A stretch of 64,000 nucleotides of DNA from Chloroflexota bacterium. Lineage in GTDB: Bacteria; Chloroflexota; Limnocylindria; Limnocylindrales; CSP1-4. This document shows positions 1-64,000 of this stretch, piece by piece. The stretch covers positions 44,092-108,091 of the forward strand of contig JBHORC010000024.1 of the NCBI GenBank assembly GCA_042408445.1, read 5' to 3'. The first letter of the stretch is position 1, and every line of letters begins with the position of its first letter. The notes below the pieces were generated by a model that was not told the DNA's origin, did no database searches, and saw only the letters and a program-made list of their open reading frames with translations. Both the position numbers and the translations under genes were made by a program.

Positions 1-1
1 G

Positions 2-1420
2 CTGCCGGCGGTCGTGGCGTACGGCGGCCAGACGCCGCTGAACCTCGCCGCCCCGCTCGCGGCGTCCGGCGTGCCGCTCCTCGGCAGCAACCTCGAGACA
101 ATCGACCAGGCCGAGGAGCGAACGCGGTTCGCCGCGCTCCTCGACCGGCTCGGCATTCCCCAGCCGGAGGGCGGGATGGCCCACAGCGTCGAGGAGGCCC
201 TGACGCTCGCCGACCGGATCGGCTACCCGGTCATCGTCCGGCCCAGCTTCGTCATCGGCGGGCTCGCGATCGACTTCTGCTACTCATCGGAGGATCTCGT
301 TCGCCAGCTCGCTGCCGCGACGGTCGTCGATCCGGATCGACCGGTCCGGATCGACCGGTATCTCGAGGGCCTGGAGGTCGACGTCGACGCCGTGAGCGAT
401 GGCGACACCGTCCTGATCCCGGGTCTGCTCGAGCACGTCGAGCGGGCCGGGGTCCACAGCGGCGACAGCGTCGGGATGTTCCCGCCGCAGACCGTGAGCG
501 AGGGCGACCAGGACCTGATCGTGTCGACGATGGAGCGGATCGTCCGGGCGCTCGAGGTCCGCGGTCTCTGCAACGCCCAGTTCATCGTCCGCGAGGACGG
601 CGTCTACCTGATCGAGGTCAACCCCCGCGCGTCGCGGACCGTGCCGTTCATGTCGAAGGTCACCGGCGTGCCGATGGTCCAGCTCGCAGTTCGCGTGGCG
701 CTCGGCGACCTTCTCGCGGACCTCGGCTGGCCGAACGGGCTGCTTCCGCCGCCGCCGTTCGTTGCTGTCAAGGCGCCGGCGTTCTCGACGGCAAAGCTGC
801 GGGGCGTCGACCCGTCGGTTGGTCCCGGGATGCAGTCGACAGGCGAAGTGATCGGGATCAGCGAGGACCCCCGCGTTGCGCTGGCCAAAGCCCTGACCGG
901 CGCGGCGCTCGTGCCGCCCCGCGCGGCCGCAGCCGAGGAAGCGCCGATCGCGCTCCTCTCGATCGCCGACCGGGACAAGGCCGAGGTTCCGCGCCTGGGT
1001 GCCGCGCTCCGGACCGCGGGCTACGAGCTCGCGGCGACGGTCGGGACGCGACAGGTCCTCGCGGCGGCCGGCCTCGAGGCGCGACCCGTGGCGAAGCTCG
1101 GGGACGAAGCGGAGGAGGGCCAGGAGGCGATCCTCGAGCTGATTGCCTCCGGCGCGGTCCGGCTCGTCGTCAACACGCCGACGCCGCGCTCGGGCGCGGT
1201 CCGTGACGCCGCCGAGATCCGGCTCGCCGCGACGGCCGAAGGGATCCTCTGCCTCACGGCGATCGAAACGGCGGTTGCGGCGGCGGAGGCGATGAACCCG
1301 GCGATCGCGGCGCGTCTCGCCGACGTCCGCTCGCTCAGCGACTGGGTGCCGGAGCCCGGGGTTCCGCCAGCCTCCCGGGTCTCGCGCACAGAGCCGGGCC
1401 TGCTCCAGCCGGTCGGCTGA
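2..1420 (+). CDS. carB: Carbamoyl-phosphate synthase large subunit, C-terminal portion (5' partial; gene begins upstream of window)
   Basis: ATP-grasp and MGS-like domain motifs (GYPVIVRPSFVIGG, HSGDS, MQSTGEVIG); ORF open to the window edge. Confidence 0.85.
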   Translation: MPAVVAYGGQTPLNLAAPLAASGVPLLGSNLETIDQAEERTRFAALLDRLGIPQPEGGMAHSVEEALTLADRIGYPVIVRPSFVIGGLAIDFCYSSEDLVRQLAAATVVDPDRPVRIDRYLEGLEVDVDAVSDGDTVLIPGLLEHVERAGVHSGDSVGMFPPQTVSEGDQDLIVSTMERIVRALEVRGLCNAQFIVREDGVYLIEVNPRASRTVPFMSKVTGVPMVQLAVRVALGDLLADLGWPNGLLPPPPFVAVKAPAFSTAKLRGVDPSVGPGMQSTGEVIGISEDPRVALAKALTGAALVPPRAAAAEEAPIALLSIADRDKAEVPRLGAALRTAGYELAATVGTRQVLAAAGLEARPVAKLGDEAEEGQEAILELIASGAVRLVVNTPTPRSGAVRDAAEIRLAATAEGILCLTAIETAVAAAEAMNPAIAARLADVRSLSDWVPEPGVPPASRVSRTEPGLLQPVG

Positions 1421-1434
1421 CAGGCGACCCGCAG

Positions 1435-2109
1435 ATGGCCCAGCGTCCGCCTCGTCGACGCGCGTTCGACCTCGTGATCTTCGACTGCGACGGCGTCCTG
1501 GTCGACAGCGAGCGGCTCTCGATCCGCCTCGACGTCGAGGTCCTTCGGGATCTCGGCTGGCCGCTCTCCGAGGAGGAAATCGTCGAGCGCTGGGTCGGCC
1601 GGACGGACGAGGTCATGCGATCCGAGATCGAGGCGCATCTCGGGCGCGACATCCGCGAGGAGTGGGCCGCGTTCGGCGAGCGCTACATCGCCGCCTTCGC
1701 GGCCGAGCTGCAGCCCGTCCCCGGTGTCGCGGAGGCGATCGACGCGATCCAGCAGGCGGGCTACCAGACGTGCGTTGCCTCGAGCGGCGATCTCGCGAAG
1801 ATCCGACGGAACCTCGGGATCACGGGCCTGCTCGACCGGTTCGGCGACCGGCTGGTCAGTGCCGACGACGTCATCCACGGCAAGCCGCATCCGGACCTGT
1901 TCCTGCGGGCGGCCGAGGAGTCCGGCGTCGAGCCGGACCGGGCCGCGGTCGTCGAGGATGCGCGAGCCGGCGTCGAGGCGGCCCGGGCGGCGGGGATGCG
2001 CGTCTTCGCCTATTCCGGGAGCGTGACGCCCGCGGCCGCGCTCGAGGGTCCGGGAACCGTCGTCTTCGGCGACATGCGGGAGCTGCCGGAGCTCATCGCC
2101 CGGGGTTGA
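1435..2109 (+). CDS. HAD-IA family hydrolase (beta-phosphoglucomutase/phosphatase-like)
   Basis: N-terminal DLVIFDCDGVLVDSE HAD motif I; approx. 220 aa. Confidence 0.75.
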   Translation: MAQRPPRRRAFDLVIFDCDGVLVDSERLSIRLDVEVLRDLGWPLSEEEIVERWVGRTDEVMRSEIEAHLGRDIREEWAAFGERYIAAFAAELQPVPGVAEAIDAIQQAGYQTCVASSGDLAKIRRNLGITGLLDRFGDRLVSADDVIHGKPHPDLFLRAAEESGVEPDRAAVVEDARAGVEAARAAGMRVFAYSGSVTPAAALEGPGTVVFGDMRELPELIARG

Positions 2110-3568
2110 CGCCGGGCGGGGCGGCGGCCGTCGTGACCGCCGCCCGGCCCGTCGCCGACGTCGGCGTCTGGACGACGAGCGCCTGGCCGAGCGACCAGAG
2201 GGTGAGGGTCGTGAGCGCGACCATGATCATCGCGAGCGGGATCTGGCGGCGGCGATGGTCCGACGTTGCCCCACGCGCCGCACCGGATTGCCGCGCCGCC
2301 ACGACATGGCCCGCCCACGCGCCCAGCATGTGGCCGCCGACGACCGCGGCCAGCTGGACGGTCCAGACGAGCCCGGGCGGCAGCCAGCTCGACGACGGCT
2401 CGTAGAAGGCCCAGCCAAAGTTGCCGAGATCCGAGCCGAGCTGGAGCGGATCGGCGAGCGCGACGACGATGCGCTGGCCGTCGATCAGGACATACGTGAA
2501 GTAGTGGGCCACGAGGTAGCCGGCCGCGATCGGGATCAGGCCGGCGGCCGTGGCGGGCACGCCCACCAGCCGCGACACGATCAGCGCGGCGAGCACGAGC
2601 AGGCCGAGGAAGCCGAACAGCTGGAGCGTCTTGATCGGGACGGCGGGCGCCCCGAAGATCTCGAACCAGGGCTGGGTCTGCGAGAGTCCGTCGAAGAGGA
2701 TCGATGCCGTCCCGATCCCGACGAGGATCACGTCCTCGCGATGCCAGCCGCCGAGCAGCAGCGCCGACGCGAACGGCCGTCGCGCGACCCGGCCCTCCGC
2801 CGGATCGCCGACGAGGCCGTACGGCGCGAGGCGACCGAGCAGGCCGAACCAGACGCTGAACGTCTCGCCGTCGCGGCGCCAGGCGTCACGACCGAACTGG
2901 GCCATCATCGCGAGCGTGAAGGCGGTGTAGCCGACCATCACGATGAAGAGCGAGCGTGGCCCGGCTCCGTTCCCGACGAGCTCGAGCCAGACGAAGAAGA
3001 CGAGACCGATGATCGCGGGCCACCGGCCGAGCCGCGGCGGGTAGTCGGCCTGCGCCCAGCCTTCGATGCCGAGCCGGTCCAGGACGGCCGCCCCGAGGTC
3101 GTGCAGGGTCGTGAACGGATCCAGCCAGTGCCAGACGGGGCCGACGAACGCGGACAGCATCGCCATCCCGACCCAGCCGTAGACCCACAGGAAGAGTGTC
3201 GTGACGTCCCCGGCGCTCGACCCGCCGACGATTCCCTGGGCGACGACCCAGATCCAGCCGATGAGGCCGATCGCCCGCAGGAGGAGGCGGAGCCAGCGAG
3301 GAGGGACGCGTCCCGCCGGCAGGACGGGCGGCTCGGCGCGAACGTCGGCGACGAGCAGGAACGCGAACGACAACCCGACGGCGATCGCCGCGCCGGCCAG
3401 ATAGACGATCAGCGGCAGCCGACTCTGATAGGTGTTGCTGAGCGAGTGGGCGAGGACGCCGACCGGCGCAGCGAACAGGACCGCGCCGACGACCGGAGCC
3501 GCCAGTGCGATCCGCCGCTGGCGACCCATCGGGCTCACCGCGCTCGTCCCGGGCCGCTCAGGTGGCAC
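2093..3568 (-). CDS. Polytopic integral membrane protein, putative CopD-like partner of CopC
   Basis: More than 10 hydrophobic segments; immediately downstream of and overlapping the CopC gene (operon context). GTG at 3568 or ATG at 3529 as start. Confidence 0.4.
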   Translation of the reverse strand: MPPERPGTSAVSPMGRQRRIALAAPVVGAVLFAAPVGVLAHSLSNTYQSRLPLIVYLAGAAIAVGLSFAFLLVADVRAEPPVLPAGRVPPRWLRLLLRAIGLIGWIWVVAQGIVGGSSAGDVTTLFLWVYGWVGMAMLSAFVGPVWHWLDPFTTLHDLGAAVLDRLGIEGWAQADYPPRLGRWPAIIGLVFFVWLELVGNGAGPRSLFIVMVGYTAFTLAMMAQFGRDAWRRDGETFSVWFGLLGRLAPYGLVGDPAEGRVARRPFASALLLGGWHREDVILVGIGTASILFDGLSQTQPWFEIFGAPAVPIKTLQLFGFLGLLVLAALIVSRLVGVPATAAGLIPIAAGYLVAHYFTYVLIDGQRIVVALADPLQLGSDLGNFGWAFYEPSSSWLPPGLVWTVQLAAVVGGHMLGAWAGHVVAARQSGAARGATSDHRRRQIPLAMIMVALTTLTLWSLGQALVVQTPTSATGRAAVTTAAAPPGVNPGR

Positions 3569-4175
3569 GCCGGCCGCGGCCCCGGAGGAGCCACAGGCCG
3601 AGCAGGGCGAGCGCGATCAGCACGACGACGATCGGGATGACCGCATCGCTCGAGGAGGCCGCTGTCCCGGTCCCACCGGACGGTGCCGGCGACGCCGCCT
3701 CCGAAGCCACAGCCGAGGGCACGGCGCTCGCGTCGAGGCTGGCCGAGGCCGCCGGCGACGGCGCCACCGAGCCTGCAGCCGATGGCGCCGCGCTCGCAGC
3801 CGTGACGGTGAACGTCGTCGTGCCCCGATCGATGTCGCCGTCGTCCGCCGACTTCGAGGTCCAGCGGACCGTGTACGCGCCCGCGGTCAGGACCGGGACC
3901 GTCAGCCGAAGCGTCTTCGCGTCCGCTGCGTCCACGGTTCCGCCCTGGGCCACGACGGCCCCACCTCCCGACACGAGGGCGAGAGAGGTTCCGGACTGGG
4001 ACAGCGTCTCGGTGAAGGTCGCAACGATCTCGGTCGGCGGTGGGCCGCTCGACTTGTCCTTCGGGGTCATCGTTGCGAGCTCTGCGTGCGCCGACGCGAC
4101 GCCGGGCGCGAGCAGGATGGACAGGGTGGCGAACGCCACGGCGGCGACGGATCGCCGCGGTCGTCGGGGGGTCAT
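3558..4175 (-). CDS. copC: CopC-family copper-binding protein with C-terminal membrane anchor
   Basis: Signal peptide MTPRRPRRSVAAVAFATLSILLAPGVASA followed by HAELATMTP. CopC beta-sandwich signature YTVRWTSKSADDGDIDRGTTTFTV. C-terminal TM segment. Start refined to internal ATG (4175) of ORF 3558..4355. Confidence 0.65.
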   Translation of the reverse strand: MTPRRPRRSVAAVAFATLSILLAPGVASAHAELATMTPKDKSSGPPPTEIVATFTETLSQSGTSLALVSGGGAVVAQGGTVDAADAKTLRLTVPVLTAGAYTVRWTSKSADDGDIDRGTTTFTVTAASAAPSAAGSVAPSPAASASLDASAVPSAVASEAASPAPSGGTGTAASSSDAVIPIVVVLIALALLGLWLLRGRGRRAT

Positions 4176-4315
4176 GCCGCCGAGTGTACGTCGGCCCCGA
4201 TTCTGAGAACGTGGAGCGAAGCGGCGGGACCGAGGAAGCGGCCGGGGCGAGCGGGAGAGCCGCCCCGGCCGTCCTCGCGGGTCAAGCGGAGGAGTGGTCG
4301 TCGCGCGGCGACGCG

Positions 4316-4621
4316 CTACGCGGCGCGGGGAAGGGGAGTGGCATCGTCGGGGCACGGCGAATTGCGCGCGTCACTCGCCGTGCTCGAGGCGTTCGCCGGG
4401 ACAGGGTGAGCGGCGGACGGCGCGCCCACGAGGGTTCGGGACGGCCCGGCCACCGCGACGCCGAAGGCCACGAGGAGGAGCCCGAGGCGTCCGCGAGCGC
4501 CGGCCGCCAGGCCCGCCGCGCCGCTCGAGCGTCGCGCTCGCCCGGCGCGGAGCACGGTCGCATCGTCCTCGAGCCGCGCGATGTGATCGGTCACGAGGAA
4601 CCGCTGCATCTCGTTCATGTT
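4316..4621 (-). CDS. Small hypothetical single-TM protein (approx. 101 aa)
   Basis: Strong SD GGAGGA 13 nt upstream of ATG (MNEMQRFLV...). High GC3. One hydrophobic segment LGLLLVAFGVAVAG. Upstream of copC on the same strand. Confidence 0.3.
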   Translation of the reverse strand, partial: NMNEMQRFLVTDHIARLEDDATVLRAGRARRSSGAAGLAAGARGRLGLLLVAFGVAVAGPSRTLVGAPSAAHPVPANASSTASDARNSPCPDDATPLPRAA

Positions 4622-4664
4622 GGCCACCCGTTCCTCCTGCCTGTTCTTCCAGGGTCTGTCTGAT

Positions 4665-4682
4665 GTTCGATGGATATCTAAC
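4665..4682. promoter_or_regulatory. AT-rich 18-bp palindrome GTTCGATGGATATCTAAC (candidate operator) upstream of the small-ORF/copC/copD genes
   Basis: Inverted repeat GTTcGAT-N4-ATCTAAC. Near-identical to the site at 5895. Approx. 40 bp upstream of ATG 4621. Confidence 0.5.
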
Positions 4683-4742
4683 TCGGAGGGCTGAAGATGG
4701 GCCACGGCGCTCGCCGCGGCCCTGAGCCCGACTCGTCGGCTC

Positions 4743-5849
4743 CTATCCGATGAGGAACCGCTTGATCTCGTCCGTCGCGTCGTCCAGCCGGTTGCGACGA
4801 AGGCTGTAGTACATGACCGTCCCGGACTCGGTGATCGTCACGAGCCCGGCTGCCCGGAGCTGGGCGAGGTGGTGCTTGATCGTCGGCTTGGACAGCTCGA
4901 GCTGCTGCGCGATCTCCGTCAGGTACAGGTCCCGCGACGCCAGCAGCTTCAGGATCCGCAGCCGCGTCTCGTCCCCGAGGGCACGGTGCAGGCGGACGAC
5001 GGACTGGGGTGGCGTGAGGGCATCGCTCGGGTCCAGCGCGGAGTCCGCGACGGGGTATCCGAAGAAGCGCCAGTCGCGGCCCGACATCAGGAAGTTGTAC
5101 GGCCGCGAGAAGTACGACGGCCCCAGGATCACCCGGGAGACGCCGCTCTCCGGCAGGTACCGGACGCCGCCCGTCGTCGCCTCGATGAGGTCGCCGGCAC
5201 TCAGCCGCTCGCGGTCAGCCGCGCGGCTCTCGTAGTCGCGCTCGAGGATCTCCAGGACGCGCGGCTCGATCGTCGCGAACGCCCGCTGCCAGGCCCGGAG
5301 CACCGAGAGGATCCGTTCCTTGGCCAGCGGCGGATCGCGGAGGATCTCCGTCCGACCCTTCTTGTTCCACTCCGGCAGCTTCTCCGCGATCTCGTCCGCG
5401 GTCGATGCGTCGCCGGCGATCGCGCGCTCGATCAGGTCGCCCAGCCCGGCAAGGTGATAGTCGTCCGCGAACACCGCAACGAGGAGGTCGTGCGGCGTCG
5501 ACGCCTCGATCAGACCGAGCACATCCGACGACGTCCGGATCTCCGGCCGTTCGACGAGCAGGACCCCGGAGTGGATCGCGAGCTCGGTCTCGAAGAGGTC
5601 CGCGACCGCGCCCCGGATCTCGGGCTCCAGCGCCGCCCGGGTCTCGCTCAGCCATTGGCGGTCGGCGGCCGGCAGGTCGTCCGACGAGCCGGCGTCGCCG
5701 GACAGCGAGAAGACGAAGTCGTAGGCCGTCCGGACATCCCAATCGATCCGGATCGTCGCGTCACCGCGGGTGAGATCGCGGACGATGGCGCGCGGCGGGA
5801 CGTCGGCGGGTCGGGCCGCCGGTCGCCGCACTGTCGGTCGTGCCGCCAT
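4743..5849 (-). CDS. ArsR/SmtB-family transcriptional regulator with approx. 270-aa N-terminal domain of unknown function
   Basis: C-terminal winged HTH LHRALGDETRLRILKLLASRDLYLTEIAQQLELSKPTIKHHLAQLRAAGLV. Confidence 0.7.
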   Translation of the reverse strand: MAARPTVRRPAARPADVPPRAIVRDLTRGDATIRIDWDVRTAYDFVFSLSGDAGSSDDLPAADRQWLSETRAALEPEIRGAVADLFETELAIHSGVLLVERPEIRTSSDVLGLIEASTPHDLLVAVFADDYHLAGLGDLIERAIAGDASTADEIAEKLPEWNKKGRTEILRDPPLAKERILSVLRAWQRAFATIEPRVLEILERDYESRAADRERLSAGDLIEATTGGVRYLPESGVSRVILGPSYFSRPYNFLMSGRDWRFFGYPVADSALDPSDALTPPQSVVRLHRALGDETRLRILKLLASRDLYLTEIAQQLELSKPTIKHHLAQLRAAGLVTITESGTVMYYSLRRNRLDDATDEIKRFLIG

Positions 5850-5894
5850 CGCGTTCCTGCTCCTGTCATCCGGCTGCCCCGTGGCGGCTGCCGT

Positions 5895-5912
5895 GTTAGA
5901 TGGAAATCTAAC
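5895..5912. promoter_or_regulatory. AT-rich 18-bp palindrome GTTAGATGGAAATCTAAC (candidate autoregulatory operator) in divergent promoter region
   Basis: Perfect 7-4-7 inverted repeat, 46 bp upstream of the ArsR-like gene start, in an otherwise GC-rich region. Confidence 0.5.
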
Positions 5913-6041
5913 GAGCGGAAGACGACGACGTCAAGGCCTCGCTGCGCCGAAGCGCACCCTCACGGACGGCGGCTGCCGCGGTCCGTCGCGACTCCGACCT
6001 ACAATCGATGCCCCTGACGTGCCGAGGAGCCGACTCACCTG

Positions 6042-7394
6042 ATGCCCAGCGTCCCGACCGTGTCCTTCACCGACGAGCGCCTTGCGAACGGGCTGCGCCT
6101 GATCATCTCGGTCGATCGGCTCGCGCCCGTTGCCGCGGTGAACCTCTGGTACGACGTCGGCTCGAAGCACGAGGTCCCCGGCAAGACCGGCTTCGCCCAC
6201 CTCTTCGAGCACGTGATGTTCCAGGGCTCGAGAAATGTTGCCAAGGCCGAGCACATGGCGCTCGTCCAGGCCGCCGGCGGGACGCTGAACGGCAGCACCT
6301 GGCTGGATCGGACGAACTACTACGAGACGCTGCCGTCGCACCAGGTCGAGCTTGCGCTGTGGCTCGAGGCGGACCGGATGGGGACGCTCCTCGACGCACT
6401 GAGCCAGGAGAACCTGGACAACCAGCGTGAGGTCGTGAAGAACGAGAAGCGCTGGTCCTACGACAACCGGCCCTACGGGTCGTGGTACGAGAAGCTCCAG
6501 GGGCACCTGTATCCGCCGGAGCATCCGTATCACCACACGACGATCGGCTCCATGGAGGACCTCGACGCGGCCTCGATCGAGGACGTGAGCGCGTTCTTCC
6601 GAACCTGGTACGCGCCGAACAACGCGGTGGTGTCGGTCGTCGGTGACGTGGATCCGGACGAGGTCCGGGGCTGGGCCGAGCGCTACTTCGGGAGCATTCC
6701 GGCGAACCCGGAGATCCCGAAGCTCGGCGATCTCTCGCTCCCGCCGACCCTCGGCGCGGAACGCCGGGAGACGGTCCACGACCAGGTCCCGCTGCCGCGC
6801 GTCTACATCGGGTTCCGGGCGCCGGTGTACGGCGACGTCCGGCTGGACGCGCTCGACATTGCCTCGCAGGTCCTTGCCGGCGGCAAGGGCTCCCGGCTCC
6901 ACCGACGGCTCGTCCGAGACGAGCGGGTCGCTCAGGACGTCGCGCTGGTCGCGCTGGGCTTCGTCGGCGGCGCGTCGATCGTCGCCGGTTGGGCGACCGT
7001 CCGCCCGGGCGTGCCCGTGGACCAGGTCGAGGCCGCCATGCACGAGGAGCTGGCGCGACTCGGCCGGGAGCCGATCAGCGATGACGAGCTGGCCCGCGCC
7101 CGGGCGCTGATCGAGACCGAGGAGCTGGCGGCGCTGTCGCGCGTCGAGGAGCGGGCGGACCGGCTGTCGATGTACGCGACCCTCTTCGACGACCCCGATC
7201 TGATCAACCGGATGCTCGGTCGCTACCTCGCGGTCACGGCCGAGCAGATCCGGTCCGTTGCGGAGGAGGTGTTCCGGCCGGACAACCGGGTCGTCCTGAC
7301 GTATCTGCCCGCTCTGCCACCAGCCGAGACGATGCCCGCGGACGAGGACGCAAGTGCGTCCGCGGCGTCAGCGGGCGAGGAGGTCGCGGCATGA
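6042..7394 (+). CDS. M16 family zinc metallopeptidase (pitrilysin-like, catalytic subunit)
   Basis: Inverted zinc motif HLFEHVMFQGS (HxxEH). GAGGAG SD 12 nt upstream. Confidence 0.85.
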   Translation: MPSVPTVSFTDERLANGLRLIISVDRLAPVAAVNLWYDVGSKHEVPGKTGFAHLFEHVMFQGSRNVAKAEHMALVQAAGGTLNGSTWLDRTNYYETLPSHQVELALWLEADRMGTLLDALSQENLDNQREVVKNEKRWSYDNRPYGSWYEKLQGHLYPPEHPYHHTTIGSMEDLDAASIEDVSAFFRTWYAPNNAVVSVVGDVDPDEVRGWAERYFGSIPANPEIPKLGDLSLPPTLGAERRETVHDQVPLPRVYIGFRAPVYGDVRLDALDIASQVLAGGKGSRLHRRLVRDERVAQDVALVALGFVGGASIVAGWATVRPGVPVDQVEAAMHEELARLGREPISDDELARARALIETEELAALSRVEERADRLSMYATLFDDPDLINRMLGRYLAVTAEQIRSVAEEVFRPDNRVVLTYLPALPPAETMPADEDASASAASAGEEVAA

Positions 7395-8905
7395 GCAGCA
7401 GCGAGGTGCAGGTCGTTGCCGAGCGACCGACGCCGGGGACGCCCCGGCCGTACGAGTTCCCGACGGTCGAACGGTCACGGCTCGCCAACGGCCTGTCGCT
7501 GATCGTCGCCGACCTGCCGGGCCGACCGCTCGTCTCGGCCACGCTCGTGCTCCGCAACGGTGCGGTCGACGAGCCGGATTCGGACGCCGGTGCGACGGTT
7601 CTCGCCGCACGGGCACTGACCGAAGGCACCGAGGAGCGCGACGCGATCGCCCTCATCGAGGCATCCGAGCGGCTCGGGGCGTCGCTCCACGCCGAGGCCG
7701 GCTGGGACGCGATGACGATCGGCATCGACGTACCTGCCGCACGGCTCGAGGCGGCGATGGAGCTCCTCGCGGAGGTCGCGCTGCGGCCGACGTTTCCCGA
7801 GGCCGAGGTGGAGCGCCTGCGCGACGAGCGCCTCAACGACCTGCTGCAGGCCCAGGCCGACCCACGGCGCCGGGCCGAGGAGGCGTTCACCGCCACGATC
7901 TACACCGGCGGATCGCCGTACCACCGTCCGTCCGGCGGGACCCGCGAGACCGTGGAGCGTCTCGATGCCGGCCGGCTGCGGGCGGCGTACCAGCGCGGTC
8001 TCGATCCAGCCCGGGCGTCGCTCGTCGTCGGCGGCGACCTGACCGGCCTCGACGTCCCGGCAATTGCGGATCGACTCCTCGGCAGCTGGGGAGCGATGTT
8101 CGGTGCCGGCGTGAGCGGCAGCATCGTCGCCGAGGGCGCGGTTCGCGAGCGGTTCGTGCGGGTCCTGCACCGTCCAGGCGCCGTGCAGACCGAGATCCGG
8201 ATCGGCCATGTCGGCCTGCCGCGGCGGATCGCCGACTACCACGCGGTCTCGGTGATGAGCGCGATCCTGGGCGGGCTCTTCAACTCGCGGCTCAACACGA
8301 AGCTGCGCGAGGAGAAGGGATACACGTACGGCGCGGGAGCCGGCTTCGATCTGCGCCGCGCACAGGGGCCGTTCGGTGCTCGAGCCGCGGTGAACACCGA
8401 AGTCACGGTCCCGGCGATTCTCGACACGGTCGCCGAGCTCGAGCGGATCCGCTCGGAGCCGGTTGCCCCGTCGGAGCTCGCCGCGGCGCGCGACTTCCTG
8501 ATCGGCGTGTTCCCGCTCCGGTTCGAGACCGCCGGGGCGATCGTCGGGGCGCTCGCGGGTCTCGCGGTCCACGACCTGCCGGACGACGAGCTCGCCCGGT
8601 ACCGATCGGGGATCGAGGCCGTGACCGTCGAGGACGTCCAGGCTGCGGCCGTCGCCCACGTTCGTCCGGACGCCGCCGCGATCGTGCTCGTGGGCGATGT
8701 CGACGCGTTCGGCGCGGAGCTCGAGCAGGCCGGGCTGGGCCGGATCGTGATCGAGCGCGATCCCGGGCCGCAGACCGAGGGCCGGGACGAGGGCGTCCAG
8801 GATGGTCTGGGCCCCGTCGACAAGGGATCGACCGGCCCGACCGAGGGCGCCGAGGGCTCCGACGACGAGGCCGACGCGGCTCCCGCCGGAGACGAGGAGC
8901 GCTAG
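7391..8905 (+). CDS. M16 family peptidase, non-catalytic partner subunit
   Basis: M16-like fold without HxxEH. ATGA start/stop overlap with the upstream M16 gene. Confidence 0.8.
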   Translation: MSSSEVQVVAERPTPGTPRPYEFPTVERSRLANGLSLIVADLPGRPLVSATLVLRNGAVDEPDSDAGATVLAARALTEGTEERDAIALIEASERLGASLHAEAGWDAMTIGIDVPAARLEAAMELLAEVALRPTFPEAEVERLRDERLNDLLQAQADPRRRAEEAFTATIYTGGSPYHRPSGGTRETVERLDAGRLRAAYQRGLDPARASLVVGGDLTGLDVPAIADRLLGSWGAMFGAGVSGSIVAEGAVRERFVRVLHRPGAVQTEIRIGHVGLPRRIADYHAVSVMSAILGGLFNSRLNTKLREEKGYTYGAGAGFDLRRAQGPFGARAAVNTEVTVPAILDTVAELERIRSEPVAPSELAAARDFLIGVFPLRFETAGAIVGALAGLAVHDLPDDELARYRSGIEAVTVEDVQAAAVAHVRPDAAAIVLVGDVDAFGAELEQAGLGRIVIERDPGPQTEGRDEGVQDGLGPVDKGSTGPTEGAEGSDDEADAAPAGDEER

Positions 8906-9014
8906 CCGCGGCCTTCGAGGTCCGGTTCGCGCCCGCTGAAACCTTTTCGCCGCCCCCTGTCTCAGGGTGGTGATGGGTCGACACACGTCGGCCGCCCAGC
9001 CGGGGACACCACGC

Positions 9015-9530
9015 ATGCCTGTGAAGCACCGCCTCGCCCGAGCCCTCGCCGGATCCGCCGTCGCCCTCTTCCTCGTCGGAGGCGCGGTGTTCGGCGCGAA
9101 TGGCCTCCGTCCGTCGAGCACGACCGTCGACGCGACCCTCGCCAGCGACCCGACCTCGGACCCGGCGTCGACGACGGATCCGATCGAGACGGCCGAGCCC
9201 GACAAGACCGCCGAGGCCCTCGAGACCGCTGAGCCCGCCGAGACGGCCGAACCGAGCGAGAGCGCCGAGCCGAGCGAGAGCGCGGAGCCAGGCGACGACA
9301 ACGGCGTCGACGGCGCGGATCATGACGCCGGCGACGACCATGCCACCTCGCGACCGCGCGAGACCGTAGAGCCCGCCGAGTCGGAAGGGTCCGACCATCG
9401 CGGCAGCCACGACGGCGCCGGAGCCTCGGACGACTCGGGCCACGATTCGGGCGACGACTCCGGCCACGGCTCGGACGACTCGGGCCACGGCTCGGACGAC
9501 TCCGGATCGGGCTCCGGGACCAACGGCTGA
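9015..9530 (+). CDS. Secreted acidic low-complexity protein with TAEP and DDSGHGS repeats
   Basis: Signal peptide MPVKHRLARALAGSAVALFLVGGAVFGANG (start refined from ORF 8967). Remainder is Asp/Glu/Ser/His-rich repeats. Confidence 0.45.
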   Translation: MPVKHRLARALAGSAVALFLVGGAVFGANGLRPSSTTVDATLASDPTSDPASTTDPIETAEPDKTAEALETAEPAETAEPSESAEPSESAEPGDDNGVDGADHDAGDDHATSRPRETVEPAESEGSDHRGSHDGAGASDDSGHDSGDDSGHGSDDSGHGSDDSGSGSGTNG

Positions 9531-9572
9531 CGACCGGCCGAACCAACGGCTGCGGCCGCGACGAATGGAACC

Positions 9573-10265
9573 GTGGACGATGGACGAGCGACCGATCGCC
9601 TGTTCCTCGCCCGCGGTTCCGGCGTCCGTCGCGGCTTGGAACGCCGCAGCGCGGCATGCTCGCTCCGAGCGACGAGGGGTGTACTCACGACCACAGCAGC
9701 GCCGTCCGGAATCACTGAGCTCGACGACCAGGCCGCGGTGGACGCCGTCCTCGCCGGGAATCGGGACGCGTTTCGCGGCCTCGTGGATCGCGAGTCAGCG
9801 GCTGTCATCCGCGCCTGCCACCGCGTCCTCGGCGACATCCACGAGGCCGAGGATGCAGCCCAGGAGGCATTCGTGACTGCGTTCCGCAGTCTCGCCAGCT
9901 GGCGCGGCGACGGACCCTTCGGGGCGTGGCTCGCGCGCATCGCCGTGCGCATCGCGATCCGCCGGGCGCAGCGACGTCGCGACGTCACGTGGATCGATCC
10001 CGCCGACCCCGCGCGCGGCCGAGACATCGCCGGTGGCGCTGATCCCGCCGCCATCTCGATCCTCGCGGAACGCGCGGCGGACGTTCGTGCCGCCGTCGCG
10101 CGACTCGACGAGCCCTATCGCGAGACGGTCGCGCTGCGCTTCTTCGGCGAGTTGAGCCTCGATGAGATCGCCGTGGAGACCGGGCGGCCGCTGGGCACCG
10201 TCAAGACCCATCTCCGCCGGGGCCTGCTTCGGCTCCGGACCGGGATCGATGGAGGGACGGCGTGA
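9573..10265 (+). CDS. ECF (sigma-70 family, group 4) RNA polymerase sigma factor
   Basis: Region 2/4 motifs (DAAQEAFVTAFRSL, LDEIAVETGRPLGTVKTHLRRG). Start uncertain (GTG 9573 or TTG 9636). Confidence 0.8.
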   Translation: MDDGRATDRLFLARGSGVRRGLERRSAACSLRATRGVLTTTAAPSGITELDDQAAVDAVLAGNRDAFRGLVDRESAAVIRACHRVLGDIHEAEDAAQEAFVTAFRSLASWRGDGPFGAWLARIAVRIAIRRAQRRRDVTWIDPADPARGRDIAGGADPAAISILAERAADVRAAVARLDEPYRETVALRFFGELSLDEIAVETGRPLGTVKTHLRRGLLRLRTGIDGGTA

Positions 10266-11035
10266 ACCTCCGACCGTCCCCTGCTCCCGATGCCGCGGAG
10301 GAGGAGCGCCTCGTCCGTGAGGCGACGCTCGATCTCGAGACCCTGATCACCGGCACGTCCGTCGTGCCTTCGACGGACTTCACGGATCGGGTGATGGCGG
10401 CGATTGCCGAGGAGCCGCTGCCACAGCCGGTCCGGGCGTTCGGCCTTGCGCTCGCCGCGGGACGGCTGCGGGCCGCAGGATCCGCCGTCGGGGACGCGTG
10501 GCGGGTCGCGACGAGCGGCTTTGCGCCGGCCGGTGTCCGCGCCCAGGCCTTCGCCCTCGTGCTCGTCGTCCTGGTCGCATCGGTCGCGGTGACGGGCGGT
10601 GCCGCGGTCGGGGCTGCGAGGTTCCTCGCCGGCCCGGCGAGCCCGCCGGCGCCCACCACGCCGCTGCCGAGCGTGCTCCCCAGCCCCAGCCCCGTGCCGT
10701 CCTCCTCGCCGGATCCGAGCGCGACGGTCGACCCCTCGCCGAGTCCGTCGCCGAGCGACACCGCCGAGCCCACGAGCAGCGACGACCACGGTGGCGGCAG
10801 CGGGACGGGGCGGCCCGCGACGCCGAGGCCGACCGGGACGGATGACCACGGTGGAGGCTCGGGCTCAGGAGGCTCGGGCTCCGGCGGTGGCGACGACAGC
10901 GGGGGAGGCTCGGGTTCGGGTTCGGGCTCCGGCTCCGGCTCGGGCTCGCACGACGGCGGAACACCCGAGCCGGAAGCGCCCGACCACAGTTCGGGCGGTT
11001 CAGGCGGTTCGGGCGGCGGCGGGAGCGACGGCTGA
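10262..11035 (+). CDS. Membrane-anchored anti-sigma factor with disordered Pro/Ser/Gly/Asp/His-rich extracytoplasmic tail
   Basis: ATGA overlap with sigma gene. Single TM AFALVLVVLVASVAVTGGAAVGAA. Low-complexity C-terminal half (DDHGGGSG repeats). Confidence 0.6.
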   Translation: MNLRPSPAPDAAEEERLVREATLDLETLITGTSVVPSTDFTDRVMAAIAEEPLPQPVRAFGLALAAGRLRAAGSAVGDAWRVATSGFAPAGVRAQAFALVLVVLVASVAVTGGAAVGAARFLAGPASPPAPTTPLPSVLPSPSPVPSSSPDPSATVDPSPSPSPSDTAEPTSSDDHGGGSGTGRPATPRPTGTDDHGGGSGSGGSGSGGGDDSGGGSGSGSGSGSGSGSHDGGTPEPEAPDHSSGGSGGSGGGGSDG

Positions 11036-11106
11036 GCGGTCCCGCGGTGCTGCCGCGGCGTAGGGCGCTCCCGGCCCTCGACGACGGTGCGCGGTAGTCT
11101 CTCGCG

Positions 11107-11814
11107 GTGATCGTCGTCATCGGGAATCCGCGCGGCAGGTCCGGACCGGAGGGGATCGTGGCAGTCGGTGCTGCCGTGGCCGTCGCTCGGGCGGCGGCCC
11201 TCGCCGGCGGCGTGGTCCAGCTCGTCGGCAAGGTGGGCGACGGGCGTGACGGCGACGCGATCCTCCTGTCCGTCGCGTCGAGCGGCGTCGGTCACATCGC
11301 GATGCTCCGCGATGGATCGCCCGTGGATCTCGAGATGGCAGCGGCGCCGGCAGGCGGCGCCGGTGACGACGACGCCGGCCGCGATGATGGCGCCGCGGAC
11401 TCGATCCTCGATCGGGACGGGCCGGACAACGAGGGCAGCGGACGGGAGGCGGCCGAGGCGAGCGCTCCGGCGCTGGACGCCGGTGATCTCTCGCTCGCGC
11501 TCCGCTATCTGCCGGACTACCGCGTCGTCGTGATCGCGACACCGCTCGAGGCATCAGCCGAGACGGCCGTCGTCGAGGCCGCGCGCTGGGCAGGCGCAGC
11601 GATGATCGTCGTGTCCGCGAACGGAACGCCGCCGCCGACGGACGTGCCCGAGGATGCGACGGTCTTCGAGGCGCCGCCACACGACGAGGACGCCGCGTTC
11701 GCGGCCATGGTCGGCCGTTACGCGGCCGCCCTGGACGCCGGGCTCGCGCCGGCAGACGCGTTCCGGAATGCCTCGGCCAGCGCCGGCGCCTCGAGGAGTC
11801 CGCGCGACAGCTGA
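11107..11814 (+). CDS. PfkB (ribokinase-fold)-like protein, short and lacking the GAGD anion-hole motif (possibly non-catalytic)
   Basis: N-terminal GxxAVAxARxxALAGG..VGKVGDG resembles the PfkB glycine-rich sheet. C-terminal DAAFAAMVG at the position of DTTGAGD. Confidence 0.3.
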   Translation: MIVVIGNPRGRSGPEGIVAVGAAVAVARAAALAGGVVQLVGKVGDGRDGDAILLSVASSGVGHIAMLRDGSPVDLEMAAAPAGGAGDDDAGRDDGAADSILDRDGPDNEGSGREAAEASAPALDAGDLSLALRYLPDYRVVVIATPLEASAETAVVEAARWAGAAMIVVSANGTPPPTDVPEDATVFEAPPHDEDAAFAAMVGRYAAALDAGLAPADAFRNASASAGASRSPRDS

Positions 11815-11874
11815 GCCCGGCAAGGAGCCGCGCGCCGGTCACGGCGACGCGACATCCGGCGCGACCGGCCCGGG

Positions 11875-12612
11875 TCAGTCGAGCAGGCCGAGCGAGGGTG
11901 CTGGCGCTGCGCGAGCCCGCGGCTCGTCGCGGACGTCGGCGAGATCGATCGGCTCGATCAGCTCCGGTCCGTTGTTCCGGACGTTGTTCACGAGATCGCG
12001 GACGGGCTGGATCCTGAGCGCCACCTCATCGGACGGCTCGAACAGCCCCTGGAGCTCGCCGACGTCGGTCAGCTCCGGATCGAGCCACCGGTCCCATGCA
12101 TCGTCGGGCACGACGACCGGCATCCGGTCGTGGAGGCCGGCCATCTGCTGGTTCGGGCCCGTCGTGACGATCGTGAACGTCCGAACGACGGCGTCCTGGA
12201 TCGGGTCGCGCCAGCCCGACCACAACCCGGCGAGCACCAGCGGCCGCCCATCGGCCCGGCCGATCGTGAACGGCTGCCGCCTGGCGCCGATCCGCTGCCA
12301 CTCGTAGAAGGCGTCCACGGGCACGAGGCAGCGCTTTCGGCGAAGCGGATCCGCGAAGGCGGGCGACGTGGCGACCGTCTCGCTTCGGGCGTTGAACATC
12401 CGGGACGCGACCTTCGCGGAATGGACCCAGTGCGGAATCAGACCCCAGCGGTAGGCCACGATTGCGCGCCGCTCCTCGCGTTGGACCACCACGAGCGCCT
12501 CGTCGGTGGGAGCGACGTTCCAGCTCGGTCCGGGCTCGTCGGCCAACGGCTCGGCCGCGAAGATCTCGGCGAGCTCGGAGGCGGGTCGTTGCTGGCTGAA
12601 CCGGCCGCACAT
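11875..12612 (-). CDS. SOS-response associated peptidase (SRAP/YedK/HMCES family, abasic-site processing protein)
   Basis: Start MCGRF with catalytic Cys2. WGLIPHW and FYEW motifs. Start refined to internal ATG of ORF 11875..12786. Confidence 0.8.
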   Translation of the reverse strand: MCGRFSQQRPASELAEIFAAEPLADEPGPSWNVAPTDEALVVVQREERRAIVAYRWGLIPHWVHSAKVASRMFNARSETVATSPAFADPLRRKRCLVPVDAFYEWQRIGARRQPFTIGRADGRPLVLAGLWSGWRDPIQDAVVRTFTIVTTGPNQQMAGLHDRMPVVVPDDAWDRWLDPELTDVGELQGLFEPSDEVALRIQPVRDLVNNVRNNGPELIEPIDLADVRDEPRARAAPAPSLGLLD

Positions 12613-12751
12613 CGTCGGCAAGTCTAGGACGGGCGCGGGCGGACCGACCGCGGCGGCGCCCGAACGACCGTCGGGACGAGCCCTGAAGGGCCAGCCAACC
12701 CCCGGACCAACGGCCCTCCCGGACGGATGGCCGTCCTGTATCGTCGCGGCG

Positions 12752-13966
12752 ATGGATCGACCCGAGGGTGGCCCGGCGGCGGTCAACCGTCACGCGACCG
12801 GACCGCTGTCCCGGGAGTCGGCTGCGGCGCTCCTCCAGCAGGGGGCCGCGCTCCTCGAGGCGGGAGACTTTCCGGAGGCGCTTGCGACGTACCAGCGCGT
12901 CGTTGGCTTCGACGACGTCGAGGTCACCGCCGCCGGACTGCTCGGCGTCGCCCAGGCGCGCTACCGGATGGACGACGAGGATTCAGCGCTCCGGACGTGG
13001 GAGGCGATCCTCGACCTGCCGGAGACGGCGGCGACGTACCACGCCTGGCGAAACGTTGCGGCGGCGCGGGTCCGGGACGGCGACCTCTCGGGTGCGATCG
13101 CGGCCTACCGCGAGGCGGATCGGCGCGCGCCGGCCGAGGACAAGCGCGAGATCGCCAACCGCCTCGGATGGCTCGCGAAGGAGACGGGAAACGTCCGGGC
13201 GTCGCGGCGCTACTTCGCCCGCGGTCGCGGCACGTACCTCCCGATCGCGACCTACCTGATCCTCGGGATCACGATCGCGGTCTCGCTCGCGGCCGTGTTC
13301 GCGTCGGATGCCGGCGGCCTCTACAGCCTCCTCGAGCTCAACAAGCCGGCGGTCGCCCGCGGCGAGGTCTGGCGGCTCGTCACGGTCACCCTGCTGCACG
13401 GCGACCCGGATCCGGACTTCTTTCCGTTCACCCTGCTCCATCTCGGGCTGAACATGTACGCGCTGTATCTGGTCGGCCCGATCGTGGAACGGCTGTACGG
13501 TTCCTCGCGCCTCGTCGCCTTCTATCTGATCGCCGCGATCGGGGGGTCGCTCGCCACGTTCGCATTCGGGAGCGCACCGCTGGGAACCGGCGCCTCGGGG
13601 GCGATCTTCGGCCTGTTCGGGACGGTGTTCGCCGCGACTCGCCTCCATCTGCCGATGCTCGATGCCCGGAGCCGGCGGATGGCCAGCCAGGTCGGGTCGC
13701 TGATCGTCCTGAACATCATCATCGGGTTCTCGCAGGGCTTCGTCGACAACGTCGCCCACATCGGCGGCCTCGTCACCGGAGCCGCGCTCGCGGTCGCGTT
13801 CCTGCCGGGCAAGGTCCCGACGCTGCGGTCGATGTGGCAGCCCGGAGCCGACGGAACCGTGGCCGGCGGGGGGTTCCTCACGAGCCCGATCGGTCGCCTC
13901 GTGACCCTGCTCGTCCTCGTCGGCCTGATGGCGATCCTGTTCGTGATCGGCTCCGGGAAGTGGTAG
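12752..13966 (+). CDS. Rhomboid-family intramembrane serine protease with N-terminal TPR-like domain
   Basis: GASGAIFGL (GxSG) and AHIGGLVTG (catalytic His) in a 6-TM core. N-terminal soluble helical repeats. Start refined to ATG 12752. Confidence 0.8.
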   Translation: MDRPEGGPAAVNRHATGPLSRESAAALLQQGAALLEAGDFPEALATYQRVVGFDDVEVTAAGLLGVAQARYRMDDEDSALRTWEAILDLPETAATYHAWRNVAAARVRDGDLSGAIAAYREADRRAPAEDKREIANRLGWLAKETGNVRASRRYFARGRGTYLPIATYLILGITIAVSLAAVFASDAGGLYSLLELNKPAVARGEVWRLVTVTLLHGDPDPDFFPFTLLHLGLNMYALYLVGPIVERLYGSSRLVAFYLIAAIGGSLATFAFGSAPLGTGASGAIFGLFGTVFAATRLHLPMLDARSRRMASQVGSLIVLNIIIGFSQGFVDNVAHIGGLVTGAALAVAFLPGKVPTLRSMWQPGADGTVAGGGFLTSPIGRLVTLLVLVGLMAILFVIGSGKW

Positions 13967-13973
13967 CCGCGCC

Positions 13974-14531
13974 TCATTCGCTCGGCCAGCGCTCCTCGAA
14001 GACGACCTGATCCCGCGGCAGCCGGGCAGCACCCGGAGCCGACTTCGGGGCGCGAGCGGCCTCAGTCGGGTGTCCGAGCTGGACGATCGTCCGGACCATC
14101 CAGTCGTCGGGGATCCCGAGGAGCTGGGAGACCGCGGCCCGGACGTCAGTGCGGATCCAGCTGATCCCGGCACCGATCGCCAGCATCGACGCGGCGACGA
14201 GCAGGCGCTCGGCCGCACGGCCTTCGTCGTAGGCATGCGAGATGGCCGCGGCCGGATCCGACGGCAGGGCGATCGCGATCGCCGCGGTCGCCGTGGCGAG
14301 GCCGCGCGTCTGGGGCAGGCCGGCGTGGCGGATCGCGTCGAGCGTGGACCGCTCGGTCAGCACGAGGAAGCGCCACGGTTGGCGGTTTTCGCTGCTCCCC
14401 GTCCAGCGCGCCACGTCGACGAGCGCATCGATCGTCGCCCGGTCGAGCGGCGTCTGATCGAACTCGCGAACCTGGCGCGTCCGACGGAGCGGCCGCAGGA
14501 TCTCGTCCGGGGTCGGTGGGGTGGCGGTCAT
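13974..14531 (-). CDS. Nitroreductase-family protein
   Basis: approx. 185 aa nitroreductase-like fold motifs (RRTRQVREF..., SSENRQPWRFLVL). Confidence 0.7.
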   Translation of the reverse strand: MTATPPTPDEILRPLRRTRQVREFDQTPLDRATIDALVDVARWTGSSENRQPWRFLVLTERSTLDAIRHAGLPQTRGLATATAAIAIALPSDPAAAISHAYDEGRAAERLLVAASMLAIGAGISWIRTDVRAAVSQLLGIPDDWMVRTIVQLGHPTEAARAPKSAPGAARLPRDQVVFEERWPSE

Positions 14532-14662
14532 TCGGGTCCCGGTCCTCCTTCGGAATGAGCCCCATCATCCATCGAACGGGCGAGGGCCGCCGACGACGGC
14601 CGCGCGGCTCGGTTCGCGGCGCGGCCCGTGCGCTAGCATCTGCGCTTCCCACCGGAGGCTCC

Positions 14663-15556
14663 ATGTTCTCGACCCTGCTCGGTCCGTTGCCGCCCGTCAG
14701 CCACGGCGATCGCGAGCCGGAGCACGAGATCCGCGACAACGTCGCCGACCTCGAGGCGACGGGGCTCGAGCTCCTCTCCAGCGGTCGCCCGGCAGCGCGA
14801 CCGGACGCCGACCCGGCAACGGTCGTTGCCGAGTGGCAAACCGCGACCGAGGGGACGGTTCATCCCGTCAAGCAGGCGATCCTCGGTCCCTTCTCCGCGA
14901 CCCGGAACGGCTCGGCCGCCGACACGCGACGGACCGCCGGCGATCTCCGCCGGCTGATCGACGCGCTCGCCGACGCGGGTTGCGGCTTCGTCGAGATCGA
15001 GGAGCCGGACGCGCTCGAGATCGCCTTCGTCGCGAGCGAGCGACGCCGGTTCCACGACGCCCACCGCGCGCTCACCGACGAGCTGCCCGCGATCCATTGC
15101 TCCCTCGCGATGACCGGCGGGAACCTGGACGCAGCGGGCGGTGACACGTTCTTCGATCTCCCGTACGCCAGCTACGCCTTCGACTTGATCGCCGGTCCGG
15201 ACAACTGGCGGCTGATCGCGACGGCGCCGGCGGAACGCGGGATCGTGTGCGGCGCGCTCGACCCGGCGCCGCGTGGCGATGAGACGCGGGAGCTCCTCGT
15301 GTGGGCGGCCCACTACGCTGCGTCGACCGCCGGCCGCGGCCCGGATCGCATCGGGCTCGCCAATGCCCCGTCGCTCGCCGGCCTGCCACGTGACGTGGCG
15401 CTCCGGAAGTTGACTCGCGTCGCCGAGGCCGCGCGCATTGCGGCGGTCGAGTCGCCGACGGAGATGGCGTCCCTCCTGGACGCGCGGGCGTTCGGTGGCC
15501 GTCGCGATCGACCGGGCGCCGTTCGCCTGAGCGGCCCGGACGACAGCGACGCGTAA
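14663..15556 (+). CDS. Cobalamin-independent methionine synthase (MetE C-terminal domain)-like protein
   Basis: GCGFVEIEEP and IHCSLAM resemble the MetE Meth_synt_2 motifs. SD CCGGAGG before ATG 14663 (start refined from ORF 14516). Confidence 0.35.
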   Translation: MFSTLLGPLPPVSHGDREPEHEIRDNVADLEATGLELLSSGRPAARPDADPATVVAEWQTATEGTVHPVKQAILGPFSATRNGSAADTRRTAGDLRRLIDALADAGCGFVEIEEPDALEIAFVASERRRFHDAHRALTDELPAIHCSLAMTGGNLDAAGGDTFFDLPYASYAFDLIAGPDNWRLIATAPAERGIVCGALDPAPRGDETRELLVWAAHYAASTAGRGPDRIGLANAPSLAGLPRDVALRKLTRVAEAARIAAVESPTEMASLLDARAFGGRRDRPGAVRLSGPDDSDA

Positions 15557-15581
15557 ACGAGGGGCCTCAGCGACGACGGCT

Positions 15582-15615
15582 GGCGCGAACGGTCGAACGC
15601 TCGCTCGTTCGCGCC
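15582..15615. terminator. GC-rich hairpin between convergent genes (candidate bidirectional terminator)
   Basis: GGCGCGAACG - 14-nt loop - CGTTCGCGCC, perfect 10-bp stem. Between the 14663..15556(+) and 15633..16919(-) genes. No U-tract. Confidence 0.45.
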
Positions 15616-15632
15616 CTGCCGCTCGGCTCCGC

Positions 15633-16919
15633 CTAGGGCGCCAACCGCTGGAAGCTGCCGGCGGCGTAGATATCGCCCGGTGCGGCAACAGACCGTTGTG
15701 GGTGCGAATCGTCGACCGAGATCACGGCGACGTGCAGCCCGTCTCCGCTGTATGCGAGGAGATCCTTGTCGTCCGGCGACCACATCATCGGGGTGCCGGT
15801 GATGTCGGTCGCGAACAGCTTTCGGCGTCCGGAGCCGTCGGCGTTCATCACCCAGGCGTTGACCTGCGGATGGTCCGGGGACTTGCCGGAGTCGATCTCG
15901 CTGTACGCGATCCGCGTTCCGTCGTTGGACCAGACCGGGAAGAACTCATCGTCGTCAGTCCGCGTCAGCTTGGTCGGCTCGCTCGTGTCGAGGCCGAAGA
16001 CCACGATGTCGTGATTGGAGGCGCCGTCGCTCGTGAACGTCGCGATGTGCCTGCCGTCCGGCGACCAGACGGGCGAGTCCAGATCGCCGTACGGAGCTCC
16101 GACGAGACGCGCGGGACCACCGGCAGCCGGGACGACGAAGACGGCGCGGTGCACCGCGTCGAGCGCGCTCGAGAAGGCGATCAGGTCGCCCGTCGGCGCC
16201 CACTGCGGGTGCGTCGCGTCGATCGCGGGATCCGTGATCGGGCTGGTGGTCCCGCGGTCGAGGTCGGCAACGCCGAGGTGCGACCCTTCGGACGCCTTCT
16301 CGACGTAGACGAGGCGCCGACCGTCCGGCGCCCACGACATCGTCGGGTCGTTGAGATCCGGCGCGGTGGCGATCGTCGTGAGGTGGGAACCGTCCGCGGC
16401 GATCACCTGGACGGCGTACGGGCCGTGGCAATCGGCGGGCGTCGGGACGTTCGAGAAGTGGCAGTCGTTCGCCGACCAGAACGCGATCCGAGTGCCGTCG
16501 AGCGAGAACGTTGGGGCGATGTCGGCGCGTGACCCGGTCGTCAGCGCACGTTCGCCGGTGCCGTCCGGGTTGGCCACATAGATGTCGCCACCCGCGTCGA
16601 ACGTCACGAGGCCGGTCCTGGCCGGGCCGAACGGAGCCGGCAGTCGCTGCCGACCCAGGTAGCTGGAAGCGAGCAGGCCGATGGCCAGGACGAGGAGAAG
16701 CACGACCAGGCCCCACGCGACGCGGGGCACCGCGAGAAGGGGTCGCCTGACGATGGAGAGTTGCACAGGAAGCCACCTTTCGAGGGAGGCCCAGGCGTGC
16801 CGCTGCCGCGTTCGTCTCGTGCGATCGAGGAGCTCGTCGAAGTAGTCCGGCGTGCTCGGCTCGCCGACTTCCTCGAGCCAATCGGTGAGGCGGCGATCGA
16901 AGTCGAACGGCGCCGTCAT
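15633..16919 (-). CDS. Anti-sigma factor with TolB-like (PD40/beta-propeller) extracytoplasmic domain
   Basis: ATGA overlap with ECF sigma. Cytoplasmic N-terminal domain, one TM (VAWGLVVLLLVLAIGLLA). Repeated WSPDG/WAPDG PD40-like motifs. Confidence 0.65.
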   Translation of the reverse strand: MTAPFDFDRRLTDWLEEVGEPSTPDYFDELLDRTRRTRQRHAWASLERWLPVQLSIVRRPLLAVPRVAWGLVVLLLVLAIGLLASSYLGRQRLPAPFGPARTGLVTFDAGGDIYVANPDGTGERALTTGSRADIAPTFSLDGTRIAFWSANDCHFSNVPTPADCHGPYAVQVIAADGSHLTTIATAPDLNDPTMSWAPDGRRLVYVEKASEGSHLGVADLDRGTTSPITDPAIDATHPQWAPTGDLIAFSSALDAVHRAVFVVPAAGGPARLVGAPYGDLDSPVWSPDGRHIATFTSDGASNHDIVVFGLDTSEPTKLTRTDDDEFFPVWSNDGTRIAYSEIDSGKSPDHPQVNAWVMNADGSGRRKLFATDITGTPMMWSPDDKDLLAYSGDGLHVAVISVDDSHPQRSVAAPGDIYAAGSFQRLAP

Positions 16920-17485
16920 GCTCGTCGACCCTCTGGCGCGACCGACAGCCGGGAATCGGCGTCGACCGCTCCGCGAAGCGCCCGGATCGCCCGGTGCAGC
17001 CGTGACTTGGCCGTCCCGAGCGGGACGCCCAGGAGGTCAGCTGCGTCGGACAGCGGATAGCCCAGGTAGTAGTGGAGGACGACGATCGCCCGCTGCTCGG
17101 GCTCGAGGCGGCGGAATCCGCGCTCGATCTCGTCGCGGTCGGCGAGCGAGCCAGCGGCGTCGATCGTCGTGGGGTGGTCGCTGGGAACGAGCTCGACCTC
17201 GACCGGCCGACGTCGGCCACGACGCGCCTCATTCAGGCAGGCATGCACGACGAGACGTCGCAGCCACGCGTCGAACCGATCGGGATCGCGCAGGGTGGGC
17301 AGGTCCCGCCAGGCACGGACGAAGGCCTCCTGGACGGCGTCCTTCGCCCGCTCGGGATCGTGCAGGATCAGTCGGGCAGCCGCGTCCAGTCGACCGATGG
17401 TGGCGCCTGCCAGGATCGCGAAGGCGTCATGATCGCCCTGCTGCGCCCGCTCCACCAGATCGCGCTGCACGTTGCTCCTCGGCAT
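16916..17485 (-). CDS. ECF sigma factor (SigE/RpoE-like)
   Basis: Regions 2 and 4 (QEAFVRAWRDLPTLRD, LSDAADLLGVPLGTAKSRLHRA). Confidence 0.85.
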   Translation of the reverse strand: MPRSNVQRDLVERAQQGDHDAFAILAGATIGRLDAAARLILHDPERAKDAVQEAFVRAWRDLPTLRDPDRFDAWLRRLVVHACLNEARRGRRRPVEVELVPSDHPTTIDAAGSLADRDEIERGFRRLEPEQRAIVVLHYYLGYPLSDAADLLGVPLGTAKSRLHRAIRALRGAVDADSRLSVAPEGRRA

Positions 17486-17510
17486 ACGGCTCGCGTGGCC
17501 ACCGTGACCG

Positions 17511-17545
17511 CGCTCGAACGGTATGGCACCGGTCGCGTTCGAGCG
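17511..17545. promoter_or_regulatory. Hairpin / inverted repeat in the 5' region of the ECF sigma gene, abutting a GGAAC -35-like element
   Basis: CGCTCGAACG - 15 nt - CGTTCGAGCG. Shares the CGAACG/CGTTCG core with the 15582 hairpin at the other end of the operon. Confidence 0.35.
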
Positions 17546-17644
17546 GTTCCCAAATCGATCGCGGCCTCACGAGCGCCGCAGTCCGTTTGACGGATCCGGC
17601 GGGCGGATCGGACAGGTCGCCGGGATCCGACCGCGGTCGAGCGG

Positions 17645-18958
17645 GTGGCGAAGGTACGCTACCGGCTCTGCTGCGTTCTTCATGAGGTCCGCCCCACTGT
17701 GAACACCAGGTTCTGGCACGGGTTCGCCGACATGCATGTCGTCGCCGACGCCGAGGTCGTCATGCGATCCGGCGAGGGTGTCTGGCTGGAGGACATCAAC
17801 GGCCGGCGCTACATCGATGCCACCGCGGCCCTCTGGTACTGCAACGTCGGCTACGGTCGGCGCGAGATCGCCACGGCCGTCGCGGACCAGCTCGTTCGGC
17901 TGCCCGCCTACAACCCGTTCGGCGCCTACACCTCCGAGCCGACGATCGCCCTCGCCGAGCGGCTCGCGGACCTCGCCCCGTTCCCGAACGCGGTGGTCTT
18001 CCTCGGCTCGGGCGGCTCGGATGCCGTCGACACCGCCGCGAAGCTCGTCCGCCGCTACTGGGACGTGATGGGCCGGCCGGAGAAGCGGATCGTCGTGTCG
18101 CGCGAGTTCGGCTATCACGGGATGCACGGCTGGGGAACGTCGCTCGTCGGGATCGGGACGATGAAGACGGGCTACGGCGGCAGCTTCATCGACGAGGTGA
18201 TCAACGTCGGGACGATGGACGTCGAGACGCTCGGCGCCCTGTTCGACGAGCGATCCGACGAGATCGCCGCGTTCATCGGCGAGCCGGTCGTCGGGGCGGG
18301 TGGCGTCATCCCGCCGGAGCCGCATTACTGGCCGGAGGTCTCGCGCCTCTGCCGGGAGCACGACATCCTGCTGATCGCCGACGAGGTGATCACGGGCTTC
18401 GGCCGGACGGGCCACCGCTGGGCGACGGACCGCTACGCCATCGAGCCGGATCTGATCACGTTCGCGAAGGGCGTCACGTCCGGGTACGTGCCGCTCGGCG
18501 GCGTGCTGGTGGGGGAGCGGGTCCGGGCGCCGTTCTGGGACGAGGACGTGGCGGGTGCCGTCTTCCGCCACGGCTACACCTACTCGGGCCACGCCGGTGC
18601 CGCCGCAGCGGCGATGGCGAACCTCGACATCATCGAGAAGGAAGGGCTCGTCGGCCGGGTCGCCGAGCTGGAGCCGATCCTGGACGCGGCCGTCCGCCGG
18701 CTCGAGTCATCGCCGGCGGTCGGCGAGGTCCGGACCGTCGGCCTGACCGCGGCCGTCGCCTTCGAGCCGGAGCTGCTCGCCTCGGATCCGGGCGTGCCGG
18801 AGCGCGCCGTCGCCGCGGCGCTGGAGCACGGGGTCGCGACGCGGGTGCTCCGCGGCCATGCCCTCCAGATCTCGCCGCCGTTCGTGATCTCCGAGTCGGA
18901 GATCGACGTGATGGTGGACGGCCTCGCGGCGGCGATCGAGGACGTCGCCGGGCATTGA
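17645..18958 (+). CDS. Class III pyridoxal-phosphate-dependent aminotransferase (omega-transaminase family)
   Basis: [27 protein letters not shown] and the FAKG(V)TSGY Lys motif. Start probably approx. 17732. Confidence 0.8.
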
Positions 18959-18977
18959 CCGCGTTGCGAAACGCGGT
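18958..18977 (+). terminator. Stem-loop immediately after the aminotransferase stop (ACCGCGTT-GCGA-AACGCGGT)
   Basis: Perfect 8-bp stem with GCGA tetraloop starting at the stop codon. No U-tract (I-shaped, as often in high-GC genomes). Confidence 0.35.
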
Positions 18978-19090
18978 TGCAGCGGCGCCCCGAACGGCGC
19001 AGCATTCCGTCATTCTCGGACGCGCCGCCGCTGGTCGAGGCACCCCGTCGGCCTGACCGCCGATTCTGGTTCTGGAAGGAGGCTCGAGAC

Positions 19091-19624
<534 letters not shown>

Positions 19625-19647
19625 GCCGAGAGCCAGAGGAGCTAGCG

Positions 19648-22059
19648 ATGGCAACCGACGTCCAGGACGTCCTCGGCGCACCGGTCAAGCGGGTCGAGGA
19701 TCCAAGGTTCATCACCGGCCAGGGCCGCTATCTCGACGACATCAAGCTCACCGGGATGACCCATCTGGCCATCCTCCGCAGCCCGTACGCCCACGCCAAC
19801 ATCCGCTCGGTCGACACGTCGGCGGCGAAGACGATGCCGGGCGTGCTAGCGGTGATCGTCGGCGCGGACATCCCGTACAACCCGCTGCCGATGGCCTGGC
19901 CGGCCGGCGGCGCGTCGGGGATCACGAACAACGTCAGCACGCCACGGGTGCTCGCGACGGACGGCGTCAAGTGGACCGGCGAGGGCGTCGCCGCAGTCGT
20001 GGCGGAGACGGAGGCCCAGGCGATCGACGCGCTGGAGCGGATCCAGGTCGACTGGGAGCCGCTGCCCGCGGTGGTCGACGCCGAGAAGGCGACCCAGCCG
20101 GGCGCACCTCAGCTCCACGACAACGCCCCGAACAACGAGGTGTTCACCTGGACCGTCGGTGACAAGGACGGGACCGACAAGGCGTTCGAGGGCGCCGAGG
20201 TCGTCGTCCGCCAGCGGCTCGTCAACCACCGCCTGATCCCGAACCCGATGGAGGTCCGGGGCGACATCGGCTGGTACAACCCGGGCACCGACGAGTACAC
20301 GATCTGGATGTCGAGCCAGACGCCGCACATCCAGCGGCTCCTCGTCGGGATCTTCACGATGGGGATCCCGGAGCACAAGCTCCGCTGCATCAGCCCCGAC
20401 GTCGGCGGCGCGTTCGGCTCGAAGATCTTCTGCTACGCCGACATGGCCCTCGTCCTGTTCGCGAGCAAGGCGATCGGCGGCCGGCCGGTGAAGTGGGTCG
20501 AGAGCCGGACGGAGAACTACCAGTCGACGATCCACGGCCGCGACCACATCACGTACGTCGAGGTGGCCGGCAAGCGGGACGGCGAGGTCACCGGGCTGCG
20601 CGTCAAGACGTACGCCAACCTCGGCGGCCGGCTGTCGACGATCGGCCCAGGCATCCCGACGACCCTCTACGGACGCGTCCTGTCCGGCTGCTACAAGATC
20701 CCGAACGTCTTCGCCGAGGTGACGGGCGTGTACACGAACACCACGTTCGTGGACGCGTATCGCGGCGCCGGCCGGCCGGAGGCGACCTACGTGGTCGAGC
20801 GGGCGATGGACCTGTTCGCCAACGAGATCGGGATGGACAAGGCGGCGATCCGCCGCAAGAACTTCATTCCGCCGGACGCGTTCCCGTACGACAACCCGTC
20901 CGGGCTCGGGACGGCCGTCAACGGCGAGAAGATCTACATCGACTCCGGCAACTACGAGCCGGCCCTGAACAAGGCGCTCATCGCCGCCGGGTACGAGAAC
21001 CTCGACGCCGCCCGGGCCGAGGCGAAGGGCCGCGGCAAGCTCCTCGGCATGGGCCTCAGCACCTACATCGAGGTGTGTGGCGTCGCGCCGTCGAAGTGGA
21101 TCGGCGCGGTCGGCGAGGGCTGGGGCGCCGCGATGTGGGAGTCGGCGAACGTCAAGGTCCACCTGACGGGCAAGATCATCGTCACGGTCGGCACCCAGCC
21201 CCAGGGCCAGGGCCACGAGACGACCTACAGCCAGATCATCAGCCACGAGCTCGGCGTTCCGATGGAGGACATCGTCATCCAGCACTCGGACACGCAGGGA
21301 ACCCCGTTCGGCTACGGCTCGTACGGCAGCCGGACGTCCTCGGTCGGCTCCACCGCTGCGATCAAGGCCGCCGACAAGGTCCGCGAGAAGGCGCGTCGCT
21401 ACGCGGCCCACATGCTCGAGGCCTCCCCGGACGACATCGAGGTCATCGGCGCGGAGTACCGGGTGAAGGGTTCGCCGGAGAAGAAGAAGACGCTCCAGGA
21501 GATCGCCTTCGCGCTGGACCTGGGGTTCAGCCTGCCAGCCGGCATGGAGCCGTATCTCGACGAGACGGCCTACTACGACACGCCGAACTGCACGTGGCCG
21601 TTCGGGACCCACATTGCGATCGTCGAGATCGACGAGGAGACCGGCGAGACCGAGCTGAAGCGGTACATCGCGGTCGACGACGTCGGCAAGAAGATCAACC
21701 CGCTCATCGTCGACGGCCAGCTCCACGGCGGGATCGCCCAGGGCGTCGGCCAGGCGCTGTGGGAGCAGGCGGTCTACAGCGACGACGGCCAGCTCCTGTC
21801 CGGCTCGATGATGGACTACGCCCTGCCGCGCGCGTCGTGGCTGCCGAACTTCGAGCTCGACGAGACGGTGACGCCGTCGCCCGTCAACCCGATCGGCGTG
21901 AAGGGCGTGGGCGAGGCCGGCTGCATCGCCTCGACCGCAGCCGTCGCGAACGCCGTCAACGACGCGCTCGCTCCGCTCGGGATCCGCCATCTCGACATGC
22001 CCTTCACCTCCCAGACGGTGTGGCGGGCGATCCAGTCCGCGAAGGGAGCCCAGGCATGA
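19648..22059 (+). CDS. coxL: Carbon monoxide dehydrogenase large subunit, molybdopterin; form II (AYRGAGR active-site loop)
   Basis: Xanthine dehydrogenase-family Mo subunit. Active-site loop VDAYRGAGRPEAT characteristic of form II/putative CODH. S-L-M gene order. Confidence 0.9.
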   Translation: MATDVQDVLGAPVKRVEDPRFITGQGRYLDDIKLTGMTHLAILRSPYAHANIRSVDTSAAKTMPGVLAVIVGADIPYNPLPMAWPAGGASGITNNVSTPRVLATDGVKWTGEGVAAVVAETEAQAIDALERIQVDWEPLPAVVDAEKATQPGAPQLHDNAPNNEVFTWTVGDKDGTDKAFEGAEVVVRQRLVNHRLIPNPMEVRGDIGWYNPGTDEYTIWMSSQTPHIQRLLVGIFTMGIPEHKLRCISPDVGGAFGSKIFCYADMALVLFASKAIGGRPVKWVESRTENYQSTIHGRDHITYVEVAGKRDGEVTGLRVKTYANLGGRLSTIGPGIPTTLYGRVLSGCYKIPNVFAEVTGVYTNTTFVDAYRGAGRPEATYVVERAMDLFANEIGMDKAAIRRKNFIPPDAFPYDNPSGLGTAVNGEKIYIDSGNYEPALNKALIAAGYENLDAARAEAKGRGKLLGMGLSTYIEVCGVAPSKWIGAVGEGWGAAMWESANVKVHLTGKIIVTVGTQPQGQGHETTYSQIISHELGVPMEDIVIQHSDTQGTPFGYGSYGSRTSSVGSTAAIKAADKVREKARRYAAHMLEASPDDIEVIGAEYRVKGSPEKKKTLQEIAFALDLGFSLPAGMEPYLDETAYYDTPNCTWPFGTHIAIVEIDEETGETELKRYIAVDDVGKKINPLIVDGQLHGGIAQGVGQALWEQAVYSDDGQLLSGSMMDYALPRASWLPNFELDETVTPSPVNPIGVKGVGEAGCIASTAAVANAVNDALAPLGIRHLDMPFTSQTVWRAIQSAKGAQA

Positions 22060-22913
22060 TCCCGAACGCGTTCGACTACCAGCGGGCGGCGTCGCTCGAG
22101 GAGGCGCTGAGCCTCGTCGGGACGCCCGGGACGAAGGTCATCGCCGGCGGGATGAGCCTCCTGCCACTGATGAAGCTCCGCCTCGCGAGCCCGGACCGGC
22201 TCGTCGACATCGGCCGGCTCGCCGAGCTGCGCGGCGTTCGCCAGCTCGGCGACGGACGCCTCGCCGTCGGCGCATTGACGACGTACAGCGAGCTGATGGA
22301 GTCACCCGCCCGCCACTACGGGCTCCTCGCGGATGCCCTGCCGGACATCGGCGACGTCCAGGTCCGCAACCGCGGGACCGTCGGCGGCGCGATCGCCCAC
22401 TGCGATCCGGCGTCGGACCTGCCGGCGGTCCTGCTCGCCCTCGATGCCGAGATCGTCGCCCGATCGAAGCGCGGCGAGCGGGTCATCGCGGCCGACGGAT
22501 TCTTCGTCGGCGCCTTCCAGACCGCCCTTGCCGAGGACGAGATCGTCACCGAGATCCGGCTCCCGGGTCCGCGCGACGACGCCGGGTCCGCCTTTGTCTC
22601 GATGAGCCAGAAGGCATCGGGGTATTCGATCGTCGGCGTCGCCGCGGTCGTGATCAAGGAGGGCGGGAGCGCGATCACCAAGGCGGCGATCGCCCTCACG
22701 GGCGTCGGCGAGATGCCGTACCGCGCTCGGGCCGTCGAGGCCGCGCTCCTCGGAAACGAGGGAACGGCCGAGGCGATCGCGGCGGCGGCGGCCCACGCGA
22801 CCGACGGGGTCACGGTCAACGGCGACATCCACGCGGACAGCGCCTACCGAGCCGCGATGGCCGCCGTCTACGCGCGACGGGCGATCGCGGCGGCGCTCGA
22901 GCGGCTCGGCTGA
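22056..22913 (+). CDS. coxM: Carbon monoxide dehydrogenase medium subunit, FAD-binding; form II
   Basis: FAD-binding CO_dh_flav domain (MIPNAFDYQRAASLEEAL..., VIAGGMSLLPLMKLRL). ATGA overlap with coxL. Confidence 0.85.
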   Translation: MIPNAFDYQRAASLEEALSLVGTPGTKVIAGGMSLLPLMKLRLASPDRLVDIGRLAELRGVRQLGDGRLAVGALTTYSELMESPARHYGLLADALPDIGDVQVRNRGTVGGAIAHCDPASDLPAVLLALDAEIVARSKRGERVIAADGFFVGAFQTALAEDEIVTEIRLPGPRDDAGSAFVSMSQKASGYSIVGVAAVVIKEGGSAITKAAIALTGVGEMPYRARAVEAALLGNEGTAEAIAAAAAHATDGVTVNGDIHADSAYRAAMAAVYARRAIAAALERLG

Positions 22914-22959
22914 CCTGGTCGGGCGTCCCGGGTTCCCGATCGCCTCGCGCTGACGGAGG

Positions 22960-24018
22960 GTGCGCCTCGAGCGGCTGACGCCTGGCGTTCGACCGTCCGC
23001 AGAGCTGGTCGGCTCGGTCGTCGTCCGTGACCTCTTCGTCGGCGGCACGCGCTGGACGAAGGGGCGGCGACTCTCCGAGGCGGACCTGGACGCGTTCGAA
23101 CGCGACCCGCCGGCGGGTGTCGCCGACGTCACGGTGATCGTCCTCGGCCCGGCCGACCTCCACGAGGACGAGGCCGCGGAGCGACTCGCTGCGGCCGTCG
23201 CGGGGCCTGGCCTGGAGGCGCGTGGGCCCGTCCAGAGCCGCGTTGACCTGCTTGCGCGTGCCGCGGGCGTGCTCCACGTCCGCACGGCCGACCTCGAGCG
23301 CGTGAACCGGATCGACCCGCTCGAGGTGTTCACGCGGCTCGACGGCTCGATCGTCGCCGCGGGCGACCTGGTTGCGAGCGTCAAGGTTGCGCCGCACGTC
23401 GTCGAGGCGGAGGTCATCGCCCGGGGCGAGGCGATCGCCCGCGACGGGGCGCGACCGCTCGTGCACGTCGCGACCTTCCGGCCGATGCGCGTCGCGGTCG
23501 TCGTCAAGGAGACGCTCCGGGCGGCCGACCGCGCCCGGTTCGAGGCGACGGTTCGGGCGAAGGTGGAGAGCCTCGGCTCGACGATCCTCTCGATCGGTTA
23601 TGTCCCGGACGACGACGACGCGGTGCGTGCCGCGATCGCCGCGGTCACCACGGACGCGGCCGCGGGCTCCCGGGCGGACGTCGTCCTGACCGCCGGCGGC
23701 CGCTCGACCGATCCATCGGACCCGTTCTTCACGGCGATCGATGCGCTCCGCGGCACGGTCATCCGGCACGGCGTGCCGGCCCATCCCGGCTCGATGCTGT
23801 GGCTCGCGCGGATCGGCCGAACCGCGGTGATGGGCCTGCCGACCTGTGGCGCGTATTCGAAGGCGACGGCTGCGGACCTGCTCCTGCCGCGGCTGCTCAC
23901 CGGCGAGCCGCCGACGCTCCGGACCGTGTCCCATCTCGGTCATGGCGGCGTCCTGACCCGCGAGATGCGGTTCCGCTTCCCGGCCTACGCGCGGGAGCTC
24001 GACGCGCCCGACGGCTGA
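22960..24018 (+). CDS. Molybdopterin-binding (MoCF_biosynth/CinA-MoeA-like) domain protein
   Basis: C-terminal VVLTAGGRSTDPSDP...LPTCGAYSK MoCF-binding fold. Start uncertain. Confidence 0.55.
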   Translation: MRLERLTPGVRPSAELVGSVVVRDLFVGGTRWTKGRRLSEADLDAFERDPPAGVADVTVIVLGPADLHEDEAAERLAAAVAGPGLEARGPVQSRVDLLARAAGVLHVRTADLERVNRIDPLEVFTRLDGSIVAAGDLVASVKVAPHVVEAEVIARGEAIARDGARPLVHVATFRPMRVAVVVKETLRAADRARFEATVRAKVESLGSTILSIGYVPDDDDAVRAAIAAVTTDAAAGSRADVVLTAGGRSTDPSDPFFTAIDALRGTVIRHGVPAHPGSMLWLARIGRTAVMGLPTCGAYSKATAADLLLPRLLTGEPPTLRTVSHLGHGGVLTREMRFRFPAYARELDAPDG

Positions 24019-24120
24019 GGCGAGAGACGCGGCCGCGGCCCGCGCCGAGGTGCTCTGCGCCCGGTCCGTGGCGGTCCCGCGGAGGGGCCTGACGCCGGAA
24101 CGACGTATCCTCCTGACCGC

Positions 24121-26538
24121 ATGTCGATGGTCGCCGTCAGCCCTCCCATGGCCGCCTGGCCGGATGCCGCCCTGCCGCAGGTCGACCCGGTCTTCGTCGG
24201 CCGCGAGGCGTTCGCCACCGAGCTCCTGGAGCAGCTCCGGAGCGGTCCGACGCGGGCCATCCTGCTCAGCGGGCTCGGTGGGGTGGGGAAGACCCGCCTC
24301 GCGCTCGAGGTCGCCCATCGAATCGCGCCGGCCTTCGACGGCCGCGTCGCCTGGATCCCGCTGACGCAGGCCGTTCGTGGGGGCGGCCTCGCCCCGGCGA
24401 TTGCCGCCGGGCTGGGACTCGGCGAGGGCCGCCGGGATCACCTTGCCGAGGCGCTCTCGCAGGCGATCGGCGACGCGCCGACGCTGCTCGTGCTCGACAG
24501 CGCGGAGACGGCGCTCCACGACCTCGGGCTCGTGGACGAGCTGCTCCGACTCGCGCCGCCGCTTCGGGTCCTCGTGACGTCGCGGATCGCCGCGGAGCGT
24601 CAGGGGATGGACACCCGGGTCGTCGAGGCGCTGGACGTGCCGACCGAGTCGGACGACGCAGCGACCGTCGCCGCAAGCCCGGCGGTCGAGCTGCTCCTGG
24701 ACCGCGCAGCCCGGGCGGGTGTCGAGATCGCGATCACGGATCGGACCGCGCCGGCGATCGCCCGGCTCGTCGGCCGTCTCGATGGCCTGCCGCTTGCCCT
24801 TGAGCTTGCGGCGCCGCTGCTGAAGAGCCTGCCGCCGCACCGCCTCGTGACGCGGATCGGCGAGCGACTCGACCCCGTCCTCGCGACGATCGAGTGGAGC
24901 CACGATCAGCTCGGCCCCGACGATCGGCGGCTCTACCGCCGCCTCGCCGTGTTCGGCGTGCCCTTCCGCGCTCGACACGTTCGAACGTTCGGGGAGCGGG
25001 CCCTCACCCATGGGCTCTCGGCGTTCGAGCCCGACATCGCCGCCGGTCTGGAGCGACTCGCCGCTGCGGGCCTCGTCCGTGCTCGACCGGACGAGCTCGG
25101 GGTGGACCCGGCAACCGGCCCCGATGATCCCCGCGGAAGCGGTGTTCGCGAGTACGAGCTGCCGGCGCTGATCCGCGAGGATGCGCTGCGACGGCTCGAG
25201 GCGAGCGGCGAGGCCACGGCGGCCCTGTGGGCACGCGCGAACGATCTCCTCGCCCTCTGCGAGGTGTCACACGACGAGCTCGAGGTGAGCTCGCGGCGCG
25301 ACCTCCTCGACCAGCTCGACATCGTCCACGACGACCTCGTCGCCGTCCTCGATCGCGCCCGCGCCGCCGGCCAGGGAGCGTTCATGCTGCGGATGGCGGG
25401 CGCCCTTGCGGAGTACTGGCGCGCCCGTGGTCGTCTCGCCGAGGGACGCCTCTGGCTCGACATGGCGCTCCGGATCGGACCACAGGATCGGACGCCCGAG
25501 CGGGCGCGGGCGCTCCACGGCGCCGGAATGCTCGCCAACTGGCAGAGCGACTTCGGACGCGCCCGGGCGGAGCTCGAGGAGGCGCTCGCGATCCGGCTCG
25601 AGCTCGGTCGGGAAGCGGAGGCGGCCGCGACCCTGAACCAGCTCGGGCTGATCGGCCTGGTCACGGGCGAGCTCGCGGTTGCCGAGGCGTGGTGCCGGCG
25701 CGGGCTCGAGATCCGTCGACGCCTCGGGGACGAGTCGACGATCGCCGCATCGCTCAACACGCTCGGCGGGATCCTCCAGTTCGGCGGCCGCTGGGAGGAG
25801 GCCCGCGAGATGTTCGAGGAGAGCCTGGCGATCCGCCGGCGGCTCGGCGACGAGGCGGGCGCGTCCGTCTCCCTGGCCAATCTCGCGCTCGTCGCCCGCG
25901 ATGCCCGCGACCTGGTCGGTGCCGAAGCGATGCTGCGCGAGGCCAAGGCGACCCGCGAGCGACTCGCCGACCGCCAGCGCGTCGCGGTGGTCCGCCACAA
26001 CCTCGCGCTCGTCCTCTTCGATCGCGGCGACCTCGAGGGAGCGCGGGCGGAGCTCGAGGCCGCGATCGAGACGTCGCGCGAGCTGGGCGACCGGCTGGAG
26101 CTGTCAAACGCGCTGTCCGATCTCGGGTTCGTCGAGGCGAACGCCGGGCGGCTCGATCGGGCCGCCGAGCTCCAGGCCGACGCGCTCGGCGTCGCGGCCC
26201 GGATCGGCGCGAAGGGGATCGTTGCCCAGGCGATCGATGGTGCGGCGGGCATCGTGTCGTTCCGTGGCGACCCACGAGCCGCCGCGCGGCTGTGGGCGGC
26301 CGCCGAGCGGATCCGCCGCGAGTCGCGGTACAAGATGCTCGTCGCCGACCGGCGGCGGGTCGAAGCGGAGATCGACGCTGCCCGGGCCGCCGTCGACGAC
26401 GCCAGCTGGCAGCAGGCGTGGACGGAAGGCAGCGACCTGTCGTTCGACGGCGCCGTCGAGCGGGCACGCGAGGCGATCGGGGCAGGCCCCGGTTTGACCG
26501 TTCACCCGGCTCGGGCGGCCGGTCAGGTCGCGGTGTAG
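24121..26538 (+). CDS. STAND-class NB-ARC NTPase with C-terminal TPR repeats (AfsR/SARP-like ATPase without a DNA-binding domain)
   Basis: P-loop GLGGVGKTRLAL, Walker B LLVLDSAE, then multiple TPR-like repeats. Confidence 0.7.
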   Translation: MSMVAVSPPMAAWPDAALPQVDPVFVGREAFATELLEQLRSGPTRAILLSGLGGVGKTRLALEVAHRIAPAFDGRVAWIPLTQAVRGGGLAPAIAAGLGLGEGRRDHLAEALSQAIGDAPTLLVLDSAETALHDLGLVDELLRLAPPLRVLVTSRIAAERQGMDTRVVEALDVPTESDDAATVAASPAVELLLDRAARAGVEIAITDRTAPAIARLVGRLDGLPLALELAAPLLKSLPPHRLVTRIGERLDPVLATIEWSHDQLGPDDRRLYRRLAVFGVPFRARHVRTFGERALTHGLSAFEPDIAAGLERLAAAGLVRARPDELGVDPATGPDDPRGSGVREYELPALIREDALRRLEASGEATAALWARANDLLALCEVSHDELEVSSRRDLLDQLDIVHDDLVAVLDRARAAGQGAFMLRMAGALAEYWRARGRLAEGRLWLDMALRIGPQDRTPERARALHGAGMLANWQSDFGRARAELEEALAIRLELGREAEAAATLNQLGLIGLVTGELAVAEAWCRRGLEIRRRLGDESTIAASLNTLGGILQFGGRWEEAREMFEESLAIRRRLGDEAGASVSLANLALVARDARDLVGAEAMLREAKATRERLADRQRVAVVRHNLALVLFDRGDLEGARAELEAAIETSRELGDRLELSNALSDLGFVEANAGRLDRAAELQADALGVAARIGAKGIVAQAIDGAAGIVSFRGDPRAAARLWAAAERIRRESRYKMLVADRRRVEAEIDAARAAVDDASWQQAWTEGSDLSFDGAVERAREAIGAGPGLTVHPARAAGQVAV

Positions 26539-26571
26539 GATCGCCGCCATGTCCCGAATCCGCGTCGCCCG

Positions 26572-27453
26572 ATGACCCTGCCCGCCGGCGAAACCGCCTC
26601 GGCCGACGGCGCCCGCGAGGGATCGCCGGCCACCGCGCTCGAGAGCGTCGACGCGATCGTCGCCCGGTTCCGTGAGCGCGACTACGTCTCCGACCGATCC
26701 CTCGCGACCGCCGTCTTCCTCGCCCTCCGCCTGGGCCGGCCGCTCCTCCTCGAGGGCGAGGCCGGGGTCGGCAAGACGGAGCTGGCCAAGGTCCTCGCGG
26801 CCTCGCTCGGCGCCCGGCTGATCCGCCTCCAGTGCTACGAGGGGCTGGACGTCAATGCCGCGGTCTACGAGTGGAACTACCCGCGCCAGATGCTGGAGAT
26901 CCGGCTGCTCGAGGCGCGCGGCGAGGCGGATCGCGCGAACGCCCACGACATCTTCGGGCCGGATTTCCTGATCCGGCGACCGCTCCTGCAGGCGCTCGAG
27001 GCGGACGCATCCGGTGAGCCGCCGGTCCTGCTCATCGACGAGATCGACCGGGCTGACGAGGAGTTCGAGGCGTACCTCCTCGAGATCCTCTCGGACTTCC
27101 AGGTGACGGTCCCCGAGATCGGCACGATCAAGGCGGCCCGGCCCCCGCGGGTGATCCTGACGTCGAACCGGACGCGCGAGGTCCATGACGCCCTGAAGCG
27201 CCGCTGCCTCTACCACTGGATCGACTACCCGACGGCGCAGAAGGAATTCGAGATCGTCCTCGCCCGCGTCCCCGAGGCACCGGAGCGGCTGGCGCGCGAG
27301 GTCGTCGGCTTCGTCCATCGCCTCCGGGAGGCCGACCTGACGAAGGTGCCCGGGATCGCGGAGACCCTCGACTGGGCGGCGGCCCTGCTGTCGCTCGGCT
27401 CGCGTGAGCTGACCGGCGAGGTGGTCGACGAGACGCTCGGCGTCGTCCTCTAG
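26572..27453 (+). CDS. coxD: MoxR-family AAA+ ATPase, CoxD-like CODH maturation factor
   Basis: Walker A GEAGVGKTELAK, Walker B LLIDEIDRA, MoxR-type length. Ends at TAG followed by an in-frame 24-codon open stretch. Confidence 0.8.
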   Translation: MTLPAGETASADGAREGSPATALESVDAIVARFRERDYVSDRSLATAVFLALRLGRPLLLEGEAGVGKTELAKVLAASLGARLIRLQCYEGLDVNAAVYEWNYPRQMLEIRLLEARGEADRANAHDIFGPDFLIRRPLLQALEADASGEPPVLLIDEIDRADEEFEAYLLEILSDFQVTVPEIGTIKAARPPRVILTSNRTREVHDALKRRCLYHWIDYPTAQKEFEIVLARVPEAPERLAREVVGFVHRLREADLTKVPGIAETLDWAAALLSLGSRELTGEVVDETLGVVL

Positions 27454-27551
27454 TACGAGGAGGACATCCGGCGGGTCCGCGGCGACACGGCCCGGACCTA
27501 CCTCGCCGAGGCGAGCGCGACCGCCTGACGGCGGCGGCTCGAGATCGCGGA

Positions 27552-28967
27552 GTGACCGCGCCGCGCGACCCGAACGACCCGGCGATCGTCCGCGCGCCCT
27601 GGGGACCGGAGGTGGACGGCCGCCGCCTGCTTGCCGAGTCGGTCGGCTTCGGACGGGCGCTTCGCGCCGCCGGGCTGGCGACGGATCTTGGCGCCGCCGC
27701 GGACTTCGCCCGGGCGCTGACCTGCATCGAGATGGGCGAGCGCGACACGGTCCGAGCCGCCGGGGAAGCGGTCTTCGTCCGCCGTCGCGACGATCGCGAG
27801 GTCTACGACCGCGTCTTTGCCCGCTGGTGGCGGAAGCGCGGCCGGAAGCGACCGATGACGGACGGCCCGGCCGTGCCGACGACGGACGAGAGCGCCCCGG
27901 ACGCCGAGGACGGCGTCGGCACGCCGGCCGGCGAGGAAGGCACGATCGGCGACGACCCGAACCGGATCGACGGCATCCCGATGCCGATCGCGGGCGACGA
28001 GGACGACGACTCCGAGGTCGACGGGATCATCGCCGCGCCGACCGCCTATTCCTCCAGCGAGCTGCTCCGTCACCGCGACTTCGACCGGATGACCGCGGCC
28101 GAGCTGCGGGACGCCGAGCGGCTCGTCGACCTGCTGGAGCCGCGCCTCGAGATGCGCCGGACGCGGCGATACGAGCTGCATCATCACGGCCGCCTCCTCG
28201 CGCCGCGGACGATGCTTCGACGGAACATCGCCACGGGCGGCCAGTTCACCGAATGGATCTGGCGCCGACCCACGAAGCGGCCCCGTCAGATCGTCGTCCT
28301 GTGCGACATCTCCGGCTCGATGGAGCGCCACTCGCGGCTGCTGCTCCGGTTCGTCCAGGCGCTCTCCGCGGCGTCATCGGTCAAGACGGAGTCGTTCGTG
28401 TTCGGGACGCGCCTGACCCGGGTGACGCGCCTGCTCCGCGATCGCGATCGGGATCGTGCCCTCGCCCGGATCGCCGACAGCGTCAACGACTGGGCCGGCG
28501 GGACGCGGATCGGCGAGTCGTTCCGCGACTTCAACCGGACGTGGGCGCGGCGGACGCTACGCACGAGCGGCATCGTGATCATCGTGTCCGACGGATGGGA
28601 CCGCGGCGACCCGGCGCTCGTGGCGACCGAAACGGCACGCCTTCGCCGGAACTGCCATCGCCTCGTCTGGCTCAACCCGCTGGCGGGCACGCCGGGCTAC
28701 GAGCCGCTCGCCGGCGGGATGCGCGCCGCGCTGCCGTACATCGACGACTTCGTCCCGGCGGGGACCGTGGCCAGCCTCGAGCGGCTCGGCGAGATCCTGG
28801 CGGGGATCCGGTCCAGCGACGTCCGGCGCGGCGGTGAGGCCGCGGCGTCCGCCGACGCCGGCGAGCGCCCGTCCAGCCAGGCGATCCGATCGGCCGCGCC
28901 GCCCCCGCCGCTCGATCTCGGGGCGGTGGATCCGGCTGCCGCGCGGCCCTTGACGCAGCGGACGTAA
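27552..28967 (+). CDS. coxE: VWA-domain protein, CoxE-like CODH maturation factor
   Basis: VWA/MIDAS motif VLCDISGSM. Adjacent to coxD. Confidence 0.7.
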   Translation: MTAPRDPNDPAIVRAPWGPEVDGRRLLAESVGFGRALRAAGLATDLGAAADFARALTCIEMGERDTVRAAGEAVFVRRRDDREVYDRVFARWWRKRGRKRPMTDGPAVPTTDESAPDAEDGVGTPAGEEGTIGDDPNRIDGIPMPIAGDEDDDSEVDGIIAAPTAYSSSELLRHRDFDRMTAAELRDAERLVDLLEPRLEMRRTRRYELHHHGRLLAPRTMLRRNIATGGQFTEWIWRRPTKRPRQIVVLCDISGSMERHSRLLLRFVQALSAASSVKTESFVFGTRLTRVTRLLRDRDRDRALARIADSVNDWAGGTRIGESFRDFNRTWARRTLRTSGIVIIVSDGWDRGDPALVATETARLRRNCHRLVWLNPLAGTPGYEPLAGGMRAALPYIDDFVPAGTVASLERLGEILAGIRSSDVRRGGEAAASADAGERPSSQAIRSAAPPPPLDLGAVDPAAARPLTQRT

Positions 28968-28986
28968 GCGGCGGAGGATCGGCCCG

Positions 28987-30111
28987 ATGAAGGAGCTCCT
29001 GGACCAGCTGGCCGACTGGAACGGACACGGGATCGGTGCCGGGCGGGCCGTGGTCGTCCGGACGTTCGGCAGCGCCCCGCGGCCGGAAGGCGCGGTCCTG
29101 ATCCGGGCAGACGATGGACGGATCGCCGGATCGGTGAGCGGTGGCTGCGTCGAGGGCGCCGCCGCGACGGAGATCGAGCGGGCGCGGGCGGACGGCAACA
29201 GCCGGGTGATCCGCTACGGGATCAGCGACGAGGAGGCGTGGGACGTCGGCCTCGCCTGCGGCGGGACGATCGACGTCCTGATCGAGCCCGTGGTCCCCGT
29301 CGAGGCCGCCGAGGGCGCCGCGCTCCGTGGCCGCGCCGTCGCCACGATCCTGCCGCCGGACGCCCCGCCATCGGGCTTCGGACGTCACGAGCCGGGTGAC
29401 GGCGCACCACCCCAGCCGCGGATCGTCGTCACGCCGGACGGGACGCTCTCCCGTTCCCTCGGCTCGGCCGAGGCGGACGAGGCGTTGCGCCGTGCCGCGA
29501 GCGACGCGCTGCTCCGCGGGACGTCCCGGACCGTGGCCATCGGCGACCGACAGGTGTTCATCGAGGCGTTTCCCGTCCGGCCGCGGCTCGTGATCGTGGG
29601 TGCCGTGGAGGTGGCTCGCTCACTCGCGGTCTTCGCCAGGGAGCTGGGGTACGAGGTCGCCGTGATCGACGGGCGCGCGTCATTCGCGACCCCCGAGCGC
29701 TTTCCGCCGGACCGGGTCGACCGGCTCGTCGTGGGCTGGCCGGACGAGGTGGCGGACGAGATCGGACTCGGTCCGGACGACGCGGTCGCCGTCCTGACCC
29801 ACGACGTCAAGTTCGACGAGCCGGCGATCGTCGAGGCGCTCCGCCGCGGCTGCCGCTACGTCGGCGCGGTCGGATCGCGCAAGACGCAGGGCGATCGACG
29901 CGAGCGGCTCCGCGAGGCGGGCGTCAGCGAGGAGGAGCTCGGCCGGCTCCGCGGCCCGGTCGGTCTCGACCTGGGCGGGCGGAACCCGTCGGAGACGGCG
30001 CTGGCGATCATCGGCGAGGTCGTTGCGGACCGATACGGCGGCTCGGGGCTGCCGCTCCACGCGATCGCCCGCGGGCAGCTCGGGGAGGCACTCGCGCCGG
30101 CTGCGTCCTGA
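28987..30111 (+). CDS. XdhC/CoxI-family molybdoenzyme maturation factor (CoxF-like)
   Basis: XdhC_CoxI N-terminal domain (VVRTFGSAPRPEGA...VSGGCVE) plus Rossmann-like XdhC_C (IVGAVEVARSLAVFA). Confidence 0.7.
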   Translation: MKELLDQLADWNGHGIGAGRAVVVRTFGSAPRPEGAVLIRADDGRIAGSVSGGCVEGAAATEIERARADGNSRVIRYGISDEEAWDVGLACGGTIDVLIEPVVPVEAAEGAALRGRAVATILPPDAPPSGFGRHEPGDGAPPQPRIVVTPDGTLSRSLGSAEADEALRRAASDALLRGTSRTVAIGDRQVFIEAFPVRPRLVIVGAVEVARSLAVFARELGYEVAVIDGRASFATPERFPPDRVDRLVVGWPDEVADEIGLGPDDAVAVLTHDVKFDEPAIVEALRRGCRYVGAVGSRKTQGDRRERLREAGVSEEELGRLRGPVGLDLGGRNPSETALAIIGEVVADRYGGSGLPLHAIARGQLGEALAPAAS

Positions 30112-30147
30112 TCGGCGACACCGGCCTGGTTCGCTCCGGAGCGGCCC

Positions 30148-30192
30148 TTGCGAGGCCATTGCGAGGCCCCTGCAACTCGAGAAGCAACTCGG
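30148..30192 (+). promoter_or_regulatory. Tandem short direct repeats (TTGCGAGGCC x2; GCAACTCG x2) in the 146-bp region upstream of the heptose operon
   Basis: cccTTGCGAGGCCaTTGCGAGGCCcctGCAACTCGagaaGCAACTCGG. 65 nt upstream of the first GT9 gene start. Confidence 0.3.
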
Positions 30193-30257
30193 CCGAGAGT
30201 CGGTGACCGGCCGGGCGCGACGCTTCCGGCCACCACTTCTCCCGCCGTGAGGATTGC

Positions 30258-31304
30258 ATGGCCGTCGTGTCTCCACGCCCGCTTCCAGACCGCCCGACGG
30301 TCATCGTCCTGCGGGCGCTTCCCGGTCTGGGCGATTGGCTGTGTGCCGTCCCGACGCTCCGCGCGATCAAGGCGGCACGGCCGAATGCCCGGATTCACCT
30401 CGTCGCCCTCGCCTCAACCCGACCGCTGATCGGGCGGTTCACGGGGCTCGTCGATGGGTTCCACGTGTTCCCGGGCTGGCCGGGTCTGCCGGAGCAGCGC
30501 GTCGATGCCGCCGCGATCCCCGGGTTCCTTGCTGCGCTCCAGTCGCTCGACGCCGACCTCGCGATCCAGCTCCACGGGTCGGGCGAGACGACGAACGAGT
30601 TCGTCCAGCTCTTCGGCGCCCGGCATGTCGCGGGCTTCTACCGGGCCGGCGCCCGCTGCCCCGATCCGTCGCGGTTCCTCACGTGGCGCGACGAGGATCC
30701 GGAGGTGCGGCGGGGCCTGCGACTGCTGAGCCTTCTCGGGATCACCGACGGTAACGAGGAGCTGACCTTTCCGCTCGACCCGGCCGGCGCCGTCGACGCG
30801 CGCCTGCTGCTCGCCGAGGTCGGCGTCACGGAGCCATTCGTCGTCGTGCATCCCGGCGGCAGCCGGCCGGCCGCGCGATGGCGCTGGGACGGGTTCGCGC
30901 GGGTGGGGGGCGAGATGGCGGCGCTCGGCCGGCAGGTCGTCGTGACCGGCACCCGCGAGGAGGCGTCGCTGACGAGCGCGGTCGCGGCCGCGATCCCCGG
31001 TGCCGTCGATCTCGGCGGCCGGACCAGCCTCGATTCCCTCGGCTGGATCCTTCGCCAGGCGACGCTCGTGGTCGCCAACGACACCGGCGTCGCGCATCTC
31101 GCGGACGCCCTCGACGTCCCGAGCGTCGTCGTGTTCGCCGCGGACGACGGCAGCCGGGCCGCGCGCTGGGCGCCGCTCGACACGCGCCTCCACCAGGCTG
31201 TCGGTGGGTCGCCGGGAGCCGTCTCCGCACGTGCGCGGCGGCTGCTCCGACAGATCGAGCGAGGCGCGGGCAGCCGGACGCGACATCCCGGAGTGATGGC
31301 GTGA
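30258..31304 (+). CDS. GT9-family glycosyltransferase (ADP-heptose-dependent heptosyltransferase-like)
   Basis: N-terminal VIVLRALPGLGDWLCAVP and C-terminal NDTGVAHLADALDVPSVVVF motifs typical of WaaC/WaaF-like GT9. Confidence 0.8.
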   Translation: MAVVSPRPLPDRPTVIVLRALPGLGDWLCAVPTLRAIKAARPNARIHLVALASTRPLIGRFTGLVDGFHVFPGWPGLPEQRVDAAAIPGFLAALQSLDADLAIQLHGSGETTNEFVQLFGARHVAGFYRAGARCPDPSRFLTWRDEDPEVRRGLRLLSLLGITDGNEELTFPLDPAGAVDARLLLAEVGVTEPFVVVHPGGSRPAARWRWDGFARVGGEMAALGRQVVVTGTREEASLTSAVAAAIPGAVDLGGRTSLDSLGWILRQATLVVANDTGVAHLADALDVPSVVVFAADDGSRAARWAPLDTRLHQAVGGSPGAVSARARRLLRQIERGAGSRTRHPGVMA

Positions 31305-32368
31305 CGCCGTTCAAGGTGCTCACCTGGCATGTCCACGGGAGCTACCTGGACTCGCTCGCCCGGACCGGCCATGAGTTCTACATCCCGGTGTCCGATCCGC
31401 CGCGGGCGGGGTACGCGCCGCGCTGGCCGGAATGGGGCCCGAACGTGATCGAAGTCCCCGAGGCGGCGGTCCGGGATCTCGACGTCGACGTCGTGCTGTT
31501 CCAGTCGCGGGAGGCGTGGGAGACCGACCAGCACACGATCCTGTCGGCGGAGCAGCGCCGGCTGCCGCGGATGTACCTCGAGCACGATCCGCCGCGCGAG
31601 CACCCGACGGACACCCGCCACTGGGTTGCCGACCCGGACGTCCTCCTCGTCCAGGTCACCCATTTCAACGACCTGATGTGGGACGCCGAACCGACCCCGA
31701 CCCGGGTGATCGAGCACGGCGTCGCGGTGCCGGAGGCCGTCCGGTATGACGGGAGCCTCGAGCGAGGCATCGTCGTCATCAACGACCTCGCGACCCGGGG
31801 TCGCCGTCTCGGCGCGGACCTGTTCGTCGCAGCGCGACGGCAGGTGCCGCTCGATCTCGTCGGGATGAACGCGACGCGACTCGGCGGCCTGGGGGAGGTC
31901 CGCCGCCCGGACCTTGCCGCCTTCGAGGCCCGCTACCGCTTCTTCTTCAACCCGATCCGCTACACGAGCCTGGGACTCGGCCTGCTCGAGGCGATGATGA
32001 TCGGCATGCCGGTCGTCGCCTTCGCGACGACCGAGATCCCGGTCGTCATCGAGGACGGCGTGTCGGGGATCATCGCGACCGATCACGAGGTCCTCCTCGA
32101 CGGGATGCGCGCGCTGATCGCCGATCGCGACCTGGCGCGAGAGCTGGGCGCGGCCGCGCGACGGACGGCCCTCGAGCGGTTCTCGATCCCGCGCTTCGCC
32201 GCGGACTGGACCGCCGCGTTCGAGGACGTCACCGGTCGTCGTGCCGGAACCCGCCCCATCGCCATTGGCTGGTCCACCCCGTCGGACCGCCCGAACCGGC
32301 TGCCCGCGACGTCGCGCGACGGTCGGACGAGCGTGCCCCAGCCCCTGCACGTGGAGACCGCCTCATGA
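31301..32368 (+). CDS. GT4 (GT-B fold) glycosyltransferase
   Basis: GTGA start/stop overlap. C-terminal EAMMIGMPVVAFATTEIPVVIEDGVSG (E-X7-E-type motif). Confidence 0.7.
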   Translation: MTPFKVLTWHVHGSYLDSLARTGHEFYIPVSDPPRAGYAPRWPEWGPNVIEVPEAAVRDLDVDVVLFQSREAWETDQHTILSAEQRRLPRMYLEHDPPREHPTDTRHWVADPDVLLVQVTHFNDLMWDAEPTPTRVIEHGVAVPEAVRYDGSLERGIVVINDLATRGRRLGADLFVAARRQVPLDLVGMNATRLGGLGEVRRPDLAAFEARYRFFFNPIRYTSLGLGLLEAMMIGMPVVAFATTEIPVVIEDGVSGIIATDHEVLLDGMRALIADRDLARELGAAARRTALERFSIPRFAADWTAAFEDVTGRRAGTRPIAIGWSTPSDRPNRLPATSRDGRTSVPQPLHVETAS

Positions 32369-34350
32369 CGCGCCGCATCGCGATGATCTCGGAGCACGCG
32401 TCGCCCCTGGCGACGCTCGGCGGCGTCGATGCCGGCGGGCAGAACGTCTACGTCGCGCAGGTCGCACGCCATCTCGCCGCCGTCGGCGACCGCGTCGATG
32501 TCTTCACGCGGCGCGACGACCCGAACCTCCGCGAGACGGTCGAGCTGGCCCCGGGCGTCCGCGTCGTGCACGTTCCCGCCGGACCGCCGGAGCCAATCTC
32601 GAAGGAACAGCTCCTGCCGTACATGCCGGCGTTCAGCCAGTGGGTCCGCGAGTGGATCGAGCGCCGGCGCGGCTACGACCTGGTCCACGCCAACTTCTTC
32701 TACTCCGGGCTGGTCGCGGCCGAGCTGAAGGCGAGCCTCGGCCTGCCGTTCGTGATCACGTTCCACGCCCTCGGCCGGATCCGGCGGCAGTTCCACGGTG
32801 GCGGCGACGCGTTCCCGGACGAGCGGTTCGCGATCGAGGACCGGATCGTCGCCGAGGCGGACCGGGTCATCGCGGAGTGCCCGCAGGACGAGGAGGACCT
32901 GATCCGCCTCTACAACGCCGAGCCGTCGCGGATCACGATCGTTCCGTGCGGCTTCGACCCGTCCGAGTTCGAGCCGATGAGCCGGCCGCTGGCGCGTCTG
33001 GACCTCGGCCTGGATCCTGCCGAGCCGATCCTCCTCCAGCTCGGCCGGATGGTCCCGCGGAAGGGCGTCGACAACGTCATCCGCGCGGTCTCGCGTCTCG
33101 CGGACGAGCACGACCTCCGTGTCCGGCTCCTGGTCGTCGGCGGGCCGGACCGCGAGCCGGACATCAGCCGGGCACCGGAGCTCGCCCGGCTCACCGAGGT
33201 CGCTCGCAAGGAAGGCGTCGCCGATCGCGTCCAGTTCGTCGGCCGCCGCGACCGCTCGGAGCTGAAGACGTACTACAACGCGGCCGACATCTTCGTCTCG
33301 ACCCCTTGGTACGAGCCGTTCGGCATCACCCCCGTCGAGGCGATGGCCTGCGGCATCCCGGTCGTGGGATCACGCGTCGGCGGGATCAAGTTCAGCGTCC
33401 GCGACGGCGAGACCGGCTACCTCGTCCCCGCCGACGACCCGAGCGCCCTTGCCGAGCGGATCGCCCACCTCTATCGCCACCCGAAGCTCCTCTCCGTGTT
33501 CGGCCGTCAGGCGATCCGCCGGGCGAACGACCTGTTCACCTGGGAGCGGGTCGCGAACGGCCTCGCCGCGGTGTACGAGGACGTGCTCCTCGAGGGCCGG
33601 CTCGCCCGTCGGGATGAGGCCGAGCGACTGGCGAAGGTCGATCGCCGCTTCGAGGAGGCCATCGAGGCGCTCGTCCAGACGCGGCGCCGGTCGCGGGCCG
33701 CGATCGTCGAGGCGGCCGACGAGATCTGCCGGGCGCTCGCGCGGGACGGCAAGCTGCTGATCGCCGGGAACGGCGGGAGCGCGGCCGCTGCATCCCACTG
33801 GGCAGCCGAGTTCGTCGGGCGGTTCCTCGACCACGGTCGCCCCGGGCTCGCGGCGATCTGTCTCGGGACGGATCCATCGGTCGTCACCGCCTGGTCGAAC
33901 GACGTCGGCTTCGACGACGTCTTCGCCCGCCACGTCGAGGCGCTCGGCCGGCCGGGCGACGTGATGATCGGCCTGTCGACGAGCGGGCGGTCGCCGAACC
34001 TCGTCCGCGCGTTCGAGAAGGCCCATGCCCTGGGCCTTCGGACGATCGCGCTGCTCGGCGGCGACGGCGGCGACCTGCGAGCCCACGCGGACCAGGTCGT
34101 CCTCGTGCCGTCGAAGAACACGCAGCACATCCAGGAAGCGCACGACGTGATCGTTCACGTGCTGTGCGAGCTGGTGGAGCAGCGGCTCGTCGCCGCGGGC
34201 TGGTTCAAGCGGCAGACGGGCGGGACGAAGGCCGGGACCGCTGATCCCGGCGCCGAGGACGTGCAGACGCCGCGGCCGACCAGCCACCGAACCAGCACCT
34301 CCCGCGGACCGCGGCCGCGAACCCGCACCCGACAAGGAGTGATTTCGTGA
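32365..34350 (+). CDS. gmhA: Fusion protein: MshA-like GT4 glycosyltransferase (N-terminal) + sedoheptulose-7-phosphate isomerase GmhA (C-terminal SIS domain)
   Basis: N-terminal RIAMISEHASPLATLGGVDAGGQNVYV (MshA-type). C-terminal LLIAGNGGSAAAASHWAAEFVGRF...DVMIGLSTSGRSPNLV...IQEAHDVIVHVLCELVE (GmhA SIS signature). Confidence 0.85.
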   Translation: MTRRIAMISEHASPLATLGGVDAGGQNVYVAQVARHLAAVGDRVDVFTRRDDPNLRETVELAPGVRVVHVPAGPPEPISKEQLLPYMPAFSQWVREWIERRRGYDLVHANFFYSGLVAAELKASLGLPFVITFHALGRIRRQFHGGGDAFPDERFAIEDRIVAEADRVIAECPQDEEDLIRLYNAEPSRITIVPCGFDPSEFEPMSRPLARLDLGLDPAEPILLQLGRMVPRKGVDNVIRAVSRLADEHDLRVRLLVVGGPDREPDISRAPELARLTEVARKEGVADRVQFVGRRDRSELKTYYNAADIFVSTPWYEPFGITPVEAMACGIPVVGSRVGGIKFSVRDGETGYLVPADDPSALAERIAHLYRHPKLLSVFGRQAIRRANDLFTWERVANGLAAVYEDVLLEGRLARRDEAERLAKVDRRFEEAIEALVQTRRRSRAAIVEAADEICRALARDGKLLIAGNGGSAAAASHWAAEFVGRFLDHGRPGLAAICLGTDPSVVTAWSNDVGFDDVFARHVEALGRPGDVMIGLSTSGRSPNLVRAFEKAHALGLRTIALLGGDGGDLRAHADQVVLVPSKNTQHIQEAHDVIVHVLCELVEQRLVAAGWFKRQTGGTKAGTADPGAEDVQTPRPTSHRTSTSRGPRPRTRTRQGVIS

Positions 34351-35198
34351 CCCTGACCGATACCCCTCGTCCCACCCGACGCCCGGCATCGGCCGGCGGC
34401 TCGGCCACGGCCAGCGAGGTCGAGCGCGGGAGCGATGGCGCGACCGCTCGCGACGCGTGGGCCGACGGCCTCGCCGGGCATCTCGTCGGACAGGTGGCGC
34501 TCGTCACGGGTGGCGGCAGCGGTCTCGGCCGGGCGACCTGCGACGTGCTTGGCGCGGCCGGGATGCGCGTCCTGGTCGGCGACATTTCCGCGGCCGGACG
34601 GGAGGAGACGGCGGCATCGATCCTCGGCGCCGGCGGCGACGCGGAGCCGATTGCCCTGGACGTCACCGATCCCGGCTCTGCGACGGCCGGCGTCGCTGCC
34701 GCCGTGGATCGCTGGGGCCGGCTCGACGTCCTCGTGAACAACGCGGGGATCGACCGGACGGCACCGTTCGACGAGCTCGAGGTCGACGACTGGGATCGGA
34801 TCCTCGCGGTGAATCTCCGCGGCCCGGTCGTCATGACGAAGGCGGCCCTCCCCGCGATGCGACAGGCGGGCCGCGGCCACATCGTGAACATCACCTCGAC
34901 CGCGGCCAAGCGGGCGTGGGAGAACGCAAGCGCGTACCACGCCACGAAGTGGGGCCTGCTCGGGCTGAGCCACGCCCTGCACACGGAGGCACGGCGCGAG
35001 GGGATCAAGGTCACGGCTGTTGTCTGTGGCGGGATGCGGACGCCGTTCCTGCTCGATCGCTTTCCGGACCTCGATCCGGGGCTGCTCCAGGACCCGCGAA
35101 CGGTCGCCGAGACGATCCGGTTCGCCCTGTCGCTGCCGGACGAATCCGTGATCCCCGAGATCACGGTGTTGCCGATGCGCGAGACCTCGTGGCCATGA
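34347..35198 (+). CDS. Classical short-chain dehydrogenase/reductase (SDR)
   Basis: TGGGSGLG cofactor motif, NNAG, YHATK catalytic Y-x3-K. Confidence 0.75.
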   Translation: MTLTDTPRPTRRPASAGGSATASEVERGSDGATARDAWADGLAGHLVGQVALVTGGGSGLGRATCDVLGAAGMRVLVGDISAAGREETAASILGAGGDAEPIALDVTDPGSATAGVAAAVDRWGRLDVLVNNAGIDRTAPFDELEVDDWDRILAVNLRGPVVMTKAALPAMRQAGRGHIVNITSTAAKRAWENASAYHATKWGLLGLSHALHTEARREGIKVTAVVCGGMRTPFLLDRFPDLDPGLLQDPRTVAETIRFALSLPDESVIPEITVLPMRETSWP

Positions 35199-35875
35199 CC
35201 CGACTCGCGCAGCGGGGGAGTCGCCCCGCGGCCCCGGCCTCATCGTCCCCCCGGACCGTGCTGTTCGTGGACAAGGACGGGACGCTCATCGAGGACCTCC
35301 CGTACAACGTCGACCCGCGTCGCGTGCGGTTCGCGCCCGGCGCGCGGGAAGCCGTTCGCCTGCTCGGCGCGGCGGGGGTCGAGCTGGCCGTCGTCACGAA
35401 CCAGTCGGGCGTCGCGCGCGGCTACTTCTCGACGGCGGACCTCCGCCGGCTCGGGGAGCACCTGGCGGAGGAGATCGAGGCCCTCGGCGGGCGGCTTGCC
35501 GGCTTCTACGCGTGCCCCCACCTGCCCGACGGATCCGTGCGGGCGTTCTCGACGAGCTGCGACTGTCGCAAGCCACGGCCCGGCTTGCTCCTCCGCGCGT
35601 TCGCCGAGCTCGGCGTCGACCCGGGCCGTTCGTGGTTCGTCGGCGACACGTGGATGGACGTCGCCGCCGGGCACGCCGCCGGGTGCCGGAGCATCCTCGT
35701 GGGCCCGGAGTGGCGCGACCGATCCACCCATCCGGCCGGCATCGAGCCCGACGCCGCCGTGCCGGATCTCCTCGCGGCCGCCCGGATCGTGCTCGCGGAC
35801 CACGCTCGGGGATCCGAGGCAGCTGGTCGGCCGGTCGAGAAGCGACCCCCCGTGGGACGGGCGGTGTCGGCATGA
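35195..35875 (+). CDS. gmhB: D-glycero-D-manno-heptose 1,7-bisphosphate phosphatase
   Basis: VLFVDKDGTLI (HAD motif I), VVTNQSG, CDCRKP zinc motif, FVGDTWMD. Confidence 0.85.
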   Translation: MTRLAQRGSRPAAPASSSPRTVLFVDKDGTLIEDLPYNVDPRRVRFAPGAREAVRLLGAAGVELAVVTNQSGVARGYFSTADLRRLGEHLAEEIEALGGRLAGFYACPHLPDGSVRAFSTSCDCRKPRPGLLLRAFAELGVDPGRSWFVGDTWMDVAAGHAAGCRSILVGPEWRDRSTHPAGIEPDAAVPDLLAAARIVLADHARGSEAAGRPVEKRPPVGRAVSA

Positions 35876-37356
35876 CGACGGGCCTGCTCGCTGCCGTCGA
35901 CGCGATGCAGGGTCGGCGGATCCTCGTCATCGGCGAAGCGATGCTCGACAGCTACCTCCGCGGCCATGCCGACCGGCTCAGCCGTGAGGCGCCGGTCCCC
36001 GTCGTTGCGATGGACCGCCGCGTGGATTCCGCCGGCGGAGCGGCGAACAGCGCGGCGAATCTCGCCGCGCTGGGCGCCAACGTGACGCTGCTGTCCGTGG
36101 TCGGCCTGGACGAGGAGGGCGAGCGGCTGTGCTCGGCGCTGGTACAAGCCGGCCTCGACACGACCGGCGTGCTGCGCGACCCGCAGCGACGAACCCTGAC
36201 GAAGCAGCGCGTCGTCGCCGACGGCCAGGTGCTGCTCCGCTTCGACAGCGGCACGGTCGATGGCATCTCGGCGACGCTCGAGGACGAGCTGATCGACCGG
36301 ATCGAGGCGCTTGTTCCGGAGATGGATGCCGTGCTGGTCTCGGACTACGCGTACGGCGTCGTCGGCCCGCGGATCGACACCGCGCTCGCCGAGTCGTTCG
36401 CGCGGCGGCGGCCCGTCGTCGTCGTCGATGCCCGCGACCCGTCGCGCCACGCCCGCCTCGCGCCGACCGCCACGAAGCCGAACTACGGCGAGGCGGTCCG
36501 GCTGCTCGGCGAGCAGGAGCTCGAGGGATCCGAGGCTCGCGCCCGCCAGATCGTCGCGGGCGCCGAGACGCTCCATCGCCGGACCGGCTCCGCCGTCGTC
36601 GCGGTGACCCTCGATCGGGAAGGCGCGGTCATCCTCGAGCAGGGACGCCAGCCGTACCGGACATACGCGCGTCCCACGGCGGATCAGCAGGCATGCGGCG
36701 CCGGCGACACGTACAGCGGCGTTCTCGCCCTCGGGCTCGCCGCGGGCGCGCCGACCCCGGTCGCGGCGGAGCTCGCAGCGGCGGCCGCCGGCGTCGTCGT
36801 CCAGAAGGACGGGACGGCGATCTGCACCGCGGCCGACCTCGCGGCAGCCGTCGGCCGATCCGAGAAGCGACTGGAGTCGCTCGACGAGGTCCGGGCACGA
36901 GTGGCGCTCCTTCGCGAGCAGGGCCGCCGGATCGTCTTCACCAACGGCTGCTTCGACATCCTCCACCGCGGTCATGTCACCTATCTGTCACGGGCCAAGG
37001 CGCTCGGCGATGTGCTGCTCGTCGGCGTGAACTCCGACGCGAGCGTCCGCGGGCTGAAGGGCGCCGACCGGCCGATCAACCGCCTCGAGGACCGTCTCAG
37101 CGTTCTCGAGGCGCTCTCCTGCATCGATCACGTCATCCCGTTCGAGGCGGCAACGCCGGCCGCCCTGATCGCCGCGATCCGGCCGGACGTCTTCGTGAAG
37201 GGCGGCGACTATCGCCGCGAGACGTTGCCCGAGGCGCCACTCGTCGAGCGCCTCGGCGGGACGGTCCGGATCCTGTCGTACGTCCAGGACTACTCGACCA
37301 CGAGCCTCATCCACCGTGTCCGGGCGGTCGACCAGACCGAGGCGTTGCGGCAATGA
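35872..37356 (+). CDS. hldE: Bifunctional D-beta-D-heptose 7-phosphate kinase / D-beta-D-heptose 1-phosphate adenylyltransferase
   Basis: PfkB kinase N-domain (ILVIGEAMLDSYL...EAPVPVV, GAGDTY). Cytidylyltransferase-fold C-domain (TNGCFDILHRGHVTYL...VGVNSDASVRGLKG). Confidence 0.9.
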   Translation: MTTGLLAAVDAMQGRRILVIGEAMLDSYLRGHADRLSREAPVPVVAMDRRVDSAGGAANSAANLAALGANVTLLSVVGLDEEGERLCSALVQAGLDTTGVLRDPQRRTLTKQRVVADGQVLLRFDSGTVDGISATLEDELIDRIEALVPEMDAVLVSDYAYGVVGPRIDTALAESFARRRPVVVVDARDPSRHARLAPTATKPNYGEAVRLLGEQELEGSEARARQIVAGAETLHRRTGSAVVAVTLDREGAVILEQGRQPYRTYARPTADQQACGAGDTYSGVLALGLAAGAPTPVAAELAAAAAGVVVQKDGTAICTAADLAAAVGRSEKRLESLDEVRARVALLREQGRRIVFTNGCFDILHRGHVTYLSRAKALGDVLLVGVNSDASVRGLKGADRPINRLEDRLSVLEALSCIDHVIPFEAATPAALIAAIRPDVFVKGGDYRRETLPEAPLVERLGGTVRILSYVQDYSTTSLIHRVRAVDQTEALRQ

Positions 37357-38519
37357 CCGGCGCAGGACTCACCGGCGACTGGGCCGCGGCGCGGAGGATC
37401 CTCGTCGTCCGGCTCGACGCCCTCGGCGACGTGCTGATGACGACGCCCGCGTTCCGCGCCCTCGCCAGTAGCCACCCCGACGTCCGCCTCACGCTGCTCA
37501 CGTCGCGCGCCGGCGCGACCGTCGCCCCGATGCTCCCCGAGATCGGATCCGTGATCGTCCATGACGTCCCGTGGATGAAGACCGAGCCGCCCGACGGCTC
37601 GGGCAGCGGTGGTCGCGCCGACCGCGACCTCATCGATCGCCTCCGCGCGGAGCGCTTCGACGCCGCCGTGATCTTCACCGTCCACAGCCAGAGCGCATTG
37701 CCCGCAGCGCTGCTGTGCCACCTGGCCGACATCCCGCGGCGGCTTGCCCATGCCCGCGAGAATCCCTACCGGCTCCTGACGGACTGGGTCGCCGACCCGG
37801 AGCCGGATGGCCCGACCCGCCACGAGGTCCGGCGTCAGCTCGATCTGGTCGCGACGGTCGGCGCGGCGATCGACGACGACCACCTCTCGGTCCGGGTCCC
37901 ACCGGCAGCCGCCCGAGCCGTTCGGGCCCGTCTCGATGCTCTCGGCGTCCGCCTCGATCGGCCGTGGGCCGTTCTCGCGCCGGGGGCGAGCGCCTCGTCG
38001 CGGCGCTATCCGCCGGCCTCGTACCGGGCCGTCGCCGCGACCCTTGCCCGGGATCATGGCTGGCAGATCGTCGTGACCGGCGGACGGGACGAGGCGGGGC
38101 TCGTGTCGGAGGTCACTGCGGGCCTCGGCCGTCGCGTGATCCCGCTCGCGGGGCAGCTCGATGTCCCGGAGCTCGCGGCGCTTCTCGCGATGACGCCCGT
38201 CCTGATCGGCAACAACTCGGGACCGGCTCACCTCGCGGCGGCCGTGGGGACGCCCGTCGTCGACGTGTACGCGCTCACGAACCTCCAGCACGCGCCGTGG
38301 GGCGTCGTCTCGCGCGTCCTGGCGACGGACGTCCCGTGCAAGGGCTGCCGGAAGAGCGTCTGCCCGATCGGCGACCAGGCCTGCATCCGCGGGGTGGATC
38401 CCGCGGCCGTCGTCTCGGCCGCCATCGAGCTCGTGGCGCCGCACCCCGCCGCCGCGCGGATGCCGGCCGGGATCCTCGTGCCTGACCCGCGGTACGCCCG
38501 ATCGGCCGGTCCCGGGTGA
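37353..38519 (+). CDS. GT9-family heptosyltransferase-like glycosyltransferase (second copy)
   Basis: ILVVRLDALGDVLMTTPAFRAL, NNSGPAHLAAAVGTPVVDVY, Cys-rich CKGCRKSVCP insert typical of WaaF-like enzymes. Confidence 0.8.
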   Translation: MTGAGLTGDWAAARRILVVRLDALGDVLMTTPAFRALASSHPDVRLTLLTSRAGATVAPMLPEIGSVIVHDVPWMKTEPPDGSGSGGRADRDLIDRLRAERFDAAVIFTVHSQSALPAALLCHLADIPRRLAHARENPYRLLTDWVADPEPDGPTRHEVRRQLDLVATVGAAIDDDHLSVRVPPAAARAVRARLDALGVRLDRPWAVLAPGASASSRRYPPASYRAVAATLARDHGWQIVVTGGRDEAGLVSEVTAGLGRRVIPLAGQLDVPELAALLAMTPVLIGNNSGPAHLAAAVGTPVVDVYALTNLQHAPWGVVSRVLATDVPCKGCRKSVCPIGDQACIRGVDPAAVVSAAIELVAPHPAAARMPAGILVPDPRYARSAGPG

Positions 38520-38523
38520 TGCG

Positions 38524-39336
38524 GTGACCGACGACCAGCTGGACCAGGTCGACGTCCTGATCCCGACCTACCGCCGGCCGACCGCCCTCGCGGTGACCCT
38601 CGCGGGTCTCGCCGCCCAGACGCGGTCGTCGCTCCGGATCGTCGTCTCCAGCCAGACCCCGGAGACCGAACCGGTCCTCGGGCCGGAGGCCGAGGCCGTG
38701 GTTCGCGTCCTGCGGGCACAGGGTCGACCCGTCGAGGTCGGCCGGCACCTGCCACGGCGGGGCATGGCGGAGCATCGGCAGTCCCTGCTCGATCGCGCGC
38801 GAGCGCCGTACGCGCTGTTCCTCGACGACGACGTCCTCATCGAGCCGGATCTGGTCGACCGCCTCGTGCGCGCGATCGGCCGGGCGGGCTGCGGCTTCGT
38901 CGGCTCGGCCGTCGTCGGCTTGAGCTACGAATCGGACGTCCGGCCGCACGAGCAGCAGGTCGAGTTCTGGGATGGCCCGGTGACGCCCGAGTCGGTCGTC
39001 CCGGGCACGCCCGCCTGGGAGCGTCACCGCCTCCACAACGCCGCGAACCTGCACCACCTCCGGCGCCGGCTGTCCCCGGGCGATCGGCTCTACCGCGTCG
39101 CATGGGTCGGCGGCTGCGTGCTGTTCGACACGGAGAAGCTGCGGGACGCCGGCGGGTTCGGGTTCTGGCGACAGCTCCCGGAGCAGCACGCGGGCGAGGA
39201 CGTCCTCGCCGAGCTGAACGTGCTGCGCACGTACGGGGGCGCCGGCCTGTTCCCGTCCGGTGCCTACCACCTGGAGCTCCCGACGACGATCCCGAACCGG
39301 GAGCACGACGCCCCGTTCCTTCTGCAGCCCGCCTGA
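38524..39336 (+). CDS. GT2-family (GT-A fold) glycosyltransferase
   Basis: VDVLIPTYRRPTAL and DxD motif FLDDDV. GTG start. Confidence 0.7.
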   Translation: MTDDQLDQVDVLIPTYRRPTALAVTLAGLAAQTRSSLRIVVSSQTPETEPVLGPEAEAVVRVLRAQGRPVEVGRHLPRRGMAEHRQSLLDRARAPYALFLDDDVLIEPDLVDRLVRAIGRAGCGFVGSAVVGLSYESDVRPHEQQVEFWDGPVTPESVVPGTPAWERHRLHNAANLHHLRRRLSPGDRLYRVAWVGGCVLFDTEKLRDAGGFGFWRQLPEQHAGEDVLAELNVLRTYGGAGLFPSGAYHLELPTTIPNREHDAPFLLQPA

Positions 39337-39367
39337 CGGACGCCGAGCACGAACCAAGGGAGACACG

Positions 39368-39931
39368 ATGGCGACCGAGACCAAGACGCGACGCGAATCC
39401 AGCACCCGCAGTCGATCCGGCGGGTCCGGAAGCGGCTCGAGGGCCAGCTCCGGCAGCCGCAATCGGCAGAGCGGCAGCGGCGGCAACGGCAGCAGCGGCG
39501 GCGGCGGCCGGGGACGCGACACGAACGCCAACGCCGACGACCGGACGTTCCTCGAGCGGTTTGGCGACCAGCTCTCGCCCTCGACCCGCCGCGCCCGGTG
39601 GATCCATTCGCCGGACGAGCGACCCGAGCGAAAGGGCCAGACGCTGGCGACCCGCTCCCCGGAGGTGGTCCGTGCCTGGGCGGAGGAGCGCGACGGCCGA
39701 CCGGCGACTGCGACGCGTGGCAAGGACGGGCGGCCGCGAACGCTCCGGATCAGCTTCGCGACCGGCGACGACAGCGGCAGCAGGCGGCGGCGGCTCGAGG
39801 AGATCAGCTGGGACGAGTGGCTCGGGGTCTTCACCGAGCGGAACCTCGTCTTCATCTACCAGCAGCAGCGACGGGACGGGCGCCAGAGCAACTTCTTCCG
39901 GCTCGACAGCCCGGACCGGGAGGACGGCTGA
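39368..39931 (+). CDS. Small basic protein with Ser/Gly/Arg-rich disordered N-terminus and conserved-looking C-terminal domain (function unknown)
   Basis: SD AAGGGAGA before ATG. N-terminal 60 aa low complexity (SRSGGSGSGSRASSGSRNRQSGSGGNGSSGGGG). C-terminal RTLRISFATGDD...ISWDEWLGVFTERNLVFIY. Confidence 0.4.
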   Translation: MATETKTRRESSTRSRSGGSGSGSRASSGSRNRQSGSGGNGSSGGGGRGRDTNANADDRTFLERFGDQLSPSTRRARWIHSPDERPERKGQTLATRSPEVVRAWAEERDGRPATATRGKDGRPRTLRISFATGDDSGSRRRRLEEISWDEWLGVFTERNLVFIYQQQRRDGRQSNFFRLDSPDREDG

Positions 39932-40998
39932 TCGCGGTCGCGGGGGGCGGACCACGGATCCCGAACGTCGAGCGGATCGCCGTCCTCCGCGCCAACGCTC
40001 TCGGTGACCTCGTCGTCGCCCTGCCCGCGCTCGAGGCGCTGCGAGCCGCCTACCCGGACGCCGAGATCACGCTCCTCGGCCGGCAGCACCACGTCGCGCT
40101 GCTCGGAAGCCGCGATGGTCCCGTCGATCGGGTGATCCCGCTGCCGGACGGCGCGATCGGCGACGAAGGGCGCGAGGATCCGGACCTGGATCGGGACGCG
40201 CTCCTGGACGATCTCGCCGCGCGCGGCTTCGACCTGGCGATCCAGCTTCACGGCGGCGGCCGCAACTCGAACCGGTTCGTGCGGGGGCTCGGCGCGCGGG
40301 TCACGGCCGGCAGCCGGACGCCGGACGCGCCCCAGCTCGATCGGTGGATCCCGTACGAGCACTACCAGTGGGAGATCGCCCGGTATCTCGAGGTCGTCGG
40401 CCTGGTCGGGGCGGCGCCGGTTGCGATCGAGCCTCGGCTCGACGTCACGGACCATGACCGGGCGGCGCTGGACCGCGAGCTGCCGGGCGTCCGCGGCAGC
40501 CACCCGATCGTGATCCATCCCGGGGCGAGCGATGCCCGGCGGCGCTGGCCGGTCGAGCGGTTCATCGAGGTCGTCACGGAGCTCCGCAGGCTCGGCCGCG
40601 AGGTCGTGGTCACGGGCACCCGCGACGAGGCCCACCTCGTCGAGCCGATCGTCGAATCCGCGACGGAGGGCACGACGGCGGCGCTGACGCTCTCCCTGCC
40701 GGCCCTGCTCGCGCTCGTCGCGAGCGCCGATCTCGTCGTGTCGAACGACACCGGACCGCTCCACCTCGCGATCGCGGCCGGGACGCCGACCGTGGGTCTG
40801 TTCTGGGTCGGCAACCTGATCAACGCCGGGCCGTTCTCGCGCCGCCGCCACCGTCCCTTGCTGTCATGGCGGATGCTCTGCCCGGTCTGTGGAGCGGACG
40901 CGTCCGTCGAGCGCTGCGAGCACAACCCCTCGTTCATCGCGGAGATCCCGGTCCGGTCCGTGATCGATGCGGCCACCGACCTGCTCCGCGTACGATGA
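39928..40998 (+). CDS. GT9-family heptosyltransferase-like glycosyltransferase (third copy), apparently lacking a canonical start codon
   Basis: RIAVLRANALGDLVVALPALEAL, SNDTGPLHLAIAAGTPTVGLF, C-x2-C-x8-C tail. Only in-frame candidate start near the expected N-terminus is CTG at 39928, overlapping the upstream TGA. Confidence 0.7.
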   Translation: MIAVAGGGPRIPNVERIAVLRANALGDLVVALPALEALRAAYPDAEITLLGRQHHVALLGSRDGPVDRVIPLPDGAIGDEGREDPDLDRDALLDDLAARGFDLAIQLHGGGRNSNRFVRGLGARVTAGSRTPDAPQLDRWIPYEHYQWEIARYLEVVGLVGAAPVAIEPRLDVTDHDRAALDRELPGVRGSHPIVIHPGASDARRRWPVERFIEVVTELRRLGREVVVTGTRDEAHLVEPIVESATEGTTAALTLSLPALLALVASADLVVSNDTGPLHLAIAAGTPTVGLFWVGNLINAGPFSRRRHRPLLSWRMLCPVCGADASVERCEHNPSFIAEIPVRSVIDAATDLLRVR

Positions 40999-42929
40999 CC
41001 CCACCGACGCCGAGCCTCCCGAGACGCCGCGCCCCGGACCGCGAGCCCCTGATCGCGGTGATCATGCCGACGTACGCCCAGGCCGCGTTCCTCCCGCGGG
41101 CGGTGTCGAGCCTCCTCGCCCAGACCGAGACACGCTGGCAGCTGTGCATCGTCGACGACGCGTCGCCGGACGAGACCGCGGCCCTCGTGACGCCGTACCT
41201 CGCCGACCCCCGGATCCGCTACATCCGCCGTCCGTCGAACGGTGGCGTCGGCCGCGCGCTCAACGACGGGCTGGACGCGACCCAGGCGCCGCTCGTCGCC
41301 TATCTGCCCTCGGACGACGTCCTGCACGCGGACCATCTGGCGACCCTGCTCGCGACGCTCGGCGACGATCCGGCGGTCGTCATGGCGACGACGGGCGTTC
41401 GCCACCACTACAACCGGGATGCCCTCGACACCGTCGACGGCTGGCCGCAGCTCGTCCAGGTCCTCCATCGGCGCGTTCCCGAGCGCTGGGTCGAGCGCGA
41501 CGAGCTCGTCACCGACGATCTCGACCGGATGTACTGGTCTGCCGTCCGGCGTCACGGCGACGTCCGCCAGACGGGTCGGGTGACGTGCGAGTGGGTCCAT
41601 CACCCCGACCAGCTGACGCACCTGATCCGCGAGCCGCTCGGCGGCATCAATCCGTTCCGCCAGCGGTTCGGCATCAGCCATCCGCTCCGGTTCGAGACGA
41701 CCGTCGGCGATCCGATCGACGAGGTCGCCCGATACCGGCGGTTCCGCGACCGCCCGCCGACGCCGATGGCACCGGACGGGCTCCGGATCCTGCTGGTCGG
41801 CGAGCTCTCCTACAACCCGGAGCGGATCCTCGCGCTCGAGGAACGAGGCCACCGGCTGTTCGGGCTCTGGACGCCGGATCCCGCCTGGTACACGGCCGTC
41901 GGCCCGGTCCCGTTCGGTCACGTCCAGGACGTCCCGAGCCACGACTGGGAGACCGCGGTCCGCGAGCTCCGGCCGGACGTGATCTACGCGCTCCTGAACT
42001 GGCACGCCGTGCCGTTCGCCGCCGAGGTCCGCCGGCGCCTCGCCGACATCCCGTTCGTCTGGCACTTCAAGGAAGGTCCATTCATCTGCCGCGAGCGCGG
42101 GACGTGGAGCGACCTCGTCGAGCTGACGGACCGGTCGGCCGGCGTCATCCACTCGAGCCGCGAGATGGCCGACTGGTTCGCGACGTTCCTGCCCGACGCG
42201 AACGATCCGCGCCGCAGCCTGGTGCTCGACGGCGACCTGCCGAAGGCCGAGTGGTTCGAGGGGATCCGGCCGTCGCCGCGACTCTCGGCGGCCGACGGGG
42301 AGATCCACACCGTCGTCCCGGGCCGCCCGATCGGGCTGCATCCCGAGGACGTCGCCGCGCTCGCGGGGGAGGGGATCCATCTCCACTTCCACGGCCAGTT
42401 CACCCACGGCCAGTGGCGCGAGTGGATCGAGCGGAGTCGCAGGCTCGCGCCACGTCACCTCCATCTCCACCCCACCGCGGGCCAGGAGGAGTGGGTCGCG
42501 GTCTTCTCCCAGTACGACGCCGGCTGGCTGCACGTCTTCGAGTCGACGAACGGCGGCGACCTGGCTGCGGCGAGCTGGGACGACCTGAATCTCCCCGCCC
42601 GGATGGCGACGCTCGCGGCGGCCGGCCTGCCGATGATCCAGCGGCGCAACGACGGCTCGACCGTGGCCATCCAGACCGTCGCGCGGGAGCTGGGGATCGG
42701 CGTGTTCTTCGAGCGGCCGGACGAGCTCGCGGCGACCCTCCGCGACGAGGTGGAGATGCGGCGCGCGCGGGCCAACGTCACCCGCCACCAGGCGGAGTTC
42801 ACGTTCGATCACCACGCCAACCGGTTGATCGAGTTCTTCCGGCGGGTGGTCGACCGGCCCGCGTCGTCCTCCGAGCTGTCCCTGGGCGCGATCGCATCGC
42901 CCGCGGCGGGCGCGACCGCCGCGTTCTGA
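40994..42929 (+). CDS. Dual-domain glycosyltransferase: N-terminal GT2 (GT-A) plus C-terminal GT-B-like Rossmann domains
   Basis: N-terminal LIAVIMPTYAQAAFL...CIVDDASPDE...LPSDD (GT2). C-terminal approx. 400 aa with Rossmann-like ILLVGELSYNPE and second-lobe pattern. Confidence 0.6.
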
Positions 42930-42980
42930 GCGGCGGCTGTGCGCGGACTTCTGGTCGCCATTGCCCGATATCGTTCGCGG

Positions 42981-43625
42981 ATGACGGCTGACGACGCAGC
43001 ACGCGCCACCCGCACCGCCGGCGTCGTCCTCGCCGCGGGCGCGGGCTCCCGGTTCGGTGGCGGGAAGCTGCTGGCGGAGCTCGACGGCGAGCCGATCCTC
43101 CGGCACGTCGTCTCCGCAGCGGTCGCCGCCGGCCTCGACCCGATCGTCGTCGTCGAGCCGCCCGACGGCAGCGTGGGCGATCTGGATCTCGGGCCCGTTC
43201 GACGGATCGTCAATCCCCACCCCGAGGAGGGCCTCTCGAGCTCCGTTCGGCTCGGCCTCCGTGGGCTCCTCGACGACGAGGACGTGGAACAGGCCGTGAT
43301 CCTGCCTGGCGACCAGCCGCGGGTTCGGCCCTCGACGATCCGCGCGCTGGTCGACGCATCGGACGAATCGCCGCGGACGCCGTTCGTCGTCGCCCGCCAC
43401 GACGCGGACCGGACGCCCAACCCGGTGCTCGCGCGCCGTTCGATCTGGCGACTCGCCGACGAGATCGCGGGCGATCGCGGCTTCGGGCCCGTGCTCGGTG
43501 CGCACCCGGAGCTCGTCCGCGAGGTCCGGATCGAGGGCGCGAACCCGGACGTCGACACGGCCGAGGACCTGCGCCGGCTGTCGGGGCCGATCGAACCCGC
43601 CGCCGGCGGGCGCGACGTATCGTGA
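42981..43625 (+). CDS. MobA-like nucleotidyltransferase (candidate molybdenum cofactor cytidylyltransferase MocA, or a sugar-phosphate nucleotidyltransferase)
   Basis: GVVLAAGAGSRFGGGK P-loop-like motif of the MobA/MocA/IspD NTP_transf_3 family. Confidence 0.55.
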   Translation: MTADDAARATRTAGVVLAAGAGSRFGGGKLLAELDGEPILRHVVSAAVAAGLDPIVVVEPPDGSVGDLDLGPVRRIVNPHPEEGLSSSVRLGLRGLLDDEDVEQAVILPGDQPRVRPSTIRALVDASDESPRTPFVVARHDADRTPNPVLARRSIWRLADEIAGDRGFGPVLGAHPELVREVRIEGANPDVDTAEDLRRLSGPIEPAAGGRDVS

Positions 43626-43630
43626 GGCGA

Positions 43631-44478
43631 TGACCACCGCCAGCGCCGCTCAGCTCGAGGCTGCCTGGGCCGAACGCGTTCGGGCCAATCGCGAGCAGGT
43701 CGACCGCGTTCGGGAGCTGCCGGACCGCGACTTCTACGCTCCCGTCTCGTCGCTGTTCATCGCCGACGCCCACCGCCGGGGCGAGGAAGCGCTCGACGCG
43801 CTCCTGGCGATCACCGAGTCGGGCGATCGGTGGCTCGACATCGGCGCAGGCGCCGGCCGCTATGCACTGCCGCTCGCGCTGCGCGTGGCCGAGGTGATCG
43901 CGGTCGAGCCGTCGGCCTCGATGCGCAATGCCCTGCGAACCGGCAAGGCCGAGCACGGGCTCGCCAATCTGCGGATCGTGCCGGCCGCATGGCCGGCGGC
44001 GCTGGAGCAGCTGGGGACGCCGCCGGTCGCCGATGTCGCGTTCGTCGCCCACGTCGGGTACGACATCGAGGAGATCGGGCCGTTCCTCGACGCGATGGAG
44101 CAGGCGGCATCACGCCTCTGCGTCGCGATGCTGACGGACCGCAGTCCGGCGTCGGTCGCGGACCCGTTCTGGCCACTGGTCCACGAGATGGAGCGCGTCC
44201 CGCTGCCGGCGCTCCCGGAGCTCGCGGAGCTGCTCCGCGCGCGCGGCCGCCGGACGGAGATCCAGCGCGTCGAGCGGGCGCCGCGGACGTTCGACTCCTT
44301 CGACGGGCTCGCGACCTTCATCCGCCGCCAGCTGTGGATCCGCGACGACGGCGAGAAGGAGCAGCGGTTCCGGATCGCGCTCGCGGCGATGGCCCGCGAA
44401 CGCGACGACGACGGCTGGACGCTCGCGACGCCGCCGGTCGGCGCGATCGGCATCCTGACCTGGGAACCGCTCGGCTGA
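43631..44478 (+). CDS. Class I SAM-dependent methyltransferase
   Basis: Motif I WLDIGAGAGRYALPLA, followed by acidic residue motif VIAVEPS. Confidence 0.65.
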
Positions 44479-44493
44479 CAGAGGAGGAGTCGC

Positions 44494-44994
44494 GTGTCCA
44501 TCGCCGATGCCGTCGCCGGCGCGACCGTCTACCTGACCGACCATCCCGATGAGGCCCGCTACCGCGACTCGGTCGCGACGGCGCGGATCACCTCGGGGCT
44601 TCGCGCCGAGGTCCGGGGTCCGGGCGGCGAAACCGTCGCGGCCGACATGCCGACCGGCATCGGTGGCACCGCCTCCGCCCCGTCGCCAGGCTGGCTGATG
44701 CGAGCCGCGGCCGCCTCGTGCGTCGCTGCGCTCATCGCCATTCGGGCTGCGGCCACGGGCGTGGCGCATGGTGCGATCGAGGTCGCGGTGGACAGCGAGT
44801 CCGACGACCGCGGCATTCTCGGCCTGGACGAGGCGATCGACGCCGGCGCGCTGTCGATGGCGGTCGTCGTCTCCGTCGACGGGGTCGCGGATCACGAGGC
44901 TCGATCCCTCGTCGACTGGGCGGTCGCGCATTGCCCGGTCACGGACACGATCGCGAGGGCGGTCCCGATCGCCGCCGAGGTTCGCGCAGCGTAG
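44494..44994 (+). CDS. OsmC/Ohr-family protein
   Basis: approx. 165 aa with OsmC-like pattern including conserved Cys pair (ASCVAAL...AHCPV). SD GAGGAGGAG before GTG. Confidence 0.7.
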   Translation: MSIADAVAGATVYLTDHPDEARYRDSVATARITSGLRAEVRGPGGETVAADMPTGIGGTASAPSPGWLMRAAAASCVAALIAIRAAATGVAHGAIEVAVDSESDDRGILGLDEAIDAGALSMAVVVSVDGVADHEARSLVDWAVAHCPVTDTIARAVPIAAEVRAA

Positions 44995-45038
44995 GTTCGC
45001 CAGTCGGCTCGGCTCGGGGCTGGCCCGTGTTTCGGGCC

Positions 45039-45068
45039 TTGACATGTGACTCGACGGTCACATAACAT
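45039..45068 (+). promoter_or_regulatory. Putative promoter with operator palindrome: TTGACA, TGTGAC-tcgacg-GTCACA, TAACAT
   Basis: -35 TTGACA and -10-like TAACAT separated by 18 nt containing a perfect 6-6-6 inverted repeat. ATG of the ArsR-AHSA1 gene 7 nt downstream (near-leaderless). Confidence 0.5.
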
Positions 45069-45074
45069 CGCGAC

Positions 45075-45863
45075 GTGGACGAGATGGCGGCGGTCTTCCG
45101 GGCGCTGGGCGATCCCAGCCGGCGGCTGCTCCTCGATCGGCTGTTCGATCGCGACGGACAGACGCTCGGCGAGCTGGCGGCGCATCTGCCCGGCATGACG
45201 CGCTTCGGCGTGATGCGCCATCTCGATGTCCTCGAGGAAGCCGGCCTGATCGAGACGCGTCGGGTCGGCCGCGAGAAGCACCACTTCCTGAACCCCGTCC
45301 CGATCCGGCTCGTCGCCGATCGCTGGATCGGCAAGTTCGCCGAGCCGGTGGTCGGGCGGATGGCCGCGATCAAGCACGACCTGGAGGCACCCTCGATGCT
45401 CGCACCGGACCATGTCTACTCGGTGATCATCCGCGCGACGCCCGACCGGATCTGGCGGGCGATCACGGACGGGGTCGAAACCGAGCGCTACTACTACGGC
45501 ACGCGGGTCGACTCGGACTGGTCGCCGGGCGGCCGCGTCATCTACACGTATCCGGATGGTTCGGTCGCGGCCGACGGCGAGGTCGTCGACATCGAGCCAG
45601 GCCGCTCCGTGACGATGACCTTCCACGCCCGGTGGAGCCCGGAGATCGAAGCCGAGGGTCCCGTCCGGATGACGTGGGCGGTCGAGCCTGCTGGCCCGGG
45701 TGTCTCGAAGCTCACGGTCGTGACGTCCGGGATGCGCGAAGGCGGCGTCGTCCAGACGGAGTTCGGCGGCGGAATCGTCTTCATCGTCTCGGGGCTGAAG
45801 ACGTACGTCGAGACGGGGGAGGCGATGGCGGCCGAGCCGGACGCGGTGGCCACGGGAAGCTGA
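45075..45863 (+). CDS. ArsR-family HTH fused to SRPBCC/AHSA1 (activator of Hsp90 ATPase-like) domain regulator
   Basis: N-terminal FRALGDPSRRLLLDRL...LAAHLPGMTRFGVMRHLDVLEEAGLI. C-terminal AHSA1-like approx. 150 aa. Confidence 0.75.
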   Translation: MDEMAAVFRALGDPSRRLLLDRLFDRDGQTLGELAAHLPGMTRFGVMRHLDVLEEAGLIETRRVGREKHHFLNPVPIRLVADRWIGKFAEPVVGRMAAIKHDLEAPSMLAPDHVYSVIIRATPDRIWRAITDGVETERYYYGTRVDSDWSPGGRVIYTYPDGSVAADGEVVDIEPGRSVTMTFHARWSPEIEAEGPVRMTWAVEPAGPGVSKLTVVTSGMREGGVVQTEFGGGIVFIVSGLKTYVETGEAMAAEPDAVATGS

Positions 45864-45896
45864 TCGCGATCGCGGGCGTTTGCGCTTGCCCCGCCC

Positions 45897-46059
45897 TGTT
45901 GGCTCGTGACCAACAAGCGTCGAACGGGCATCGCGGCTGCCGGGGGAATCACGTCGCCGCCCGATGCTAGTTGGCGCGAGACCAACGGACGTCGACCCGA
46001 GAGCCTGTCGGCGTGATCCCGGCGGCCGACGATCGATCGTTGTTGGTTGTGGCCCAACA
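45897..46059. repeat. Three palindromic sites (T)GTTGG-N7-CCAAC(A) at exact 72-bp spacing within a 540-bp non-coding region
   Basis: TGTTGGctcgtgaCCAACA (45897), GTTGGcgcgagaCCAAC (45970), TGTTGGttgtggcCCAACA (46041). Centres 72 bp apart. Flanking sequence weakly similar (CGTCGA core). Confidence 0.55.
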
Positions 46060-46166
46060 CCGGCCCGCTCGCGAGTCGCGACCGACGAGCAGCGGGTGCT
46101 CGTTCCGTCGGCCGGCCCGCGGACTCGACCTGACATCGGCTCTCCCGGCGGACGCGACGAGCGGTC

Positions 46167-46255
46167 CCTGCTCGCACCGTCCGCCGAGTGGCCTTGCCGC
46201 CGCCGGGACGAGCCGTGCCTGCTCTCATCGTCCGCCGAGTGGCCTTGCGGCCGCC
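46167..46255. repeat. Imperfect tandem direct repeat, approx. 50-bp period (CTGCTCnCAnCGTCCGCCGAGTGGCCTTGCsGCCGCCG)
   Basis: Two approx. 38-bp near-identical cores 50 bp apart, in the same non-coding region. Confidence 0.5.
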
Positions 46256-46399
46256 GATTCCGACGGCTCGAGCGACGCAACGAGCACGGGCCGCTCACGC
46301 CCCGCGCCGCCGTGCGGCGCCGAGCGGTAGGGACCCCCGCAGACACGAAGCGACCGGGCCTGCTCGGCAGGCCCGGTCGCAACGCTGCCGCAGCGGCGA

Positions 46400-46738
46400 C
46401 TACATGATCCCGATGACGTGGCCCTCGGGATCGGCGAACAGCGCGATCGTCGTCTGCGGCGCGACCTCGGTGAGCGGCATCAGGACGCGGCCGCCCTTCG
46501 AAGCGACCTTGTCGAGGACGCCCTGCGGGTCGTCGCTGTGCACGTAGAACGTGACGCCCGCCGGCTGGCCTTCCGGCGCGCCGCCGATCCCGCCGGTGAT
46601 TCCGTCGCCCTGGCGGTACATGCCGTACCCGCCCGGGTTGTTCGTGTCGATGCTCCAGCCGAAGACATCCCGGAAGAACTCCTGGAGCTTCGCCCCGTCC
46701 TTGCCGGTGACCTCGACGTGTACGACCTGAGCTCCCAT
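46400..46738 (-). CDS. VOC-family (glyoxalase/bleomycin-resistance fold) protein
   Basis: 112 aa, beta-alpha-beta-beta-beta pattern with HVEVTGKD / FYVHSDDPQG. Confidence 0.7.
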   Translation of the reverse strand: MGAQVVHVEVTGKDGAKLQEFFRDVFGWSIDTNNPGGYGMYRQGDGITGGIGGAPEGQPAGVTFYVHSDDPQGVLDKVASKGGRVLMPLTEVAPQTTIALFADPEGHVIGIM

Positions 46739-47063
46739 CGGAACCCTCCTCGACTGTGGCTCTGGCGGCGTGCCTCGTCCGCCCTGTCAATCGATCGACG
46801 AACGGCCGGCCGCCGAATCGACAGGGCCCGGACGGGGCCGAGCAGAATCGCCGCCCTCGGACCCCGCGCGCCCGAATCCAGTTGACCCGTCACCGATCGA
46901 CGGCGCACACTTCGAGTGCGGACCCCCGGACGAAATCGAGCCCGTCACAGACTCGACCTCCGTCGGCCCGATCGTCGAGATCACGCTGCTCGTCGAGCGC
47001 CACCGGGTGCGAGGCGAGCCGTCGAGCGCCCCGCGCGTCAGGGGCGGAGGAGGACGGTCGCGC

Positions 47064-47933
47064 ATGATTCCCGCAGCCTTCGACTACGTCCGGCCACCGG
47101 ATCTCGACGCCGCCCTGCGGGTCCTCGCAGAGCGCGAGGGTGAGGCGAAGCTCCTCTCGGGCGGGTACAGCCTGCTGCCCCTGCTCAAGCTCCGGCTCGC
47201 CCAGCCGGCCGTCCTCGTCGACCTCCGCGACGTCGCCGGTCTCGACGGCATCACCCGGCGCGACTTCTTCTCGATCGGCGGCCGGGCAACGCATCGGCGG
47301 ATCCACGAGGACGAGGCGCTCGGCGCGGCGTGGCCCGTCATCCACGAGGCGGCCGGCGGGATCGGCGACCCGCAGGTCCGCAACTGGGGGACGATCGGCG
47401 GCTCGTGCGCCCACGCCGACCCGAGCTCGGACTGGCCGGCCGTGCTGCTCGCTCTGCGCGCGGACCTGGTCTGTCGCAGCGGGTCCGGCGAGCGCGTCGT
47501 CAAGGCCCGCGACTTCTTCCTCGACACCTTCACGACCGCGATCGAGCCGACCGAGGTCCTGACGGAGGTCCGGATCCCGCTCCCGAACCCGCGGACGGGC
47601 AGCGCCTACCGCAAGCTCGAGCGCCGAGCGGGCGACTTCGCGACGGTCGGGGTCGCTGCGACGCTGACCCTCGCCGACGACGGCACGATCGCCGCGGCAG
47701 GAATCGGGCTGACGGCCGTGGCCGAGACGCCGTTCGCGGCGACCGACGCCGAGGCGGCCCTCGTCGGCCACGCGCTGACCGATGACACGTTCCGCGCGGC
47801 GGGTGCCGCCGCAGCCGCCCAGAGCCGGCCCGGCAGCGACAGCCACGGACCCGCCGAGTACAAGCGGGCGATGGTCGCCGAGATGACGGTGCGGGCGCTG
47901 CGGGCCGCAGCCAACCGGACGACCGGCGAGTAA
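47064..47933 (+). CDS. coxM: Carbon monoxide dehydrogenase medium subunit, FAD-binding; form I cluster
   Basis: MIPAAFDYVRPPDLDAAL..., LSGGYSLLPLLKLRL. First gene of M-S-L order typical of form I. Confidence 0.85.
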   Translation: MIPAAFDYVRPPDLDAALRVLAEREGEAKLLSGGYSLLPLLKLRLAQPAVLVDLRDVAGLDGITRRDFFSIGGRATHRRIHEDEALGAAWPVIHEAAGGIGDPQVRNWGTIGGSCAHADPSSDWPAVLLALRADLVCRSGSGERVVKARDFFLDTFTTAIEPTEVLTEVRIPLPNPRTGSAYRKLERRAGDFATVGVAATLTLADDGTIAAAGIGLTAVAETPFAATDAEAALVGHALTDDTFRAAGAAAAAQSRPGSDSHGPAEYKRAMVAEMTVRALRAAANRTTGE

Positions 47934-47948
47934 CGGAGGCGATCGAGC

Positions 47949-48497
47949 ATGACCACCCAGCACGTCTCCGTCACGGTCAACGGCGAGGCCCATGAGGCCG
48001 ATGTCGAACCGCGCCTCCTCCTCGTCCATCTCCTTCGCGACGTCTTCGGCCTCACCGGAACGCACGTCGGGTGCGACACGAGCAACTGCGGCGCCTGCAC
48101 GGTCCACGTCAACGGCCAGAGCGCGAAGTCCTGCACGATGCTCGCGGTCCAGGCCGACGGCGCCGAGATCCGGACGATCGAGGGCATGGTCGACGGCGCC
48201 ACCCTCCACCCGCTCCAGCAGGCCTTCTGGGACCAGCACGGTCTCCAGTGCGGGTTCTGCACGCCGGGGATGATCATGCAGGCCGCCTGGCTGCTGGACC
48301 AGAACCCGAAGCCGTCCGAGCACGAGATCCGGGAGGGGATCAGCGGCAACCTCTGTCGCTGCACCGGCTACGTGAACATCGTGAAGGCGATCCAGCAGGC
48401 GTCGGGCCAGCTCGACACGGGCCAGGCGGCGCCGGTCGTGGCTGCCGAGACCACCGACGGACAGGCCGTCTCGGCCGAACCGGCCGCGGCCGGTTGA
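47949..48497 (+). CDS. coxS: Carbon monoxide dehydrogenase small subunit, [2Fe-2S]; form I
   Basis: [14 protein letters not shown] and CGFCTPGM...CRCTGY iron-sulfur motifs. Confidence 0.9.
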
Positions 48498-48513
48498 GCG
48501 GGGAGCAGCAGCG

Positions 48514-50910
48514 ATGACGACGGAAGCAACACCCCGCACCAGCCCCGAGATCGGGGGCATGGGCCACTCGGTCAAGCGCAAGGAGGATCCGCGCTTCATC
48601 CGCGGCCGTGGCGAGTACATCGAGGACGTGAACCTGCCGGGCCAGCTGTGGCTCGACATCGTCCGCAGTCCCTATGCCCACGCGACGATCAAGGGCATCG
48701 ACGCGAGCGAGGCGCTCAAGGTCCCGGGGGTCCTCGCCGTCATCACCGGCAAGGATCTCGAGGGCTACAAGCTCCACTGGATGCCGACCCTCGCCGGCGA
48801 CATGCAGATGGTCCTGCCGACCGACACGGTCATGTACCAGAGCCAGGAAGTCGCGGCGGTGATCGCGACGAGTCGCTATGCCGCAGCCGACGGCGTCGCC
48901 GCGGTCCTCGTCGACTACGACCCGCTCCCCGTCGTGGTGGATCCGTTCAAGGCGCTCCAGGCGGATGCGCCGGTGCTCCGCCCGGACCGTGCTGCCGACA
49001 AGCAGACGAACCGCATCTGGCACTGGGAATCGGGCGACGAGTCCGCGGCGGACACCGCCCTCGCCAACGCCGAGGTCCGGATCGCCGAGGACATCTACAT
49101 CCCGAGGATCCACGTCGCCTCGATCGAGACGTGCGGTTGCGTCGCGGACTGGGATCCGGTTCGCCAGCAGCTCACCCTGCACATGACGACCCAGGCGCCG
49201 CACGCGATCCGGACCGTCATCGCCCTCGTCGCCGCGGGCGCCGGGCTGCCGATCTCCGAGCAGAACATCCGGGTGAAGACGCACGACATCGGCGGCGGCT
49301 TCGGCGGCAAGGTCCCGGTCTACCCGGGCTACGTCCTCGCGGTCGCGGCCTCGTTCCTCATCGGCAAGCCGGTGAAATGGATCGAGGACCGCTCGGAGAA
49401 CCTCCAGGCGGACTCCTTCGCCCGGGACTACCACATCCACGCCGAGATGGGCGCCACGAAGGACGGCCGGATCCAGGCGCTCAAGGTCCGGACGATCGCC
49501 GACCACGGCTACACGGACGCCGCGGCCGACCCCTCGAAGTTCCCGGCGGGTCTGTTCAACGTGATCACCGGGTCGTACGACTTCCCGAACGCGTTCGTCG
49601 AGGTCGACGGCGTCTACACGAACAAGCCGCCTGGCGGCGTCGCCTACCGCTGCTCGTTCCGCGTGACCGAGGCGGTCCACGCGATCGAGCGGATGGTCGA
49701 CGTCCTGGCGCATGACATCGGCAAGGACCCGGCCCAGGTCCGGATGGAGAACTTCATCCAGCCCGAGCAGTTCCCGTACACCACGCCGACCGGCTGGTCG
49801 TACGACTCGGGCAACTATCCGGCCGCCCTGCAGAAGGCGATGGACCTCATCGACTACGCCGGGCTGCGCCGCGAACAGGCCGAGAAGCGCGCCCGTGGCG
49901 AGCTCATGGGGATCGGGATCAGCAGCTTCACCGAGATCGTCGGCGCGGGGCCGTCCCACGACTTCGACATCCTCGGGATCAAGATGTTCGACTCGTGCGA
50001 GATCCGGGTCCACCCGACGGGCAAGGTGCTCGCGCGGCTCGGCGTGCAGACGCAGGGCCAGGGCCACGAGACGACGTTCGCCCAGATCATCGCCGAGGAG
50101 CTCGGCTTCCCGGTGCAGGACATCAAGATCGAGGAAGGCGACACGGACACCGCGCCCTACGGGCTCGGCACGTACGCGTCGCGCTCGACGCCGGTCGCGG
50201 GCGCCGCGACCGCGATCGCGGCCCGGAAGATCCGGGAGAAGGCCCGCAAGATCGCCGCCCACCTCCTCGAGGCGAGCGAGGACGACCTCGAGTGGGAGCC
50301 CGGCAAGTTCAGCGTCAAGGGCTCGCCGGACCGGTTCAAGACGATCCAGGAGATCGCCTTCGCGGCCTACACGAACCATCCGGCCGGGATGGAGGCGGGC
50401 CTGGAGGCCGTCGACTACTACGACCCGCCGAACCTGACGTTCCCGTTCGGCAGCTACATCTGTGTCGTCGACATCGACAAGGGCACCGGCGAGGTGAAGA
50501 TCCGCCGGTTCGTCGCGGTGGACGACTGCGGCAACATCATCAACCCGATGATCGTCGACGGCCAGATCCACGGCGGCCTCACGATGGGCCTCGCCCCGGC
50601 GCTGTACGAGGCGATCACGTACGACGAGAACGGCAACAACCTCGCCGGCACGTTCATGGATTACCTGCTCCCGACCGCGCTCGAGACGCCCGCCTGGGAG
50701 CTCGAGAAGACCGTCACGCCTTCGCCGCATCACCCGATCGGGGCCAAGGGCGTCGGCGAGTCGGCGACCGTCGGCGCGCCGCCCGCGATCGCCAATGCCG
50801 TCGTCGATGCCCTGTGGCACCTCGGCGTCCGGAACATCGACATCCCGATCACCCCGCCGAAGGTGTGGGCGATCCTCAACGAGAAGGGCGTCGTCGGCGC
50901 TCCGGCCTGA
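48514..50910 (+). CDS. coxL: Carbon monoxide dehydrogenase large subunit, Mo-Cu; form I (AYRCSFR active-site loop)
   Basis: VAYRCSFR signature with Cu-ligand Cys. approx. 798 aa xanthine dehydrogenase-family Mo subunit. Confidence 0.95.
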   Translation: MTTEATPRTSPEIGGMGHSVKRKEDPRFIRGRGEYIEDVNLPGQLWLDIVRSPYAHATIKGIDASEALKVPGVLAVITGKDLEGYKLHWMPTLAGDMQMVLPTDTVMYQSQEVAAVIATSRYAAADGVAAVLVDYDPLPVVVDPFKALQADAPVLRPDRAADKQTNRIWHWESGDESAADTALANAEVRIAEDIYIPRIHVASIETCGCVADWDPVRQQLTLHMTTQAPHAIRTVIALVAAGAGLPISEQNIRVKTHDIGGGFGGKVPVYPGYVLAVAASFLIGKPVKWIEDRSENLQADSFARDYHIHAEMGATKDGRIQALKVRTIADHGYTDAAADPSKFPAGLFNVITGSYDFPNAFVEVDGVYTNKPPGGVAYRCSFRVTEAVHAIERMVDVLAHDIGKDPAQVRMENFIQPEQFPYTTPTGWSYDSGNYPAALQKAMDLIDYAGLRREQAEKRARGELMGIGISSFTEIVGAGPSHDFDILGIKMFDSCEIRVHPTGKVLARLGVQTQGQGHETTFAQIIAEELGFPVQDIKIEEGDTDTAPYGLGTYASRSTPVAGAATAIAARKIREKARKIAAHLLEASEDDLEWEPGKFSVKGSPDRFKTIQEIAFAAYTNHPAGMEAGLEAVDYYDPPNLTFPFGSYICVVDIDKGTGEVKIRRFVAVDDCGNIINPMIVDGQIHGGLTMGLAPALYEAITYDENGNNLAGTFMDYLLPTALETPAWELEKTVTPSPHHPIGAKGVGESATVGAPPAIANAVVDALWHLGVRNIDIPITPPKVWAILNEKGVVGAPA

Positions 50911-50932
50911 CGACGCCGCCCCTCGGCCCATC

Positions 50933-52027
50933 GTGAGCCACAGCATCTTTCGTCGAGCGGCCGAGCTCGAGCAGGCCGGTCGCCCGTTCGTCGTCGCGAC
51001 CGTCGTTGCCGTCGCGCGGCCCACCTCCGCTCGCCCCGGAGCGAGCGGCATCGTCCACCCGGATGGAACGATCGAGGGCTGGGTCGGCGGCAGCTGCGCC
51101 CAGCCCGTGGTCGTGCGGGAGGCGCTCCACGCGATGGCCGACGGCCAGCCGCGTCTCCTCCGCCTGTCGAAGGACGCGCCGGCCGAGGGCCGCCGTGCCG
51201 ACGGCATCGTCGAGCTCGTGATGACGTGCCATTCCGGCGGCACGCTGGAGATCTACGTGGAACCCCATCTTCCCGCGCCGCTCCTCTGGATCGCCGGCAC
51301 GACCCCGATTGCCGGCGCGCTCGTCACCCTCGGCGCCGCGAGCGGCTGGCGCGTCTCGGTCTTCGATCCGGTTGCCCAGAGCGAGGACTTCCCGGCTGCC
51401 GAACGCGTCAGTCAGGAGACGTCGTTGGGCCGCGTCGATCCGGAGGCCAGTCCGTACGTCGTCGTCGCGACGCAGGGCGTCTGGGACGAGGAAGCGCTCG
51501 CCGCCGGGCTGCGCCGATCCGCGTCCTATGTCGGCCTCGTCGCCTCGCCGACCCGGGCGAACGTCGTCCGGCAGTGGCTGCGCGAGGAGACCGGGCTCGC
51601 CGAGGAGCGGCTCGCCGCGCTGCGCGCGCCCGCTGGGATGGATCTCGGCGCGGAGACGGCGGAGGAGATCGCCCTGTCGATCCTGGCCGAGCTCGTCCAG
51701 GTCCGGCGCGGGCGCGCTCCCTTCGTCGCGTCCCCGGGGCCGGCGACGATGACCGGTGACGCGGCGCTCGTCGTCCCGCCGATCCAGCCCGTCGTCGATG
51801 ACATCGTGCTGGTCGATCCGGTCTGCGGGATGACCGTGGACCGCGCTCACGCCCGCCACCTCGCCGAGCACGAGGGAACGGTCTACGCGTTCTGCTCGAT
51901 CGGCTGTCGGACGCGCTTCATCCGCGAGCCCGCCGCGTTCCTCGCCGCGCCGGGGACCGCCGGGATGTCACCTGCCGGTCGACCCGCGACCGTTGGCGGC
52001 GACTCCCCGTTATCATCCGACGCCTGA
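50933..52027 (+). CDS. XdhC/CoxI-family maturation factor fused to C-terminal YHS/TRASH metal-binding domain
   Basis: XdhC_CoxI N-terminal domain (FVVATVVAVARPTSARPGA...VGGSCAQ) plus Rossmann XdhC_C. C-terminal DPVCGMTVDRAHARHLAEHEGTVYAFCSIGCRTRF. GTG start. Confidence 0.7.
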   Translation: MSHSIFRRAAELEQAGRPFVVATVVAVARPTSARPGASGIVHPDGTIEGWVGGSCAQPVVVREALHAMADGQPRLLRLSKDAPAEGRRADGIVELVMTCHSGGTLEIYVEPHLPAPLLWIAGTTPIAGALVTLGAASGWRVSVFDPVAQSEDFPAAERVSQETSLGRVDPEASPYVVVATQGVWDEEALAAGLRRSASYVGLVASPTRANVVRQWLREETGLAEERLAALRAPAGMDLGAETAEEIALSILAELVQVRRGRAPFVASPGPATMTGDAALVVPPIQPVVDDIVLVDPVCGMTVDRAHARHLAEHEGTVYAFCSIGCRTRFIREPAAFLAAPGTAGMSPAGRPATVGGDSPLSSDA

Positions 52028-52106
52028 CCGGCACCCCAGCCCGCCGGTCGCCGTTCCTCCACGCCGCAACGGCTCGAACGGTCGCCCACGACCCACGGAG
52101 CGCCGC

Positions 52107-52547
52107 ATGAAGTTCGCCGGTACCGTCGACATCGCCGCGCCACGCGACCGCGTCTGGGCGTTCGTCATCGACCCGAACCAGGTCGGCAAGTGCGGGCCCG
52201 GCGTCGAATCGATCGAGGTCGTCGACGCGACGCACTTCAAGGCAACGGCGAAGGTCGGGATCGGGTTCATCAGCGCCCGGTTCGTCGTGAACATGGAGAT
52301 GGCGGATCAGCAGCCGCCCGATCGGGCGGTCATCAAGGCGCACGGCCAGGCGCCCGGGAGCGCAGTGGACGCGACCGCGTCGATGACCCTGAGCGACGGC
52401 CCGAGCGGCGGCACCCGCATGGACTGGGACGCTGACGTGATGATCTCCGGCAGCCTGGCATCGCTCGGCTCGCGGCTGATCGAAGGCACCGCCAACAAGA
52501 TGATCGGCCAGACGTTCGACTGCATGAAGGCGACCCTCGAGGCCTGA
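52107..52547 (+). CDS. coxG: CoxG-family SRPBCC protein (CODH-associated)
   Basis: approx. 146 aa, MKFAGTVDIAAPRDRVWAFVIDPNQVGKC... CoxG-like pattern. Downstream of the form I cluster. Confidence 0.75.
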   Translation: MKFAGTVDIAAPRDRVWAFVIDPNQVGKCGPGVESIEVVDATHFKATAKVGIGFISARFVVNMEMADQQPPDRAVIKAHGQAPGSAVDATASMTLSDGPSGGTRMDWDADVMISGSLASLGSRLIEGTANKMIGQTFDCMKATLEA

Positions 52548-52572
52548 GGCCGACGATCCCGCCGGCCCGAAG

Positions 52573-54429
52573 ATGAACATGCTCCCGCTTCACGCGCCGC
52601 TCCGAAGCGCGCTCGGCGATCTTGCCGACGCCGTTCCGCACCTCGTCTGGGTCGCGGCTGACGACGGGACCGTCCGCGATTACAACGGCCGGATCGCCGA
52701 CTATGCGGATGCCCGGCTGGCGGGACAGGACGGCTGGCGCTGGGAGGCGCTCGTCCACCCCGACGACCTCGGGCCGACGACGGAGGCCTGGCACGAAGCG
52801 GTCGCCCGCGGCGGTCCGTACGAGCACGAGCACCGGCTCCGGATGGCCGACGGGACGTTCCGCTGGCACCTGAGCCGCGGCGTCGCGGTCCGCGACGAGG
52901 CGACCGGCGAGGTGACCTGGTATGGCACGGCCACGGACATCGACGGCGGTCGCGTCGCCGAGGATCTGCTACGCCGGACCCAGAGCTCGCTCGCGCTGGC
53001 GATGCGCGGTGGCCGCATGGGCTGGTGGACGCGCGACCTCGAGACCGAGGTCGTGACGTGGAGCCCCGAGCTCGAGGAGCTGTTCGGGTTGCCGCCGGGT
53101 GGGTTCGAGGGGCGCGAGACCGCGTTCCTCGAGCGGGTCGTGCCGGAGGATCGGGCCGCGGTCTCCGCCGCCGTCGCGAACGCGCTCGCGAACCGGACGG
53201 ATTACATCGTCGAGTTCCGGTTCCAGCACGCGGACGGCTCGATCCGCTGGATGGACGGCCGCGGGCGTGCCACGTACGAGGGCGACCGTCCGACGGTCCT
53301 CTACGGCATCGGGATCGACATCACGATCCGCAAGGAGGCGGAGGAGGAGCTTCGGGGCCGGGAGGAGCGGCTGCGCCTGGCCGCCGAGGCGGGCGAGTTC
53401 GGCCTGTATGACTACGACCTGGTGACCGGCGAGCGCTACTGGTCGCCGGAGCTCCACGAGATCGTGGCGACGAGCGGCGCGACGCCGTCCCCGGACGCCC
53501 CACCCATCCATCCCGACGATCGCGAGGCGGCCCTGGAGCGATTCGCCGCTGCCCAGCTGCCGACGGGTGACGGATCGATCGACCACGAGTTCCGGGTCGT
53601 CCGTCCGGACGGGACGATCCGCTGGGTCTCGACCCACGGCCAGACTTACTTCTCCGAGGCGGAACCGTCTCCGTCACGACGGGCGCTCCGCTCGATCGGC
53701 GTCGTCGTCGACGTGACCGAGCGCAAGCAGGCGGACGAGCTGCGCGACGTGTTCGTCGGGATGCTGAGCCACGAGCTTCGCACACCCGTCACGGCGATCT
53801 TCGGCGGGAGCCAGCTCCTCCGGCGACCGAACCTCGACGAGGCGGACCGGAGGGGGATCATCGACGACATCGTCTCGGAGAGCGAGCGACTGGAGCGCCT
53901 CGTCGAGAACCTCCTCGTCCTCGCCCGGGCGGAGCGGCACGTGGTCGAGAGTGGCAGCGATCCGGTCCTCGTCCGGCCGCTGATGGAGCGGATCCTCGCC
54001 GACAAGCGACGGCGCTGGCCGGACGCGACGATCGTCCTCGAGGCCGCCGCCGGGCTGCCGCCGGCGCGCTGCGACGAGGCATCGTTCGAGCTCGTGCTCC
54101 GGAACCTCGTCTCGAACGCCCTGAAGTACGGTGACGAAGGGGAGATCCTCGTCCGGGCGGCCCTCGTCGACGGCGACATCGAGATCAGCGTGTGCGACGA
54201 GGGGCCGGGTCTCCCGGACGACCCCTCACGGCTGTTCGATCTGTTCTATCGGACGGACACGGCGCGACGACGGGCGCAGGGTGCCGGGATCGGCCTGTAC
54301 GTGGTCCGGGCCCTGGTCGAATCCGCCGGCGGGACGACGTGGGCCCGGAATCGGCCGGAAGGCGGCGCGGAGTTCGGGTTCCGGCTGCCGGCGTACGGCG
54401 AGGCCGACGACCTGTTCGACGGCGACTGA
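52573..54429 (+). CDS. Cytoplasmic sensor histidine kinase with three PAS domains
   Basis: Three PAS-like modules. HisKA H-box MLSHELRTPVTAI. HATPase_c N/G boxes (NLVSNALKYG, GAGIGLYVV). No TM segments. Confidence 0.85.
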   Translation: MNMLPLHAPLRSALGDLADAVPHLVWVAADDGTVRDYNGRIADYADARLAGQDGWRWEALVHPDDLGPTTEAWHEAVARGGPYEHEHRLRMADGTFRWHLSRGVAVRDEATGEVTWYGTATDIDGGRVAEDLLRRTQSSLALAMRGGRMGWWTRDLETEVVTWSPELEELFGLPPGGFEGRETAFLERVVPEDRAAVSAAVANALANRTDYIVEFRFQHADGSIRWMDGRGRATYEGDRPTVLYGIGIDITIRKEAEEELRGREERLRLAAEAGEFGLYDYDLVTGERYWSPELHEIVATSGATPSPDAPPIHPDDREAALERFAAAQLPTGDGSIDHEFRVVRPDGTIRWVSTHGQTYFSEAEPSPSRRALRSIGVVVDVTERKQADELRDVFVGMLSHELRTPVTAIFGGSQLLRRPNLDEADRRGIIDDIVSESERLERLVENLLVLARAERHVVESGSDPVLVRPLMERILADKRRRWPDATIVLEAAAGLPPARCDEASFELVLRNLVSNALKYGDEGEILVRAALVDGDIEISVCDEGPGLPDDPSRLFDLFYRTDTARRRAQGAGIGLYVVRALVESAGGTTWARNRPEGGAEFGFRLPAYGEADDLFDGD

Positions 54430-54440
54430 CGCGGTCGGCG

Positions 54441-55079
54441 ATGGAGCGGATCAGCCGGGTGATCGGGCCGCTCGGGACGAACGTCCACGTCATCGCCGAT
54501 CCGGCGACGGGCGAGGCGATCGCGATCGACACGGCGATCCCGTCCCTCGCCTGGATCAGCGAGGAGCTCACCGCTCGCGAGTGGACGTTGAAGCTCATCG
54601 TCTCGACCCATGGCCACTGGGATCACATCGGCGACAACGCCGCCGTCGCGGAGGCCACCGGCGCCGAGATCGCCGTCCACGCTGCGGACCGCGAGGCGCT
54701 CGTCCATCCGACGCCGCTCTGGGCGCCGTTCGAGATCCCGCCGTCGGTGCCGGCCGTCGAGCTGGGCGAGGGCGGCGTGGTCCGCTTCGGGGCGATCCGC
54801 CTCACCGTCCTCCACACGCCCGGCCACACGCCGGGATCCGTGTGCCTGCTCGACGCCGACAGCGGCGTCCTCTTCAGCGGTGACACGCTCTTCGCCGCGG
54901 GCTGGGGCCGGGTGGACCTCCCCGGCGGCTCGCCGGAGGCGATGGCCGAGTCGCTGATCCGTCTGTCGGAGCTCGACCCCGCGACGACGGTCCTGCCGGG
55001 CCACGGAGCGTCGACGACGATCAGCCGCGAGCGGCCGTGGCTCGATCTCGTCCGCAGCTCGGGGCGGCTGCTCGACTAG
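54441..55079 (+). CDS. MBL-fold metallo-hydrolase (glyoxalase II-like)
   Basis: STHGHWDHIG His motif, TPGHTPGS. Confidence 0.8.
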   Translation: MERISRVIGPLGTNVHVIADPATGEAIAIDTAIPSLAWISEELTAREWTLKLIVSTHGHWDHIGDNAAVAEATGAEIAVHAADREALVHPTPLWAPFEIPPSVPAVELGEGGVVRFGAIRLTVLHTPGHTPGSVCLLDADSGVLFSGDTLFAAGWGRVDLPGGSPEAMAESLIRLSELDPATTVLPGHGASTTISRERPWLDLVRSSGRLLD

Positions 55080-56056
55080 CCGTTGACGACCCCGGTCGTG
55101 TCGACGACCTCGAGCATCGAGCCGGTGATCTGGTTGAGCGCGTGGAGCTCGTCGTCGTTCCAGTGCGGATCCGACGCGCCGGCGATGTAGTACGCCGATC
55201 CGTTGTCGGCCAGGATCATCCCGTACTGCTTGAGCGCGGTGAGGATCACGCGGACCTGCGGCCCGAAGCCGCTGATGTTCACGCCCGCCTTGAGCCGGAC
55301 GCGGAGGCCCATCGGCGGGTAGCTCGCGCTCGTCGTCGAGCCGGCGTCGTGGCGGGCCGGATAGATGTGCGCGTCGCGGGTCTTCGGCACCGTGAACCGG
55401 AGAGCGTGGGCGATCACCCCGGCGGCGACCTCGTCGTACCGGGCAAGGCCGGGGTAGATCGGCAGGCCCGCGGCGTCGGCGGACGTCCAGCCGTCCGGCC
55501 GCAGCGCGTTCGAGCCCAGATCCCATGTCGCGCCGGAGCCGGCCGTCCAGTGGCCAGTCGAGTGGTCCGCGGCAAAGAGCTCCCAGAGACGACAGCTCGC
55601 CTCGTCGATCATCAGGAGATGGCGATCGCCGCCTGCGCCCGCGCCCTCGATCTTCGGTGAGGCGGGGATCGGGTAGGGGACATGGTCCGACTCGTCGTCG
55701 TAGTCGAACTGGACGGTCGTCCGGGGCGTCGTCTTCGTGACGACATTCACCGGGATCCCATAGCCGGCGAACGTGCCGAAGTCCGGGTGGAGCGTGCGGG
55801 TCGTCCCCATCGAGGCGATCAACGTCGCCGAGTCCCTGCGCACGGGAAGACTGTCGATCCGGCGGTTCCACACGTTCGTCGTCGGGAACGCCTGCTTGCA
55901 GCCGACATGGCTGACGATCGGGGTTCGGCCCGCGCCCGTCGTGCCGCGAGCCGCGGCCGAGACGCCGGCGGCGGCGGTCGCCGACAGCGCGGTCACGAAG
56001 ACGAGAACCGCGACGCGCCAGGTCGACGAGTGAGCGGACAGACGGCGCTCAGGCAT
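55076..56056 (-). CDS. Secreted hypothetical protein
   Basis: Signal peptide after MPERRLSAHSSTWRVAVLVFVTALSATAAAG. No recognised catalytic motifs. Start refined to internal ATG. Confidence 0.45.
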   Translation of the reverse strand: MPERRLSAHSSTWRVAVLVFVTALSATAAAGVSAAARGTTGAGRTPIVSHVGCKQAFPTTNVWNRRIDSLPVRRDSATLIASMGTTRTLHPDFGTFAGYGIPVNVVTKTTPRTTVQFDYDDESDHVPYPIPASPKIEGAGAGGDRHLLMIDEASCRLWELFAADHSTGHWTAGSGATWDLGSNALRPDGWTSADAAGLPIYPGLARYDEVAAGVIAHALRFTVPKTRDAHIYPARHDAGSTTSASYPPMGLRVRLKAGVNISGFGPQVRVILTALKQYGMILADNGSAYYIAGASDPHWNDDELHALNQITGSMLEVVDTTGVVNG

Positions 56057-56137
56057 GCGGCGATCGTCGCCTGCAATCCGCCCCGTGCGCCTGATCCGAT
56101 GGTCCCGAACGGTGCCGGCCCACACCGCCCGAAGGGG

Positions 56138-57166
56138 TCAGAGGACGCCGGGTGGGAGCGGCTTGCGGTAGACGGTCGAGCTCGACGCCACCTCGAAGCC
56201 GCACGACTCGTAGAGGCGGAGCGCCTGGTTCGGGTTCGACGCGTCGACGCCGAGGGCCGCCTCCGTCATCCCGTGCTCCCGCAGGAGGCGGAGGCTGTGG
56301 GCGATCAGCGCGCGTGCCAGCCCACGCTGACGCCACGGACGTCGGGTGAAGATCGAGTCGAGCCAGCCGAGCGTCGGCTCCGACGATCGGACACCGTTGA
56401 GAACGGCTCCGGCAACCTCGTCGCCATCGAACGCGACCACCCACAGGGACACGTCACTGTCGGGGTCCTCCAGGACCAGGCGGTAGAACGTCTCGACGTC
56501 CTCGACGGACCCGAAGTGATCCTGGAACGCCTCGTGGTCGGCCGCGATCACGGTCTTGATCGCCGTCGGCTCGAAGGGGATCGGCCGGATCTCGAGGCCG
56601 TCGGGCAGCGGAGCCAGCGGGATCCCGTCGAGGTTCGGTCGGCGCATCGAGAAGAAGCGTCGCATCGGCTCGTACCCGGCGGAGCGCAGGAGGACGTCGC
56701 CGCCGACGTCGCCGTCGTGGATGTACGTGGTGAGCCAGGCGGGCCGGCCGCCAGCAGACGCCGCCTCCGCCGCTGCGATCTCGAGACGCCGCCGCTCGGT
56801 CCACTCGAGAAGCCGCCGGCCGAGCCCCCGCCGGCGCTCGGCGGGAAGGACGAAGCAGGCGCACTCGTACCAGCGCTCGCGGTCCGTCGTGTCGCTCCAG
56901 AGGACCCGTGCATAGCCGACGACCTCATCTCCCCGCCGGGCGATGACCAGATCCGTCGACGGGTCGCAGTTCTCGAGGTTCCGGTAGTAGGCCCGCATGC
57001 CGTCGACGGTGCTGAGGTCGATCTCGCCGGCATCGCGCCGGACGGCATCGGCGACGGTCCAGAGCTGCGGCACCTCGGCGTCGAGGTCCACGGACAGCCG
57101 GAGGCTGACCCCGTCCACGTCCGCCTCCACGGCCGGGCCCTTCGGGGGAACCACCGTGGTCGTCAT
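56138..57166 (-). CDS. Tandem-GNAT N-acetyltransferase (mycothiol synthase MshD-like architecture)
   Basis: Two GNAT-like halves (RRRGLGRRLLE...; RQRGLARALIAHSLRLL). SD GGAGGG before ATG. Confidence 0.6.
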   Translation of the reverse strand: MTTTVVPPKGPAVEADVDGVSLRLSVDLDAEVPQLWTVADAVRRDAGEIDLSTVDGMRAYYRNLENCDPSTDLVIARRGDEVVGYARVLWSDTTDRERWYECACFVLPAERRRGLGRRLLEWTERRRLEIAAAEAASAGGRPAWLTTYIHDGDVGGDVLLRSAGYEPMRRFFSMRRPNLDGIPLAPLPDGLEIRPIPFEPTAIKTVIAADHEAFQDHFGSVEDVETFYRLVLEDPDSDVSLWVVAFDGDEVAGAVLNGVRSSEPTLGWLDSIFTRRPWRQRGLARALIAHSLRLLREHGMTEAALGVDASNPNQALRLYESCGFEVASSSTVYRKPLPPGVL

Positions 57167-58272
57167 CGCCGTCCCTCCGTCCCGTACTTCGCGTCCATGT
57201 GGCGGCTGACCGCCTTGCCGATCTGCTTCCACTTCCGTCGCTCCTCCGCCCGGGCGAGGGCGTCGACCCGACGCTCGTGGTGGGCGGTCTCGCGACGGAG
57301 CTTCTGCCAGCTCGCGTACCGGTCCGGTTCGAGCCGTCCGTCGGCGAGGGCCGCCCGAACCGCGCAGCCGGGCTCTGCGCCGTGGGAGCAATCGCTGAAC
57401 CGGCAGCCGACGGCGACGTCCTCGATGTCCCCGAAGGTCTGGTCGAGCCCGTCGGAATCCCACAGGGCGAGCTCGCGCATGCCGGGGGTGTCGAGGACGA
57501 GCCCGCCACCCGGGAGCAGGTGCAGCTCGCGACGGGTCGTGGTGTGGCGGCCGCGGGCGTCGTCGTCACGGATCGCGCTCGTCGCGGCGATCTCTGCTCC
57601 GGCAAGCCGATTCAGGAGCGTCGACTTCCCGACGCCGGACGAGCCGACGAAGGCGACCGTGCAGCCGACGGGGATCCGTCCCTGGAGCTCATCGATGCCC
57701 CGTCCGTCGAACGAGCTGACGACGATCACCTCGGCGCCGGCGGCCACGCGGGCCACGGCCGCGAGCGCCTCCTGGACCTCGGCATCCGTTTCGAGGTCCG
57801 CCTTGGTGAGCAGCACGATCGGCTGGGCGCCGCTCTCCCACGCCGCTGCGACATAGCGCTCGAGCCGGCGCGGGTTCAGGTCGCCGTTGAGCGATGCGAC
57901 GACGAAGACGATGTCCAGGTTCGCGCCGACGACCTGGGCGCCGGTTCGTCGCCCCGCTGCCTGGCGAACCAGGGCGGTTCGCCGGGGAAGCAGAGCATGG
58001 ATGACCGTCTCGTCGGCGAGGCCGGCCTCCACGACGACCCAGTCGCCGACCGCCGGGAATGCCGACGGACCCTCGTCCGCATCGAACCGGAAGCGGCCGG
58101 TCACACCGGCCCGGAGCTCGCCGGCCGCGGCGAGGACCTGGTACGAGCCGCGATCCTCGGCGACGACCCGCGCCGGCTCGCGGCCCAGCGCCGCATGCGG
58201 TGCGTGCGCGGCCGCGAGCGCGGGCGTCCAGCCGAGCAGGTCGAGCGTGGTCACGACATCCGTGGCCGTCAT
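57163..58272 (-). CDS. rsgA: Ribosome small-subunit-dependent GTPase A
   Basis: G-motifs VGSSGVGKSTLLN, DTPG. C-terminal zinc ribbon CRFSDCSHGAEPGCAV. Start refined to ATG 58272. Confidence 0.85.
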   Translation of the reverse strand: MTATDVVTTLDLLGWTPALAAAHAPHAALGREPARVVAEDRGSYQVLAAAGELRAGVTGRFRFDADEGPSAFPAVGDWVVVEAGLADETVIHALLPRRTALVRQAAGRRTGAQVVGANLDIVFVVASLNGDLNPRRLERYVAAAWESGAQPIVLLTKADLETDAEVQEALAAVARVAAGAEVIVVSSFDGRGIDELQGRIPVGCTVAFVGSSGVGKSTLLNRLAGAEIAATSAIRDDDARGRHTTTRRELHLLPGGGLVLDTPGMRELALWDSDGLDQTFGDIEDVAVGCRFSDCSHGAEPGCAVRAALADGRLEPDRYASWQKLRRETAHHERRVDALARAEERRKWKQIGKAVSRHMDAKYGTEGRR

Positions 58273-59111
58273 CCGACCCGCTTCAGCTTTCCGGTCCGCT
58301 TCGCGTAGCGCTCGGCGCGACCGAACGCCCACAGCCCGAACGGGATGAGGAACGCGCCCATCACGAGGAGCGGCCACACGTCGCCGAGGAGCGCCGTGAC
58401 CGGCGCACCGTCGATGAGGCCCTTCCGGACCCCGTCGAGGACGTAGGTCGCCGGCGACAGGTGCGACAGGACCTGCATCCAGCCCGGCAGGACATCCACC
58501 GAGTAGTAGACGCCGCTCACGAGGAGCAGGCACGACTGCAGGACGAACGTCATCTGGGCGCCGCGCTCGACGTACAGGAGCGGCAGGATCGCCGCGATCA
58601 TCCCGATCCCGACGAAGCTGAACGACCCGAGGGCCATGAAGACGACGACGGTCACCGGGTTCGCGCCGGTCACGTCGAGCTGCGGAAAGAACAGCACGAG
58701 CACGACGAGGATCGCCAGCGTGTGGATCAGCCCGTACACCATCGCGTACAGGACCGACCCGAGCAGGTGCGACGAGCGCCGGATCGGCGCCATCATCGTG
58801 TACTCGAGCGTGCCCTCCCAGCGCTCGACCGCGATCGTCTCCGCGATCCAGCTGAAGACCACCGAGAGGTAGTTCCAGAAGATCGCGCCGACCATCAGGA
58901 GGAGGATCAGGCGGGGACTGCCCTGGTCGGCACCGATCAGCGAGATGCTGAGGGCGCCGGCCACCGAATAGATGAGGAACGCGATCTCCCAGCCCCAGTA
59001 GCGCCGGGTCAGGAAGAAGTTGCGCTCCATGAAGGCGTACGACGCCTTGAGCTCATGGGCGAGGGTGGTCATCGGAGTGCTCCGGGGGAGGGAGCCGGCT
59101 CGGTCGCTCAT
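58269..59111 (-). CDS. ABC-2 type exporter permease
   Basis: Six hydrophobic segments. ABC-2 family pattern. ATGA overlap with upstream small ORF. Confidence 0.7.
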   Translation of the reverse strand: MSDRAGSLPRSTPMTTLAHELKASYAFMERNFFLTRRYWGWEIAFLIYSVAGALSISLIGADQGSPRLILLLMVGAIFWNYLSVVFSWIAETIAVERWEGTLEYTMMAPIRRSSHLLGSVLYAMVYGLIHTLAILVVLVLFFPQLDVTGANPVTVVVFMALGSFSFVGIGMIAAILPLLYVERGAQMTFVLQSCLLLVSGVYYSVDVLPGWMQVLSHLSPATYVLDGVRKGLIDGAPVTALLGDVWPLLVMGAFLIPFGLWAFGRAERYAKRTGKLKRVG

Positions 59112-59311
59112 CGCGTCCGAGCCAGCTCGTAGATGGACTCGTGGTTGGACTCGCCGGCCAGGCGCGTTCCGAAGCGGGCGATCGACGTGCCCAGGGCACG
59201 CCGGATCGACGGCGTCGGACGGGCGAAGCGACGGTCGTTCTCGGCCTGTCGGATCTGATCCGCGCGCAGGGCGTTGATCAGCCGCAGCCGATCGGTCGCG
59301 AAGCTCTGCAT
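59108..59311 (-). CDS. Small hypothetical protein (67 aa) encoded between ABC ATPase and permease genes
   Basis: Near-consensus SD AAAGGAGGTGA 6 nt before ATG (MQSFATDRLRLINALRADQIRQAEN...). Translationally coupled to the permease. Confidence 0.35.
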   Translation of the reverse strand: MQSFATDRLRLINALRADQIRQAENDRRFARPTPSIRRALGTSIARFGTRLAGESNHESIYELARTR

Positions 59312-59342
59312 CTTGCTGTCACCTCCTTTCATTGAATGTCGG

Positions 59343-60242
59343 TCAGTCATCGTGGTCGTCATCGGATTCGTCCTCCTCCACGTCCTCGTCGAGCGAACGT
59401 CCGGTATGGGTCATGAACACGTCGTGGAGCGTTGCCGGCTTGCCGGTGCGAGCGGCTTCGGCGGCGATCAGGCCGGCCGGCGTGTCCTCCACCACGACCC
59501 GGCCACCGGCCAGGACGAGGATCGAGTCACAGAGCCGCTCGGCCTCGTCGAGGTCGTGCGTCGTGAGGACGATCGAGGCGTCGTGCGTCTCCCGTAGCTC
59601 CTCGATGAAGGTCTGGACGTCCAGCTTCGATCGCGGATCGAGGCCCGTCGTCGGCTCGTCGAGGAGCAGGAGGGACGGGCTCGTCAGCAGCGCCCGCGCG
59701 ATCGCGACCTTCTGCTGCATGCCCCGGCTCATCTGCACGATCGGCCGGCCGACGCGCTTCTCGCCGATGCCGAGGCGGCCGAGGATCTCGATCGCATCCC
59801 GCCGGGCAACCGCCGCATCGAGCCCGTAGAGACGGGCTGCGAAGAGGAGGTTCTCCATCGGGCTGAGCTTCTTGAAGAACGCGGCGTCCACGCTGACCCG
59901 GTTGATCAGGCGCTTGACCTGCATCTCGTCGCGCTCGATGTCGTGCCCGAAGACGGAGACCCGGCCCTGGTCGAGGGTCAGGAGACCCGAGACGAGGCGG
60001 ATCAGCGTCGACTTGCCGGAGCCGTTGGCGCCGAGGATCCCGACGATGTCGCCCCGCTCGAGGCGAAGCGACACGTCCTGGATCGCGACGACGGGCTTGC
60101 GCTTCCGTCCGACGACGAACCGCTTCGTGACGCCCTCCACGAGGAGCGCCGGCACGGTGGTGTCGATGGTGAGGTCACCGTCGACGGAGCCGTCGAAGCG
60201 TCGGCGAGCGATCTTCTGTTGTCCGAGAACGGTGGCGGTCAC
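59343..60242 (-). CDS. ABC transporter ATP-binding protein
   Basis: Walker A GANGSGKST, signature MSRGMQQK, Walker B LLLLDEPTTGLD, H-loop TTHD. Start refined to GTG approx. 60242. Confidence 0.85.
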   Translation of the reverse strand: MTATVLGQQKIARRRFDGSVDGDLTIDTTVPALLVEGVTKRFVVGRKRKPVVAIQDVSLRLERGDIVGILGANGSGKSTLIRLVSGLLTLDQGRVSVFGHDIERDEMQVKRLINRVSVDAAFFKKLSPMENLLFAARLYGLDAAVARRDAIEILGRLGIGEKRVGRPIVQMSRGMQQKVAIARALLTSPSLLLLDEPTTGLDPRSKLDVQTFIEELRETHDASIVLTTHDLDEAERLCDSILVLAGGRVVVEDTPAGLIAAEAARTGKPATLHDVFMTHTGRSLDEDVEEDESDDDHDD

Positions 60243-60402
60243 TGGTGGGCTCCTGGTTGCTGGTGAGGTGTGGCGGTCGAAACCGCGGATTCGAGTGGGG
60301 GTGGGGTCCGGGGCGGGAATCAAACGAGCCGCGGACCTGATCGATGCGGGCGGTGCATCGGGTGGGCTCGCGGCTCGGGTGACGCCTCCGGTCGAGGCAT
60401 CA

Positions 60403-60433
60403 AAAAAGCCGGGGGCCCATCTGGCCCACGGCT
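60403..60433 (-). terminator. Rho-independent terminator on the minus strand (10-bp GC stem, 5-nt loop, T6)
   Basis: Minus strand reads GCCGTGGGCC-agatg-GGCCCCCGGC-TTTTTT. A T6 run is very rare in this genome. Lies between the GNAT gene and the ABC operon. Confidence 0.55.
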
Positions 60434-60695
60434 CGTGGTTCGCACTTCCGGCGGTTCGACCGCCTCAGGCTAGCTCGAGATGGGCACAGTCCTCCCGCCG
60501 CTGTCGGCGCCATCGGGCGCGGCCGTCGGGCGGAAGCGGAGGAACGTCATGCTGTTCATTCGGCGTGCCTCCCTGGGCTGCGCAAGTCGAGTGGCGGGCG
60601 GTCGCCGCGCCGGCCGGGAGTCTACGCGCGCCGGCGCGCCGCGGTCAACCCCGTCGAATGACGGTGTCGCCGGCGCGACAGATGACGTAGGCATG

Positions 60696-61322
60696 TCAGA
60701 TCGGGCGGCGGACAATGACGCGATGGACGGTCGACTGCGGCGAGTCGATGTCGTGGACGACCTCGAATCCTGCGGCGACGAACGTGGACAGGAGGCCCGT
60801 GTAGCCGACGCCCGGAGCGATCCGGCCCTCGCCCGGATCCACCGGATATGCCTCCAGCATCGTCGCCCCGTGGGCGGAGGCGTAGTCGCTCGCGGCGTCG
60901 AGGAGATGCTTCGTCACGCCGCGGCGACGGACGGACTTCGACACGACGAAGCAGACCACCGACCAGACGGGTGTTTCGTCGACCTTCGGTCGGACGCGCG
61001 AGTTCGCGAGCCGCGGGTAGTCCTCCCGTGGGCCAACGCTGACCCAGCCCACGGCGCGGCCATCCTCGTACGCGAGGAGGCCCGGGGCAGGATCCGGCTG
61101 CGAGTCGACCAGGTCCTGGAACCCCTCGCGAACCTCCGCGGTGTTCGAGAACGACCAGTCCTTCGAGCGGACACGCCAGAACATGCACCAGCAGGTCTTC
61201 GGGTCGCCTCCCTCGCCGAACAGTGCTGCGACGTCCGGCCAGCGATCCGGCGTGAGCGGGTGGATCTCCACTTGATGTTCCTCACCGCGCGGCGTCGAGG
61301 CGTTCGGCTGCCACTGCAGCAC
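60696..61322 (-). CDS. GNAT-family N-acetyltransferase
   Basis: Acetyl-CoA motif VRRRGVTKHLL, approx. 200 aa. Confidence 0.7.
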   Translation of the reverse strand: MLQWQPNASTPRGEEHQVEIHPLTPDRWPDVAALFGEGGDPKTCWCMFWRVRSKDWSFSNTAEVREGFQDLVDSQPDPAPGLLAYEDGRAVGWVSVGPREDYPRLANSRVRPKVDETPVWSVVCFVVSKSVRRRGVTKHLLDAASDYASAHGATMLEAYPVDPGEGRIAPGVGYTGLLSTFVAAGFEVVHDIDSPQSTVHRVIVRRPI

Positions 61323-61372
61323 CAGGGTCGATCGTAGCGGGCGATCTGTCAGGGCCTGTCATCATCGGAGGC

Positions 61373-62302
61373 GTGAACGACGACCGCCTGGCCTGGCTCC
61401 GCGAGGCGATGTCCCCGCCCCGTCGCTCGATCGTCGAGCTGATCCAGGGCCGGGTCCTGGACACGGAACTGGCCGCCCTGGCGTGGATCCTCGTCGAGGC
61501 ACGGCTGCCGCTGGTCGTCGGCGGGATGGCCCGGGGAGCGGGCAAGACGACCCTCCTGGAAGCGCTCCTCGACTTCCTCCCGGGCACCGTGCGGCGCCTC
61601 GAGCTGCGGGGCGTCGACGAGGACTTCGCGTGGCTGCCCGAGGCGCGATCCCTCGGCTGGAGCGACGAGGCGCCGCTCCTTGCCGGCGCCAGCCGGGCCG
61701 ATGTCGGCGATCCGCCGCGGGCGACCGGCGTCTCACCGGCAACGGCCTATCTCGTCGCGCCCGAGCTCTCCAGCCACATGCCGCTCTACACGGATGGGAT
61801 CGCAGCCCGGACCCTCGTTCGTGCCGCCTCGATCGGCTATGGCATCGCGACAACGATCCACGCCGATCGCCTGGAGGACGTCCACTCGGAGCTCCTCGAG
61901 CGACGCATCGGATTGACCGAGGACGAGCTGACGTACCTGGGACTCGTCCTGATCGTCCGACCCGAGCGCGGACCTGATGGGCACATCCGGCGGCGGGTCG
62001 TCGCCGCCCACTACGCCCGGCCGCTGGGCCGTGACGAGCACGGCCACACGCAGCGGCTCCCGCCGGCCGTCCTGGCGGTCCGGGACGAGGCTGCGGACCG
62101 TCTCGATCATTTCGCGTGGGGGGTGATGCCGGAGATCGCGGTCCGGCTCGGGCGGAAGGCCGGCGACCTGGAGCAGGATCAGGCGGACCGGGCGGCATTT
62201 CTCGGGAGCCTCGTCGCGGCTGACGTCGTCGATGTCGGGAGCGTTCGAGCCGCGATCGCGGACTGGCGCCGGTCGGGCAGCGTTCGGCCCGGCATCCACT
62301 GA
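61373..62302 (+). CDS. Uncharacterised P-loop NTPase-like protein (resembles an isolated RecA-like core of T2SS/T4SS ATPases; possibly degenerate)
   Basis: Walker A-like GGMARGAGKTTLLEALL near N-terminus. No clear Walker B. Confidence 0.4.
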   Translation: MNDDRLAWLREAMSPPRRSIVELIQGRVLDTELAALAWILVEARLPLVVGGMARGAGKTTLLEALLDFLPGTVRRLELRGVDEDFAWLPEARSLGWSDEAPLLAGASRADVGDPPRATGVSPATAYLVAPELSSHMPLYTDGIAARTLVRAASIGYGIATTIHADRLEDVHSELLERRIGLTEDELTYLGLVLIVRPERGPDGHIRRRVVAAHYARPLGRDEHGHTQRLPPAVLAVRDEAADRLDHFAWGVMPEIAVRLGRKAGDLEQDQADRAAFLGSLVAADVVDVGSVRAAIADWRRSGSVRPGIH

Positions 62303-62349
62303 GCGCGGCTCCTCGACGCCCTGCCGTGGCGGTGCCAAGATCGTCCCCG

Positions 62350-64000
62350 ATGGGACTACCGACCGGCCCGACCGTCACGTTCCTGTTCACCGACATCGAA
62401 GGCTCGACGCGGCTCGAGCGCACCGTCGGAGCCGACGCCTGGGCCGCAGCCGTTGCCCGGCACGACGCCCTCCTCCGCGCCGCCGTGGAGTCGCACGGAG
62501 GCGTGGTCGTCAAGACCGAGGGCGACGCGTTCTTCGCCTCGTTCGGCGATCCGGTTGCCGCACTGGCCGCCGCCGTCGACGGACAGCGACGGCTCGCCGC
62601 GACGCCATGGCCCGTCGAGCCACTCCGGGTCCGGATGGGGCTGCACCTCGGCGAGGGACGACTCCGCGACGGGCTCGCGCCGGACGAGCCGGGGGACTAT
62701 GTCGGCATCGCGGTGAACTACGCCGCTCGGATCGCGGCGGCCGGGAATGGCGGACAGATCGTCCTGTCCGACGCGCTGGCGATCGCGGCGGGTCCGGGAC
62801 TCACGCGGGACCCCGACCTCGCCGACGTCCGCCTCGTCGACGAAGGGCTCCGGGCCGTCAAGGACTTCGAGGATCCAGCCCGGCTCCACCGCCTCGTCGT
62901 TCCCGGCGCGGCTGACGACGAGCGCCGGCTGCGGACGCTGGACGCGCCGACCAACCTCCCCGGCGATGTGACTTCGCTCGTCGGTCGGGAGGCAGAGGTC
63001 CGGTTCGTCAGCGACGCGCTGCTCACGAGCCGGATCGTCACGCTGACCGGCCCCGGCGGAAGCGGCAAGACGCGCCTGGCGCTCGCGGCCGCGCGGTCGG
63101 TTGCGGGTCGCTACCCACATGGCGTCTGGTTCGTCGACCTTGCGGCCGTGCACGACCCGGCCGTCGTCGAATCGGCGATCGCGACGACGATCGGGGTCCA
63201 CGAGTCGACGGAGTCCGTCATCGGCGACATGCTCCGGGCCCGGCTCCGCGACCAGACGACGCTGCTCCTCCTCGACAACCTCGAGCAGCTCCTGCCGACC
63301 GCGGCCGAGATCGTCTCATCGCTCGTGCGAGCGGCACCGAGCCTCCGGATCCTCGCGACGAGCCGGGAGCTGCTTCGGATCGGCGGCGAGCAGGGCTATC
63401 CCGTTCCGCCCCTCGACGCGGCGGCCGGCGTCGAGCTCTTCGAGGACCGGGCCCGGATGCACAGGCCGGGAGTCGTGTTCGGTCCCGAGGCGAACGCCGC
63501 GATCCGGTCGATCTCCGAGCGTCTCGGCGGGCTGCCGCTGGCCATCGAGCTTGCGGCTGCCCGGGTCCGGATCCTCAGCCCCGTCGAGATCCTGGACCGG
63601 CTCGGTCGGACGCTCGACCTGTCGGCGGGAACGCGCGACCTTCCGGAGCGCCAGCGGACGCTCCGGGCCGCCATCGCCTGGAGCCACGACCTGCTCGACG
63701 ACGCGGAACGGCGGCTGTTCCGGCGGATCGCGGTCTTTGCCGGCGGTTGCACGATCGACGAGGCCGGAGCGGTGCTGGACGTGGATGGCGACCTGGGGGT
63801 CGATCCCGCCGACGGCCTCGAGTCCCTCGCCGACAAGAGCCTGCTCGTCATCGAGCAGCTCGAGATCGACGCCCAGGTCGGGCTTCACGAGACCCGCTTC
63901 CGGCTTCACCCGTTGATCCGCGAGTTCGCCCTCGAGCGCCTCGACGACAGCGGCGAGCGGGCCGTCATCGAGGCTCGCCACGCCGCCGTGATCACGGACC
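62350..64000 (+). CDS. Class III adenylate/guanylate cyclase fused to NB-ARC STAND NTPase (3' partial, continues beyond window)
   Basis: VTFLFTDIEGSTRL and GIAVNYAARI cyclase motifs. P-loop TLTGPGGSGKTRLAL, LLLLDNLEQLL. Paralogous to 24121..26538. Confidence 0.8.
   Translation, partial: MGLPTGPTVTFLFTDIEGSTRLERTVGADAWAAAVARHDALLRAAVESHGGVVVKTEGDAFFASFGDPVAALAAAVDGQRRLAATPWPVEPLRVRMGLHLGEGRLRDGLAPDEPGDYVGIAVNYAARIAAAGNGGQIVLSDALAIAAGPGLTRDPDLADVRLVDEGLRAVKDFEDPARLHRLVVPGAADDERRLRTLDAPTNLPGDVTSLVGREAEVRFVSDALLTSRIVTLTGPGGSGKTRLALAAARSVAGRYPHGVWFVDLAAVHDPAVVESAIATTIGVHESTESVIGDMLRARLRDQTTLLLLDNLEQLLPTAAEIVSSLVRAAPSLRILATSRELLRIGGEQGYPVPPLDAAAGVELFEDRARMHRPGVVFGPEANAAIRSISERLGGLPLAIELAAARVRILSPVEILDRLGRTLDLSAGTRDLPERQRTLRAAIAWSHDLLDDAERRLFRRIAVFAGGCTIDEAGAVLDVDGDLGVDPADGLESLADKSLLVIEQLEIDAQVGLHETRFRLHPLIREFALERLDDSGERAVIEARHAAVITD

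What the first reader, a model, noticed from the sequence alone, without database searches (positions are those of the whole stretch)
4316..5912. Two near-identical AT-rich 18-bp palindromes bracket an atypical ArsR-family regulator and precede a putative copper (copC/copD) operon
**Seen in sequence.** GTTAGATGGAAATCTAAC (5895..5912) sits 46 bp upstream of the ArsR-like gene. GTTCGATGGATATCTAAC (4665..4682) sits about 40 bp upstream of a small SD-preceded ORF that leads into copC and the copD-like membrane gene. The two sites match at 16 of 18 positions, are 7-4-7 inverted repeats, and are strikingly AT-rich for this GC-rich DNA.

**Established knowledge.** ArsR/SmtB metalloregulators bind 12-2-12-type AT-rich palindromes and autoregulate. 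This regulator carries an unusual approx. 270-aa N-terminal domain ahead of its HTH.

**Inference.** It is probably a metal (Cu?)-responsive repressor controlling both itself and the downstream CopC/CopD export or uptake genes. The same intergenic region is divergent to the M16 peptidase pair.
Basis: partly seen in the sequence, partly recalled or inferred. Interest (0 to 1): 0.6.

Follow-up and report, generated by a model that had tools for sequence, protein, structure and literature searches.

The report
Conserved operator pair of long ArsR regulator
The two AT-rich palindromes are real and conserved across about 80 genomes of one soil bacterial class. They look like binding sites of the regulator gene they bracket, serving that gene and a tiny unstable-looking protein next to it rather than the nearby copper genes.

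Summary
GTTAGATGGAAATCTAAC (5895-5912) and GTTCGATGGATATCTAAC (4665-4682) are the only such sites in the 64-kb window (0.09 expected by chance). Both recur at the same two positions in about 75-78 of 80 Limnocylindria (Chloroflexota) loci.

O1 sits on the regulator's own promoter. A TTGAC(A) -35 lies 16-18 nt upstream, and the -10 (TAGATT) is inside the left arm. This geometry suggests autorepression.

O2 follows a conserved hairpin after the regulator gene and precedes a small orphan ORF of 103 aa. That protein is predicted as two helices plus a disordered tail, and 55 of 76 orthologues end in Ala-Ala.

The regulator (368 aa) has an ArsR-type winged helix at its C-terminus. It has no cysteine and no alpha5 histidine. 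Its N-terminal domain is a remote DUF5937 relative with no solved structure.

The copper reading is not supported:
- copC has its own conserved leaderless promoter (TACACT 7 nt before the ATG).
- In many genomes copC is separated from the small ORF by about 1 kb of unrelated genes, and in about 14 it is missing, while O2 and the small ORF persist.
- The "copD-like" protein matches no Pfam family.

Verdict: a real but uncharacterised autoregulatory module of moderate interest.

The parts
5895..5912 (-). Operator O1. On the minus strand it reads GTTAGATTTCCATCTAAC, a perfect 7-4-7 inverted repeat upstream of the regulator gene.
   Evidence: Conserved in 78/78 alignable loci, with G1, T2, A4, G5 and T13-A19 invariant or nearly so.
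5929..5934 (-). -35 hexamer TTGACG of the regulator's promoter P1.
   Evidence: Promoter scan. TTGAC is present 19-23 nt before O1 in 76 of 78 loci and at 33 nt in the other 2.
5905..5910 (-). -10 hexamer TAGATT of P1, lying inside the left arm of O1 with an 18-nt spacer.
   Evidence: The hexamer is at palindrome positions 3-8 in all loci, and T at position 0 gives a TGn extended -10 in 53/78.
4743..5849 (-). Regulator gene, 368 aa. N-terminal DUF5937-like domain (about residues 20-280) plus a C-terminal ArsR-type winged helix (285-357). The protein contains no cysteine.
4699..4722 (-). GC-rich hairpin GGGCCGCGGC-GAGC-GCCGUGGCCC followed by AUCUUCAG. It resembles a terminator at the 3' end of the regulator gene.
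   Evidence: Fold z = -3.1. Conserved in 27 aligned loci, with changes on both sides in 5 of 9 pairs. The terminator scan did not call it because the U tract is weak.
4665..4682 (-). Operator O2. On the minus strand it reads GTTAGATATCCATCGAAC, with one arm mismatch, between the hairpin and the small ORF.
   Evidence: Conserved in about 75 of 80 loci (G1 T2 T3 A4 G5 A6 ... C14 T/G15 A16 A17 C18 A19). There is no TTGAC -35 in 76/77, and position 8 is never T.
4654..4660 (-). Degenerate third half-site GACAGAC, 22 bp after the first half-site of O2. It matches GTTAGAT at the G, A, G and A positions.
   Evidence: Positions 23, 26, 27 and 28 are conserved in 53-72 of 77 loci. At O1 of most other loci the same position holds GTTAG overlapping the Shine-Dalgarno sequence (about 56/78). 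That element is absent from O1 of this window.
4316..4627 (-). Small orphan ORF, 103 aa. GTG start 5 nt after AGGAGG (4633-4638). Predicted as two helices plus a disordered tail ending ...PLPRAA.
   Evidence: A gene call with the identical 103-aa product exists (P0121). GC3 is 0.87. AF2 predicts helices 2-36 and 43-59 with a disordered tail. No Pfam hit.
4239..4271 (-). GC-rich hairpin after the small ORF (GGCCGGGGCG...CGCCCCGGCC, then GCUUCCUC).
4183..4188 (-). copC's own -10 hexamer TACACT, 7 nt before the ATG. This implies a leaderless transcript. It is not part of the palindrome module.
   Evidence: TACACT or TAGACT is at this exact offset in nearly all of about 55 loci.
3558..4175 (-). 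CopC-domain protein with a signal peptide and a C-terminal anchor. It is a neighbour, not part of the conserved module.
   Evidence: Pfam CopC, 48 bits against a cut-off of 23.3. Absent from about 14 loci.
2093..3529 (-). It has no family assignment.
   Evidence: No Pfam or NCBIfam hit. All 120 listed homologues are unnamed or called 'hypothetical' and lack Pfam domains.

Best explanation
The two palindromes are the cognate operators of the regulator gene they bracket. Together with a small downstream ORF they form a two-gene autoregulatory module. The module is inherited vertically through the class Limnocylindria (Chloroflexota) and occurs in more distant relatives.

The regulator is a long ArsR-family protein. 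A C-terminal winged helix carries an invariant recognition helix, SKPTIKHHL. It sits behind an N-terminal domain of about 270 aa that is remotely DUF5937-like and presumably receives the signal.

A dimer would bind GTTAGAT-N4-ATCTAAC, whose half-site centres are 11 bp apart. In most genomes a third half-site lies 22 bp after the first, which suggests that a second dimer binds cooperatively.

O1 covers the -10 hexamer and the expected start point of the regulator's own sigma-70-type promoter, so binding should repress its own transcription (inferred). O2 lies after the regulator's hairpin and just upstream of a 103-aa orphan ORF. It has the same orientation and geometry as O1, so the same protein should gate that gene (inferred).

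The small protein is predicted as two helices followed by a disordered tail that almost always ends in Ala-Ala. That is the hallmark of ClpXP-type C-terminal degrons. It is therefore probably a short-lived partner or output of the switch (speculative).

copC and the membrane gene are a separate, leaderless transcription unit that is merely adjacent. No copper or other metal signal is indicated.
For: Chance is excluded within the window.

Conservation:
- Both sites occur at the same two positions in 75-78 of 80 loci whose regulators are 49-78% identical, and nowhere else in those loci.
- The half-sites are invariant while the spacers and flanks vary.

Promoter geometry at O1:
- A TTGAC(A) -35 lies 16-18 nt before TAGATN in 76 of 78 loci.

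Co-occurrence of site and regulator beyond the class:
- L202: 35% identity in the N-domain, with both O1 and O2.
- L107: 34% identity.
- L117: an organism of 42% G+C, with the identical 7-4-7 site 4 nt before the ATG.
- A DUF5937 member with a different recognition helix has a different palindrome, GTTCAA-N6-TTGAAC.

O2 and the small ORF:
- They persist where copC is absent.
- They are lost together in L027, L050 and L056.
- The ORF is coding: GC3 is 0.87, and a conserved family of 61 proteins, none with a functional name or Pfam domain, is found by profile search.
- Ala-Ala ends 55 of 76 orthologues, against 2 of 34 other genes in the window.
- AF2 predicts a helix, a second helix and a disordered tail.
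- A C-terminal Ala-Ala is a demonstrated ClpXP degron; sigma-AntA is an example (PMC7142297).

The DNA-binding domain is ArsR-type.
Against: - No binding, transcript or expression data exist; the organisms are uncultured.
- O2 lacks a recognisable -35, and its TAGA(T/C)(A/G) hexamer never ends in T. Whether it is a promoter-operator, a roadblock or a looping site is open.
- The window's own O1 lacks the third half-site.
- The genome-wide distribution of the motif could not be examined. Only about 0.8 Mb of related DNA and a capped sample of metagenome hits were read.
- The degron and partner roles of the small protein are inferred from sequence only.
- The link of the N-domain to DUF5937 is weak. 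The window protein does not hit the model, and only 5 of 50 relatives do, the best at 27.2 bits against a cut-off of 27.1.
Confidence: 0.65

Rival explanations
1. The regulator is a metal-responsive, probably copper-responsive, ArsR/SmtB-type repressor that controls itself and a copC/copD export or uptake operon through the two sites.
For: The ArsR-type HTH passes the NCBIfam 'metalloregulator ArsR/SmtB' subfamily model at 71 bits against a cut-off of 55. CopC is real. It lies downstream on the same strand in about 65 of 80 loci.
Against: The regulator has no Cys in 368 aa and no His in the alpha5 region. copC has its own conserved leaderless -10 and lies after a hairpin. Unrelated genes of 0.5-1.4 kb are inserted between the small ORF and copC in about 20 loci. 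copC and the membrane gene are absent in about 14 loci and in L202 while O2 persists. No palindrome occurs near copC in any locus. The membrane protein is not CopD.
Confidence: 0.08
2. The operators and regulator are as in the best explanation, but O2 is not a promoter. The small ORF is transcribed by read-through from P1 across the hairpin. O2 then acts as a transcriptional roadblock, or as the second anchor of a DNA loop of about 1.2 kb with O1.
For: O2 has no -35 in 76/77 loci, and its hexamer never ends in T. The hairpin has only a weak U tract and was not called a terminator. In L202 the small ORF follows the regulator closely. A large N-terminal domain could mediate higher-order oligomers.
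Against: The hairpin is conserved with compensatory changes and is followed by a T/C-rich tract, as a terminator would be. Other promoters in this locus (M16a, copC) also lack a conserved -35. O2 keeps the same orientation and distance to the Shine-Dalgarno sequence and start codon as O1 in the more distant loci.
Confidence: 0.2
3. The conserved sequences are promoter or initiation-region elements, or sites for a different DNA-binding protein. The adjacent regulator does not bind them.
For: The left arm contains the -10 hexamer of P1, so part of the conservation is explained by promoter function. No binding data exist.
Against: The right arm TCTAACA is invariant in 78/78 loci, although it lies in the normally variable region between the -10 hexamer and the transcription start. 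The dyad symmetry recurs at O2, which has no -35. The motif travels with homologues of this regulator across 42-73% G+C. It changes when the recognition helix changes.
Confidence: 0.07
4. The regulator represses at O1 but activates at O2, recruiting RNA polymerase to an intrinsically poor promoter for the small ORF.
For: O2's hexamer is non-canonical and lacks a -35. Some ArsR-family members are described as activators; HlyU entries in the PDB are named 'transcriptional activator'.
Against: The site overlaps the presumptive -10 and start region, which is a repressor position. No upstream activator-type site is conserved.
Confidence: 0.1

Closest known systems
ArsR/SmtB-family autorepressors (SmtB, CzrA, ArsR, CadC)
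   Different: The protein is 368 aa rather than about 100-120. It has an extra N-terminal domain of about 270 aa. It has no Cys and no alpha5 His, so none of the known metal, metalloid or persulfide sensory sites is present. The operator is 7-4-7 (GTTAGAT-N4-ATCTAAC) rather than 12-2-12. No metal-resistance gene is under its operators.
NolR of Sinorhizobium (non-metal ArsR-family repressor)
   Different: NolR is a single-domain protein of about 100 aa and a global regulator with many sites. Here the sites seen are confined to the regulator's own locus, and the protein carries a large extra domain. The resemblance in motif is a lead, not a demonstrated relationship.
Pfam DUF5937 (PF19361) plus ArsR-HTH proteins
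   Same: The architecture is the same: an uncharacterised domain of about 270 aa followed by HTH_5/HTH_20. Five of 50 full-length relatives of the window protein hit DUF5937 over most of the N-domain. One such member (P0301) also has a palindrome between the -35 and its start codon.
   Different: The window protein itself does not hit the model. Its clade is a small, divergent branch: 377 cluster representatives out of 1.84 billion. No function or operator is published for DUF5937 in the searched literature.
ClpXP substrates with a C-terminal Ala-Ala degron (SsrA tag, sigma-AntA, PopR/ClgR)
   Same: The small ORF product ends in Ala-Ala in 55 of 76 orthologues on a predicted disordered tail. 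Sigma-AntA shows the same pattern, with 67 of 71 orthologues ending in Ala-Ala (PMC7142297).
   Different: No sequence homology, and degradation is untested. The small protein is not itself a recognisable DNA-binding or sigma protein.
SdpR/SdpI-type modules (ArsR-family autorepressor plus a partner protein that controls it)
   Same: The HTH scores 62 bits against NF033789 'autorepressor SdpR family'. The module is a regulator gene followed by a small partner gene.
   Different: The score is below the model's cut-off of 100. The partner here is not a polytopic membrane protein. Interaction is purely hypothetical.

Membership tests
ArsR/SmtB family (DNA-binding domain) | Winged helix-turn-helix matching HTH_5 / NF033788 above the curated cut-offs. 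| tested here: met
   PF01022 59.1 bits (cut-off 22). NF033788 71 bits (cut-off 55), residues 285-357. PDB hits include HlyU, CzrA, SmtB and CmtR. Structural matches are reported.
ArsR/SmtB family (metal or metalloid sensor) | A sensory site: Cys-based alpha3/alpha3N/alpha4C/alpha5C, or His/Asp/Glu alpha5 (DxHx10HxxE-type). | tested here: not met
   The 368-aa sequence contains no cysteine. The C-terminal helix LDDATDEIKRFLIG contains no histidine. Judged by direct reading of the sequence, not by a structure-based alignment.
ArsR/SmtB family (autoregulation) | An inverted-repeat operator overlapping the regulator's own promoter. | tested here: met
   O1 contains the -10 hexamer of a TTGACG-18-TAGATT promoter. 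The arrangement is conserved in 78 loci. Binding itself is not testable here.
Pfam DUF5937 (PF19361) | An N-terminal domain matching the DUF5937 model at or above the gathering score. | tested here: inconclusive
   The window N-domain gives no hit at E<=10. It is homologous to P0301 (E 9e-13), and P0301 hits DUF5937 at 27.2 bits against 27.1. Five of 50 relatives hit it at E<=0.01.
Pfam DUF5937 (PF19361) | Architecture: an N-terminal domain of about 270 aa followed by an ArsR-type HTH. | tested here: met
cop (CopC/CopD) copper operon under the palindromes | CopC domain protein. | tested here: met
   PF04234 48 bits against 23.3.
cop (CopC/CopD) copper operon under the palindromes | CopD-domain membrane protein. 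| tested here: not met
   No Pfam hit at E<=1 and no NCBIfam hit. All 120 listed homologues lack Pfam domains.
cop (CopC/CopD) copper operon under the palindromes | copC is co-transcribed from, or preceded by, the operator. | tested here: not met
   copC has its own conserved -10 at 7 nt before the ATG, after a hairpin. Insertions of 0.5-1.4 kb occur in about 20 loci. copC is absent in about 14 loci where O2 is kept. No motif lies near copC. Transcripts were not available.
ClpXP C-terminal degron substrates | C-terminal Ala-Ala-COO- on an accessible tail. | tested here: met
   The window protein ends ...PRAA. 55 of 76 orthologues end in AA, against 2 of 34 background genes. The tail is predicted disordered.
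ClpXP C-terminal degron substrates | ClpXP-dependent degradation that is abolished by changing AA to DD. | not testable with these tools
   Requires an experiment.
Intrinsic terminator (hairpin after the regulator gene) | A GC-rich stem-loop followed by a U tract. | tested here: inconclusive
   A 10-bp GC stem is conserved, with changes on both sides in 5 of 9 pairs. The tail is only AUCUUCAG, and the consensus terminator scan called nothing.

The most novel reading that the evidence does not exclude
The DUF5937-like ArsR regulator and the small helical protein with an Ala-Ala tail form a previously undescribed proteolysis-gated switch. The small protein would be an anti-repressor or co-repressor that docks on the N-terminal domain. 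Its level would be set jointly by O2 and by ClpXP-type degradation. Operators with three half-sites would give cooperative, switch-like control. The module is ancient: it is conserved across a whole class of Chloroflexota and in lineages of lower G+C. It would give a first function to the DUF5937 domain.
Probability: 0.2. Interest if true: 0.6.

Novelty: new variant of a known kind. Interest (0 to 1): 0.4.

Why it matters
Limnocylindria are abundant soil and freshwater bacteria with very few cultured representatives, and almost nothing is known about their gene regulation. This locus offers:
- a clean, phylogenetically footprinted operator, GTTAGAT-N4-ATCTAAC;
- a promoter architecture;
- a testable regulator-target pair for an uncharacterised domain family (DUF5937-like plus ArsR HTH).

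It also shows that proximity to copC is a misleading guide to function here, which argues against a plausible but probably wrong 'copper regulator' annotation. If the small protein with the Ala-Ala tail proves to be a labile partner of the regulator, the module would be a new example of proteolysis-coupled transcriptional control.

Tried and rejected
1. **RNA element.** Rfam found nothing at gathering score in the whole window, and only a spurious snoRNA hit (E 0.15) in 4100-6100. The predicted start point of P1 falls inside the right arm, so the palindrome would not be transcribed whole. An RNA-hairpin reading was dropped.
2. **Mobile-element ends or recombination sites bracketing the gene.** Rejected. 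The whole M16 / regulator / small ORF / carB neighbourhood is syntenic and diverges normally across 80 genomes. The sites also have promoter geometry.
3. **Control of the divergent M16 pair.** M16a has its own conserved -10 (cTACAAT, TACGAT or TACCCT). O1 lies 52-530 nt from the M16a start codon at variable distance, so no coupling is evident.
5. **Family scans.** Pfam and NCBIfam gave nothing for the N-domain or the small ORF.
6. **Literature.** One unrelated paper mentions DUF5937. Nothing was found on Limnocylindria regulators.
7. **Regulon search.** Most were chance matches in low-GC DNA. Of the 10 hits with G+C of 0.62 or more, six lie next to regulator homologues. The rest are from unrelated taxa or are uninformative. 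This neither shows nor excludes further targets.
Full report
**Observation**

They agree at 16 of 18 positions. The first is a perfect 7-4-7 inverted repeat and the second has one arm mismatch. The surrounding DNA is about 71% G+C.

With up to three mismatches the pattern occurs only at these two places in 64 kb, against 0.09 expected from dinucleotide-preserving shuffles. The minimal core GTTAG-N8-CTAAC with one mismatch gives the same two places, against 0.04 expected.

**Genes, all on the minus strand**

| Coordinates | Product | Evidence |
|---|---|---|
| 4743-5849 | 368-aa regulator. Residues 285-357 match the ArsR wHTH (HTH_5 59 bits, NF033788 71 bits). Residues 1-280 match nothing, even at E<=10. 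| |
| 4316-4627 | 103-aa ORF. GTG start 5 nt after AGGAGG. GC3 0.87. An identical gene call exists in public data (P0121). | |
| 3558-4175 | CopC-domain protein. | |
| 2093-3529 | 478-aa membrane protein. No Pfam or NCBIfam match, and all listed homologues lack Pfam domains and functional names. 'copD-like' is unsupported. | |

The M16 peptidase pair is divergent on the plus strand. Best protein hits and locus titles place the window in Chloroflexota, class Limnocylindria.

**Comparative evidence**

Eighty loci encoding relatives of the regulator (49-78% identity) were fetched from one genome per species.

- The same palindrome is found 14-72 nt before the regulator start in 78 loci.
- It is found again 29-91 nt after the regulator stop in about 75 loci.
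- It occurs nowhere else in about 750 kb.

Position counts show where conservation lies. At O1, G1, T2, A4, G5 and T13, C14, T15, A16, A17, C18 are invariant, T3 and A19 are nearly so, and the four central bases and the flanks vary. O2 keeps G1 T2 T3 A4 G5 A6 and C14, T/G15, A16 A17 C18 A19. The recognition helix SKPTIKHHL is invariant in the aligned proteins.

**O1 is a promoter-operator**

A TTGAC(A) hexamer lies 19-23 nt before O1 in 76 of 78 loci and 33 nt before it in the other 2. This leaves 16-18 nt to TAGATN, which occupies palindrome positions 3-8. In 53 of 78 loci a T at position 0 makes a TGn extended -10. In the window the promoter scan calls TTGACG-18-TAGATT at 5934-5905. A protein on O1 would therefore cover the -10 hexamer and the start point, which is the classical autorepression geometry.

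In about 56 of 78 loci a third GTTAG follows at positions 23-27 and overlaps the Shine-Dalgarno sequence. The window and its nearest relatives have lost it and have a longer leader.

**O2 differs from O1**

O2 is preceded by a GC-rich hairpin, in the window GGGCCGCGGC-GAGC-GCCGUGGCCC then AUCUUCAG, with a fold z-score of -3.1. The hairpin is conserved, with changes on both sides in 5 of 9 pairs.

O2 has no TTGAC upstream in 76 of 77 loci, and position 8 of the hexamer is never T. A degenerate third half-site (G23, A26, G27, A28) follows.

O2 faces the same way as O1 and is followed by a Shine-Dalgarno sequence and start codon. In the more distant loci these come within 16-20 nt, as at O1. The M16a and copC promoters in this locus also lack a conserved -35. 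Whether O2 is a weak promoter-operator, a roadblock for read-through from P1, or a looping partner of O1 cannot be decided from sequence.

**The gene behind O2**

A small ORF of 65-140 aa follows O2 in 76 loci. The family has three parts:
- a conserved N-terminal helix (LQRALVADHIxxLEREAAALRAER);
- a second, hydrophobic helix (RVRLGRWLVAVGxAIAG);
- a tail of variable length that ends in Ala-Ala in 55 of 76 members, against 2 of 34 other genes in the window.

AF2 predicts helices 2-36 and 43-59 and a disordered tail. A profile search finds only 61 proteins, with no Pfam domains and no functional names; the few that are named are from Limnocylindrales.

C-terminal Ala-Ala is the critical part of the SsrA-type ClpXP degron. 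It controls sigma-AntA in Streptomyces, where 67 of 71 orthologues end in Ala-Ala (PMC7142297). The inference that the small protein is short-lived rests on this analogy only.

**copC is not under the palindromes**

- In nearly every locus copC is preceded by TACACT or TAGACT exactly 7 nt before its ATG. That is a leaderless promoter.
- In the window it also lies after a second GC-rich hairpin.
- In about 20 loci, 0.5-1.4 kb of unrelated genes separates the small ORF from copC. These include LLM/F420-type oxidoreductases and membrane proteins.
- In about 14 loci copC and the membrane gene are absent, and the small ORF is followed directly by the convergent carB.
- In the distant locus L202 an MFS transporter takes their place.
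- In the three loci without O2 (L027, L050, L056) the small ORF is missing too.

The conserved unit is therefore regulator, O1, O2 and small ORF. M16a likewise has its own conserved -10, at a variable distance from O1.

**The site travels with the regulator**

A capped metagenome scan for the exact pattern returned mostly chance hits in low-GC DNA.
- Six of the ten hits with G+C of 0.62 or more lie next to regulator homologues.
- A seventh case, L117, comes from an organism of 42% G+C. A 392-aa homologue (30% identity, recognition helix SRPTVSHHI) has the identical GTTAGAT-N4-ATCTAAC ending 4 nt before its ATG, with a TTGACA upstream.
- L202 (35% identity) has both O1 and O2.
- A DUF5937-positive relative with a different recognition helix (GKSLMHHHL) carries a different palindrome, GTTCAA-N6-TTGAAC.

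This co-variation is the best available evidence that the adjacent protein is the binder.

**What the regulator is**

The HTH is ArsR-type by sequence and by fold. The protein contains no cysteine and has no histidine in the alpha5 region. None of the known ArsR/SmtB sites for metal, metalloid or persulfide is therefore present.

The N-domain is confidently modelled, with pLDDT 80-97 over residues 31-220. It has no match among solved structures. Its family is small: 377 cluster representatives out of 1.84 billion. Five of 50 full-length relatives reach Pfam DUF5937, the best at 27.2 bits against a cut-off of 27.1. It is thus a remote branch of an uncharacterised family that is typically fused to ArsR HTHs. 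No paper in the library says what DUF5937 does.

Among characterised proteins the closest analogy for DNA recognition is NolR. NolR is a non-metal ArsR-family repressor whose consensus (A/T)TTAG-N9-A(T/A) shares the TTAG half-site (PMC12445080). This is a resemblance, not a tested relationship.

**Verdict**

The sites are almost certainly the regulator's operators, and autoregulation is well supported by the geometry. The metal/copper signal and the control of copC/'copD' are not supported, and several independent lines argue against them.

What remains is a tidy, ancient and uncharacterised two-gene switch whose signal is unknown. It is a new variant of a familiar kind of system and is of moderate interest.

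Noticed in passing
window 4176-4188 (minus strand), and upstream of copC in about 55 loci: copC is preceded by a conserved cTACACTc or TAGACT hexamer exactly 7 nt before its ATG, with no Shine-Dalgarno sequence. This looks like a leaderless transcript conserved across the class.
   Followed up: partly
window 2093-3529 (minus strand): The 478-aa polytopic membrane protein after copC is far better conserved than CopC itself (75-94% against 36-60% identity). It has no Pfam or NCBIfam family, and every listed homologue is unnamed or 'hypothetical'. It may be an uncharacterised partner of CopC that replaces CopD.
   Followed up: partly
window 6000-6005 (plus strand), and upstream of M16a in the loci: The M16 peptidase operon has a conserved -10 (cCTACAATcg, gcTACGATcg or gGTACCCTtcg in different sub-clades) about 35-45 nt before the start codon, with a GAGGAG Shine-Dalgarno sequence and no conserved -35.
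   Followed up: partly
L001 about 6600-7530; L035 6465-7319; L046 6537-7373; L014 and L016 about 6700-7700: The gap between the small ORF and copC is a variable insertion point. Different genomes carry LLM/F420-type oxidoreductase genes or unrelated membrane-protein genes there.
   Followed up: partly
L035, L036, L040, L042, L044 and related loci, at O2; proteins P0125, P0127, P0133 and others: In one sub-clade the right arm of O2 reads ATGACTAAC. Gene callers start the small ORF at that ATG, giving N-terminally extended 'MTNTQQ...' proteins whose first codons are the operator itself. The ATG about 50 nt downstream, preceded by a Shine-Dalgarno sequence, is the likelier start.
   Followed up: partly
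L117 44-83: In a contig of 42% G+C, the identical GTTAGAT-N4-ATCTAAC sits between a TTGACA and a TAATAT hexamer, ending 4 nt before the ATG of a 392-aa homologue. A further ATCTAA half-site lies just upstream. No second site or small ORF was seen downstream.
   Followed up: partly
L118 6275-6292: An exact copy of the palindrome, followed by a second ATCTAAC, lies just upstream of a short-chain dehydrogenase gene. The contig has 66% G+C, is of unknown taxon, and has no regulator homologue within reach. It is either a chance match or an additional target.
   Followed up: partly
window 19543-19625 (minus strand): ARAGORN reports a 'tRNA-???' with a four-base anticodon (ccgg). Rfam finds no tRNA or any other family in the whole window at gathering score, so this is probably a false positive.
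   Followed up: partly
small ORF products, near the C-terminus (window protein ...NSPCPDDATPLPRAA): Many orthologues carry a P-C-[DGN]-D-G-P motif with a single cysteine about 10 residues before the Ala-Ala end. Other sub-clades lack it entirely. Its significance is unknown.
   Followed up: no

Follow-up and report, generated by a model that had tools for sequence, protein, structure and literature searches.

A candidate LPS-independent operon for assembly of a heptose-containing glycan in Limnocylindria (Chloroflexota)

Gene content of the locus and its host

We analyzed a 64-kb stretch of DNA (hereafter, the window), in which GC3 frame analysis detected continuous plus-strand coding across 30258-44478 in 13 frame segments, bearing out the 13 ORFs that a first-pass annotation had called there. 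The calls of g1-g5, g7-g9, g11, and g13, among them the identical 661-aa g3 gene, were obtained independently on two Logan contigs carrying the identical sequence. Four-nucleotide overlaps were found at 7 of the 12 junctions; the earlier description of ATGA or GTGA junctions is right for these, while "nearly all" is overstated. The genes are as follows.

g1, 30258-31304, + strand: GT9 glycosyltransferase of the "upstream" type, 348 aa
g2, 31301-32368, + strand: GT4-like GT-B enzyme recognized in its C-terminal half only ("GT4c"), 355 aa
g3, 32365-34350, + strand: SPS/MshA-type GT4 (residues 1 to ~410) fused to GmhA (~435-610)
g4, 34347-35198, + strand: classical short-chain dehydrogenase/reductase (SDR), 283 aa; cassette core
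g5, 35195-35875, + strand: GmhB-type HAD-IIIA heptose-1,7-bisphosphate 7-phosphatase, 226 aa
g6, 35872-37356, + strand: bifunctional HldE, heptose-7-P kinase and heptose-1-P adenylyltransferase, 494 aa
g7, 37353-38519, + strand: GT9 glycosyltransferase of the type that follows HldE in nearly all cassettes, 388 aa
g8, 38524-39336, + strand: GT2 glycosyltransferase, 270 aa; accessory
g9, 39368-39931, + strand: conserved protein of unknown function, 187 aa; accessory
g10, 39817-40998, + strand: GT9 glycosyltransferase, start uncertain; accessory
g11, 40995-42929, + strand: GT2 (residues 20 to ~155) with a large C-terminal region, possibly GT-B, 644 aa; accessory
g12, 42939-43625, + strand: MocA-like Mo-cofactor nucleotidyltransferase of a Cox/Xdh maturation module
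g13, 43630-44478, + strand: SAM-dependent methyltransferase, partner of g12

HMM searches upheld the earlier assignments of an ADP-heptose pathway, three GT9 enzymes, a GT4, a GT2, an SDR, a methyltransferase, and a MobA-like protein. In particular, the GT9 and HldE assignments, for which such a check had been proposed, were supported by GT9 scores above the Pfam cutoff and by the PfkB plus cytidylyltransferase architecture of g6, which is that of HldE. No transmembrane segments were predicted in any protein of the interval. Among the ~46 annotated genes of the window, Lpx, Kds, WaaA, and outer-membrane families were absent, in agreement with the previous statement that no Kdo or lipid A genes lie nearby. 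The window also lacked aglycone-forming enzymes (NRPS, PKS, cyclitol, or nucleoside synthesis), a resistance gene, and a cluster regulator. An ABC-2 transporter pair is located within it at 58269-60323, 14 kb from the operon.

Named relatives of the housekeeping CarB fragment and of the g3 fusion protein, 74-86% identical, were from Ca. Limnocylindrales/Chloroflexota, and no Actinobacteria were among them. These relatives place the organism in the class Limnocylindria of the Chloroflexota and not among the actinobacteria, as had been supposed from an MshD-like tandem GNAT and an MshA-like GT4; the former reached 54 bits (MshD cutoff 163) and the latter, the GT4 domain of g3, 313 bits (MshA cutoff 462). 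LPS coding capacity has been reported to be missing in the phylum Chloroflexi (PMC5007114, PMC8793728), which, together with the host assignment, suggests that the operon is LPS-independent.

The first-pass annotation had taken all 13 genes for one glycan unit, and comparative evidence removed g12 and g13 from it. g12 matched NTP_transf_3 (113 bits, Pfam), with MocA/YgfJ as the best NCBIfam match, PucB as the next, and MobA/MocA-related proteins as the best PDB matches; an alternative start is present at 42981. g13 scored 29.4 bits with Methyltransf_23, just above the Pfam cutoff of 27. At two loci of relatives (L082 and L085), the homologs of both genes form a single NTP_transf_3-methyltransferase fusion of 468-470 aa that comes after XdhC, apart from glycosyl genes. 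From these comparisons, g12 and g13 are assigned to the neighboring genes for Cox/Xdh molybdo-enzyme maturation, and the predicted glycan unit is the 11 genes g1-g11 (30258-42929). The same placement leaves the proposed methylated glycan, and a part for the nucleotidyltransferase in making the glycan, without support.

Nucleotide-heptose synthesis and glycosyltransferases

The GmhA domain of g3 matched GmhA structures at ~160 bits (PDB), and its zinc ligands H478, E482, Q590, and H598 are conserved (H64, E68, Q175, and H183; PMC5705639). The channel position D61 is Ala; the D61A mutation left 6% of activity in Burkholderia GmhA (PMC5705639). The best NCBIfam match of g5 was PRK08942 GmhB (131 bits, cutoff 178); g5 passed the HAD-IIIA and histidinol-phosphatase domain models of NCBIfam and carries DKDGT (DxDxT) and a CPH...CDCRKP zinc loop. 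g6, composed of PfkB and CTP_transf_like domains (Pfam), gave a full-length match to the NCBIfam HldE model (376 bits, cutoff 521), and its adenylyltransferase domain exceeded its own NCBIfam cutoff (198.6 versus 181.5), whereas GmhA, GmhB, and the HldE kinase domain were all below their equivalog cutoffs. Judged by homology and intact motifs, these genes should encode a nucleotide-heptose pathway, in which the GmhA domain would convert sedoheptulose-7-P to D-glycero-D-manno-heptose-7-P, the HldE kinase domain would form the 1,7-bisphosphate, and GmhB would take off the 7-phosphate. Since g6 has Tyr instead of Arg five positions before STT, ADP specificity is predicted under the STTR5 rule of Tang et al. 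(PMC11461863). The absence of an HldD-type epimerase makes D,D-heptose the likely donor.

The GT4 domain of g3 aligned end to end with the sucrose-phosphate synthase TeSPS (6KIH, 264 bits) and with Corynebacterium glutamicum MshA (3C48, 225 bits); PimB and WaaG, which act on lipid acceptors, reached ~50 bits. Across 121 sequences, the equivalents of the seven functional residues of SPS do not vary: those of H158 and E331 for catalysis, of R249, R253, and E339 for UDP, including the UDP-phosphate Arg pair, and of the two acceptor-phosphate ligands R105 and R178 (site roles from PMC7264703). In contrast to SPS and MshA, the domain is fused to GmhA, set among heptosyltransferases, and below both cutoffs (124 bits against 576 for the SPS N-domain). 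Its SPS/MshA type and the two retained acceptor-phosphate ligands suggest that the domain probably transfers a sugar to a soluble, phosphorylated sugar or cyclitol; the fusion to GmhA points most readily to a 7-phospho-heptose or heptulose. The two-step synthase/phosphatase logic of SPS is echoed by the HAD phosphatase of the operon. On either side of g3, g2 matched Glyco_trans_1_4 and Glycos_transf_1 at residues 182-301 (Pfam), with weak PDB matches to GlgM, TarM, and BshA, and g4 matched adh_short (190 bits, Pfam) with the motifs TGGGSGLG, NNAG, and YHATK (TGxxxGxG, NNAG, YxxxK). g4 belongs to the classical type and differs from the extended SDRs of the HldD type.

All three GT9 enzymes keep the LGD Asp, which aligns with WaaC Asp13 in g1. 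g1 scored 76.8 bits with Glyco_transf_9, g7 104.5, and g10 88 (Pfam cutoff 22). g1 carries the donor motif NDTG..H and was far below the cutoffs of the LPS heptosyltransferase I, II, and III equivalogs. g7 matched WaaF (1psw, E = 8e-12) and came to 129.1 bits with the heptosyltransferase II model (cutoff 134.6). In the g7 type, the most conserved GT9 here, the donor motif NNSG..H has Asn at the position of WaaC Asp261 (among 40 g7-type hits with the motif located, 37 share this Asn; 12 further hits were without the motif); such enzymes may therefore use a donor other than ADP-heptose. The GT9 family is not limited to heptosyl transfer.

g10 contains LGD, RRRWP, and NDTG..H and matched PDB 3tov (E = 5e-17) from chain residue 9. 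Its N-domain begins without a canonical start codon, so either GTG at 39817, with a 115-nt overlap with g9, or a non-canonical codon near 39928 is the candidate start; the automatic start at 40132 cuts into the GT9 fold, and the L085 ortholog aligns from 39958. Orthologs of g10 were found in close relatives only. g8 (Glycos_transf_2, 45 bits, Pfam; DDD motif) was found in 13 of 31 loci. The GT2 part of the "GT2 plus GT-B dual" description of g11 held at 97.7 bits with Glycos_transf_2 (Pfam), whereas Glyco_trans_1_2 reached 21.5 bits, below the cutoff of 25; PDB matches were restricted to the GT2 domain, and orthologs are present at L084, L101, and L163. g9, in which Arg (18%), Ser (13%), and Gly (13%) are abundant, had no Pfam or NCBIfam match and consists of a conserved ~130-aa core with 30 invariant columns and a variable S/G/R-rich tail. 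Its 353 homologs are all labelled hypothetical, the named ones being from Chloroflexota or Thermomicrobiales, and a confident structure model had no fold match in the PDB.

A core cassette conserved across phyla

The core cassette GT9-GT4c-GT4/GmhA-SDR-GmhB-HldE-GT9 recurs in dozens of metagenomic loci from several phyla, with labels including Chloroflexia, Dehalococcoidia, Cyanobacteria, Gemmataceae, and Chitinophaga. Relative to the fusion gene, a GT9 lies upstream in 35 of 40 loci, GT4c directly upstream in 56 of 59, and the SDR after it in 59 of 63; GmhB was found in 41 of 47, HldE in 33 of 40, and the GT9 downstream of HldE in 34 of 36. This recurrence, and a GC content (0.726) that matches that of the flanks (0.725 and 0.71), indicate that the "island" of the first-pass annotation is not a horizontally acquired one.

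When 90 flanking ORFs from ~38 loci were surveyed with Pfam, carbamoyltransferases (10 ORFs) and extra GT2 enzymes were the only recurring families; no exporter, lipid-carrier enzyme, flippase, ligase, polymerase, or polyprenyl-phosphate transferase recurred. A carbamoyltransferase gene is present at L009 and L089. Likewise, Kdo, Lpx, Waa, and outer-membrane genes were not beside any examined cassette. Some variants (L089, L002) carry tailoring-type genes, namely carbamoyltransferase, radical SAM/SPASM, PIG-L (near the cassette at L089), methyltransferase, and an MFS transporter; such genes occur in a minority of loci.

Proposed function and alternative readings

We propose, with a probability of roughly 0.45, that the product of the LPS-independent g1-g11 operon is an oligosaccharide or glycoconjugate containing heptose, assembled in the cytoplasm on a primer that is a phosphorylated sugar. 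The GT4 of g3 would prime the product by adding a sugar to a soluble phosphorylated sugar or cyclitol; g2 and the two core GT9 enzymes, joined here by the third GT9 and two GT2 enzymes, would extend the primer, and the SDR g4 would act on the primer or on a sugar. We infer the donor and acceptor specificities of all transferases from their sequences. Cytoplasmic assembly is suggested by proteins without membrane segments and by the lack of a linked exporter. The LPS core is likewise made by soluble or peripheral enzymes, with its flippase MsbA encoded elsewhere; because MsbA is unlinked, the missing exporter does not imply a cytoplasmic end-product. For the cell-surface or protein-linked glycan of the first-pass annotation, a conceivable alternative, we found no support, as no export, lipid-carrier, or acceptor-protein function is tied to the cassette. 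As that annotation held, the product appears undescribed, no description having been found in the searchable literature.

A lipid-anchored, LPS-core-like glycan, which corresponds to the cell-surface glycan of the first-pass annotation, is a strong rival, to which we give a lower probability. The heptose oligosaccharide would be put together at the cytoplasmic face on a non-lipid-A membrane anchor (a glycolipid, phosphatidylinositol-type lipid, or polyprenyl phosphate). Machinery with its genes elsewhere would then flip the product and possibly join it to the cell wall or S-layer. Acceptors of characterized GT9 enzymes are lipid-anchored, LPS-core exporters are unlinked too, and the ABC-2 transporter pair is 14 kb off; the conserved Lys and Arg of g3 could instead contact the phosphate group on an acceptor that is a phospholipid or a polyprenyl phosphate. 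Furthermore, the combination of GT9, GT4, and GT2 enzymes resembles Pseudomonas core clusters (WaaG, WapO), whose NodU-type carbamoyltransferase and PIG-L gene are shared by some cassette relatives (PMC8005017). However, the g3 GT4 is far nearer to SPS and MshA, whose acceptors are soluble, than to PimB and WaaG, no operon protein has membrane segments, no flippase, ligase, polymerase, or polyprenyl-phosphate transferase was a recurring neighbor of the ~38 cassettes, and no heptose-containing Chloroflexota envelope polymer was found in the searchable literature.

A specialized small-molecule glycoside, rather than a primary cell component, appears improbable. Septacidin (SepB/L/C) and hygromycin B (HygP) of Streptomyces draw on ADP-heptose made from sedoheptulose-7-P without LPS (PMC10221265, PMC9978623), a soluble phosphorylated acceptor is compatible with such a product, and the L089 and L002 variants carry tailoring-type genes. 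In contrast, the Streptomyces clusters are sporadic and combine aglycone and tailoring enzymes without multiple GT9 enzymes, whereas the cassette consists almost entirely of glycosyltransferases, keeps its core order and content in dozens of loci from several phyla at native GC, has tailoring genes in a minority of loci, and lies in a window without aglycone enzymes, a resistance gene, or a cluster regulator.

Protein heptosylation of the AAH/TibC type (BAHT family), with g9 or another protein as the acceptor, is more improbable still. It is likewise ADP-heptose-dependent glycosylation outside the LPS core, established in E. coli according to work cited in PMC11461863, and g9, with its Ser/Gly-rich tail, lies between GT2 and GT9 genes in three contexts (the window, L084, and L092). 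On the other hand, the three GT9 enzymes matched WaaC, WaaF, and 3tov only, with no detectable match to solved TibC-type enzymes; most cassettes are without g9, at L091 g9 occurs without any glycosyltransferase, its S/G-rich tail is its least conserved part, and no linked gene encodes a secreted or autotransporter-like target.

An ordinary LPS inner-core operon, with lipid A, Kdo, and the outer membrane encoded elsewhere, is hardly credible. To our knowledge, the SPS/MshA-type GT4-GmhA fusion and the classical SDR, obligatory here, have no counterpart in LPS-core clusters. The hallmark genes GT9, HldE, GmhA, and GmhB are present, giving the same four biosynthetic activities from the same families as the GmhA-HldE-GmhB and WaaC/WaaF/WaaQ system (with a bifunctional HldE here), GT4 enzymes accompany several GT9 enzymes that keep the LGD aspartate of WaaC, as in the LPS core, and some cassette loci are from LPS-producing phyla; but every LPS heptosyltransferase cutoff was missed, there is no HldD epimerase, Kdo, Lpx, Waa, and outer-membrane genes are missing from the window and the cassette flanks, and the host is from a phylum reported to lack LPS genes (PMC5007114, PMC8793728).

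The earlier notion that ADP-heptose occurs outside LPS in rare cases only is outdated: Tang et al. (Science 2024, as summarized in the commentary PMC11461863) reported heptose biosynthetic enzymes from different kingdoms and functional heptose-nucleotide synthesis well beyond LPS producers, in a study whose scope, in that summary, is donor synthesis and immune agonism and not the downstream transferases. Our data suggest that a bacterium of a phylum reported to lack LPS should produce the LPS-type donor ADP-heptose and transfer heptose, along with other sugars, onto a probably phosphorylated acceptor, through a conserved and widespread operon of 11 genes.

Gene content and extent of the glycosyl unit

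The window has a G+C content of 72%, and its genes were called by third-position GC. In this analysis plus-strand coding was unbroken over 30258-44478 and fell into 13 frame segments (g1-g13), whose families were assigned using Pfam and NCBIfam searches. Identical products of g1-g5, g7-g9, g11 and g13 were predicted on two independent Logan contigs carrying the same DNA.

Table. Genes of the interval 30258-44478
g1, 30258-31304, plus strand: GT9
g2, 31301-32368, plus strand: GT4-like GT-B enzyme, recognised over the C-terminal half only (GT4c)
g3, 32365-34350, plus strand: fusion of GT4 and SIS/GmhA domains
g4, 34347-35198, plus strand: classical SDR
g5, 35195-35875, plus strand: HAD-IIIA phosphatase, GmhB type
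g6, 35872-37356, plus strand: bifunctional HldE
g7, 37353-38519, plus strand: GT9
g8, 38524-39336, plus strand: GT2
g9, 39368-39931, plus strand: protein without a family match
g10, about 39817/39928-40998, plus strand: GT9, start ambiguous
g11, 40995-42929, plus strand: GT2 with a large C-terminal region
g12, 42939-43625, plus strand: NTP_transf_3
g13, 43630-44478, plus strand: methyltransferase

The HMM searches upheld the heptose-pathway, GT9, GT4, GT2, SDR, methyltransferase and MobA-like assignments of the first-pass annotation. The exact 4-nt ATGA or GTGA overlaps that it had described at nearly all junctions do exist, but at only 7 of 12, and g11, which it had read as GT2+GT-B, contains the GT2 domain but has a GT-B half scoring below threshold. 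No plausible transmembrane segment was found in any of the g1-g13 proteins. A promoter and terminator scan yielded a single promoter-like site, located downstream of the unit, and was otherwise uninformative. In g10, ATG, GTG and TTG are all absent where the GT9 N-terminal domain starts (about 39928-39960); translation could start at GTG 39817, giving a 115-nt overlap with g9, or at a CTG/ATC codon at 39928-39931 that overlaps the g9 stop, and the automatic call at 40132 drops the catalytic LGD motif. The g9 family comprises about 350 hypothetical proteins, from Chloroflexota or Thermomicrobiales wherever the organism is given. Its core was confidently modelled (pLDDT >90), and fold searches against solved structures returned no significant match. 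In the locus comparison g9, g10 and g11 were accessory, occurring mainly in close relatives, and the idea that the system requires g9 was rejected. On a Thermomicrobiales contig (L091, 7376-10426), the gene immediately after a STAND-TPR-GerE regulator is g9-like.

Three metagenomic loci (L082, L084 and L085) encode fusion proteins 70-73% identical to g3 and share the order CoxS-CoxL-CoxM-MoCF-[GT9-GT4c-GT4/GmhA-SDR-GmhB-HldE-GT9-...]-CoxD-CoxE-XdhC-(NTP_transf_3+methyltransferase), where the cassette from the first GT9 to the second corresponds to g1-g7. In these and a fourth related contig, L086, MoCF and CoxD flank the cassette; in the window the same backbone (18977-30111 and 42939-52547) carries the glycosyl block instead after XdhC, between XdhC and MocA. 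These two positions within conserved Cox/Xdh synteny indicate a local rearrangement. The cassette site of the relatives is occupied in the window by a STAND NTPase-TPR gene (24121-26538). A second TPR protein, at the right end of the window (62326-63999), matches an adenylate-cyclase (LipJ) model in its N-terminal part.

In these relatives g12 and g13 correspond to one fused protein of 468-470 aa, encoded right after XdhC and apart from the glycosyl genes (L082 from 21602, L085 from 21524), so that the unit has 11 genes rather than the 13 first proposed. The best NCBIfam matches of g12 are MocA/YgfJ and PucB, with MocA below its cutoff (100 vs 186), and its closest PDB entries are MobA/MocA-related proteins. 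Given the MocA and PucB matches and the fused, XdhC-linked homolog, a sugar nucleotidyltransferase role for g12 and a glycan-methylating role for g13 were rejected. Both genes were assigned a putative role in molybdo-enzyme maturation, and because of this assignment the methylation previously proposed for the glycan is without support. The fused homolog points to functional coupling of Mo-cofactor nucleotidylation with a methylation step.

The window also contains a complete aerobic CO-dehydrogenase-type set at 46770-52547 (CoxM, CoxS, CoxL, XdhC-YHS and CoxG). Of two large subunits, the one at 48514-50910 scores above the NCBIfam cutoff for the aerobic CODH equivalog (1212 vs 991 bits) and the one at 19390-22059 below it (740 vs 991 bits), suggesting that this Limnocylindria genome encodes one true CODH and one paralogous Mo-hydroxylase. 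Coupling of the heptose cassette to CO dehydrogenase or the Mo cofactor was rejected, any Cox gene being present in only 3 of 39 informative loci. More distant cassettes adjoin methylmalonyl-CoA mutase, cytochrome oxidase and other unrelated genes; the Cox linkage of the cassette is lineage-specific.

Conservation of the cassette and its host lineage

To describe cassette conservation, window proteins were mapped onto 172 fetched loci, and only loci with enough flanking sequence were counted. The fusion gene was immediately preceded by GT4c in 56 of 59 loci, with a GT9 further upstream in 35 of 40, and was followed by the SDR (59/63), GmhB (41/47) and HldE (33/40); a GT9 came after HldE in 34 of 36 loci, and GT2 was found in 13 of 31. 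Among the matches listed, cassettes carried the labels Chloroflexia, Dehalococcoidia, Cyanobacteria, Gemmataceae and Chitinophaga/Bacteroidota, with partial versions in Actinomycetota; these are MAG labels, some of which may be wrong. Relatives listed from the assembled-contig scan were at most 57% identical. The full-length fusion formed more than 120 clusters at 90% identity; at 50% identity, about 8-10 clusters carried it within the 150 top representatives. A foreign origin of the region does not agree with its GC of 0.726, which equals that of its flanks, nor with the conservation and wide spread of the cassette, and recent horizontal acquisition was rejected on the native GC.

The host had been taken for an actinobacterium. 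Named relatives of the housekeeping CarB fragment (left end of the window; 80-86% identity) are Candidatus Limnocylindrales or Chloroflexota, apart from a few evidently mis-binned names, and include no Actinobacteria; the taxonomy is Chloroflexota. Named homologs of the g3 fusion (64-76% identity) are from Chloroflexota, Limnocylindrales and Dehalococcoidia, with single Methylomirabilota and Terriglobales labels. Limnocylindria genomes have a mean GC of 68.9% (PMC10608941). Neither supposed actinobacterial marker was confirmed: the MshA-like GT4 scored 313 vs an MshA cutoff of 462, and the MshD-like tandem GNAT (56138-57463, minus strand) scored 54 bits vs an MshD cutoff of 163, its likeness being in architecture only.

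Chloroflexi are among the few phyla reported to be without LPS coding capacity (PMC5007114; also PMC8793728, PMC10608941). As the first-pass annotation had stated, lipid A, Kdo and outer-membrane biogenesis genes are absent among the approximately 46 annotated genes of the 64 kb window, and none was found beside about 38 cassettes. The central point of that annotation, a heptose cassette outside an LPS context, survives the phylum correction.

Predicted donor synthesis, the fusion protein and the GT9 enzymes

The donor route would lead through the GmhA domain of g3, HldE (g6) and GmhB (g5) to ADP-heptose, with the steps assigned by homology. The zinc ligands H64, E68, Q175 and H183 of GmhA are completely conserved among orthologues, and a D61A mutant of the Burkholderia enzyme, altered at a channel residue, retains 6% activity (PMC5705639). 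H478, E482, Q590 and H598 of g3 align with these ligands and are kept in 114-121 of 121 family members. Residue 475 (window 33787-33789), the counterpart of D61, is an Ala in g3, with E, D, A and Q all occurring in the family, and this Ala explains why the best PDB match of the domain is the D61A mutant (5lu7). The domain scores below the equivalog cutoffs (TIGR00441, 173 vs 209; PRK13936, 180 vs 276). In g6, a PfkB kinase is followed by a cytidylyltransferase-like domain, and PRK11316 is matched end to end (10-485 of g6 against 6-473 of the 475 model positions). The adenylyltransferase domain passes TIGR02199 (198.6 vs 181.5), and the equivalog cutoffs for the whole protein (376 vs 521) and the kinase domain (237 vs 345) are missed. 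In g6 the fifth residue ahead of the STT motif is Tyr and not Arg, from which the published STTR5 rule (PMC11461863) predicts ADP rather than CDP or UDP activation. The HAD-IIIA phosphatase g5 (105 vs cutoff 44.6) contains the DKDGT nucleophile motif (DxDxT) and scores below the GmhB equivalog cutoff (131 vs 178); the CDCRKP motif noted earlier was confirmed within the C-x-H...C-x-C zinc loop (CPH...CDCRKP).

In full-length alignment, the GT4 domain of g3 matched T. elongatus sucrose-phosphate synthase (TeSPS) with 264 bits and C. glutamicum MshA with 225 bits, compared with about 50 bits for the lipid-acceptor enzymes PimB and WaaG. SPS and MshA both glycosylate a soluble phosphorylated acceptor. 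In TeSPS the acceptor phosphate is bound by Arg105 and Arg178, activity requires His158 and Glu331, and the UDP ligands are Arg249, Arg253 and Glu339 (PMC7264703). The corresponding g3 residues, in this order K80, R154, H134, E317, R228, R232 and E325, do not vary among the 121 sequences compared (g3 and 120 homologs); the domain falls below the SPS family cutoff (TIGR02472, 123.7 vs 576 bits). A heptulose or heptose phosphate is an attractive candidate for its acceptor, because the substrate and product of the GmhA partner are 7-phospho-sugars.

All three GT9 proteins exceed the Pfam Glyco_transf_9 cutoff of 22 (g1, 76.8; g7, 104.5; g10, 88.3 bits) and keep an N-terminal LGD aligned with the catalytic Asp13 of WaaC. 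The equivalogs for LPS heptosyltransferases I, II and III were all missed, the best score being that of g7 against heptosyltransferase II (129.1 vs 134.6) and the remaining scores against the WaaC, WaaF and WaaQ equivalogs being 55-112 vs cutoffs of 135-569. PDB-wide phmmer searches with g1, g7 and g10 matched only WaaF, WaaC and 3tov, in keeping with a distant relationship to WaaC and WaaF, and returned no match to solved TibC-type protein heptosyltransferases (AAH/TibC, BAHT). Co-location with HldE is what argues for ADP-heptose as the putative GT9 donor. At the C-terminal donor-site motif, g1-type and g10-type enzymes, WaaC and WaaF keep the Asp of N-D-(T/S)-G, and g7-type enzymes have N-N-(T/S)-(G/A)-x-x-H with Asn at the position of WaaC D261 (37 of 40 hits with the motif among g7 and its orthologs from L082-L172; 12 further hits were without the motif). 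The g7-type enzymes may use a different donor or mechanism.

A possible soluble heptose glycoside

A pooled Pfam search of 90 ORFs beside about 38 cassettes found only two recurring families, NodU/CmcH-type carbamoyltransferases (10 of the 90, in loci L100-L168, besides those adjoining the cassette in L009 and L089) and extra GT2 enzymes (also 10 of 90); no exporter, polymerase, ligase or polyprenyl-phosphate transferase recurred. The L089 locus additionally encodes a PIG-L protein, a methyltransferase and an enzyme of the radical SAM/SPASM type. In the window, a permease and an ATPase of the ABC-2 type are encoded as a pair on the minus strand (58269-60323), about 14 kb further downstream than the cassette. 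It is conceivable that this pair exports the glycan; its linkage to the cassette is absent in all other loci examined.

Taken together, the donor, priming, elongation and export evidence, drawn from sequence comparison, favours a heptose-containing oligosaccharide that would be built in the cytoplasm on a phosphorylated primer. A more far-reaching possibility, at a probability of about 0.2, is that the cassette makes hitherto undescribed soluble heptose glycosides. In this scheme sedoheptulose-7-P or heptose-7-P would serve the SPS-like domain as acceptor in a step analogous to sucrose-6-P synthesis by SPS, the non-LPS GT9 enzymes would heptosylate the product, and carbamoylation would follow in some lineages. 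The resulting intracellular oligosaccharide could be, for example, a stress protectant, a storage compound or a signal. If so, such a glycoside would be common to abundant uncultured Chloroflexota and some Cyanobacteria, Planctomycetota and Bacteroidota, and would represent the first non-lipid, non-protein acceptor for GT9 enzymes.

The strongest alternative to the favoured oligosaccharide on a phosphorylated primer is a lipid-anchored glycan resembling LPS core and flipped by machinery encoded elsewhere. The enzymes that build LPS core are themselves soluble or peripheral, its flippase is unlinked, and the carbamoyltransferase and PIG-L genes beside some cassettes parallel WapO and PA5002 of Pseudomonas LPS-core clusters, where HepII is 7-O-carbamoylated (PMC8005017). 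A specialised-metabolite cluster, for which there is precedent in the use of ADP-heptose for septacidin and hygromycin B in Streptomyces (PMC10221265), is unlikely in view of the broad conservation and native composition of the cassette. The protein-linked glycan that had also been considered is similarly improbable, as the GT9 enzymes lack BAHT similarity and g9 is dispensable. An ordinary LPS core, finally, is improbable for this genome, being contradicted by its Chloroflexota taxonomy and by the gene context in the 64 kb window and beside about 38 cassettes.

The Gram-negative LPS core is where textbooks place heptose and GT9 enzymes. The cassette that unites them here is tightly conserved in a phylum reported to be without LPS, and also occurs in several other phyla. 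NDP-heptose biosynthetic enzymes are already known from many organisms besides LPS producers (Tang et al. 2024, as cited in PMC11461863), and heptose pathways outside LPS producers are no longer surprising in themselves. The system here is a predicted ADP-heptose/GT9 glycan assembly that is LPS-independent and is marked by an SPS/MshA-type GT4-GmhA fusion and a linked SDR. No published description of the cassette was found in the searchable literature, and searches of it likewise gave nothing relevant on Chloroflexi heptosyltransferases, GmhA-GT fusions or GT9 enzymes in monoderms. The immediate gain is a corrected annotation (11 genes instead of 13; Chloroflexota instead of Actinobacteria) and a specific, testable acceptor hypothesis. 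Identification of the product would establish a new glycan or glycoside that contains heptose, show a GT9 role outside the LPS core and account for both the GT4-GmhA fusion and the linked SDR. It would also inform the question of whether the LPS-core enzymes of monoderm-type lineages were left over from a diderm ancestor or belong to an independent pathway, and would make the abundant Chloroflexota of soils and fresh waters a potential environmental source of ADP-heptose, an agonist of ALPK1.

Follow-up and report, generated by a model that had tools for sequence, protein, structure and literature searches.

GmhA, the phosphoheptose isomerase, is a homotetramer, and in LPS inner-core heptose loci (gmhA, hldE, gmhB, hldD, waaC/waaF/waaQ) its gene lies in one operon with those for HldE, GmhB and several GT9 enzymes. 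The ADP-heptose that issues from HldE is beta-linked and is a substrate of inverting GT9 enzymes, whose classical acceptors are lipid-linked; GT4 enzymes, by contrast, are of the retaining kind and are known to use alpha-linked NDP-sugars. The GT4 family includes the free-standing sucrose-phosphate synthase of T. elongatus (TeSPS; tll1590, 6kih) and MshA (C. glutamicum 3c48/3c4q), the D-inositol-3-phosphate N-acetylglucosaminyltransferase of mycothiol synthesis. Cooperating heptose-activation enzymes joined in one polypeptide are themselves familiar from HldE and from the 'tridomain NDP-heptose synthetases' of actinobacteria that Tang et al. 2022 reportedly described. These fusions combine a kinase, a nucleotidyltransferase and, judged by the title of that paper, a further synthetase domain, and among these described fusions of NDP-heptose synthesis we found none that joins GmhA to a glycosyltransferase. 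Here we analyse such a protein, a GT4-GmhA fusion from a Chloroflexota bacterium, a phylum that is not known for heptose-containing LPS.

The fusion is encoded by one unbroken ORF at 32365..34350 (stop codon included) on the + strand, as are all features below, of a 64-kb window, by which we mean the whole stretch of DNA analysed. ORF analysis, Pfam, NCBIfam and PDB sequence searches bear out an earlier note on this DNA, which had read the ORF as a single 661-aa protein fusing an MshA-like GT4 to a GmhA SIS domain; every peptide quoted there is present in it. The retaining, SPS/MshA-like GT4 domain occupies aa 4-408 (32374..33588), with Pfam matches to Glyco_transf_4 (aa 24-200, 1.4e-32) and Glycos_transf_1 (aa 213-385, 3.8e-42) and a NCBIfam match to MshA over the whole domain (TIGR03449, aa 4-408, 2.6e-93, 313 bits); a match to PF20706, the 'conflict system' GT4 family of Pfam, is far weaker than these generic ones (3e-20). 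The GmhA-type, sedoheptulose-7-P isomerase-like SIS domain lies at aa ~423-610 (33631..34194) and matches SIS_2 (aa 430-565, 9.7e-24, 84.4 bits vs a gathering cutoff of 27) and the NCBIfam gmhA and phosphoheptose isomerase models (aa 423-609, 6e-53 and 3e-51). Chance does not account for E-values of this size, nor for those of the PDB search given below. At the junction, an AlphaFold2 model analysed with DSSP predicts a continuous helix (aa 393-459, 33541..33741; block pLDDT 68-93) in which the last GT-B helix runs into the first GmhA helix. The earlier description of the C-terminal part as GmhA holds for the SIS match, which is unmistakable, but not to the end of the protein: the domain stops near aa 612, and a basic tail of ~45 aa follows, predicted to be disordered (pLDDT <50). 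This tail, low in complexity and poorly conserved at aa 619-661 (34219..34347), varies in length and sequence across an alignment of 26 homologues whose mean column identity is 66%.

That sequencing or assembly merged two neighbouring genes, through a shift of frame or the loss of a stop codon, is virtually inconceivable. The junction has neither stop nor frameshift, its sequence is conserved in the 26-homologue alignment, and in the predicted model one unbroken helix spans it. Furthermore, the fusion is present in all of the best 80 species genomes and all of the best 120 protein clusters retrieved, and since the identical N-to-C architecture recurs in these independent genomes and in more than 120 clusters from independent projects, an artefact, which the earlier note had raised as a concern, is excluded. 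The ORF is confirmed as a genuine, probably bifunctional GT4-GmhA fusion with the catalytic residues of both halves intact. The architecture spreads over at least 10 phyla, cultured strains included, and is already annotated automatically as 'glycosyltransferase/phosphoheptose isomerase', so the epithet 'unusual' given to it earlier has to be dropped. Of the counter-evidence proposed at that time, a widespread and already characterised architecture, the first part was found and the second was not: we looked for a description of the fusion in the literature and found none. The GT4-GmhA fusion thus appears to be common across bacterial phyla, yet apparently unstudied.

The label 'MshA-like' is likewise right in part. 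The N-terminal half matches the MshA model over its full length, but it is slightly closer to sucrose-phosphate synthase: TeSPS is the best match in the PDB sequence search (1.6e-77, 34-36% identity), followed by C. glutamicum MshA (CgMshA; 8e-66, 33% identity), and Foldseek gives TM values of 0.86 and 0.85, respectively. Neither equivalog cutoff is reached (TIGR03449 for MshA, 313.1 vs 462.5 bits; the TIGR02472 domain for SPS, 123.7 vs 576 bits). The half has the GT-B fold, the EX7E motif (E317, E325), the catalytic H134 and the NDP-phosphate residues R228 and K233, which align with TeSPS E331, E339, H158, R249 and R253; all 81 homologues retain these five residues as well as K80, and 79/81 retain R154. 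The acceptor-phosphate ligands of TeSPS (R105, R178) and MshA (K78, R154) correspond to K80 and R154 of the fusion, K80 being a conservative Arg-to-Lys change relative to TeSPS R105. Gln51 of TeSPS, which contacts fructose, corresponds to Q26 within a conserved, SPS-like GGQN motif that reads GGMN in MshA. CgMshA binds the phosphate of its inositol phosphate through K78, Y110, T134 and R154, as Vetting et al. 2008 reportedly described; only two of these four ligands are kept (K80, R154), and the positions of Y110 and T134 hold Phe111 and Ala135, invariant among the aligned homologues. The surroundings also differ: a mycothiol context for MshA and a heptose operon here, while TeSPS falls into a different, cyanobacterial group of orthologues and lacks heptose genes in its neighbourhood. 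The closest relatives of the GT4 half (TeSPS, MshA, HoSPS, GlgM and BshA) all use small anionic acceptors. The phosphorylated acceptor that the earlier note had assumed is plausible given the conservation of K80 and R154, and the probable acceptor of the GT4 half is a small phosphorylated molecule of the same pathway.

For the C-terminal half, the PDB search returns B. pseudomallei GmhA (BpGmhA; 2x3y/2xbl) at 1e-46. With this enzyme and E. coli GmhA (2i22) it shares the alpha/beta SIS fold (aa 464-618 of the AlphaFold2 model), the Zn/catalytic His-Glu-Gln-His set (H478, E482, Q590 and H598, aligned with BpGmhA H64, E68, Q175 and H183) and the STSGxS phosphate loop (LSTSGRSPN, aa 537-545, against YSTSGKSPN). 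Unlike them, it is attached C-terminally to a 410-aa GT4 through the long helix, bears the extra disordered tail and scores below the NCBIfam equivalog cutoffs (TIGR00441, 173.4 vs 209.45; PRK13936, 179.5 vs 276). Because the model is covered end to end, we read these scores as reflecting divergence, not truncation. A further difference lies in the channel Asp that couples paired active sites (D61 in BpGmhA), replaced by Ala475 in the window's protein; of the 81 homologues, 71 have D or E here and 3 have Ala. Since the BpGmhA D61A mutant has 6% of activity left (PMC5705639), the window's isomerase may be slow.

It is improbable, in our estimation, that the role of the fused SIS domain is chiefly non-catalytic, that of a tetramerisation scaffold or of a sugar-phosphate sensor regulating the GT4, much as DiaA is a non-enzymatic SIS tetramer. 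The activity-lowering Ala and the predicted long helical connector would suit such a role, DiaA is a detectable relative of the C-half (1e-32), and in 8/81 fused proteins the domain persists although its H/E/Q/H core is gone, their GT4 residues remaining invariant. Against this, core and phosphate loop are intact in 72/81 proteins, the window's included, and the E-values for GmhA are ~14 orders of magnitude better than those for DiaA. The SIS domain is, moreover, the only GmhA within the window, and without its activity the HldE, GmhB and three GT9s of the operon would lose their local source of heptose-7-P. Decay of the domain is weakly linked to absence of HldE (Fisher p = 0.07, with loci that are not phylogenetically independent); three decayed cases have full flanks, and 2 of them lack HldE.

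The catalytic reading of the GmhA half draws on its neighbours. The fusion is the third gene of a ten-gene operon (GT9, GT-like, fusion, SDR, GmhB, HldE, GT9, GT2, GT9, GT2) that is translationally coupled through six consecutive 4-nt overlaps, the fusion itself starting in an ATGA overlap and stopping in a GTGA overlap. The first gene (GT9a, 30258..31304) encodes a heptosyltransferase-like family-9 glycosyltransferase (Pfam Glyco_transf_9, 2.1e-21) whose matches to NCBIfam heptosyltransferases I/II/III fall under the cutoffs; most related loci have an orthologue of it on the upstream side of the fusion. It overlaps, by GTGA, the gene for a 355-aa GT-like protein (31301..32368), which in turn overlaps the fusion; only its C-terminal half matches GT1/GT4 models (Glyco_trans_1_4 and Glycos_transf_1, aa ~200-290), the N-half being divergent, and its PDB matches to GlgM (6tvp) and TeGSS (7fg9) are weak and C-terminal. 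Downstream follows a classical SDR of 283 aa (34347..35198; adh_short, 5e-56), which we considered as an HldD-type epimerase and rejected, as it belongs to adh_short and has only generic PDB relatives. It is the sole SDR, and no HldD epimerase was found in the cassette.

Next in order come the GmhB-type HAD phosphatase (35195..35875, ATGA overlap; NCBIfam PRK08942, 2.6e-38, HAD-IIIA; E. coli GmhB 2gmw, 6e-28) and the bifunctional heptose-7-P kinase/heptose-1-P adenylyltransferase HldE (35872..37356; PRK11316, 1.7e-112; PfkB and CTP_transf_like in Pfam), whose adenylyltransferase part exceeds the rfaE_dom_II cutoff (198.6 against 181.5). GmhA, both HldE activities, GmhB and GT9 are therefore encoded together in the window's operon. 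The second family-9 enzyme, GT9b (37353..38519, in the frame of the ORF 36129..38519), starts with MTGAGL in an ATGA overlap with HldE and is paralogous to GT9a and GT9c; its orthologues, annotated PF01075, come after HldE in nearly all loci. A 270-aa family-2 glycosyltransferase (GT2a, 38524..39336; Glycos_transf_2, 1.5e-11) has orthologues in ~38 loci. The third family-9 gene, GT9c, extends over 39598..40998 with an uncertain start (Glyco_transf_9, 9.4e-25); GTG 39817 is the likelier start, because similarity to the paralogues begins near 39958. The cassette ends, after another ATGA overlap, with a large two-part glycosyltransferase (GT2b, 40995..42929), which joins a GT2 domain (Glycos_transf_2, 1e-27) to ~400 aa without a Pfam match and has orthologues in few loci only (L014, L016). 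We found no TM segments in the window's cassette proteins and no match of the ten proteins to PADLOC defence-system models.

This arrangement is conserved well beyond the window. The order GT9-GTlike-fusion-SDR-HAD-HldE-GT9-GT2 recurs in Chloroflexota, Cyanobacteria, Actinomycetota, Myxococcota, Bacteroidota, Nitrospira, Nitrosospira and Acidobacteriota, some of which are generally considered to be without LPS heptose. Counted over the 52 loci with full flanks, GT9 is present in 52, the GT-like protein, a constant upstream partner of the GT4, in 50, HAD in 47, HldE in 43 and SDR, absent from the Bacteroidota versions, in 41; 5 loci have HAD but no HldE, and 1 has HldE but no HAD. Like the LPS inner-core loci, the cassette pairs a complete ADP-heptose supply with multiple GT9s. 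It differs from them in lacking HldD and in its added GT4, GT-like, GT2 and SDR genes, with a carbamoyltransferase in ~22 loci; Kdo, lipid A, WaaL and export genes are absent from it and none is conserved in the 81 loci. Unbiased ORF clustering of related loci likewise revealed no conserved transporter, flippase, polymerase or exporter. We infer that the fusion-bearing 'heptoside' operon is conserved and horizontally distributed.

The operon upholds the functional tie to heptose metabolism claimed in the earlier note, through HldE, GmhB and the GT9s. Its further claim, that substrate channelling is the reason for the fusion, fares less well: the same HldE, GmhB and three GT9s give GmhA an ordinary role as the opening step of ADP-heptose supply, and the GT4 occurs in cassettes whose GmhA is distant (in L087 a gene of its own, 6.5 kb away in a donor-supply block beside HAD and HldE), absent (L085 and L086, which keep GTlike-GT4-(SDR)-HAD-GT9) or decayed in its SIS domain (8/81). 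Because such cassettes exist, the GT4 would need no GmhA in cis, and obligate channelling by the fusion is not supported by these comparisons. The very high frequency of the fusion and its predicted rigid helical connector would also fit a direct coupling of both active sites.

Perhaps the GT4 domain instead takes ADP-heptose as its donor; the fusion would then unite the opening and closing steps of a single heptosylation pathway. The shared operon with a complete ADP-heptose pathway and the use of an ADP-sugar by the relative GlgM would be in keeping with this, yet the donors known for retaining GT4s are alpha-linked and the HldE product is beta-linked, three dedicated GT9s are already at hand, and cassettes that lack GmhA or HldE still carry the GT4; we hold this proposal to be very unlikely.

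Another possibility, which we regard as rather unlikely, is that the GT4 acts on what the attached GmhA consumes or makes (S7P or heptose-7-P) and glycosylates it to a phospho-disaccharide, which the HAD dephosphorylates and other GTs elongate, the fusion coupling the two sites. TeSPS, the closest characterised homologue, glycosylates fructose-6-P, a ketose phosphate of which S7P is the C7 homologue, and K80, R154 and the GGQN glutamine that contacts fructose are all conserved; the invariant Phe111 and Ala135, at the positions of MshA Y110 and T134, could admit a longer sugar phosphate. The HAD stays with the GT4 even without HldE, reminiscent of SPS/SPP pairs. The phosphatase adjoining the fusion is GmhB-type, not SPP-type; enzymes of the GmhB type come already specialised for a heptose 7-phosphate. 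The GTlike-GT4 pair also mirrors tll1591 (TeGSS, a ~360-aa partner GT upstream) and tll1590 (TeSPS), whose products are first sucrose-6-P and then glucosylsucrose oligosaccharides, but the likeness of the GT-like protein to TeGSS is weak (30% over 129 aa of generic C-terminal motif). The split, GmhA-less and dead-SIS cassettes show cis coupling to be dispensable, ADP-heptose supply for three GT9s is a sufficient role for GmhA, and no residue pinpoints the acceptor.

On balance, we moderately favour a division of labour in which the GmhA half feeds the ADP-heptose supply of the GT9s and the GT4 half glycosylates a small phosphorylated acceptor, the fusion not serving obligatory channelling. In this division of labour, the GmhA domain would convert sedoheptulose-7-P to D-glycero-D-manno-heptose-7-P, as homology strongly suggests, and because no HldD epimerase is present, D,D-heptose would be the expected sugar of the donor, which the three GT9 enzymes would use. 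The GT4 domain, a likely retaining hexosyl- or HexNAc-transferase of the SPS, MshA or GlgM type, would move a sugar from an NDP-sugar onto the acceptor, yielding the primer, or one residue, of the glycoconjugate to which the GT9 enzymes also contribute; the GT-like, GT2 and GT9 enzymes would elongate it, and, like SPP acting after SPS, the HAD may also strip the phosphate from the acceptor. Co-expression, stoichiometry or assembly is the likeliest purpose of the fusion itself: as GmhA is a homotetramer, its core would hold four GT4 domains. The soluble appearance of the cassette proteins and the lack of a conserved flippase, polymerase or exporter suggest that the product is probably assembled inside the cell, either in the cytoplasm or on the membrane's inner face. 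A purely soluble product sits uneasily with the lipid-linked acceptors classical for GT9 enzymes.

More speculatively, and with considerable doubt on our part, the cassette product may belong to a new class of non-reducing oligosaccharides or glycosides that contain heptose: the GT4, beside the GmhA tetramer, would glycosylate S7P or heptose-7-P to a 'sucrose-6-phosphate-like' phospho-disaccharide. Dephosphorylation by the HAD would follow, then extension with hexose and D,D-heptose by the GT-like, GT2 and three to four GT9 enzymes and, in some lineages, carbamoylation. If this were true, the heptose oligosaccharide would be a cytoplasmic solute or an envelope glycolipid head group common to Chloroflexota, Actinomycetota, Cyanobacteria and others, and ADP-heptose would gain a function beyond LPS and natural-product pathways.

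The two domains are encoded by one reading frame of 661 aa on the forward strand (32365..34350, in a window of approximately 72% G+C), which contains all of the peptides cited in the earlier note. Pfam places Glyco_transf_4 at aa 24-200, Glycos_transf_1 at aa 213-385 and SIS_2 at aa 430-565, all far above gathering scores; the NCBIfam MshA model is covered over its full length by aa 4-408 (2.6e-93), and GmhA models match aa 423-609 (6e-53). By PDB sequence search, the GT4 half is nearest to a Thermosynechococcus sucrose-phosphate synthase (TeSPS, 6kih; 1.6e-77) and next to C. glutamicum MshA (CgMshA, 8e-66), and the SIS half is nearest to B. pseudomallei GmhA (BpGmhA, 1e-46); we found no two-domain precedent among PDB chains, no solved structure covering both domains. 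Structure prediction with AlphaFold2 from 26 aligned sequences (pLDDT 81, pTM 0.61) gives a GT-B fold, a continuous helix (aa 393-459) leading into the first GmhA helix, and then the SIS fold, with the additional detail of a predicted disordered tail at aa 619-661. Because ORF, domain, PDB and structure-model evidence agree, the earlier observation of a GT4 and a GmhA domain in a single ORF is confirmed. The protein nonetheless scores under the NCBIfam equivalog cutoffs for MshA and GmhA, and likewise misses the curated threshold for SPS; it should therefore be classed as none of the three.

The same earlier note called this fusion unusual, a description that its distribution does not support. 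In a search of 5.8 billion protein clusters, each of the best 120 matches (557-692 aa, 61-96% identical) carries both GT4 and SIS_2, and some are already labelled by JGI as ‘glycosyltransferase involved in cell wall biosynthesis/phosphoheptose isomerase’. When one genome per species was scanned, at least 594 relatives came up; among the best 80, nearly the whole fusion is matched, with 77 reaching residue 605 or beyond and the three shorter matches either ended by contig ends or stopping at 561-591. By record title, these 80 span Chloroflexota, Actinomycetota, many Cyanobacteria (Leptolyngbya JSC-1, Scytonema NIES-4073, Tolypothrix, Nodosilinea), Nitrospira, Nitrosospira, Acidobacteriota, Balneolaceae, Nannocystis, Bacteroidota (Chitinophaga, Chryseosolibacter, Parapedobacter) and others; Methylomirabilota and Terriglobales appear among the best 120 cluster matches. 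Retention of the fusion in 80 species genomes and more than 120 protein clusters also rules out a frameshift or assembly artefact. The architecture is thus already abundant in databases, and our full-text literature search found no account of a GT4-GmhA fusion or of the gene cassette that surrounds it.

That cassette comprises ten plus-strand genes over 12.7 kb, of which the fusion is the third. It opens with a family-9 glycosyltransferase (GT9a, 30258-31304) and a GT-like protein whose glycosyltransferase models match only its C-terminal half (31301-32368), and continues beyond the fusion with a classical SDR (34347-35198), a GmhB-type HAD phosphatase (35195-35875; E. coli GmhB, 6e-28), HldE (35872-37356; PRK11316, 1.7e-112), GT9b (37353-38519), GT2a (38524-39336), GT9c (about 39817-40998, start uncertain) and, as its last gene, GT2b (40995-42929). 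The fusion's ATG shares an ATGA with the upstream stop, with GGAG at -11, and its TGA shares bases with the GTG start of the downstream gene; in all, each junction from GT9a to GT9b (30258-38519) is a 4-nt ATGA/GTGA start-stop overlap, six in succession, and a seventh joins GT9c to GT2b (40995), an unusually extended series of translationally coupled genes. No GmhA copy other than the fusion's SIS domain exists in the 64-kb window, and no HldD-type epimerase is found in the cassette. GT2b joins an N-terminal GT2 domain to a C-terminal region of ~400 aa with no Pfam match, and its orthologues occur at only a few related loci (L014, L016). The SDR was considered as a pointer to the acceptor and dropped, its relatives being generic and uninformative. 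Given this operon context, the fusion itself is ordinary.

The cassette lies amid an unrelated set of genes for the maturation of Mo-enzymes (CO- or xanthine-dehydrogenase) that normally occur together: a CoxD-like AAA ATPase, a CoxE VWA protein and XdhC lie upstream (26572-30111), and a MobA-like nucleotidyltransferase lies downstream (42939-43625). Since the cassette sits between genes that belong together, and such flanks were seen at none of 83 other loci, its insertion here as a mobile module is suggested. Nearby, a second XdhC-like reading frame (~51050-51712, plus strand) is 30% identical to the XdhC at 28987-30111, and an 805-aa STAND-type protein (24121-26538, plus strand), in which an NB-ARC/AAA_16 NTPase precedes multiple TPR repeats, is unrelated to the fusion.

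When every window protein was compared by tblastn against the 83 fetched loci, the order GT9, GT-like, fusion, SDR, HAD, HldE, GT9, GT2 recurred in several phyla. Across the 52 loci whose flanks reach at least 5 kb upstream and 7 kb downstream, GT9 is found in all 52 (three or more copies in 28), the GT-like gene in 50, HAD in 47, HldE in 43 and SDR in 41. In an unbiased clustering of all ORFs from the fetched loci, neither a transporter, flippase or polymerase nor a candidate acceptor protein proved to be conserved. A NodU/CmcH carbamoyltransferase recurs as an addition at ~22 loci and a GT2 bearing C-terminal TM helices at ~20; extra GT4s and, in cyanobacteria, a PucR/CdaR-like regulator also recur. 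About 20 loci carry a sub-variant with both the carbamoyltransferase and the TM GT2 (e.g., L053:14696-16483, L077:15067-16116, L086:5912-8652), which hints that in these lineages the product is O-carbamoylated and membrane-associated. A classical surface-polysaccharide locus is unsupported, as the window shows no initiating phosphoglycosyltransferase, flippase, polymerase or ABC exporter and none is conserved across 81 loci, and also because no convincing TM segments were detected in the window's cassette proteins. An anti-phage defence system, an idea raised by a Pfam ‘GT4-conflict’ match, was ruled out, with none of the 10 cassette proteins matching PADLOC models.

The earlier note had further proposed that substrate channelling explains the fusion, with the glycosyltransferase acting on or next to the heptose-7-phosphate; natural variants of the cassette do not bear this out. 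When the GT4 half alone was searched exhaustively against 1.84 billion representatives, the best matches mix fused proteins (609-663 aa) with free-standing orthologues (412-451 aa, 51-57% identical). One locus (L087:2422-11892; GCA_002898875.1, BEIC01000054) holds the cassette in split form, in the order PucR/CdaR-like regulator, free 218-aa SIS/GmhA, HAD, HldE, three GT9s, GT-like, GT4 (450 aa) and GT2, so that the isomerase is grouped with the donor-supply genes, 6.5 kb away from the GT4. Two others, L085 and L086, retain GT-like, GT4, (SDR), HAD and GT9 with neither GmhA nor HldE on the contig or within 10 kb. Among 81 fused proteins, the GT4 residues K80, F111, H134, R228, K233, E317 and E325 never vary and R154 is retained in 79, as against a GmhA core (H478, E482, Q590, H598) that is intact in 72 and decayed in eight; a ninth altered SIS sequence (L076) is shortened by a contig end and was not counted as decayed. 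The GT4 is the constant part and the isomerase a variable add-on that accompanies ADP-heptose supply, an arrangement that speaks against obligate channelling as the fusion's rationale.

The eight decayed domains, from Nitrospira (L053, L072, L073), Nitrospiraceae (L029), Vicinamibacterales (L037, L042), Bryobacteraceae (L022) and Chloroflexota (L016), look like dead enzymes kept within the fusion. Three of these loci have full flanks, and HldE is missing within 10 kb in two (L053, L073) and present in L016; the association of SIS decay with HldE absence is suggestive only, given an odds ratio of 12 with a Fisher p of 0.07 over loci that are not independent. Such retained domains are what a purely structural or regulatory SIS role would look like, a minor alternative that we consider improbable for the window's protein, which keeps both the phosphate loop and the catalytic and Zn ligands. 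Its isomerase domain is probably active, judging from these residues, and possibly slow: Ala475 (codon 33787-33789) occupies the position of BpGmhA D61, whose change to alanine leaves 6% activity and abolishes half-site coupling (PMC5705639). Of 81 relatives, 71 have D or E here and three have Ala (the window's protein and two homologues).

The GT4 half retains the functional residues of its nearest relatives. In TeSPS, His158 and Glu331 are catalytic, Arg249 and Arg253 bind the UDP phosphate, Arg105 and Arg178 bind the acceptor phosphate, and Ala48 and Gln51 contact fructose (PMC7264703; numbering of the 6kih PDB chain is that of the paper plus 3, as checked at E331, P332, L335 and E339). Their respective counterparts in the fusion are H134 and E317, R228 and K233, K80 and R154, and A23 and Q26 within AGGQN. 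In the alignment, K80 and R154 also pair with CgMshA K78 and R154, and MshA Y110 and T134 are replaced by Phe111 and Ala135, the four MshA residues reportedly serving as its phosphate ligands (Vetting et al. 2008). The nearest relatives by sequence and structure (TeSPS, MshA, HoSPS, GlgM, BshA) all use small, anionic acceptors (Fru-6-P, Ins-P, Glc-1-P, malate). From the kept residues and these acceptors, we infer that the GT4 half is a functional retaining transferase whose acceptor is small and phosphorylated.

It is possible, if unlikely, that this acceptor is the GmhA substrate or product itself (S7P or heptose-7-P), which the GT4 would glycosylate directly. The TeSPS acceptor is the C6 homologue of S7P, and the GmhB-type HAD stays with the GT4 even at loci lacking HldE (HAD without HldE at five loci, the reverse at one), as SPP tracks SPS. 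The GT-like-GT4 pair is also reminiscent of tll1591-tll1590 (TeGSS and TeSPS), which produce glucosylsucrose oligosaccharides under salt stress; however, although the gene arrangement is parallel, the similarity of the GT-like protein to TeGSS is weak and C-terminal, so the parallel is kept as an analogy, not as evidence, and orthology was dropped. TeSPS was likewise ruled out as a cassette member, its type forming a separate cyanobacterial group without heptose neighbours. In that group, the TeSPS-type GT4 is always preceded by a GT4 of ~360 aa (L092:5865-8362, L093:5857-8341), in agreement with the published tll1591-tll1590 pair.

We instead consider it fairly probable that the protein joins two enzymes of the same pathway, a fusion that would secure co-expression of GT4 and isomerase and possibly also provide assembly on the GmhA tetramer. 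Among enzymes of heptose activation, fusions are known in HldE and, reportedly, in an actinobacterial ‘tridomain’ synthetase (Tang et al.). The operon resembles the LPS inner-core heptose locus but contains no HldD, WaaL or Kdo/lipid A genes and no export functions, and has an additional SPS/MshA-like GT4, GT-like partner, GT2s and SDR. Both halves come from well-known enzyme families, and the fusion is an uncharacterised variant, not a categorically new protein; its accurate label is ‘GT4-GmhA bifunctional protein of an uncharacterised ADP-heptose/GT9 cassette’. The fused, split, GmhA-less and dead-domain forms found in nature offer a ready-made test of whether a sugar-pathway fusion implies channelling.

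ADP-heptose is mainly known as an LPS-core precursor and an innate-immune agonist, and some cassette-bearing phyla are not known for heptose-containing LPS. The cassette touches on why Chloroflexota, Actinomycetota and many Cyanobacteria without such LPS keep a full ADP-heptose pathway, which it ties to three or four heptosyltransferases and an SPS/MshA-like transferase without export machinery. Its predicted heptose-containing product is a worthwhile and directly testable question across phyla; identifying it would define a new heptose glycoconjugate and give function to hundreds of genes annotated only as ‘glycosyltransferase’.
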